Assembly: GCA_000004985.1 (NCBI GenBank)
Contig: GG739232.1
Length of the DNA: 36,293 nt
Strand: one strand, 5' to 3'
DNA from: Naegleria gruberi
Taxonomy: Eukaryota
Below are positions 1 through 36,293 of the stretch, piece by piece (position 1 is the stretch's first letter; each line of letters starts with the position of its first letter). The position numbers and the translations under genes were made by a program. Below the pieces are notes generated by a model. That model searched no databases. It saw nothing but the letters and a program-made list of their open reading frames with translations, and was not told the origin of the DNA.

Positions 1-1
1 A

Positions 2-628
2 GCACTTGCCAAAATTCAACATACCAAAAATAGTAATCAAGATGAAAAACCACCTTCCAAATTTGGAAATTTATTACATGAACCACCAAAACAAACCAAA
101 GAAAAAACCAGAGTGAAAACTAACTTTGTACTAACACGCAACGACTATATGGTAACAGCACTAGAAAAAAAAGCAGAAAAAGAAAAACAGAAAAGAAAGA
201 AAGAGGAAGGAAAGACCCTTAGAGAAGCAAAGAAGAAAGCTAAAATCGAAACTCGTGCCCAAAACACCCTATTGAAGAAACAGAAGCAACATGGTGTGGT
301 TTGTTCATGTCATCATGCTTGTGGATCTAATCATACATGTAAATGCAAATTGGCGGGAAAAATGTGTACTATGTATTGTACTTGCCATGCAAAGTGTGCA
401 TATACTATGGATAGAAATCCAACCTCCTCTCCAAGTGCATCATCATCACAAAATATATGCTGCTACTCTGGATGTAAATTTAAAGACGATCATGATGGTA
501 TGGTGACATGTTCGACTTGTAAAAAATTATGCCATTCCAAAACATGTACAATGCCATCAACAGAAACAATCAATGGAAAAGAGATTACCACCATCTTATG
601 TATTGATTGTGGAGAGAAAGAGCCATGA
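2..628 (+). CDS. C-terminal portion (5'-truncated at window start) of a Lys-rich protein ending in a 9-Cys CXC-type cluster (tesmin/E(z)-like spacing) plus a second Cys-rich tail. Stop TGA at 626-628.
   Basis: I translated frame 2 from nt 2 and found no stop before 626-628. The track's 'start' at 113 is an internal GTG (Val) of the same frame. The protein has a basic stretch (KKAEKEKQKRKKEEGKTLREAKKKAK) followed by CSCHHACGSNHTCKCKLAGKMCTMYCTCHAKC. That is CxC-x3-C-x5-CxC-x6-C-x3-CxC-x3-C, and the CxC-x6-C-x3-CxC core matches Zn3Cys9 CXC domains. Family assignment is inference only. Confidence 0.55.
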   Translation, partial: ALAKIQHTKNSNQDEKPPSKFGNLLHEPPKQTKEKTRVKTNFVLTRNDYMVTALEKKAEKEKQKRKKEEGKTLREAKKKAKIETRAQNTLLKKQKQHGVVCSCHHACGSNHTCKCKLAGKMCTMYCTCHAKCAYTMDRNPTSSPSASSSQNICCYSGCKFKDDHDGMVTCSTCKKLCHSKTCTMPSTETINGKEITTILCIDCGEKEP

Positions 629-646
629 CTTCCCAATGACATTTCA

Positions 647-652
647 AATAAA
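647..652 (+). promoter_or_regulatory. AATAAA polyadenylation signal about 19 nt after the stop of the 2..628 CDS
   Basis: The hexamer aataaa is seen in 'atttcaaataaatcaac' directly downstream of TGA 626-628. This fits a short eukaryotic 3'UTR. Confidence 0.45.
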
Positions 653-674
653 TCAACAATTTATTGCTACACCA

Positions 675-703
675 GTGATCGGAATTTGAATGTGATCGGA
701 ATT
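675..703. repeat. Perfect 12-bp direct repeat gtgatcggaatt (675-686 and 692-703) separated by 5 nt, in the convergent 3' intergenic region
   Basis: Seen directly: 'aGTGATCGGAATTtgaatGTGATCGGAATTaaatt'. Confidence 0.6.
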
Positions 704-920
704 AAATTATTTTGCCCTAGATGATATTATTTCAACAACATACGCTTTGATGCAAAGAGACTGAAAGCTGGTCCCGCTGTGCCAAAACCAATCACAGCTA
801 TTTTCATTTTTTTAAAATTAATTTTGATGTGTAATCTGGAGTGGAAGTATTGACATTATGATAATATTATTGAACTTGGTTCAATGTTTAAATTTTGATT
901 GAATTACAATATAATAAAAT

Positions 921-1524
921 TTACTTTCTCATTAACTTTTTCAATAATCTGTAAATACTTGGAGTAATAGCCAAAGTAACAGCCATTCTCAAAGGTTCAG
1001 TAAATTTAGTCAAAACCCAAGCAACACCGGCATTGGCATACATTTCTGATTTATCCAAATCAGACATGTCAATAAGCTTATCAAGTCCACTACTATGCAA
1101 CCATTGTAAAACATCCTTAGTTGCGAAAACTCCTTGTTGTAATAAGAGGAAAATTGTACCTAAAACCAAAAAGTAAATACCAAAATAAATTACAATACCC
1201 AAAGCACCGTATTGCTTGACAAATCTCTTAATCTTGGCAAATACTGTTTCTTGGGATCTGATTTCTTGTTCAGTTGTTTGTAAAACGTATAATTCTTGAT
1301 TTGGTGACATTTTAACATTTAATTTCTTTCCAATATCTTCCCTTGTTGGCTTTGGTTCGAATGGAATTTTATGAATAATTCCTTTATAATCAGCTTGCAT
1401 TTCTCTAATTTCATCACCAACAACTGGTTGTCTATCAATTCTACAAACAATTTCATTATCCTCTACTGGATCTCCTTCAACTTTTAACCATTCAATAATA
1501 ACATTGGAATTTTTTACAACATCT
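921..1524 (-). CDS. DUF1279/FAM210-family (mitochondrial membrane) protein. 3' end complete (stop at 921-923). 5' end continues into the N gap.
   Basis: The track ORF 921..1400 translates to ...KRFVKQYGALGIVIYFGIYFLVLGTIFLLLQQG...AGVAWVLTKFTEPLRMAVTLAITPSIYRLLKKL. It has a predicted TM helix after a conserved YG and a 'T(K)..EP.R...TL.iTP' tail, as in DUF1279 from memory. My manual translation of 1401..1524 in the same minus frame gives DVVKNSNVIIEWLKVEGDPVEDNEIVCRIDRQPVVGDEIRE with no stop codon. The ORF is therefore open up to the gap edge and ATG 1398-1400 need not be the true start. Confidence 0.6.
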
Positions 1525-4500
1525 NNNNNNNNNNNNNNNNNNNNNNNNNNNNNNNNNNNNNNNNNNNNNNNNNNNNNNNNNNNNNNNNNNNNNNNNNNNN
1601 NNNNNNNNNNNNNNNNNNNNNNNNNNNNNNNNNNNNNNNNNNNNNNNNNNNNNNNNNNNNNNNNNNNNNNNNNNNNNNNNNNNNNNNNNNNNNNNNNNNN
1701 NNNNNNNNNNNNNNNNNNNNNNNNNNNNNNNNNNNNNNNNNNNNNNNNNNNNNNNNNNNNNNNNNNNNNNNNNNNNNNNNNNNNNNNNNNNNNNNNNNNN
1801 NNNNNNNNNNNNNNNNNNNNNNNNNNNNNNNNNNNNNNNNNNNNNNNNNNNNNNNNNNNNNNNNNNNNNNNNNNNNNNNNNNNNNNNNNNNNNNNNNNNN
1901 NNNNNNNNNNNNNNNNNNNNNNNNNNNNNNNNNNNNNNNNNNNNNNNNNNNNNNNNNNNNNNNNNNNNNNNNNNNNNNNNNNNNNNNNNNNNNNNNNNNN
2001 NNNNNNNNNNNNNNNNNNNNNNNNNNNNNNNNNNNNNNNNNNNNNNNNNNNNNNNNNNNNNNNNNNNNNNNNNNNNNNNNNNNNNNNNNNNNNNNNNNNN
2101 NNNNNNNNNNNNNNNNNNNNNNNNNNNNNNNNNNNNNNNNNNNNNNNNNNNNNNNNNNNNNNNNNNNNNNNNNNNNNNNNNNNNNNNNNNNNNNNNNNNN
2201 NNNNNNNNNNNNNNNNNNNNNNNNNNNNNNNNNNNNNNNNNNNNNNNNNNNNNNNNNNNNNNNNNNNNNNNNNNNNNNNNNNNNNNNNNNNNNNNNNNNN
2301 NNNNNNNNNNNNNNNNNNNNNNNNNNNNNNNNNNNNNNNNNNNNNNNNNNNNNNNNNNNNNNNNNNNNNNNNNNNNNNNNNNNNNNNNNNNNNNNNNNNN
2401 NNNNNNNNNNNNNNNNNNNNNNNNNNNNNNNNNNNNNNNNNNNNNNNNNNNNNNNNNNNNNNNNNNNNNNNNNNNNNNNNNNNNNNNNNNNNNNNNNNNN
2501 NNNNNNNNNNNNNNNNNNNNNNNNNNNNNNNNNNNNNNNNNNNNNNNNNNNNNNNNNNNNNNNNNNNNNNNNNNNNNNNNNNNNNNNNNNNNNNNNNNNN
2601 NNNNNNNNNNNNNNNNNNNNNNNNNNNNNNNNNNNNNNNNNNNNNNNNNNNNNNNNNNNNNNNNNNNNNNNNNNNNNNNNNNNNNNNNNNNNNNNNNNNN
2701 NNNNNNNNNNNNNNNNNNNNNNNNNNNNNNNNNNNNNNNNNNNNNNNNNNNNNNNNNNNNNNNNNNNNNNNNNNNNNNNNNNNNNNNNNNNNNNNNNNNN
2801 NNNNNNNNNNNNNNNNNNNNNNNNNNNNNNNNNNNNNNNNNNNNNNNNNNNNNNNNNNNNNNNNNNNNNNNNNNNNNNNNNNNNNNNNNNNNNNNNNNNN
2901 NNNNNNNNNNNNNNNNNNNNNNNNNNNNNNNNNNNNNNNNNNNNNNNNNNNNNNNNNNNNNNNNNNNNNNNNNNNNNNNNNNNNNNNNNNNNNNNNNNNN
3001 NNNNNNNNNNNNNNNNNNNNNNNNNNNNNNNNNNNNNNNNNNNNNNNNNNNNNNNNNNNNNNNNNNNNNNNNNNNNNNNNNNNNNNNNNNNNNNNNNNNN
3101 NNNNNNNNNNNNNNNNNNNNNNNNNNNNNNNNNNNNNNNNNNNNNNNNNNNNNNNNNNNNNNNNNNNNNNNNNNNNNNNNNNNNNNNNNNNNNNNNNNNN
3201 NNNNNNNNNNNNNNNNNNNNNNNNNNNNNNNNNNNNNNNNNNNNNNNNNNNNNNNNNNNNNNNNNNNNNNNNNNNNNNNNNNNNNNNNNNNNNNNNNNNN
3301 NNNNNNNNNNNNNNNNNNNNNNNNNNNNNNNNNNNNNNNNNNNNNNNNNNNNNNNNNNNNNNNNNNNNNNNNNNNNNNNNNNNNNNNNNNNNNNNNNNNN
3401 NNNNNNNNNNNNNNNNNNNNNNNNNNNNNNNNNNNNNNNNNNNNNNNNNNNNNNNNNNNNNNNNNNNNNNNNNNNNNNNNNNNNNNNNNNNNNNNNNNNN
3501 NNNNNNNNNNNNNNNNNNNNNNNNNNNNNNNNNNNNNNNNNNNNNNNNNNNNNNNNNNNNNNNNNNNNNNNNNNNNNNNNNNNNNNNNNNNNNNNNNNNN
3601 NNNNNNNNNNNNNNNNNNNNNNNNNNNNNNNNNNNNNNNNNNNNNNNNNNNNNNNNNNNNNNNNNNNNNNNNNNNNNNNNNNNNNNNNNNNNNNNNNNNN
3701 NNNNNNNNNNNNNNNNNNNNNNNNNNNNNNNNNNNNNNNNNNNNNNNNNNNNNNNNNNNNNNNNNNNNNNNNNNNNNNNNNNNNNNNNNNNNNNNNNNNN
3801 NNNNNNNNNNNNNNNNNNNNNNNNNNNNNNNNNNNNNNNNNNNNNNNNNNNNNNNNNNNNNNNNNNNNNNNNNNNNNNNNNNNNNNNNNNNNNNNNNNNN
3901 NNNNNNNNNNNNNNNNNNNNNNNNNNNNNNNNNNNNNNNNNNNNNNNNNNNNNNNNNNNNNNNNNNNNNNNNNNNNNNNNNNNNNNNNNNNNNNNNNNNN
4001 NNNNNNNNNNNNNNNNNNNNNNNNNNNNNNNNNNNNNNNNNNNNNNNNNNNNNNNNNNNNNNNNNNNNNNNNNNNNNNNNNNNNNNNNNNNNNNNNNNNN
4101 NNNNNNNNNNNNNNNNNNNNNNNNNNNNNNNNNNNNNNNNNNNNNNNNNNNNNNNNNNNNNNNNNNNNNNNNNNNNNNNNNNNNNNNNNNNNNNNNNNNN
4201 NNNNNNNNNNNNNNNNNNNNNNNNNNNNNNNNNNNNNNNNNNNNNNNNNNNNNNNNNNNNNNNNNNNNNNNNNNNNNNNNNNNNNNNNNNNNNNNNNNNN
4301 NNNNNNNNNNNNNNNNNNNNNNNNNNNNNNNNNNNNNNNNNNNNNNNNNNNNNNNNNNNNNNNNNNNNNNNNNNNNNNNNNNNNNNNNNNNNNNNNNNNN
4401 NNNNNNNNNNNNNNNNNNNNNNNNNNNNNNNNNNNNNNNNNNNNNNNNNNNNNNNNNNNNNNNNNNNNNNNNNNNNNNNNNNNNNNNNNNNNNNNNNNNN

Positions 4501-7500
4501 NNNNNNNNNNNNNNNNNNNNNNNNNNNNNNNNNNNNNNNNNNNNNNNNNNNNNNNNNNNNNNNNNNNNNNNNNNNNNNNNNNNNNNNNNNNNNNNNNNNN
4601 NNNNNNNNNNNNNNNNNNNNNNNNNNNNNNNNNNNNNNNNNNNNNNNNNNNNNNNNNNNNNNNNNNNNNNNNNNNNNNNNNNNNNNNNNNNNNNNNNNNN
4701 NNNNNNNNNNNNNNNNNNNNNNNNNNNNNNNNNNNNNNNNNNNNNNNNNNNNNNNNNNNNNNNNNNNNNNNNNNNNNNNNNNNNNNNNNNNNNNNNNNNN
4801 NNNNNNNNNNNNNNNNNNNNNNNNNNNNNNNNNNNNNNNNNNNNNNNNNNNNNNNNNNNNNNNNNNNNNNNNNNNNNNNNNNNNNNNNNNNNNNNNNNNN
4901 NNNNNNNNNNNNNNNNNNNNNNNNNNNNNNNNNNNNNNNNNNNNNNNNNNNNNNNNNNNNNNNNNNNNNNNNNNNNNNNNNNNNNNNNNNNNNNNNNNNN
5001 NNNNNNNNNNNNNNNNNNNNNNNNNNNNNNNNNNNNNNNNNNNNNNNNNNNNNNNNNNNNNNNNNNNNNNNNNNNNNNNNNNNNNNNNNNNNNNNNNNNN
5101 NNNNNNNNNNNNNNNNNNNNNNNNNNNNNNNNNNNNNNNNNNNNNNNNNNNNNNNNNNNNNNNNNNNNNNNNNNNNNNNNNNNNNNNNNNNNNNNNNNNN
5201 NNNNNNNNNNNNNNNNNNNNNNNNNNNNNNNNNNNNNNNNNNNNNNNNNNNNNNNNNNNNNNNNNNNNNNNNNNNNNNNNNNNNNNNNNNNNNNNNNNNN
5301 NNNNNNNNNNNNNNNNNNNNNNNNNNNNNNNNNNNNNNNNNNNNNNNNNNNNNNNNNNNNNNNNNNNNNNNNNNNNNNNNNNNNNNNNNNNNNNNNNNNN
5401 NNNNNNNNNNNNNNNNNNNNNNNNNNNNNNNNNNNNNNNNNNNNNNNNNNNNNNNNNNNNNNNNNNNNNNNNNNNNNNNNNNNNNNNNNNNNNNNNNNNN
5501 NNNNNNNNNNNNNNNNNNNNNNNNNNNNNNNNNNNNNNNNNNNNNNNNNNNNNNNNNNNNNNNNNNNNNNNNNNNNNNNNNNNNNNNNNNNNNNNNNNNN
5601 NNNNNNNNNNNNNNNNNNNNNNNNNNNNNNNNNNNNNNNNNNNNNNNNNNNNNNNNNNNNNNNNNNNNNNNNNNNNNNNNNNNNNNNNNNNNNNNNNNNN
5701 NNNNNNNNNNNNNNNNNNNNNNNNNNNNNNNNNNNNNNNNNNNNNNNNNNNNNNNNNNNNNNNNNNNNNNNNNNNNNNNNNNNNNNNNNNNNNNNNNNNN
5801 NNNNNNNNNNNNNNNNNNNNNNNNNNNNNNNNNNNNNNNNNNNNNNNNNNNNNNNNNNNNNNNNNNNNNNNNNNNNNNNNNNNNNNNNNNNNNNNNNNNN
5901 NNNNNNNNNNNNNNNNNNNNNNNNNNNNNNNNNNNNNNNNNNNNNNNNNNNNNNNNNNNNNNNNNNNNNNNNNNNNNNNNNNNNNNNNNNNNNNNNNNNN
6001 NNNNNNNNNNNNNNNNNNNNNNNNNNNNNNNNNNNNNNNNNNNNNNNNNNNNNNNNNNNNNNNNNNNNNNNNNNNNNNNNNNNNNNNNNNNNNNNNNNNN
6101 NNNNNNNNNNNNNNNNNNNNNNNNNNNNNNNNNNNNNNNNNNNNNNNNNNNNNNNNNNNNNNNNNNNNNNNNNNNNNNNNNNNNNNNNNNNNNNNNNNNN
6201 NNNNNNNNNNNNNNNNNNNNNNNNNNNNNNNNNNNNNNNNNNNNNNNNNNNNNNNNNNNNNNNNNNNNNNNNNNNNNNNNNNNNNNNNNNNNNNNNNNNN
6301 NNNNNNNNNNNNNNNNNNNNNNNNNNNNNNNNNNNNNNNNNNNNNNNNNNNNNNNNNNNNNNNNNNNNNNNNNNNNNNNNNNNNNNNNNNNNNNNNNNNN
6401 NNNNNNNNNNNNNNNNNNNNNNNNNNNNNNNNNNNNNNNNNNNNNNNNNNNNNNNNNNNNNNNNNNNNNNNNNNNNNNNNNNNNNNNNNNNNNNNNNNNN
6501 NNNNNNNNNNNNNNNNNNNNNNNNNNNNNNNNNNNNNNNNNNNNNNNNNNNNNNNNNNNNNNNNNNNNNNNNNNNNNNNNNNNNNNNNNNNNNNNNNNNN
6601 NNNNNNNNNNNNNNNNNNNNNNNNNNNNNNNNNNNNNNNNNNNNNNNNNNNNNNNNNNNNNNNNNNNNNNNNNNNNNNNNNNNNNNNNNNNNNNNNNNNN
6701 NNNNNNNNNNNNNNNNNNNNNNNNNNNNNNNNNNNNNNNNNNNNNNNNNNNNNNNNNNNNNNNNNNNNNNNNNNNNNNNNNNNNNNNNNNNNNNNNNNNN
6801 NNNNNNNNNNNNNNNNNNNNNNNNNNNNNNNNNNNNNNNNNNNNNNNNNNNNNNNNNNNNNNNNNNNNNNNNNNNNNNNNNNNNNNNNNNNNNNNNNNNN
6901 NNNNNNNNNNNNNNNNNNNNNNNNNNNNNNNNNNNNNNNNNNNNNNNNNNNNNNNNNNNNNNNNNNNNNNNNNNNNNNNNNNNNNNNNNNNNNNNNNNNN
7001 NNNNNNNNNNNNNNNNNNNNNNNNNNNNNNNNNNNNNNNNNNNNNNNNNNNNNNNNNNNNNNNNNNNNNNNNNNNNNNNNNNNNNNNNNNNNNNNNNNNN
7101 NNNNNNNNNNNNNNNNNNNNNNNNNNNNNNNNNNNNNNNNNNNNNNNNNNNNNNNNNNNNNNNNNNNNNNNNNNNNNNNNNNNNNNNNNNNNNNNNNNNN
7201 NNNNNNNNNNNNNNNNNNNNNNNNNNNNNNNNNNNNNNNNNNNNNNNNNNNNNNNNNNNNNNNNNNNNNNNNNNNNNNNNNNNNNNNNNNNNNNNNNNNN
7301 NNNNNNNNNNNNNNNNNNNNNNNNNNNNNNNNNNNNNNNNNNNNNNNNNNNNNNNNNNNNNNNNNNNNNNNNNNNNNNNNNNNNNNNNNNNNNNNNNNNN
7401 NNNNNNNNNNNNNNNNNNNNNNNNNNNNNNNNNNNNNNNNNNNNNNNNNNNNNNNNNNNNNNNNNNNNNNNNNNNNNNNNNNNNNNNNNNNNNNNNNNNN

Positions 7501-10500
7501 NNNNNNNNNNNNNNNNNNNNNNNNNNNNNNNNNNNNNNNNNNNNNNNNNNNNNNNNNNNNNNNNNNNNNNNNNNNNNNNNNNNNNNNNNNNNNNNNNNNN
7601 NNNNNNNNNNNNNNNNNNNNNNNNNNNNNNNNNNNNNNNNNNNNNNNNNNNNNNNNNNNNNNNNNNNNNNNNNNNNNNNNNNNNNNNNNNNNNNNNNNNN
7701 NNNNNNNNNNNNNNNNNNNNNNNNNNNNNNNNNNNNNNNNNNNNNNNNNNNNNNNNNNNNNNNNNNNNNNNNNNNNNNNNNNNNNNNNNNNNNNNNNNNN
7801 NNNNNNNNNNNNNNNNNNNNNNNNNNNNNNNNNNNNNNNNNNNNNNNNNNNNNNNNNNNNNNNNNNNNNNNNNNNNNNNNNNNNNNNNNNNNNNNNNNNN
7901 NNNNNNNNNNNNNNNNNNNNNNNNNNNNNNNNNNNNNNNNNNNNNNNNNNNNNNNNNNNNNNNNNNNNNNNNNNNNNNNNNNNNNNNNNNNNNNNNNNNN
8001 NNNNNNNNNNNNNNNNNNNNNNNNNNNNNNNNNNNNNNNNNNNNNNNNNNNNNNNNNNNNNNNNNNNNNNNNNNNNNNNNNNNNNNNNNNNNNNNNNNNN
8101 NNNNNNNNNNNNNNNNNNNNNNNNNNNNNNNNNNNNNNNNNNNNNNNNNNNNNNNNNNNNNNNNNNNNNNNNNNNNNNNNNNNNNNNNNNNNNNNNNNNN
8201 NNNNNNNNNNNNNNNNNNNNNNNNNNNNNNNNNNNNNNNNNNNNNNNNNNNNNNNNNNNNNNNNNNNNNNNNNNNNNNNNNNNNNNNNNNNNNNNNNNNN
8301 NNNNNNNNNNNNNNNNNNNNNNNNNNNNNNNNNNNNNNNNNNNNNNNNNNNNNNNNNNNNNNNNNNNNNNNNNNNNNNNNNNNNNNNNNNNNNNNNNNNN
8401 NNNNNNNNNNNNNNNNNNNNNNNNNNNNNNNNNNNNNNNNNNNNNNNNNNNNNNNNNNNNNNNNNNNNNNNNNNNNNNNNNNNNNNNNNNNNNNNNNNNN
8501 NNNNNNNNNNNNNNNNNNNNNNNNNNNNNNNNNNNNNNNNNNNNNNNNNNNNNNNNNNNNNNNNNNNNNNNNNNNNNNNNNNNNNNNNNNNNNNNNNNNN
8601 NNNNNNNNNNNNNNNNNNNNNNNNNNNNNNNNNNNNNNNNNNNNNNNNNNNNNNNNNNNNNNNNNNNNNNNNNNNNNNNNNNNNNNNNNNNNNNNNNNNN
8701 NNNNNNNNNNNNNNNNNNNNNNNNNNNNNNNNNNNNNNNNNNNNNNNNNNNNNNNNNNNNNNNNNNNNNNNNNNNNNNNNNNNNNNNNNNNNNNNNNNNN
8801 NNNNNNNNNNNNNNNNNNNNNNNNNNNNNNNNNNNNNNNNNNNNNNNNNNNNNNNNNNNNNNNNNNNNNNNNNNNNNNNNNNNNNNNNNNNNNNNNNNNN
8901 NNNNNNNNNNNNNNNNNNNNNNNNNNNNNNNNNNNNNNNNNNNNNNNNNNNNNNNNNNNNNNNNNNNNNNNNNNNNNNNNNNNNNNNNNNNNNNNNNNNN
9001 NNNNNNNNNNNNNNNNNNNNNNNNNNNNNNNNNNNNNNNNNNNNNNNNNNNNNNNNNNNNNNNNNNNNNNNNNNNNNNNNNNNNNNNNNNNNNNNNNNNN
9101 NNNNNNNNNNNNNNNNNNNNNNNNNNNNNNNNNNNNNNNNNNNNNNNNNNNNNNNNNNNNNNNNNNNNNNNNNNNNNNNNNNNNNNNNNNNNNNNNNNNN
9201 NNNNNNNNNNNNNNNNNNNNNNNNNNNNNNNNNNNNNNNNNNNNNNNNNNNNNNNNNNNNNNNNNNNNNNNNNNNNNNNNNNNNNNNNNNNNNNNNNNNN
9301 NNNNNNNNNNNNNNNNNNNNNNNNNNNNNNNNNNNNNNNNNNNNNNNNNNNNNNNNNNNNNNNNNNNNNNNNNNNNNNNNNNNNNNNNNNNNNNNNNNNN
9401 NNNNNNNNNNNNNNNNNNNNNNNNNNNNNNNNNNNNNNNNNNNNNNNNNNNNNNNNNNNNNNNNNNNNNNNNNNNNNNNNNNNNNNNNNNNNNNNNNNNN
9501 NNNNNNNNNNNNNNNNNNNNNNNNNNNNNNNNNNNNNNNNNNNNNNNNNNNNNNNNNNNNNNNNNNNNNNNNNNNNNNNNNNNNNNNNNNNNNNNNNNNN
9601 NNNNNNNNNNNNNNNNNNNNNNNNNNNNNNNNNNNNNNNNNNNNNNNNNNNNNNNNNNNNNNNNNNNNNNNNNNNNNNNNNNNNNNNNNNNNNNNNNNNN
9701 NNNNNNNNNNNNNNNNNNNNNNNNNNNNNNNNNNNNNNNNNNNNNNNNNNNNNNNNNNNNNNNNNNNNNNNNNNNNNNNNNNNNNNNNNNNNNNNNNNNN
9801 NNNNNNNNNNNNNNNNNNNNNNNNNNNNNNNNNNNNNNNNNNNNNNNNNNNNNNNNNNNNNNNNNNNNNNNNNNNNNNNNNNNNNNNNNNNNNNNNNNNN
9901 NNNNNNNNNNNNNNNNNNNNNNNNNNNNNNNNNNNNNNNNNNNNNNNNNNNNNNNNNNNNNNNNNNNNNNNNNNNNNNNNNNNNNNNNNNNNNNNNNNNN
10001 NNNNNNNNNNNNNNNNNNNNNNNNNNNNNNNNNNNNNNNNNNNNNNNNNNNNNNNNNNNNNNNNNNNNNNNNNNNNNNNNNNNNNNNNNNNNNNNNNNNN
10101 NNNNNNNNNNNNNNNNNNNNNNNNNNNNNNNNNNNNNNNNNNNNNNNNNNNNNNNNNNNNNNNNNNNNNNNNNNNNNNNNNNNNNNNNNNNNNNNNNNNN
10201 NNNNNNNNNNNNNNNNNNNNNNNNNNNNNNNNNNNNNNNNNNNNNNNNNNNNNNNNNNNNNNNNNNNNNNNNNNNNNNNNNNNNNNNNNNNNNNNNNNNN
10301 NNNNNNNNNNNNNNNNNNNNNNNNNNNNNNNNNNNNNNNNNNNNNNNNNNNNNNNNNNNNNNNNNNNNNNNNNNNNNNNNNNNNNNNNNNNNNNNNNNNN
10401 NNNNNNNNNNNNNNNNNNNNNNNNNNNNNNNNNNNNNNNNNNNNNNNNNNNNNNNNNNNNNNNNNNNNNNNNNNNNNNNNNNNNNNNNNNNNNNNNNNNN

Positions 10501-13500
10501 NNNNNNNNNNNNNNNNNNNNNNNNNNNNNNNNNNNNNNNNNNNNNNNNNNNNNNNNNNNNNNNNNNNNNNNNNNNNNNNNNNNNNNNNNNNNNNNNNNNN
10601 NNNNNNNNNNNNNNNNNNNNNNNNNNNNNNNNNNNNNNNNNNNNNNNNNNNNNNNNNNNNNNNNNNNNNNNNNNNNNNNNNNNNNNNNNNNNNNNNNNNN
10701 NNNNNNNNNNNNNNNNNNNNNNNNNNNNNNNNNNNNNNNNNNNNNNNNNNNNNNNNNNNNNNNNNNNNNNNNNNNNNNNNNNNNNNNNNNNNNNNNNNNN
10801 NNNNNNNNNNNNNNNNNNNNNNNNNNNNNNNNNNNNNNNNNNNNNNNNNNNNNNNNNNNNNNNNNNNNNNNNNNNNNNNNNNNNNNNNNNNNNNNNNNNN
10901 NNNNNNNNNNNNNNNNNNNNNNNNNNNNNNNNNNNNNNNNNNNNNNNNNNNNNNNNNNNNNNNNNNNNNNNNNNNNNNNNNNNNNNNNNNNNNNNNNNNN
11001 NNNNNNNNNNNNNNNNNNNNNNNNNNNNNNNNNNNNNNNNNNNNNNNNNNNNNNNNNNNNNNNNNNNNNNNNNNNNNNNNNNNNNNNNNNNNNNNNNNNN
11101 NNNNNNNNNNNNNNNNNNNNNNNNNNNNNNNNNNNNNNNNNNNNNNNNNNNNNNNNNNNNNNNNNNNNNNNNNNNNNNNNNNNNNNNNNNNNNNNNNNNN
11201 NNNNNNNNNNNNNNNNNNNNNNNNNNNNNNNNNNNNNNNNNNNNNNNNNNNNNNNNNNNNNNNNNNNNNNNNNNNNNNNNNNNNNNNNNNNNNNNNNNNN
11301 NNNNNNNNNNNNNNNNNNNNNNNNNNNNNNNNNNNNNNNNNNNNNNNNNNNNNNNNNNNNNNNNNNNNNNNNNNNNNNNNNNNNNNNNNNNNNNNNNNNN
11401 NNNNNNNNNNNNNNNNNNNNNNNNNNNNNNNNNNNNNNNNNNNNNNNNNNNNNNNNNNNNNNNNNNNNNNNNNNNNNNNNNNNNNNNNNNNNNNNNNNNN
11501 NNNNNNNNNNNNNNNNNNNNNNNNNNNNNNNNNNNNNNNNNNNNNNNNNNNNNNNNNNNNNNNNNNNNNNNNNNNNNNNNNNNNNNNNNNNNNNNNNNNN
11601 NNNNNNNNNNNNNNNNNNNNNNNNNNNNNNNNNNNNNNNNNNNNNNNNNNNNNNNNNNNNNNNNNNNNNNNNNNNNNNNNNNNNNNNNNNNNNNNNNNNN
11701 NNNNNNNNNNNNNNNNNNNNNNNNNNNNNNNNNNNNNNNNNNNNNNNNNNNNNNNNNNNNNNNNNNNNNNNNNNNNNNNNNNNNNNNNNNNNNNNNNNNN
11801 NNNNNNNNNNNNNNNNNNNNNNNNNNNNNNNNNNNNNNNNNNNNNNNNNNNNNNNNNNNNNNNNNNNNNNNNNNNNNNNNNNNNNNNNNNNNNNNNNNNN
11901 NNNNNNNNNNNNNNNNNNNNNNNNNNNNNNNNNNNNNNNNNNNNNNNNNNNNNNNNNNNNNNNNNNNNNNNNNNNNNNNNNNNNNNNNNNNNNNNNNNNN
12001 NNNNNNNNNNNNNNNNNNNNNNNNNNNNNNNNNNNNNNNNNNNNNNNNNNNNNNNNNNNNNNNNNNNNNNNNNNNNNNNNNNNNNNNNNNNNNNNNNNNN
12101 NNNNNNNNNNNNNNNNNNNNNNNNNNNNNNNNNNNNNNNNNNNNNNNNNNNNNNNNNNNNNNNNNNNNNNNNNNNNNNNNNNNNNNNNNNNNNNNNNNNN
12201 NNNNNNNNNNNNNNNNNNNNNNNNNNNNNNNNNNNNNNNNNNNNNNNNNNNNNNNNNNNNNNNNNNNNNNNNNNNNNNNNNNNNNNNNNNNNNNNNNNNN
12301 NNNNNNNNNNNNNNNNNNNNNNNNNNNNNNNNNNNNNNNNNNNNNNNNNNNNNNNNNNNNNNNNNNNNNNNNNNNNNNNNNNNNNNNNNNNNNNNNNNNN
12401 NNNNNNNNNNNNNNNNNNNNNNNNNNNNNNNNNNNNNNNNNNNNNNNNNNNNNNNNNNNNNNNNNNNNNNNNNNNNNNNNNNNNNNNNNNNNNNNNNNNN
12501 NNNNNNNNNNNNNNNNNNNNNNNNNNNNNNNNNNNNNNNNNNNNNNNNNNNNNNNNNNNNNNNNNNNNNNNNNNNNNNNNNNNNNNNNNNNNNNNNNNNN
12601 NNNNNNNNNNNNNNNNNNNNNNNNNNNNNNNNNNNNNNNNNNNNNNNNNNNNNNNNNNNNNNNNNNNNNNNNNNNNNNNNNNNNNNNNNNNNNNNNNNNN
12701 NNNNNNNNNNNNNNNNNNNNNNNNNNNNNNNNNNNNNNNNNNNNNNNNNNNNNNNNNNNNNNNNNNNNNNNNNNNNNNNNNNNNNNNNNNNNNNNNNNNN
12801 NNNNNNNNNNNNNNNNNNNNNNNNNNNNNNNNNNNNNNNNNNNNNNNNNNNNNNNNNNNNNNNNNNNNNNNNNNNNNNNNNNNNNNNNNNNNNNNNNNNN
12901 NNNNNNNNNNNNNNNNNNNNNNNNNNNNNNNNNNNNNNNNNNNNNNNNNNNNNNNNNNNNNNNNNNNNNNNNNNNNNNNNNNNNNNNNNNNNNNNNNNNN
13001 NNNNNNNNNNNNNNNNNNNNNNNNNNNNNNNNNNNNNNNNNNNNNNNNNNNNNNNNNNNNNNNNNNNNNNNNNNNNNNNNNNNNNNNNNNNNNNNNNNNN
13101 NNNNNNNNNNNNNNNNNNNNNNNNNNNNNNNNNNNNNNNNNNNNNNNNNNNNNNNNNNNNNNNNNNNNNNNNNNNNNNNNNNNNNNNNNNNNNNNNNNNN
13201 NNNNNNNNNNNNNNNNNNNNNNNNNNNNNNNNNNNNNNNNNNNNNNNNNNNNNNNNNNNNNNNNNNNNNNNNNNNNNNNNNNNNNNNNNNNNNNNNNNNN
13301 NNNNNNNNNNNNNNNNNNNNNNNNNNNNNNNNNNNNNNNNNNNNNNNNNNNNNNNNNNNNNNNNNNNNNNNNNNNNNNNNNNNNNNNNNNNNNNNNNNNN
13401 NNNNNNNNNNNNNNNNNNNNNNNNNNNNNNNNNNNNNNNNNNNNNNNNNNNNNNNNNNNNNNNNNNNNNNNNNNNNNNNNNNNNNNNNNNNNNNNNNNNN

Positions 13501-16500
13501 NNNNNNNNNNNNNNNNNNNNNNNNNNNNNNNNNNNNNNNNNNNNNNNNNNNNNNNNNNNNNNNNNNNNNNNNNNNNNNNNNNNNNNNNNNNNNNNNNNNN
13601 NNNNNNNNNNNNNNNNNNNNNNNNNNNNNNNNNNNNNNNNNNNNNNNNNNNNNNNNNNNNNNNNNNNNNNNNNNNNNNNNNNNNNNNNNNNNNNNNNNNN
13701 NNNNNNNNNNNNNNNNNNNNNNNNNNNNNNNNNNNNNNNNNNNNNNNNNNNNNNNNNNNNNNNNNNNNNNNNNNNNNNNNNNNNNNNNNNNNNNNNNNNN
13801 NNNNNNNNNNNNNNNNNNNNNNNNNNNNNNNNNNNNNNNNNNNNNNNNNNNNNNNNNNNNNNNNNNNNNNNNNNNNNNNNNNNNNNNNNNNNNNNNNNNN
13901 NNNNNNNNNNNNNNNNNNNNNNNNNNNNNNNNNNNNNNNNNNNNNNNNNNNNNNNNNNNNNNNNNNNNNNNNNNNNNNNNNNNNNNNNNNNNNNNNNNNN
14001 NNNNNNNNNNNNNNNNNNNNNNNNNNNNNNNNNNNNNNNNNNNNNNNNNNNNNNNNNNNNNNNNNNNNNNNNNNNNNNNNNNNNNNNNNNNNNNNNNNNN
14101 NNNNNNNNNNNNNNNNNNNNNNNNNNNNNNNNNNNNNNNNNNNNNNNNNNNNNNNNNNNNNNNNNNNNNNNNNNNNNNNNNNNNNNNNNNNNNNNNNNNN
14201 NNNNNNNNNNNNNNNNNNNNNNNNNNNNNNNNNNNNNNNNNNNNNNNNNNNNNNNNNNNNNNNNNNNNNNNNNNNNNNNNNNNNNNNNNNNNNNNNNNNN
14301 NNNNNNNNNNNNNNNNNNNNNNNNNNNNNNNNNNNNNNNNNNNNNNNNNNNNNNNNNNNNNNNNNNNNNNNNNNNNNNNNNNNNNNNNNNNNNNNNNNNN
14401 NNNNNNNNNNNNNNNNNNNNNNNNNNNNNNNNNNNNNNNNNNNNNNNNNNNNNNNNNNNNNNNNNNNNNNNNNNNNNNNNNNNNNNNNNNNNNNNNNNNN
14501 NNNNNNNNNNNNNNNNNNNNNNNNNNNNNNNNNNNNNNNNNNNNNNNNNNNNNNNNNNNNNNNNNNNNNNNNNNNNNNNNNNNNNNNNNNNNNNNNNNNN
14601 NNNNNNNNNNNNNNNNNNNNNNNNNNNNNNNNNNNNNNNNNNNNNNNNNNNNNNNNNNNNNNNNNNNNNNNNNNNNNNNNNNNNNNNNNNNNNNNNNNNN
14701 NNNNNNNNNNNNNNNNNNNNNNNNNNNNNNNNNNNNNNNNNNNNNNNNNNNNNNNNNNNNNNNNNNNNNNNNNNNNNNNNNNNNNNNNNNNNNNNNNNNN
14801 NNNNNNNNNNNNNNNNNNNNNNNNNNNNNNNNNNNNNNNNNNNNNNNNNNNNNNNNNNNNNNNNNNNNNNNNNNNNNNNNNNNNNNNNNNNNNNNNNNNN
14901 NNNNNNNNNNNNNNNNNNNNNNNNNNNNNNNNNNNNNNNNNNNNNNNNNNNNNNNNNNNNNNNNNNNNNNNNNNNNNNNNNNNNNNNNNNNNNNNNNNNN
15001 NNNNNNNNNNNNNNNNNNNNNNNNNNNNNNNNNNNNNNNNNNNNNNNNNNNNNNNNNNNNNNNNNNNNNNNNNNNNNNNNNNNNNNNNNNNNNNNNNNNN
15101 NNNNNNNNNNNNNNNNNNNNNNNNNNNNNNNNNNNNNNNNNNNNNNNNNNNNNNNNNNNNNNNNNNNNNNNNNNNNNNNNNNNNNNNNNNNNNNNNNNNN
15201 NNNNNNNNNNNNNNNNNNNNNNNNNNNNNNNNNNNNNNNNNNNNNNNNNNNNNNNNNNNNNNNNNNNNNNNNNNNNNNNNNNNNNNNNNNNNNNNNNNNN
15301 NNNNNNNNNNNNNNNNNNNNNNNNNNNNNNNNNNNNNNNNNNNNNNNNNNNNNNNNNNNNNNNNNNNNNNNNNNNNNNNNNNNNNNNNNNNNNNNNNNNN
15401 NNNNNNNNNNNNNNNNNNNNNNNNNNNNNNNNNNNNNNNNNNNNNNNNNNNNNNNNNNNNNNNNNNNNNNNNNNNNNNNNNNNNNNNNNNNNNNNNNNNN
15501 NNNNNNNNNNNNNNNNNNNNNNNNNNNNNNNNNNNNNNNNNNNNNNNNNNNNNNNNNNNNNNNNNNNNNNNNNNNNNNNNNNNNNNNNNNNNNNNNNNNN
15601 NNNNNNNNNNNNNNNNNNNNNNNNNNNNNNNNNNNNNNNNNNNNNNNNNNNNNNNNNNNNNNNNNNNNNNNNNNNNNNNNNNNNNNNNNNNNNNNNNNNN
15701 NNNNNNNNNNNNNNNNNNNNNNNNNNNNNNNNNNNNNNNNNNNNNNNNNNNNNNNNNNNNNNNNNNNNNNNNNNNNNNNNNNNNNNNNNNNNNNNNNNNN
15801 NNNNNNNNNNNNNNNNNNNNNNNNNNNNNNNNNNNNNNNNNNNNNNNNNNNNNNNNNNNNNNNNNNNNNNNNNNNNNNNNNNNNNNNNNNNNNNNNNNNN
15901 NNNNNNNNNNNNNNNNNNNNNNNNNNNNNNNNNNNNNNNNNNNNNNNNNNNNNNNNNNNNNNNNNNNNNNNNNNNNNNNNNNNNNNNNNNNNNNNNNNNN
16001 NNNNNNNNNNNNNNNNNNNNNNNNNNNNNNNNNNNNNNNNNNNNNNNNNNNNNNNNNNNNNNNNNNNNNNNNNNNNNNNNNNNNNNNNNNNNNNNNNNNN
16101 NNNNNNNNNNNNNNNNNNNNNNNNNNNNNNNNNNNNNNNNNNNNNNNNNNNNNNNNNNNNNNNNNNNNNNNNNNNNNNNNNNNNNNNNNNNNNNNNNNNN
16201 NNNNNNNNNNNNNNNNNNNNNNNNNNNNNNNNNNNNNNNNNNNNNNNNNNNNNNNNNNNNNNNNNNNNNNNNNNNNNNNNNNNNNNNNNNNNNNNNNNNN
16301 NNNNNNNNNNNNNNNNNNNNNNNNNNNNNNNNNNNNNNNNNNNNNNNNNNNNNNNNNNNNNNNNNNNNNNNNNNNNNNNNNNNNNNNNNNNNNNNNNNNN
16401 NNNNNNNNNNNNNNNNNNNNNNNNNNNNNNNNNNNNNNNNNNNNNNNNNNNNNNNNNNNNNNNNNNNNNNNNNNNNNNNNNNNNNNNNNNNNNNNNNNNN

Positions 16501-19500
16501 NNNNNNNNNNNNNNNNNNNNNNNNNNNNNNNNNNNNNNNNNNNNNNNNNNNNNNNNNNNNNNNNNNNNNNNNNNNNNNNNNNNNNNNNNNNNNNNNNNNN
16601 NNNNNNNNNNNNNNNNNNNNNNNNNNNNNNNNNNNNNNNNNNNNNNNNNNNNNNNNNNNNNNNNNNNNNNNNNNNNNNNNNNNNNNNNNNNNNNNNNNNN
16701 NNNNNNNNNNNNNNNNNNNNNNNNNNNNNNNNNNNNNNNNNNNNNNNNNNNNNNNNNNNNNNNNNNNNNNNNNNNNNNNNNNNNNNNNNNNNNNNNNNNN
16801 NNNNNNNNNNNNNNNNNNNNNNNNNNNNNNNNNNNNNNNNNNNNNNNNNNNNNNNNNNNNNNNNNNNNNNNNNNNNNNNNNNNNNNNNNNNNNNNNNNNN
16901 NNNNNNNNNNNNNNNNNNNNNNNNNNNNNNNNNNNNNNNNNNNNNNNNNNNNNNNNNNNNNNNNNNNNNNNNNNNNNNNNNNNNNNNNNNNNNNNNNNNN
17001 NNNNNNNNNNNNNNNNNNNNNNNNNNNNNNNNNNNNNNNNNNNNNNNNNNNNNNNNNNNNNNNNNNNNNNNNNNNNNNNNNNNNNNNNNNNNNNNNNNNN
17101 NNNNNNNNNNNNNNNNNNNNNNNNNNNNNNNNNNNNNNNNNNNNNNNNNNNNNNNNNNNNNNNNNNNNNNNNNNNNNNNNNNNNNNNNNNNNNNNNNNNN
17201 NNNNNNNNNNNNNNNNNNNNNNNNNNNNNNNNNNNNNNNNNNNNNNNNNNNNNNNNNNNNNNNNNNNNNNNNNNNNNNNNNNNNNNNNNNNNNNNNNNNN
17301 NNNNNNNNNNNNNNNNNNNNNNNNNNNNNNNNNNNNNNNNNNNNNNNNNNNNNNNNNNNNNNNNNNNNNNNNNNNNNNNNNNNNNNNNNNNNNNNNNNNN
17401 NNNNNNNNNNNNNNNNNNNNNNNNNNNNNNNNNNNNNNNNNNNNNNNNNNNNNNNNNNNNNNNNNNNNNNNNNNNNNNNNNNNNNNNNNNNNNNNNNNNN
17501 NNNNNNNNNNNNNNNNNNNNNNNNNNNNNNNNNNNNNNNNNNNNNNNNNNNNNNNNNNNNNNNNNNNNNNNNNNNNNNNNNNNNNNNNNNNNNNNNNNNN
17601 NNNNNNNNNNNNNNNNNNNNNNNNNNNNNNNNNNNNNNNNNNNNNNNNNNNNNNNNNNNNNNNNNNNNNNNNNNNNNNNNNNNNNNNNNNNNNNNNNNNN
17701 NNNNNNNNNNNNNNNNNNNNNNNNNNNNNNNNNNNNNNNNNNNNNNNNNNNNNNNNNNNNNNNNNNNNNNNNNNNNNNNNNNNNNNNNNNNNNNNNNNNN
17801 NNNNNNNNNNNNNNNNNNNNNNNNNNNNNNNNNNNNNNNNNNNNNNNNNNNNNNNNNNNNNNNNNNNNNNNNNNNNNNNNNNNNNNNNNNNNNNNNNNNN
17901 NNNNNNNNNNNNNNNNNNNNNNNNNNNNNNNNNNNNNNNNNNNNNNNNNNNNNNNNNNNNNNNNNNNNNNNNNNNNNNNNNNNNNNNNNNNNNNNNNNNN
18001 NNNNNNNNNNNNNNNNNNNNNNNNNNNNNNNNNNNNNNNNNNNNNNNNNNNNNNNNNNNNNNNNNNNNNNNNNNNNNNNNNNNNNNNNNNNNNNNNNNNN
18101 NNNNNNNNNNNNNNNNNNNNNNNNNNNNNNNNNNNNNNNNNNNNNNNNNNNNNNNNNNNNNNNNNNNNNNNNNNNNNNNNNNNNNNNNNNNNNNNNNNNN
18201 NNNNNNNNNNNNNNNNNNNNNNNNNNNNNNNNNNNNNNNNNNNNNNNNNNNNNNNNNNNNNNNNNNNNNNNNNNNNNNNNNNNNNNNNNNNNNNNNNNNN
18301 NNNNNNNNNNNNNNNNNNNNNNNNNNNNNNNNNNNNNNNNNNNNNNNNNNNNNNNNNNNNNNNNNNNNNNNNNNNNNNNNNNNNNNNNNNNNNNNNNNNN
18401 NNNNNNNNNNNNNNNNNNNNNNNNNNNNNNNNNNNNNNNNNNNNNNNNNNNNNNNNNNNNNNNNNNNNNNNNNNNNNNNNNNNNNNNNNNNNNNNNNNNN
18501 NNNNNNNNNNNNNNNNNNNNNNNNNNNNNNNNNNNNNNNNNNNNNNNNNNNNNNNNNNNNNNNNNNNNNNNNNNNNNNNNNNNNNNNNNNNNNNNNNNNN
18601 NNNNNNNNNNNNNNNNNNNNNNNNNNNNNNNNNNNNNNNNNNNNNNNNNNNNNNNNNNNNNNNNNNNNNNNNNNNNNNNNNNNNNNNNNNNNNNNNNNNN
18701 NNNNNNNNNNNNNNNNNNNNNNNNNNNNNNNNNNNNNNNNNNNNNNNNNNNNNNNNNNNNNNNNNNNNNNNNNNNNNNNNNNNNNNNNNNNNNNNNNNNN
18801 NNNNNNNNNNNNNNNNNNNNNNNNNNNNNNNNNNNNNNNNNNNNNNNNNNNNNNNNNNNNNNNNNNNNNNNNNNNNNNNNNNNNNNNNNNNNNNNNNNNN
18901 NNNNNNNNNNNNNNNNNNNNNNNNNNNNNNNNNNNNNNNNNNNNNNNNNNNNNNNNNNNNNNNNNNNNNNNNNNNNNNNNNNNNNNNNNNNNNNNNNNNN
19001 NNNNNNNNNNNNNNNNNNNNNNNNNNNNNNNNNNNNNNNNNNNNNNNNNNNNNNNNNNNNNNNNNNNNNNNNNNNNNNNNNNNNNNNNNNNNNNNNNNNN
19101 NNNNNNNNNNNNNNNNNNNNNNNNNNNNNNNNNNNNNNNNNNNNNNNNNNNNNNNNNNNNNNNNNNNNNNNNNNNNNNNNNNNNNNNNNNNNNNNNNNNN
19201 NNNNNNNNNNNNNNNNNNNNNNNNNNNNNNNNNNNNNNNNNNNNNNNNNNNNNNNNNNNNNNNNNNNNNNNNNNNNNNNNNNNNNNNNNNNNNNNNNNNN
19301 NNNNNNNNNNNNNNNNNNNNNNNNNNNNNNNNNNNNNNNNNNNNNNNNNNNNNNNNNNNNNNNNNNNNNNNNNNNNNNNNNNNNNNNNNNNNNNNNNNNN
19401 NNNNNNNNNNNNNNNNNNNNNNNNNNNNNNNNNNNNNNNNNNNNNNNNNNNNNNNNNNNNNNNNNNNNNNNNNNNNNNNNNNNNNNNNNNNNNNNNNNNN

Positions 19501-22500
19501 NNNNNNNNNNNNNNNNNNNNNNNNNNNNNNNNNNNNNNNNNNNNNNNNNNNNNNNNNNNNNNNNNNNNNNNNNNNNNNNNNNNNNNNNNNNNNNNNNNNN
19601 NNNNNNNNNNNNNNNNNNNNNNNNNNNNNNNNNNNNNNNNNNNNNNNNNNNNNNNNNNNNNNNNNNNNNNNNNNNNNNNNNNNNNNNNNNNNNNNNNNNN
19701 NNNNNNNNNNNNNNNNNNNNNNNNNNNNNNNNNNNNNNNNNNNNNNNNNNNNNNNNNNNNNNNNNNNNNNNNNNNNNNNNNNNNNNNNNNNNNNNNNNNN
19801 NNNNNNNNNNNNNNNNNNNNNNNNNNNNNNNNNNNNNNNNNNNNNNNNNNNNNNNNNNNNNNNNNNNNNNNNNNNNNNNNNNNNNNNNNNNNNNNNNNNN
19901 NNNNNNNNNNNNNNNNNNNNNNNNNNNNNNNNNNNNNNNNNNNNNNNNNNNNNNNNNNNNNNNNNNNNNNNNNNNNNNNNNNNNNNNNNNNNNNNNNNNN
20001 NNNNNNNNNNNNNNNNNNNNNNNNNNNNNNNNNNNNNNNNNNNNNNNNNNNNNNNNNNNNNNNNNNNNNNNNNNNNNNNNNNNNNNNNNNNNNNNNNNNN
20101 NNNNNNNNNNNNNNNNNNNNNNNNNNNNNNNNNNNNNNNNNNNNNNNNNNNNNNNNNNNNNNNNNNNNNNNNNNNNNNNNNNNNNNNNNNNNNNNNNNNN
20201 NNNNNNNNNNNNNNNNNNNNNNNNNNNNNNNNNNNNNNNNNNNNNNNNNNNNNNNNNNNNNNNNNNNNNNNNNNNNNNNNNNNNNNNNNNNNNNNNNNNN
20301 NNNNNNNNNNNNNNNNNNNNNNNNNNNNNNNNNNNNNNNNNNNNNNNNNNNNNNNNNNNNNNNNNNNNNNNNNNNNNNNNNNNNNNNNNNNNNNNNNNNN
20401 NNNNNNNNNNNNNNNNNNNNNNNNNNNNNNNNNNNNNNNNNNNNNNNNNNNNNNNNNNNNNNNNNNNNNNNNNNNNNNNNNNNNNNNNNNNNNNNNNNNN
20501 NNNNNNNNNNNNNNNNNNNNNNNNNNNNNNNNNNNNNNNNNNNNNNNNNNNNNNNNNNNNNNNNNNNNNNNNNNNNNNNNNNNNNNNNNNNNNNNNNNNN
20601 NNNNNNNNNNNNNNNNNNNNNNNNNNNNNNNNNNNNNNNNNNNNNNNNNNNNNNNNNNNNNNNNNNNNNNNNNNNNNNNNNNNNNNNNNNNNNNNNNNNN
20701 NNNNNNNNNNNNNNNNNNNNNNNNNNNNNNNNNNNNNNNNNNNNNNNNNNNNNNNNNNNNNNNNNNNNNNNNNNNNNNNNNNNNNNNNNNNNNNNNNNNN
20801 NNNNNNNNNNNNNNNNNNNNNNNNNNNNNNNNNNNNNNNNNNNNNNNNNNNNNNNNNNNNNNNNNNNNNNNNNNNNNNNNNNNNNNNNNNNNNNNNNNNN
20901 NNNNNNNNNNNNNNNNNNNNNNNNNNNNNNNNNNNNNNNNNNNNNNNNNNNNNNNNNNNNNNNNNNNNNNNNNNNNNNNNNNNNNNNNNNNNNNNNNNNN
21001 NNNNNNNNNNNNNNNNNNNNNNNNNNNNNNNNNNNNNNNNNNNNNNNNNNNNNNNNNNNNNNNNNNNNNNNNNNNNNNNNNNNNNNNNNNNNNNNNNNNN
21101 NNNNNNNNNNNNNNNNNNNNNNNNNNNNNNNNNNNNNNNNNNNNNNNNNNNNNNNNNNNNNNNNNNNNNNNNNNNNNNNNNNNNNNNNNNNNNNNNNNNN
21201 NNNNNNNNNNNNNNNNNNNNNNNNNNNNNNNNNNNNNNNNNNNNNNNNNNNNNNNNNNNNNNNNNNNNNNNNNNNNNNNNNNNNNNNNNNNNNNNNNNNN
21301 NNNNNNNNNNNNNNNNNNNNNNNNNNNNNNNNNNNNNNNNNNNNNNNNNNNNNNNNNNNNNNNNNNNNNNNNNNNNNNNNNNNNNNNNNNNNNNNNNNNN
21401 NNNNNNNNNNNNNNNNNNNNNNNNNNNNNNNNNNNNNNNNNNNNNNNNNNNNNNNNNNNNNNNNNNNNNNNNNNNNNNNNNNNNNNNNNNNNNNNNNNNN
21501 NNNNNNNNNNNNNNNNNNNNNNNNNNNNNNNNNNNNNNNNNNNNNNNNNNNNNNNNNNNNNNNNNNNNNNNNNNNNNNNNNNNNNNNNNNNNNNNNNNNN
21601 NNNNNNNNNNNNNNNNNNNNNNNNNNNNNNNNNNNNNNNNNNNNNNNNNNNNNNNNNNNNNNNNNNNNNNNNNNNNNNNNNNNNNNNNNNNNNNNNNNNN
21701 NNNNNNNNNNNNNNNNNNNNNNNNNNNNNNNNNNNNNNNNNNNNNNNNNNNNNNNNNNNNNNNNNNNNNNNNNNNNNNNNNNNNNNNNNNNNNNNNNNNN
21801 NNNNNNNNNNNNNNNNNNNNNNNNNNNNNNNNNNNNNNNNNNNNNNNNNNNNNNNNNNNNNNNNNNNNNNNNNNNNNNNNNNNNNNNNNNNNNNNNNNNN
21901 NNNNNNNNNNNNNNNNNNNNNNNNNNNNNNNNNNNNNNNNNNNNNNNNNNNNNNNNNNNNNNNNNNNNNNNNNNNNNNNNNNNNNNNNNNNNNNNNNNNN
22001 NNNNNNNNNNNNNNNNNNNNNNNNNNNNNNNNNNNNNNNNNNNNNNNNNNNNNNNNNNNNNNNNNNNNNNNNNNNNNNNNNNNNNNNNNNNNNNNNNNNN
22101 NNNNNNNNNNNNNNNNNNNNNNNNNNNNNNNNNNNNNNNNNNNNNNNNNNNNNNNNNNNNNNNNNNNNNNNNNNNNNNNNNNNNNNNNNNNNNNNNNNNN
22201 NNNNNNNNNNNNNNNNNNNNNNNNNNNNNNNNNNNNNNNNNNNNNNNNNNNNNNNNNNNNNNNNNNNNNNNNNNNNNNNNNNNNNNNNNNNNNNNNNNNN
22301 NNNNNNNNNNNNNNNNNNNNNNNNNNNNNNNNNNNNNNNNNNNNNNNNNNNNNNNNNNNNNNNNNNNNNNNNNNNNNNNNNNNNNNNNNNNNNNNNNNNN
22401 NNNNNNNNNNNNNNNNNNNNNNNNNNNNNNNNNNNNNNNNNNNNNNNNNNNNNNNNNNNNNNNNNNNNNNNNNNNNNNNNNNNNNNNNNNNNNNNNNNNN

Positions 22501-25500
22501 NNNNNNNNNNNNNNNNNNNNNNNNNNNNNNNNNNNNNNNNNNNNNNNNNNNNNNNNNNNNNNNNNNNNNNNNNNNNNNNNNNNNNNNNNNNNNNNNNNNN
22601 NNNNNNNNNNNNNNNNNNNNNNNNNNNNNNNNNNNNNNNNNNNNNNNNNNNNNNNNNNNNNNNNNNNNNNNNNNNNNNNNNNNNNNNNNNNNNNNNNNNN
22701 NNNNNNNNNNNNNNNNNNNNNNNNNNNNNNNNNNNNNNNNNNNNNNNNNNNNNNNNNNNNNNNNNNNNNNNNNNNNNNNNNNNNNNNNNNNNNNNNNNNN
22801 NNNNNNNNNNNNNNNNNNNNNNNNNNNNNNNNNNNNNNNNNNNNNNNNNNNNNNNNNNNNNNNNNNNNNNNNNNNNNNNNNNNNNNNNNNNNNNNNNNNN
22901 NNNNNNNNNNNNNNNNNNNNNNNNNNNNNNNNNNNNNNNNNNNNNNNNNNNNNNNNNNNNNNNNNNNNNNNNNNNNNNNNNNNNNNNNNNNNNNNNNNNN
23001 NNNNNNNNNNNNNNNNNNNNNNNNNNNNNNNNNNNNNNNNNNNNNNNNNNNNNNNNNNNNNNNNNNNNNNNNNNNNNNNNNNNNNNNNNNNNNNNNNNNN
23101 NNNNNNNNNNNNNNNNNNNNNNNNNNNNNNNNNNNNNNNNNNNNNNNNNNNNNNNNNNNNNNNNNNNNNNNNNNNNNNNNNNNNNNNNNNNNNNNNNNNN
23201 NNNNNNNNNNNNNNNNNNNNNNNNNNNNNNNNNNNNNNNNNNNNNNNNNNNNNNNNNNNNNNNNNNNNNNNNNNNNNNNNNNNNNNNNNNNNNNNNNNNN
23301 NNNNNNNNNNNNNNNNNNNNNNNNNNNNNNNNNNNNNNNNNNNNNNNNNNNNNNNNNNNNNNNNNNNNNNNNNNNNNNNNNNNNNNNNNNNNNNNNNNNN
23401 NNNNNNNNNNNNNNNNNNNNNNNNNNNNNNNNNNNNNNNNNNNNNNNNNNNNNNNNNNNNNNNNNNNNNNNNNNNNNNNNNNNNNNNNNNNNNNNNNNNN
23501 NNNNNNNNNNNNNNNNNNNNNNNNNNNNNNNNNNNNNNNNNNNNNNNNNNNNNNNNNNNNNNNNNNNNNNNNNNNNNNNNNNNNNNNNNNNNNNNNNNNN
23601 NNNNNNNNNNNNNNNNNNNNNNNNNNNNNNNNNNNNNNNNNNNNNNNNNNNNNNNNNNNNNNNNNNNNNNNNNNNNNNNNNNNNNNNNNNNNNNNNNNNN
23701 NNNNNNNNNNNNNNNNNNNNNNNNNNNNNNNNNNNNNNNNNNNNNNNNNNNNNNNNNNNNNNNNNNNNNNNNNNNNNNNNNNNNNNNNNNNNNNNNNNNN
23801 NNNNNNNNNNNNNNNNNNNNNNNNNNNNNNNNNNNNNNNNNNNNNNNNNNNNNNNNNNNNNNNNNNNNNNNNNNNNNNNNNNNNNNNNNNNNNNNNNNNN
23901 NNNNNNNNNNNNNNNNNNNNNNNNNNNNNNNNNNNNNNNNNNNNNNNNNNNNNNNNNNNNNNNNNNNNNNNNNNNNNNNNNNNNNNNNNNNNNNNNNNNN
24001 NNNNNNNNNNNNNNNNNNNNNNNNNNNNNNNNNNNNNNNNNNNNNNNNNNNNNNNNNNNNNNNNNNNNNNNNNNNNNNNNNNNNNNNNNNNNNNNNNNNN
24101 NNNNNNNNNNNNNNNNNNNNNNNNNNNNNNNNNNNNNNNNNNNNNNNNNNNNNNNNNNNNNNNNNNNNNNNNNNNNNNNNNNNNNNNNNNNNNNNNNNNN
24201 NNNNNNNNNNNNNNNNNNNNNNNNNNNNNNNNNNNNNNNNNNNNNNNNNNNNNNNNNNNNNNNNNNNNNNNNNNNNNNNNNNNNNNNNNNNNNNNNNNNN
24301 NNNNNNNNNNNNNNNNNNNNNNNNNNNNNNNNNNNNNNNNNNNNNNNNNNNNNNNNNNNNNNNNNNNNNNNNNNNNNNNNNNNNNNNNNNNNNNNNNNNN
24401 NNNNNNNNNNNNNNNNNNNNNNNNNNNNNNNNNNNNNNNNNNNNNNNNNNNNNNNNNNNNNNNNNNNNNNNNNNNNNNNNNNNNNNNNNNNNNNNNNNNN
24501 NNNNNNNNNNNNNNNNNNNNNNNNNNNNNNNNNNNNNNNNNNNNNNNNNNNNNNNNNNNNNNNNNNNNNNNNNNNNNNNNNNNNNNNNNNNNNNNNNNNN
24601 NNNNNNNNNNNNNNNNNNNNNNNNNNNNNNNNNNNNNNNNNNNNNNNNNNNNNNNNNNNNNNNNNNNNNNNNNNNNNNNNNNNNNNNNNNNNNNNNNNNN
24701 NNNNNNNNNNNNNNNNNNNNNNNNNNNNNNNNNNNNNNNNNNNNNNNNNNNNNNNNNNNNNNNNNNNNNNNNNNNNNNNNNNNNNNNNNNNNNNNNNNNN
24801 NNNNNNNNNNNNNNNNNNNNNNNNNNNNNNNNNNNNNNNNNNNNNNNNNNNNNNNNNNNNNNNNNNNNNNNNNNNNNNNNNNNNNNNNNNNNNNNNNNNN
24901 NNNNNNNNNNNNNNNNNNNNNNNNNNNNNNNNNNNNNNNNNNNNNNNNNNNNNNNNNNNNNNNNNNNNNNNNNNNNNNNNNNNNNNNNNNNNNNNNNNNN
25001 NNNNNNNNNNNNNNNNNNNNNNNNNNNNNNNNNNNNNNNNNNNNNNNNNNNNNNNNNNNNNNNNNNNNNNNNNNNNNNNNNNNNNNNNNNNNNNNNNNNN
25101 NNNNNNNNNNNNNNNNNNNNNNNNNNNNNNNNNNNNNNNNNNNNNNNNNNNNNNNNNNNNNNNNNNNNNNNNNNNNNNNNNNNNNNNNNNNNNNNNNNNN
25201 NNNNNNNNNNNNNNNNNNNNNNNNNNNNNNNNNNNNNNNNNNNNNNNNNNNNNNNNNNNNNNNNNNNNNNNNNNNNNNNNNNNNNNNNNNNNNNNNNNNN
25301 NNNNNNNNNNNNNNNNNNNNNNNNNNNNNNNNNNNNNNNNNNNNNNNNNNNNNNNNNNNNNNNNNNNNNNNNNNNNNNNNNNNNNNNNNNNNNNNNNNNN
25401 NNNNNNNNNNNNNNNNNNNNNNNNNNNNNNNNNNNNNNNNNNNNNNNNNNNNNNNNNNNNNNNNNNNNNNNNNNNNNNNNNNNNNNNNNNNNNNNNNNNN

Positions 25501-28500
25501 NNNNNNNNNNNNNNNNNNNNNNNNNNNNNNNNNNNNNNNNNNNNNNNNNNNNNNNNNNNNNNNNNNNNNNNNNNNNNNNNNNNNNNNNNNNNNNNNNNNN
25601 NNNNNNNNNNNNNNNNNNNNNNNNNNNNNNNNNNNNNNNNNNNNNNNNNNNNNNNNNNNNNNNNNNNNNNNNNNNNNNNNNNNNNNNNNNNNNNNNNNNN
25701 NNNNNNNNNNNNNNNNNNNNNNNNNNNNNNNNNNNNNNNNNNNNNNNNNNNNNNNNNNNNNNNNNNNNNNNNNNNNNNNNNNNNNNNNNNNNNNNNNNNN
25801 NNNNNNNNNNNNNNNNNNNNNNNNNNNNNNNNNNNNNNNNNNNNNNNNNNNNNNNNNNNNNNNNNNNNNNNNNNNNNNNNNNNNNNNNNNNNNNNNNNNN
25901 NNNNNNNNNNNNNNNNNNNNNNNNNNNNNNNNNNNNNNNNNNNNNNNNNNNNNNNNNNNNNNNNNNNNNNNNNNNNNNNNNNNNNNNNNNNNNNNNNNNN
26001 NNNNNNNNNNNNNNNNNNNNNNNNNNNNNNNNNNNNNNNNNNNNNNNNNNNNNNNNNNNNNNNNNNNNNNNNNNNNNNNNNNNNNNNNNNNNNNNNNNNN
26101 NNNNNNNNNNNNNNNNNNNNNNNNNNNNNNNNNNNNNNNNNNNNNNNNNNNNNNNNNNNNNNNNNNNNNNNNNNNNNNNNNNNNNNNNNNNNNNNNNNNN
26201 NNNNNNNNNNNNNNNNNNNNNNNNNNNNNNNNNNNNNNNNNNNNNNNNNNNNNNNNNNNNNNNNNNNNNNNNNNNNNNNNNNNNNNNNNNNNNNNNNNNN
26301 NNNNNNNNNNNNNNNNNNNNNNNNNNNNNNNNNNNNNNNNNNNNNNNNNNNNNNNNNNNNNNNNNNNNNNNNNNNNNNNNNNNNNNNNNNNNNNNNNNNN
26401 NNNNNNNNNNNNNNNNNNNNNNNNNNNNNNNNNNNNNNNNNNNNNNNNNNNNNNNNNNNNNNNNNNNNNNNNNNNNNNNNNNNNNNNNNNNNNNNNNNNN
26501 NNNNNNNNNNNNNNNNNNNNNNNNNNNNNNNNNNNNNNNNNNNNNNNNNNNNNNNNNNNNNNNNNNNNNNNNNNNNNNNNNNNNNNNNNNNNNNNNNNNN
26601 NNNNNNNNNNNNNNNNNNNNNNNNNNNNNNNNNNNNNNNNNNNNNNNNNNNNNNNNNNNNNNNNNNNNNNNNNNNNNNNNNNNNNNNNNNNNNNNNNNNN
26701 NNNNNNNNNNNNNNNNNNNNNNNNNNNNNNNNNNNNNNNNNNNNNNNNNNNNNNNNNNNNNNNNNNNNNNNNNNNNNNNNNNNNNNNNNNNNNNNNNNNN
26801 NNNNNNNNNNNNNNNNNNNNNNNNNNNNNNNNNNNNNNNNNNNNNNNNNNNNNNNNNNNNNNNNNNNNNNNNNNNNNNNNNNNNNNNNNNNNNNNNNNNN
26901 NNNNNNNNNNNNNNNNNNNNNNNNNNNNNNNNNNNNNNNNNNNNNNNNNNNNNNNNNNNNNNNNNNNNNNNNNNNNNNNNNNNNNNNNNNNNNNNNNNNN
27001 NNNNNNNNNNNNNNNNNNNNNNNNNNNNNNNNNNNNNNNNNNNNNNNNNNNNNNNNNNNNNNNNNNNNNNNNNNNNNNNNNNNNNNNNNNNNNNNNNNNN
27101 NNNNNNNNNNNNNNNNNNNNNNNNNNNNNNNNNNNNNNNNNNNNNNNNNNNNNNNNNNNNNNNNNNNNNNNNNNNNNNNNNNNNNNNNNNNNNNNNNNNN
27201 NNNNNNNNNNNNNNNNNNNNNNNNNNNNNNNNNNNNNNNNNNNNNNNNNNNNNNNNNNNNNNNNNNNNNNNNNNNNNNNNNNNNNNNNNNNNNNNNNNNN
27301 NNNNNNNNNNNNNNNNNNNNNNNNNNNNNNNNNNNNNNNNNNNNNNNNNNNNNNNNNNNNNNNNNNNNNNNNNNNNNNNNNNNNNNNNNNNNNNNNNNNN
27401 NNNNNNNNNNNNNNNNNNNNNNNNNNNNNNNNNNNNNNNNNNNNNNNNNNNNNNNNNNNNNNNNNNNNNNNNNNNNNNNNNNNNNNNNNNNNNNNNNNNN
27501 NNNNNNNNNNNNNNNNNNNNNNNNNNNNNNNNNNNNNNNNNNNNNNNNNNNNNNNNNNNNNNNNNNNNNNNNNNNNNNNNNNNNNNNNNNNNNNNNNNNN
27601 NNNNNNNNNNNNNNNNNNNNNNNNNNNNNNNNNNNNNNNNNNNNNNNNNNNNNNNNNNNNNNNNNNNNNNNNNNNNNNNNNNNNNNNNNNNNNNNNNNNN
27701 NNNNNNNNNNNNNNNNNNNNNNNNNNNNNNNNNNNNNNNNNNNNNNNNNNNNNNNNNNNNNNNNNNNNNNNNNNNNNNNNNNNNNNNNNNNNNNNNNNNN
27801 NNNNNNNNNNNNNNNNNNNNNNNNNNNNNNNNNNNNNNNNNNNNNNNNNNNNNNNNNNNNNNNNNNNNNNNNNNNNNNNNNNNNNNNNNNNNNNNNNNNN
27901 NNNNNNNNNNNNNNNNNNNNNNNNNNNNNNNNNNNNNNNNNNNNNNNNNNNNNNNNNNNNNNNNNNNNNNNNNNNNNNNNNNNNNNNNNNNNNNNNNNNN
28001 NNNNNNNNNNNNNNNNNNNNNNNNNNNNNNNNNNNNNNNNNNNNNNNNNNNNNNNNNNNNNNNNNNNNNNNNNNNNNNNNNNNNNNNNNNNNNNNNNNNN
28101 NNNNNNNNNNNNNNNNNNNNNNNNNNNNNNNNNNNNNNNNNNNNNNNNNNNNNNNNNNNNNNNNNNNNNNNNNNNNNNNNNNNNNNNNNNNNNNNNNNNN
28201 NNNNNNNNNNNNNNNNNNNNNNNNNNNNNNNNNNNNNNNNNNNNNNNNNNNNNNNNNNNNNNNNNNNNNNNNNNNNNNNNNNNNNNNNNNNNNNNNNNNN
28301 NNNNNNNNNNNNNNNNNNNNNNNNNNNNNNNNNNNNNNNNNNNNNNNNNNNNNNNNNNNNNNNNNNNNNNNNNNNNNNNNNNNNNNNNNNNNNNNNNNNN
28401 NNNNNNNNNNNNNNNNNNNNNNNNNNNNNNNNNNNNNNNNNNNNNNNNNNNNNNNNNNNNNNNNNNNNNNNNNNNNNNNNNNNNNNNNNNNNNNNNNNNN

Positions 28501-31500
28501 NNNNNNNNNNNNNNNNNNNNNNNNNNNNNNNNNNNNNNNNNNNNNNNNNNNNNNNNNNNNNNNNNNNNNNNNNNNNNNNNNNNNNNNNNNNNNNNNNNNN
28601 NNNNNNNNNNNNNNNNNNNNNNNNNNNNNNNNNNNNNNNNNNNNNNNNNNNNNNNNNNNNNNNNNNNNNNNNNNNNNNNNNNNNNNNNNNNNNNNNNNNN
28701 NNNNNNNNNNNNNNNNNNNNNNNNNNNNNNNNNNNNNNNNNNNNNNNNNNNNNNNNNNNNNNNNNNNNNNNNNNNNNNNNNNNNNNNNNNNNNNNNNNNN
28801 NNNNNNNNNNNNNNNNNNNNNNNNNNNNNNNNNNNNNNNNNNNNNNNNNNNNNNNNNNNNNNNNNNNNNNNNNNNNNNNNNNNNNNNNNNNNNNNNNNNN
28901 NNNNNNNNNNNNNNNNNNNNNNNNNNNNNNNNNNNNNNNNNNNNNNNNNNNNNNNNNNNNNNNNNNNNNNNNNNNNNNNNNNNNNNNNNNNNNNNNNNNN
29001 NNNNNNNNNNNNNNNNNNNNNNNNNNNNNNNNNNNNNNNNNNNNNNNNNNNNNNNNNNNNNNNNNNNNNNNNNNNNNNNNNNNNNNNNNNNNNNNNNNNN
29101 NNNNNNNNNNNNNNNNNNNNNNNNNNNNNNNNNNNNNNNNNNNNNNNNNNNNNNNNNNNNNNNNNNNNNNNNNNNNNNNNNNNNNNNNNNNNNNNNNNNN
29201 NNNNNNNNNNNNNNNNNNNNNNNNNNNNNNNNNNNNNNNNNNNNNNNNNNNNNNNNNNNNNNNNNNNNNNNNNNNNNNNNNNNNNNNNNNNNNNNNNNNN
29301 NNNNNNNNNNNNNNNNNNNNNNNNNNNNNNNNNNNNNNNNNNNNNNNNNNNNNNNNNNNNNNNNNNNNNNNNNNNNNNNNNNNNNNNNNNNNNNNNNNNN
29401 NNNNNNNNNNNNNNNNNNNNNNNNNNNNNNNNNNNNNNNNNNNNNNNNNNNNNNNNNNNNNNNNNNNNNNNNNNNNNNNNNNNNNNNNNNNNNNNNNNNN
29501 NNNNNNNNNNNNNNNNNNNNNNNNNNNNNNNNNNNNNNNNNNNNNNNNNNNNNNNNNNNNNNNNNNNNNNNNNNNNNNNNNNNNNNNNNNNNNNNNNNNN
29601 NNNNNNNNNNNNNNNNNNNNNNNNNNNNNNNNNNNNNNNNNNNNNNNNNNNNNNNNNNNNNNNNNNNNNNNNNNNNNNNNNNNNNNNNNNNNNNNNNNNN
29701 NNNNNNNNNNNNNNNNNNNNNNNNNNNNNNNNNNNNNNNNNNNNNNNNNNNNNNNNNNNNNNNNNNNNNNNNNNNNNNNNNNNNNNNNNNNNNNNNNNNN
29801 NNNNNNNNNNNNNNNNNNNNNNNNNNNNNNNNNNNNNNNNNNNNNNNNNNNNNNNNNNNNNNNNNNNNNNNNNNNNNNNNNNNNNNNNNNNNNNNNNNNN
29901 NNNNNNNNNNNNNNNNNNNNNNNNNNNNNNNNNNNNNNNNNNNNNNNNNNNNNNNNNNNNNNNNNNNNNNNNNNNNNNNNNNNNNNNNNNNNNNNNNNNN
30001 NNNNNNNNNNNNNNNNNNNNNNNNNNNNNNNNNNNNNNNNNNNNNNNNNNNNNNNNNNNNNNNNNNNNNNNNNNNNNNNNNNNNNNNNNNNNNNNNNNNN
30101 NNNNNNNNNNNNNNNNNNNNNNNNNNNNNNNNNNNNNNNNNNNNNNNNNNNNNNNNNNNNNNNNNNNNNNNNNNNNNNNNNNNNNNNNNNNNNNNNNNNN
30201 NNNNNNNNNNNNNNNNNNNNNNNNNNNNNNNNNNNNNNNNNNNNNNNNNNNNNNNNNNNNNNNNNNNNNNNNNNNNNNNNNNNNNNNNNNNNNNNNNNNN
30301 NNNNNNNNNNNNNNNNNNNNNNNNNNNNNNNNNNNNNNNNNNNNNNNNNNNNNNNNNNNNNNNNNNNNNNNNNNNNNNNNNNNNNNNNNNNNNNNNNNNN
30401 NNNNNNNNNNNNNNNNNNNNNNNNNNNNNNNNNNNNNNNNNNNNNNNNNNNNNNNNNNNNNNNNNNNNNNNNNNNNNNNNNNNNNNNNNNNNNNNNNNNN
30501 NNNNNNNNNNNNNNNNNNNNNNNNNNNNNNNNNNNNNNNNNNNNNNNNNNNNNNNNNNNNNNNNNNNNNNNNNNNNNNNNNNNNNNNNNNNNNNNNNNNN
30601 NNNNNNNNNNNNNNNNNNNNNNNNNNNNNNNNNNNNNNNNNNNNNNNNNNNNNNNNNNNNNNNNNNNNNNNNNNNNNNNNNNNNNNNNNNNNNNNNNNNN
30701 NNNNNNNNNNNNNNNNNNNNNNNNNNNNNNNNNNNNNNNNNNNNNNNNNNNNNNNNNNNNNNNNNNNNNNNNNNNNNNNNNNNNNNNNNNNNNNNNNNNN
30801 NNNNNNNNNNNNNNNNNNNNNNNNNNNNNNNNNNNNNNNNNNNNNNNNNNNNNNNNNNNNNNNNNNNNNNNNNNNNNNNNNNNNNNNNNNNNNNNNNNNN
30901 NNNNNNNNNNNNNNNNNNNNNNNNNNNNNNNNNNNNNNNNNNNNNNNNNNNNNNNNNNNNNNNNNNNNNNNNNNNNNNNNNNNNNNNNNNNNNNNNNNNN
31001 NNNNNNNNNNNNNNNNNNNNNNNNNNNNNNNNNNNNNNNNNNNNNNNNNNNNNNNNNNNNNNNNNNNNNNNNNNNNNNNNNNNNNNNNNNNNNNNNNNNN
31101 NNNNNNNNNNNNNNNNNNNNNNNNNNNNNNNNNNNNNNNNNNNNNNNNNNNNNNNNNNNNNNNNNNNNNNNNNNNNNNNNNNNNNNNNNNNNNNNNNNNN
31201 NNNNNNNNNNNNNNNNNNNNNNNNNNNNNNNNNNNNNNNNNNNNNNNNNNNNNNNNNNNNNNNNNNNNNNNNNNNNNNNNNNNNNNNNNNNNNNNNNNNN
31301 NNNNNNNNNNNNNNNNNNNNNNNNNNNNNNNNNNNNNNNNNNNNNNNNNNNNNNNNNNNNNNNNNNNNNNNNNNNNNNNNNNNNNNNNNNNNNNNNNNNN
31401 NNNNNNNNNNNNNNNNNNNNNNNNNNNNNNNNNNNNNNNNNNNNNNNNNNNNNNNNNNNNNNNNNNNNNNNNNNNNNNNNNNNNNNNNNNNNNNNNNNNN

Positions 31501-34500
31501 NNNNNNNNNNNNNNNNNNNNNNNNNNNNNNNNNNNNNNNNNNNNNNNNNNNNNNNNNNNNNNNNNNNNNNNNNNNNNNNNNNNNNNNNNNNNNNNNNNNN
31601 NNNNNNNNNNNNNNNNNNNNNNNNNNNNNNNNNNNNNNNNNNNNNNNNNNNNNNNNNNNNNNNNNNNNNNNNNNNNNNNNNNNNNNNNNNNNNNNNNNNN
31701 NNNNNNNNNNNNNNNNNNNNNNNNNNNNNNNNNNNNNNNNNNNNNNNNNNNNNNNNNNNNNNNNNNNNNNNNNNNNNNNNNNNNNNNNNNNNNNNNNNNN
31801 NNNNNNNNNNNNNNNNNNNNNNNNNNNNNNNNNNNNNNNNNNNNNNNNNNNNNNNNNNNNNNNNNNNNNNNNNNNNNNNNNNNNNNNNNNNNNNNNNNNN
31901 NNNNNNNNNNNNNNNNNNNNNNNNNNNNNNNNNNNNNNNNNNNNNNNNNNNNNNNNNNNNNNNNNNNNNNNNNNNNNNNNNNNNNNNNNNNNNNNNNNNN
32001 NNNNNNNNNNNNNNNNNNNNNNNNNNNNNNNNNNNNNNNNNNNNNNNNNNNNNNNNNNNNNNNNNNNNNNNNNNNNNNNNNNNNNNNNNNNNNNNNNNNN
32101 NNNNNNNNNNNNNNNNNNNNNNNNNNNNNNNNNNNNNNNNNNNNNNNNNNNNNNNNNNNNNNNNNNNNNNNNNNNNNNNNNNNNNNNNNNNNNNNNNNNN
32201 NNNNNNNNNNNNNNNNNNNNNNNNNNNNNNNNNNNNNNNNNNNNNNNNNNNNNNNNNNNNNNNNNNNNNNNNNNNNNNNNNNNNNNNNNNNNNNNNNNNN
32301 NNNNNNNNNNNNNNNNNNNNNNNNNNNNNNNNNNNNNNNNNNNNNNNNNNNNNNNNNNNNNNNNNNNNNNNNNNNNNNNNNNNNNNNNNNNNNNNNNNNN
32401 NNNNNNNNNNNNNNNNNNNNNNNNNNNNNNNNNNNNNNNNNNNNNNNNNNNNNNNNNNNNNNNNNNNNNNNNNNNNNNNNNNNNNNNNNNNNNNNNNNNN
32501 NNNNNNNNNNNNNNNNNNNNNNNNNNNNNNNNNNNNNNNNNNNNNNNNNNNNNNNNNNNNNNNNNNNNNNNNNNNNNNNNNNNNNNNNNNNNNNNNNNNN
32601 NNNNNNNNNNNNNNNNNNNNNNNNNNNNNNNNNNNNNNNNNNNNNNNNNNNNNNNNNNNNNNNNNNNNNNNNNNNNNNNNNNNNNNNNNNNNNNNNNNNN
32701 NNNNNNNNNNNNNNNNNNNNNNNNNNNNNNNNNNNNNNNNNNNNNNNNNNNNNNNNNNNNNNNNNNNNNNNNNNNNNNNNNNNNNNNNNNNNNNNNNNNN
32801 NNNNNNNNNNNNNNNNNNNNNNNNNNNNNNNNNNNNNNNNNNNNNNNNNNNNNNNNNNNNNNNNNNNNNNNNNNNNNNNNNNNNNNNNNNNNNNNNNNNN
32901 NNNNNNNNNNNNNNNNNNNNNNNNNNNNNNNNNNNNNNNNNNNNNNNNNNNNNNNNNNNNNNNNNNNNNNNNNNNNNNNNNNNNNNNNNNNNNNNNNNNN
33001 NNNNNNNNNNNNNNNNNNNNNNNNNNNNNNNNNNNNNNNNNNNNNNNNNNNNNNNNNNNNNNNNNNNNNNNNNNNNNNNNNNNNNNNNNNNNNNNNNNNN
33101 NNNNNNNNNNNNNNNNNNNNNNNNNNNNNNNNNNNNNNNNNNNNNNNNNNNNNNNNNNNNNNNNNNNNNNNNNNNNNNNNNNNNNNNNNNNNNNNNNNNN
33201 NNNNNNNNNNNNNNNNNNNNNNNNNNNNNNNNNNNNNNNNNNNNNNNNNNNNNNNNNNNNNNNNNNNNNNNNNNNNNNNNNNNNNNNNNNNNNNNNNNNN
33301 NNNNNNNNNNNNNNNNNNNNNNNNNNNNNNNNNNNNNNNNNNNNNNNNNNNNNNNNNNNNNNNNNNNNNNNNNNNNNNNNNNNNNNNNNNNNNNNNNNNN
33401 NNNNNNNNNNNNNNNNNNNNNNNNNNNNNNNNNNNNNNNNNNNNNNNNNNNNNNNNNNNNNNNNNNNNNNNNNNNNNNNNNNNNNNNNNNNNNNNNNNNN
33501 NNNNNNNNNNNNNNNNNNNNNNNNNNNNNNNNNNNNNNNNNNNNNNNNNNNNNNNNNNNNNNNNNNNNNNNNNNNNNNNNNNNNNNNNNNNNNNNNNNNN
33601 NNNNNNNNNNNNNNNNNNNNNNNNNNNNNNNNNNNNNNNNNNNNNNNNNNNNNNNNNNNNNNNNNNNNNNNNNNNNNNNNNNNNNNNNNNNNNNNNNNNN
33701 NNNNNNNNNNNNNNNNNNNNNNNNNNNNNNNNNNNNNNNNNNNNNNNNNNNNNNNNNNNNNNNNNNNNNNNNNNNNNNNNNNNNNNNNNNNNNNNNNNNN
33801 NNNNNNNNNNNNNNNNNNNNNNNNNNNNNNNNNNNNNNNNNNNNNNNNNNNNNNNNNNNNNNNNNNNNNNNNNNNNNNNNNNNNNNNNNNNNNNNNNNNN
33901 NNNNNNNNNNNNNNNNNNNNNNNNNNNNNNNNNNNNNNNNNNNNNNNNNNNNNNNNNNNNNNNNNNNNNNNNNNNNNNNNNNNNNNNNNNNNNNNNNNNN
34001 NNNNNNNNNNNNNNNNNNNNNNNNNNNNNNNNNNNNNNNNNNNNNNNNNNNNNNNNNNNNNNNNNNNNNNNNNNNNNNNNNNNNNNNNNNNNNNNNNNNN
34101 NNNNNNNNNNNNNNNNNNNNNNNNNNNNNNNNNNNNNNNNNNNNNNNNNNNNNNNNNNNNNNNNNNNNNNNNNNNNNNNNNNNNNNNNNNNNNNNNNNNN
34201 NNNNNNNNNNNNNNNNNNNNNNNNNNNNNNNNNNNNNNNNNNNNNNNNNNNNNNNNNNNNNNNNNNNNNNNNNNNNNNNNNNNNNNNNNNNNNNNNNNNN
34301 NNNNNNNNNNNNNNNNNNNNNNNNNNNNNNNNNNNNNNNNNNNNNNNNNNNNNNNNNNNNNNNNNNNNNNNNNNNNNNNNNNNNNNNNNNNNNNNNNNNN
34401 NNNNNNNNNNNNNNNNNNNNNNNNNNNNNNNNNNNNNNNNNNNNNNNNNNNNNNNNNNNNNNNNNNNNNNNNNNNNNNNNNNNNNNNNNNNNNNNNNNNN

Positions 34501-34576
34501 NNNNNNNNNNNNNNNNNNNNNNNNNNNNNNNNNNNNNNNNNNNNNNNNNNNNNNNNNNNNNNNNNNNNNNNNNNNN
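1525..34576. other. Assembly gap or hard-masked block: 33,052 consecutive N
   Basis: Uninterrupted n run from 1525 to 34576. The non-round length suggests a size-estimated scaffold gap. Every track ORF spanning it is all X. Confidence 0.97.
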
Positions 34577-35419
34577 AGCCTCAGCAAAGTTATAGAGACA
34601 AAAAATGAAATATCGTGCCAGTAAAAGACCGAAAGCCTGATTTTTGTAATAGTTTTTAGCCTTAAGTTCATAATCATCCTCTGTAGGTGTTGTTATATAT
34701 TCAATAAATTGATTCCAATAATAAAAGAGATCGGTCAATAACCAACTATTTGCTCCTGATAAATAACTTTCAGGATTTTCTTTCAACAATTGATTCTTTC
34801 TTTCCAAAAAGTAATTAGAAACCGTTAACAATAGAAAACATGGTGGAAATTCAGTAAATCCGACATGTGAAATTGGTTTTCTACACTTTAAAACTTCAGC
34901 ATGCACCTTTACAATAAAATGTAAAACAACTTTTTGCCAATTCTCCAAATTATCAATTCCACATTCGAATGGTTCCACTTCAGCACCTTTTCTCACCTCT
35001 TGATAAGTATGGTTTGCACAACGAAAGAATTGGGGTATAATTCTCTCCTCTGCATAATCCATAAATTGACAAAACTCTCTCACTTCACAATTCATCCAAT
35101 TACACGAAATGGCTGTGGAAAGGTAGTAATAAATTAGAATAATCATTTTCATGCAAGCTTGTTGCTCAGTATCCGAATCATATACTTCCGAATATACTTT
35201 CAACTCATTTTCATCACATAACTTTCCTATCAATTCGTTTGGATCGAATTCGTATAATGTAATTAGTTTAGAAATATGTTTGTGTGATTCCTCAAGTTTC
35301 TCGCGAACCATGGTGAATCCTTCTGACATGTATTTTAAATTTTCATGAACAAATTGTTTAATATTTGTGAAACTGTCAGCTAAGTCTTGGATTGTGGTCC
35401 ATTTGGCAAATCGAGGCAT
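34577..35419 (-). CDS. N-terminal 281 aa of an unrecognised protein (hypothetical). ATG at 35417-35419. The reading frame runs into the N gap.
   Basis: The track ORF 1514..35419 gives 281 real residues (MPRFAKWTTIQDLADSF...LARYFIFCLYNFAEA) before the Xs. I confirmed the codons at both ends by hand. The start context is gtgaaaaaATGcc (A-rich -4..-1). The protein is aromatic/Cys-rich with no motif I can assign to a family. Confidence 0.5.
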
Positions 35420-35531
35420 TTTTTCACAACATTAGAAGAACTAATGAACAATTTCAGATTACAAAAATGTTTGAATCCAAAGTGTTTTAGTGATCTGACA
35501 ACAAATTGAGGTGAGAAACACGATTTGTTAC

Positions 35532-35595
35532 ATACTGTTCATTTTATGAAATAAACTGTATTTTATTTATTACAGTTATTTGTAATACACAGTAT
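35532..35595. repeat. Nested inverted repeats. Outer pair atactgt (35532-35538) / acagtat (35589-35595). Inner pair aactgta (35554-35560) / tacagtt (35571-35577). The inner loop is ttttatttat.
   Basis: Seen directly: four ACTGT/ACAGT copies in mirror arrangement. On the minus strand the inner loop reads AATAAATAAAA. Confidence 0.5.
35562..35571 (-). promoter_or_regulatory. Two overlapping AATAAA hexamers on the minus strand, about 165 nt downstream of the 35733 stop. Candidate poly(A) signal for the 35733..36293 gene.
   Basis: Plus-strand tttatt at 35562-35567 and 35566-35571. It sits inside the loop of the inner inverted repeat. Confidence 0.3.
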
Positions 35596-35732
35596 CTCTG
35601 CGGATGGATCTTTTATTATGAGTCTTAAACACGATAATTAGCTCGTTCCTTTTTTAGAGGTTTCAAGGGTTCTTCGCTTGGAAATTCCTTTTCTTAATTG
35701 TAACTGTTATTCATCATAGATATTATTTATTA

Positions 35733-36293
35733 TTATTTGGATAGGAGAGTTTCACAAATGTCTTGGTCAATTTGGTTATATTTCAACAAGACTTCTAAAA
35801 TGAGAATAATCTTTTTGAGGGAAGGTCTTTGGTTAGGATTCAGTCTTGTCATTTGTTGGAGGAGACCAATTAAGAGTTGTTCATTTTGATGTGAACAGTA
35901 GTAAAAGGATTTTTTTAACTTTTCCATATTTGGTGTAGTATTTAAGGAAGTTTCATTGGATGCATTGAATGGAGTTGAGGAGGAAGGGTTGATTCTTTCA
36001 GAGCTTGGAGGAGAAGCCAAGAGAGAGGAAGCAGACATTGGAGAACTTGTTTCAGAGCTTGAAATTTTGACGAAACCATCCGAATGGTGATTAATGGAAG
36101 AATTGTTGGAAGGATTATGAAGTCTTGGAGAGATTAAGTGAGGAATAGCTTCACTCTTCAATAAACTCATGTGAATTTTGGAAGCCATGATTTGATGAGT
36201 GAGTTTTTCATCTCTTGAGATTGCTTCCTCAATCGAAACATATTCGAAATTTGTTGCATTGGTTTGAATAGTTGCACTTTCTAAATTATTTCC
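35733..36293 (-). CDS. C-terminal portion (5'-truncated at window end) of a Ser/Asn/Pro-rich protein. Stop TAA at 35733-35735.
   Basis: The track ORF 35733..36188 starts at an internal ATG. My translation of 36189..36293 in the same frame gives GNNLESATIQTNATNFEYVSIEEAISRDEKLTHQI with no stop, so the ORF runs off the window. A low-complexity S/N/P stretch is followed by a more structured tail: ...QLLIGLLQQMTRLNPNQRPSLKKIILILEVLLKYNQIDQDICETLLSK. Confidence 0.45.
   Translation of the reverse strand, partial: GNNLESATIQTNATNFEYVSIEEAISRDEKLTHQIMASKIHMSLLKSEAIPHLISPRLHNPSNNSSINHHSDGFVKISSSETSSPMSASSLLASPPSSERINPSSSTPFNASNETSLNTTPNMEKLKKSFYYCSHQNEQLLIGLLQQMTRLNPNQRPSLKKIILILEVLLKYNQIDQDICETLLSK

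What the first reader, a model, noticed from the sequence alone, without database searches (positions are those of the whole stretch)
1525..34576. 33 kb unresolved block dominates the window; no system can be asserted or excluded
33,052 N sit between two minus-strand genes that are both cut by the gap. Gaps of this size flanked by unique genic sequence usually hide tandem repeats, transposon clusters or segmental duplications that did not assemble. Any 'novel system' in this window would have to lie there and is invisible. The three giant ORFs (about 11,000 aa each) are pure artefacts.
Basis: seen in the sequence. Interest (0 to 1): 0.55.

Follow-up and report, generated by a model that had tools for sequence, protein, structure and literature searches.

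The report
Scaffold gap in redundant Naegleria mini-scaffold
The 33-kb run of N is an ordinary sized assembly gap joining two tiny contigs of the 2010 Naegleria gruberi draft genome, and both contigs are near-identical copies of genes that lie ten gene models apart on a large, properly assembled scaffold, so the gap most likely hides nothing new.

Summary
Positions 1525-34576 are 33,052 N, the only ambiguous bases, and the three ~11,000-aa ORFs are runs of X.

The window is an entire 36,293-bp scaffold of the Sanger draft genome of Naegleria gruberi NEG-M. It consists of a 1,524-bp contig and a 1,717-bp contig joined by a sized gap.

The flanks are not unique:
- The left gene (DUF1279/FAM210) is 100% identical to EFC49093.1.
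- The right gene is 189/190 identical to EFC49103.1.
- Both of those lie on one 850,158-bp scaffold of the same assembly, with accessions exactly ten apart.
- Nine ordinary gene models therefore sit between them, a span broadly compatible with 33 kb.

The mini-scaffold therefore looks like a redundant or allelic leftover. It was probably bridged by a fosmid-size clone, since the total span is 36.3 kb. The missing sequence is probably already assembled elsewhere.

The contig ends lie in plain coding sequence that reads straight through in the other copies, so a repeat did not cause the gap.

The Ns were already in the public record. The GenBank model EFC35446.1 splices the two unrelated genes across the gap with a 33-kb false intron. 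This is an artefact of low interest.

The parts
1525..34576 (.). Run of 33,052 N: a sized scaffold gap between two small contigs
   Evidence: only N run in the window. The public gene model EFC35446.1 is spliced across it.
921..1524 (-). 3' part (200 codons plus stop at 921-923) of a 288-aa DUF1279/FAM210-domain gene, cut by the gap. The first 88 codons are missing.
   Evidence: Pfam PF06916 E 4e-17. 100% identical over 200 aa to EFC49093.1 (P0003, 850,158-bp scaffold). Metagenome contig L001 is 100% identical to 883-1524 and continues 571 nt beyond the gap edge with an uninterrupted ORF.
34577..35419 (-). 5' part (281 codons from the ATG at 35419) of a gene of about 879 aa belonging to a Naegleria-specific family with no Pfam domain, cut by the gap
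   Evidence: Residues 92-281 are 189/190 identical to residues 1-190 of EFC49103.1 (P0007, 788 aa, same 850,158-bp scaffold). Paralogues of 847-894 aa align from residues 1-8.
1481..34629 (-). False 'intron' of about 33,149 nt in GenBank model EFC35446.1/XP_002668190.1 (NAEGRDRAFT_76899). The model joins exon 35419..34630 (right gene) to exon 1480..921 (left gene), using a GT at 34629-34628 and an AG at 1482-1481.
   Evidence: The two halves belong to separate complete proteins, EFC49103.1 and EFC49093.1.
2..628 (+). C-terminal Cys-rich tail (208 codons plus stop) of a DDE_1 (pogo/Tigger-type) transposase, cut by the scaffold start; a dispersed repeat
   Evidence: 52% identity over all 208 aa to P0012, which carries DDE_1 (PF03184, E 2e-23). 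A second copy, 79/80 identical, lies on a 362,555-bp N. gruberi scaffold inside model P0013.
35736..36293 (-). 186-codon open frame running off the scaffold end; unannotated, of uncertain coding status
   Evidence: No Pfam hit and no homologue.

Best explanation
The window is one complete small scaffold of the 2010 Sanger whole-genome-shotgun assembly of Naegleria gruberi NEG-M. It consists of two contigs, each only a few reads long (1,524 and 1,717 bp). The assembler linked them through paired ends of a long-insert clone and wrote the estimated distance as 33,052 N. The total span of 36,293 bp is what a fosmid insert would give. Both contigs are redundant copies of a locus that is already assembled on an 850,158-bp scaffold. 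They could be leftover reads, an allelic haplotype, or pieces that fall into small gaps. On that scaffold the DUF1279 gene (EFC49093.1) and the ~879-aa gene (EFC49103.1) lie ten gene models apart. So the gap corresponds to the rest of those two genes plus about nine ordinary protein-coding genes, not to unassemblable sequence. The gene caller, seeing only N, fused the two truncated genes into the chimeric model EFC35446.1. Shown: the N run, the organism, the duplication of both flanks on one scaffold, the chimera, and the non-repetitive contig ends. Inferred: that accession order reflects position, the fosmid bridge, and whether the copy is allelic or merely redundant.
For: -: the only hit to the right fragment is an N. 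gruberi protein on a contig of 36,293 bp, which equals the window length.
- that 449-aa model is 263 aa from the right flank plus 186 aa from the left flank, joined across the gap.
- the left fragment is 100% identical to the complete 288-aa EFC49093.1 on an 850,158-bp scaffold of the same assembly.
- the right fragment is 189/190 identical to EFC49103.1 on the same 850,158-bp scaffold.
- GenBank accessions and EukProt indices both differ by exactly 10. If the two contigs came from unrelated loci, copies within 10 models of each other would be expected about 20/16,620 = 0.1% of the time.
- mean spacing is 40.9 Mb / 16,620 genes = 2.46 kb per gene, so ten steps come to about 25 kb against 33.6 kb implied by the gap. 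That is the same order of size.
- the coding sequence continues without interruption past both gap edges in the other copies (...KTPE|DVVKNSN and ...NFAEA|SSTKKK).
- the contig ends have normal complexity, no tandem repeat sits at the edges, and the flanks share no sequence.
- (PMC9928731, Table 1): the NEG-M assembly is Sanger-based with 1,977 scaffolds and an N50 of 160 kb, so there are many small leftover scaffolds.
Against: - I could not retrieve the DNA of the 850-kb scaffold, so collinearity, orientation, the true distance and DNA-level identity remain untested.
- That accession order reflects position is an inference.
- Ten average gene steps predict about 25 kb rather than 33 kb.
- The outer genes gave no match on the 850-kb scaffold: neither the transposase tail nor the 186-codon ORF.
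- EFC49103.1 lacks the first 91 residues present here. So the copies may differ structurally at their outer ends, or the large scaffold may itself have a gap there.
- The use of fosmid libraries for this genome is recalled from the primary paper (Fritz-Laylin et al. 2010), which I could not open.
Confidence: 0.83

Rival explanations
1. A real, recent segmental duplication: the genome holds a second copy of this ~36-kb region, at least 99% identical. The assembler collapsed most of it into the 850-kb scaffold and left only the two end contigs and a clone link.
For: The protein-level data are the same as for the main explanation. There is one amino-acid difference in the right gene (T138 vs I). 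A young transposon sits at the outer left end, and no annotated counterpart for it was found on the 850-kb scaffold.
Against: Nothing distinguishes this from an allelic or redundant copy. One difference in 390 aligned residues is also what heterozygosity or a low-coverage read error would give. Paralogues have I/L/V at that site, which favours an error or a minor allele. Transposon ORFs appear to be unannotated in this genome in general, so the missing counterpart is uninformative.
Confidence: 0.08
2. One reading: the gap exists because about 33 kb of tandem repeats, a transposon cluster or similar sequence could not be assembled.
For: The outer left end of the scaffold is a dispersed DDE transposon, so repeats occur in the neighbourhood. 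EFC49103.1 is truncated at its N-terminus, which could mean a break in the large scaffold near there.
Against: Both inner contig ends lie in single-copy coding sequence that is read through in other copies. They have normal complexity and no tandem repeats. Nine gene models lie between the counterparts on the large scaffold. The genome is only about 5% repeats (PMC9928731).
Confidence: 0.05
3. The N run is a deliberate hard mask laid over known sequence, not a gap in the record.
For: The length is not a round number. One of the collections used by these tools is said to contain masked stretches.
Against: The 2010 GenBank/RefSeq model EFC35446.1/XP_002668190.1 skips the whole interval. It splices 43 nt and 53 nt inside the edges, although the DUF1279 ORF continues directly beyond the left edge (L001). 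The same annotation called that ORF in full on the large scaffold. This makes sense only if the annotators also saw N. The contig length on record equals the window length. Non-round gap lengths are normal for clone-pair estimates.
Confidence: 0.03
4. A chimeric clone or a mis-join links two unrelated loci, so the gap has no physical meaning.
For: The scaffold rests on very little sequence, two contigs of about 1.6 kb, and so probably on very few clone links.
Against: The counterparts of the two contigs lie on the same 850-kb scaffold only ten gene models apart. That is expected by chance in about 0.1% of random pairs.
Confidence: 0.01

Closest known systems
Sized scaffold gap in a Sanger whole-genome-shotgun assembly (contigs linked by paired clone ends, distance written as N)
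   Same: A single N run of non-round length, edges in ordinary sequence, a total span in the range of a fosmid insert, and a gap present in the public record and treated as an intron by the gene caller.
   Different: Nothing of substance. Unusually, the scaffold is almost entirely gap (91% N), and both of its contigs duplicate sequence assembled elsewhere.
Haplotig or redundant leftover contig in a draft assembly of a heterozygous diploid
   Same: (Near-)identical copies of both flank genes lie on a large scaffold of the same assembly, with one substitution in 390 aligned residues. N. gruberi is reported as heterozygous (PMC9928731, citing Fritz-Laylin 2010).
   Different: DNA-level divergence could not be measured here. 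The outer ends (transposon tail, the 91 N-terminal codons, the 186-codon ORF) have no detected counterpart on the large scaffold.
Chimeric gene models created across assembly gaps
   Same: EFC35446.1 fuses the N-terminus of one gene to the C-terminus of another through a 33-kb 'intron' made of N, using fortuitous GT/AG sites.
   Different: None; it is a textbook case.

Membership tests
True assembly (scaffold) gap | The N run is present in the public sequence record itself | tested here: met
   This is indirect but strong. The contig length on record is 36,293, equal to the window. The GenBank model EFC35446.1 is spliced across the interval and ignores the DUF1279 N-terminal ORF that lies directly beyond the left edge.
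True assembly (scaffold) gap | Linkage evidence (paired clone ends) and a gap size derived from the insert length | not testable with these tools
   AGP and trace data are not available. The total span of 36,293 bp fits a fosmid insert, but the use of fosmids is recalled, not verified.
Hard mask of known sequence | Real bases exist at these coordinates in the source record | tested here: not met
   The structure of the public gene model implies that the annotators saw N.
Repeat-caused gap (tandem repeats / transposon cluster) | Contigs break at repeat boundaries or in low-complexity sequence | tested here: not met
   The inner ends are coding sequence of normal 3-mer entropy with no tandem repeat. 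They are read through in P0003, L001 and P0007.
Repeat-caused gap (tandem repeats / transposon cluster) | The missing interval consists of repeats | tested here: inconclusive
   Nine gene models separate the counterparts on the 850-kb scaffold, which argues for ordinary genes. Their sequences could not be fetched.
Redundant / allelic copy of an assembled locus | Both flanks have near-identical counterparts close together on one other scaffold | tested here: met
   EFC49093.1 (100% over 200 aa) and EFC49103.1 (189/190) are both on the 850,158-bp scaffold, with accessions ten apart.
Redundant / allelic copy of an assembled locus | Collinear DNA alignment with the same orientation and spacing | not testable with these tools
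   The N. gruberi scaffold DNA is not in any searchable collection.
pogo/Tigger-type DDE_1 transposon (left end, 2-628) | DDE_1 catalytic domain | tested here: inconclusive
   The domain would lie upstream of the scaffold start. The 208-aa tail aligns end to end (52%) with the tail of P0012, which does carry DDE_1 (E 2e-23).
pogo/Tigger-type DDE_1 transposon (left end, 2-628) | Multiple dispersed copies | tested here: met
   A second copy, 79/80 aa identical, lies on a 362,555-bp scaffold.

The most novel reading that the evidence does not exclude
The mini-scaffold is a structurally distinct second haplotype, or a very recent 36-kb duplicate, of the locus on the 850-kb scaffold. It would differ by, for example, a heterozygous insertion of a young pogo-type transposon next to the DUF1279 gene, or a rearrangement upstream of the ~879-aa gene. 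That difference would explain why its reads were not merged. The nine genes in the interval (EFC49094-EFC49102) were not inspected here, so their content is not characterised.
Probability: 0.2. Interest if true: 0.12.

Novelty: not a real feature. Interest (0 to 1): 0.04.

Why it matters
It matters only as housekeeping:
- The window should be dropped from any search for novel systems. It holds 3.2 kb of real sequence, and that sequence is redundant with a larger scaffold.
- GenBank/RefSeq model EFC35446.1/XP_002668190.1 (NAEGRDRAFT_76899) is a chimera of two genes and should not be used as a protein.
- EFC49103.1 (NAEGRDRAFT_63085) probably lacks its first 91 residues, which this scaffold supplies.
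- P0013, a CobW/TPR model on a 362,555-bp N. gruberi scaffold, carries 80 residues of transposase tail at its C-terminus.

Tried and rejected
- I tried to fetch the DNA of the public scaffolds through exact-protein look-ups of P0001, P0003 and P0007. None is on record, so no DNA-level comparison with the 850-kb scaffold was possible.
- I looked for conserved gene neighbours in a related Naegleria species (L002 and L003, 75% aa identity). Its neighbours, a Complex1_LYR gene and a CS-domain gene, match nothing in the window or in L001, so synteny gave no information about the gap.
- I used the last word-indexed protein search on the concatenated outer fragments, hoping to find them as EFC49092 and EFC49104. 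Instead the left fragment turned out to be a transposase tail and the right fragment had no homologue.
- Pfam gave nothing for the right-flank gene family or for the 186-codon ORF. My first impression that the latter is a kinase tail is unsupported.
- tRNA and Rfam scans were empty.
- The primary genome paper and a review could not be opened. Literature searches for library details or a newer long-read N. gruberi assembly found nothing usable.
- The idea that both flanks belong to one giant gene was rejected. The two reading frames are out of register across 33,052 N (33,052 mod 3 = 1, and the frames differ), and each flank matches a separate complete protein.

Full report
**Observation.** The window holds one run of N, at 1525-34576, exactly 33,052 bases long, and no other ambiguous bases. 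The flanks are 1,524 and 1,717 bp, both about 33% G+C. The three ORFs of 11,034-11,301 aa listed across it are translations of N into X. Two minus-strand reading frames are open right up to the gap edges. One is 921..1524, which has 200 codons and a stop. The other is 34577..35419, which has 281 codons from an ATG. The description is therefore accurate.

**Source.** The 281-aa right fragment has a single word-indexed hit, P0001. This is a 'predicted protein [Naegleria gruberi]' whose contig length on record is 36,293 bp, the length of the window. The window is thus a complete scaffold of the NEG-M draft genome. That assembly is Sanger-based, with 40.9 Mb, 1,977 scaffolds, an N50 of 160 kb, 16,620 predicted genes and 5.1% repeats (PMC9928731 Table 1).

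**The public model is a chimera, and this shows the Ns are original.** P0001 (EFC35446.1 / XP_002668190.1, NAEGRDRAFT_76899) is 449 aa long. Its first 263 residues are the right-flank ORF and its last 186 are the left-flank ORF.
- The join uses a GT at 34629-34628 and an AG at 1482-1481, which gives an 'intron' of about 33,149 nt that contains the whole gap.
- Both ORFs in fact stay open for a further 17 and 14 codons up to the N edges.
- The left ORF continues directly beyond the edge in an independent contig (see below).
- The same annotation called the complete 288-aa protein on another scaffold.

The gene caller would only have produced this fusion if it saw N. So the run is a gap in the 2010 record, not a mask added later.

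**The left flank is not unique.** The 200-aa fragment carries a FAM210/DUF1279 domain (PF06916, E 4e-17). It is 100% identical to the C-terminal 200 residues of P0003 (EFC49093.1, 288 aa), which lies on an 850,158-bp scaffold of the same assembly. A metagenome contig (L001, ENA ERZ929261) is 100% identical to window 883-1524 and runs 571 nt further. That stretch covers the missing 88 codons without an intron, plus 308 nt upstream. These 571 nt are the best available proxy for the first part of the 'gap'.

**The right flank is not unique either.** An exhaustive HMMER search found P0007. This is EFC49103.1, NAEGRDRAFT_63085, 788 aa, on the same 850,158-bp scaffold.
- Its residues 1-190 equal window residues 92-281, with one substitution. 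The window has T138 (ACT at 35006-35008) where P0007 has I.
- P0007 continues for 598 residues past the gap edge (...NFAEA|SSTKKK...).
- Three N. gruberi paralogues of 847-894 aa align with the window ORF from residues 1-8.
- The true protein is therefore about 879 aa, and the public model on the large scaffold is probably 91 residues short.
- The family has no Pfam domain.

**What the gap corresponds to.** The GenBank accessions EFC49093 and EFC49103, and likewise the EukProt indices P013908 and P013918, differ by exactly ten. Accessions elsewhere fall in blocks by scaffold; for example EFC36721 and EFC36744 are both on a 174,974-bp scaffold. I therefore infer that nine gene models lie between the two genes.
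- At 2.46 kb per gene, ten steps come to about 25 kb. The distance implied in the window, from the inferred DUF1279 start at 1787 to the ATG at 35419, is 33.6 kb. The figures agree in order of magnitude. Gene sizes vary (the right gene alone is 2.6 kb), and clone-based gap estimates are loose.
- If the two contigs had been linked by a chimeric clone from unrelated loci, their counterparts would lie within ten models of each other only about 0.1% of the time.

The mini-scaffold is therefore a redundant, possibly allelic, representation of a locus that is assembled on the large scaffold. N. gruberi is described as heterozygous (PMC9928731). The gap stands for the rest of the two cut genes plus about nine ordinary genes.

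**Why there is a gap.** The inner contig ends have normal complexity. The 3-mer entropies are 4.87 and 5.14, against 5.03 +/- 0.23 for random pieces of the flanks. There is no tandem repeat at the edges, and the flanks share no sequence. Both ends lie in coding sequence that other copies read through. The contigs simply stop where their few reads stop. The sum 1,524 + 33,052 + 1,717 = 36,293 bp is what a fosmid insert would span. I recall that the project used fosmid end sequences, but I could not open the paper, so this step is inference.

**Other content.** Window 2-628 (+) is the Cys-rich C-terminal tail of a DDE_1 (pogo/Tigger-type) transposase.
- It is 52% identical over all 208 residues to P0012, which carries DDE_1 (E 2e-23).
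- A second copy, 79/80 identical, is fused to the end of a CobW/TPR gene model on a 362,555-bp scaffold (P0013). That is another chimeric model, and it shows the element is dispersed and young.
- L001 ends at window 883, 38 nt past the DUF1279 stop. This would fit a repeat boundary near there but proves nothing.

The 186-codon frame at 35736-36293 (-) has no Pfam hit and no homologue. No tRNA or Rfam family is present.

**Limits.** The DNA of the 850-kb scaffold could not be fetched. Orientation, exact spacing, DNA identity and the state of the outer ends on that scaffold remain untested. The outer ends are the transposon, the first 91 codons of the right gene and the 186-codon ORF, and none of them was detected among proteins of the large scaffold. 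These gaps in the evidence leave room for a structurally different haplotype or a recent segmental duplication. They give no support to an exotic hidden system.

**Verdict.** This is an assembly artefact: a sized scaffold gap in a redundant leftover scaffold. It is not a biological feature, and its interest is very low.

Noticed in passing
window 2-628 (+): The Cys-rich ORF is the C-terminal tail of a DDE_1 (pogo/Tigger-type) transposase, 52% identical to P0012 over all 208 aa. A copy 79/80 identical sits on a 362,555-bp N. gruberi scaffold, so the element is dispersed and apparently young. Transposase ORFs of this family seem to be unannotated in the NEG-M gene set.
   Followed up: partly
P0013 (N. 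gruberi protein on a 362,555-bp scaffold), residues 360-439: This CobW/TPR gene model ends with 80 residues of the transposase tail. It is probably another chimeric gene model, caused by a transposon insertion next to the gene.
   Followed up: partly
window 35147-35419 (-), compared with P0007 (EFC49103.1): The public model on the 850-kb scaffold starts at residue 92 of the ORF seen here. Paralogues P0008, P0010 and P0011 conserve the first 91 residues. So EFC49103.1 is probably N-terminally truncated, or the large scaffold has a break there, and the true protein is about 879 aa.
   Followed up: partly
window 35006-35008 (-): This is the only amino-acid difference from the large-scaffold copy: ACT (Thr) here against Ile in P0007. 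Paralogues have I/L/V at this site, which suggests a read error in a low-coverage contig or a minor allele.
   Followed up: partly
window 34577-35419 (-) and P0007, P0008, P0010, P0011: These form a Naegleria-specific family of ~850-900-aa proteins (about 26-34% identity among N. gruberi paralogues) with no Pfam domain. At least four copies lie on three scaffolds. The function is unknown.
   Followed up: no
window 35736-36293 (-): A 186-codon frame, Ser/Asn-rich and open to the scaffold end. It has no Pfam match and no homologue even within N. gruberi, so it is either an unannotated gene end or non-coding.
   Followed up: partly
L001 (ENA ERZ929261, 1,213 bp): A metagenome contig 100% identical to N. 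gruberi NEG-M over 642 nt. Its protein P0002 differs from EFC49093.1 by one residue, K25 in P0002 against M25 in EFC49093.1. N. gruberi or a very close strain is therefore present in that sample, or K25/M25 are the two NEG-M alleles.
   Followed up: no
window 660-700 (+): A short direct repeat, 'gtgatcggaatt', occurs twice 17 nt apart just after the transposase stop codon. It may be part of the element's 3' end.
   Followed up: no
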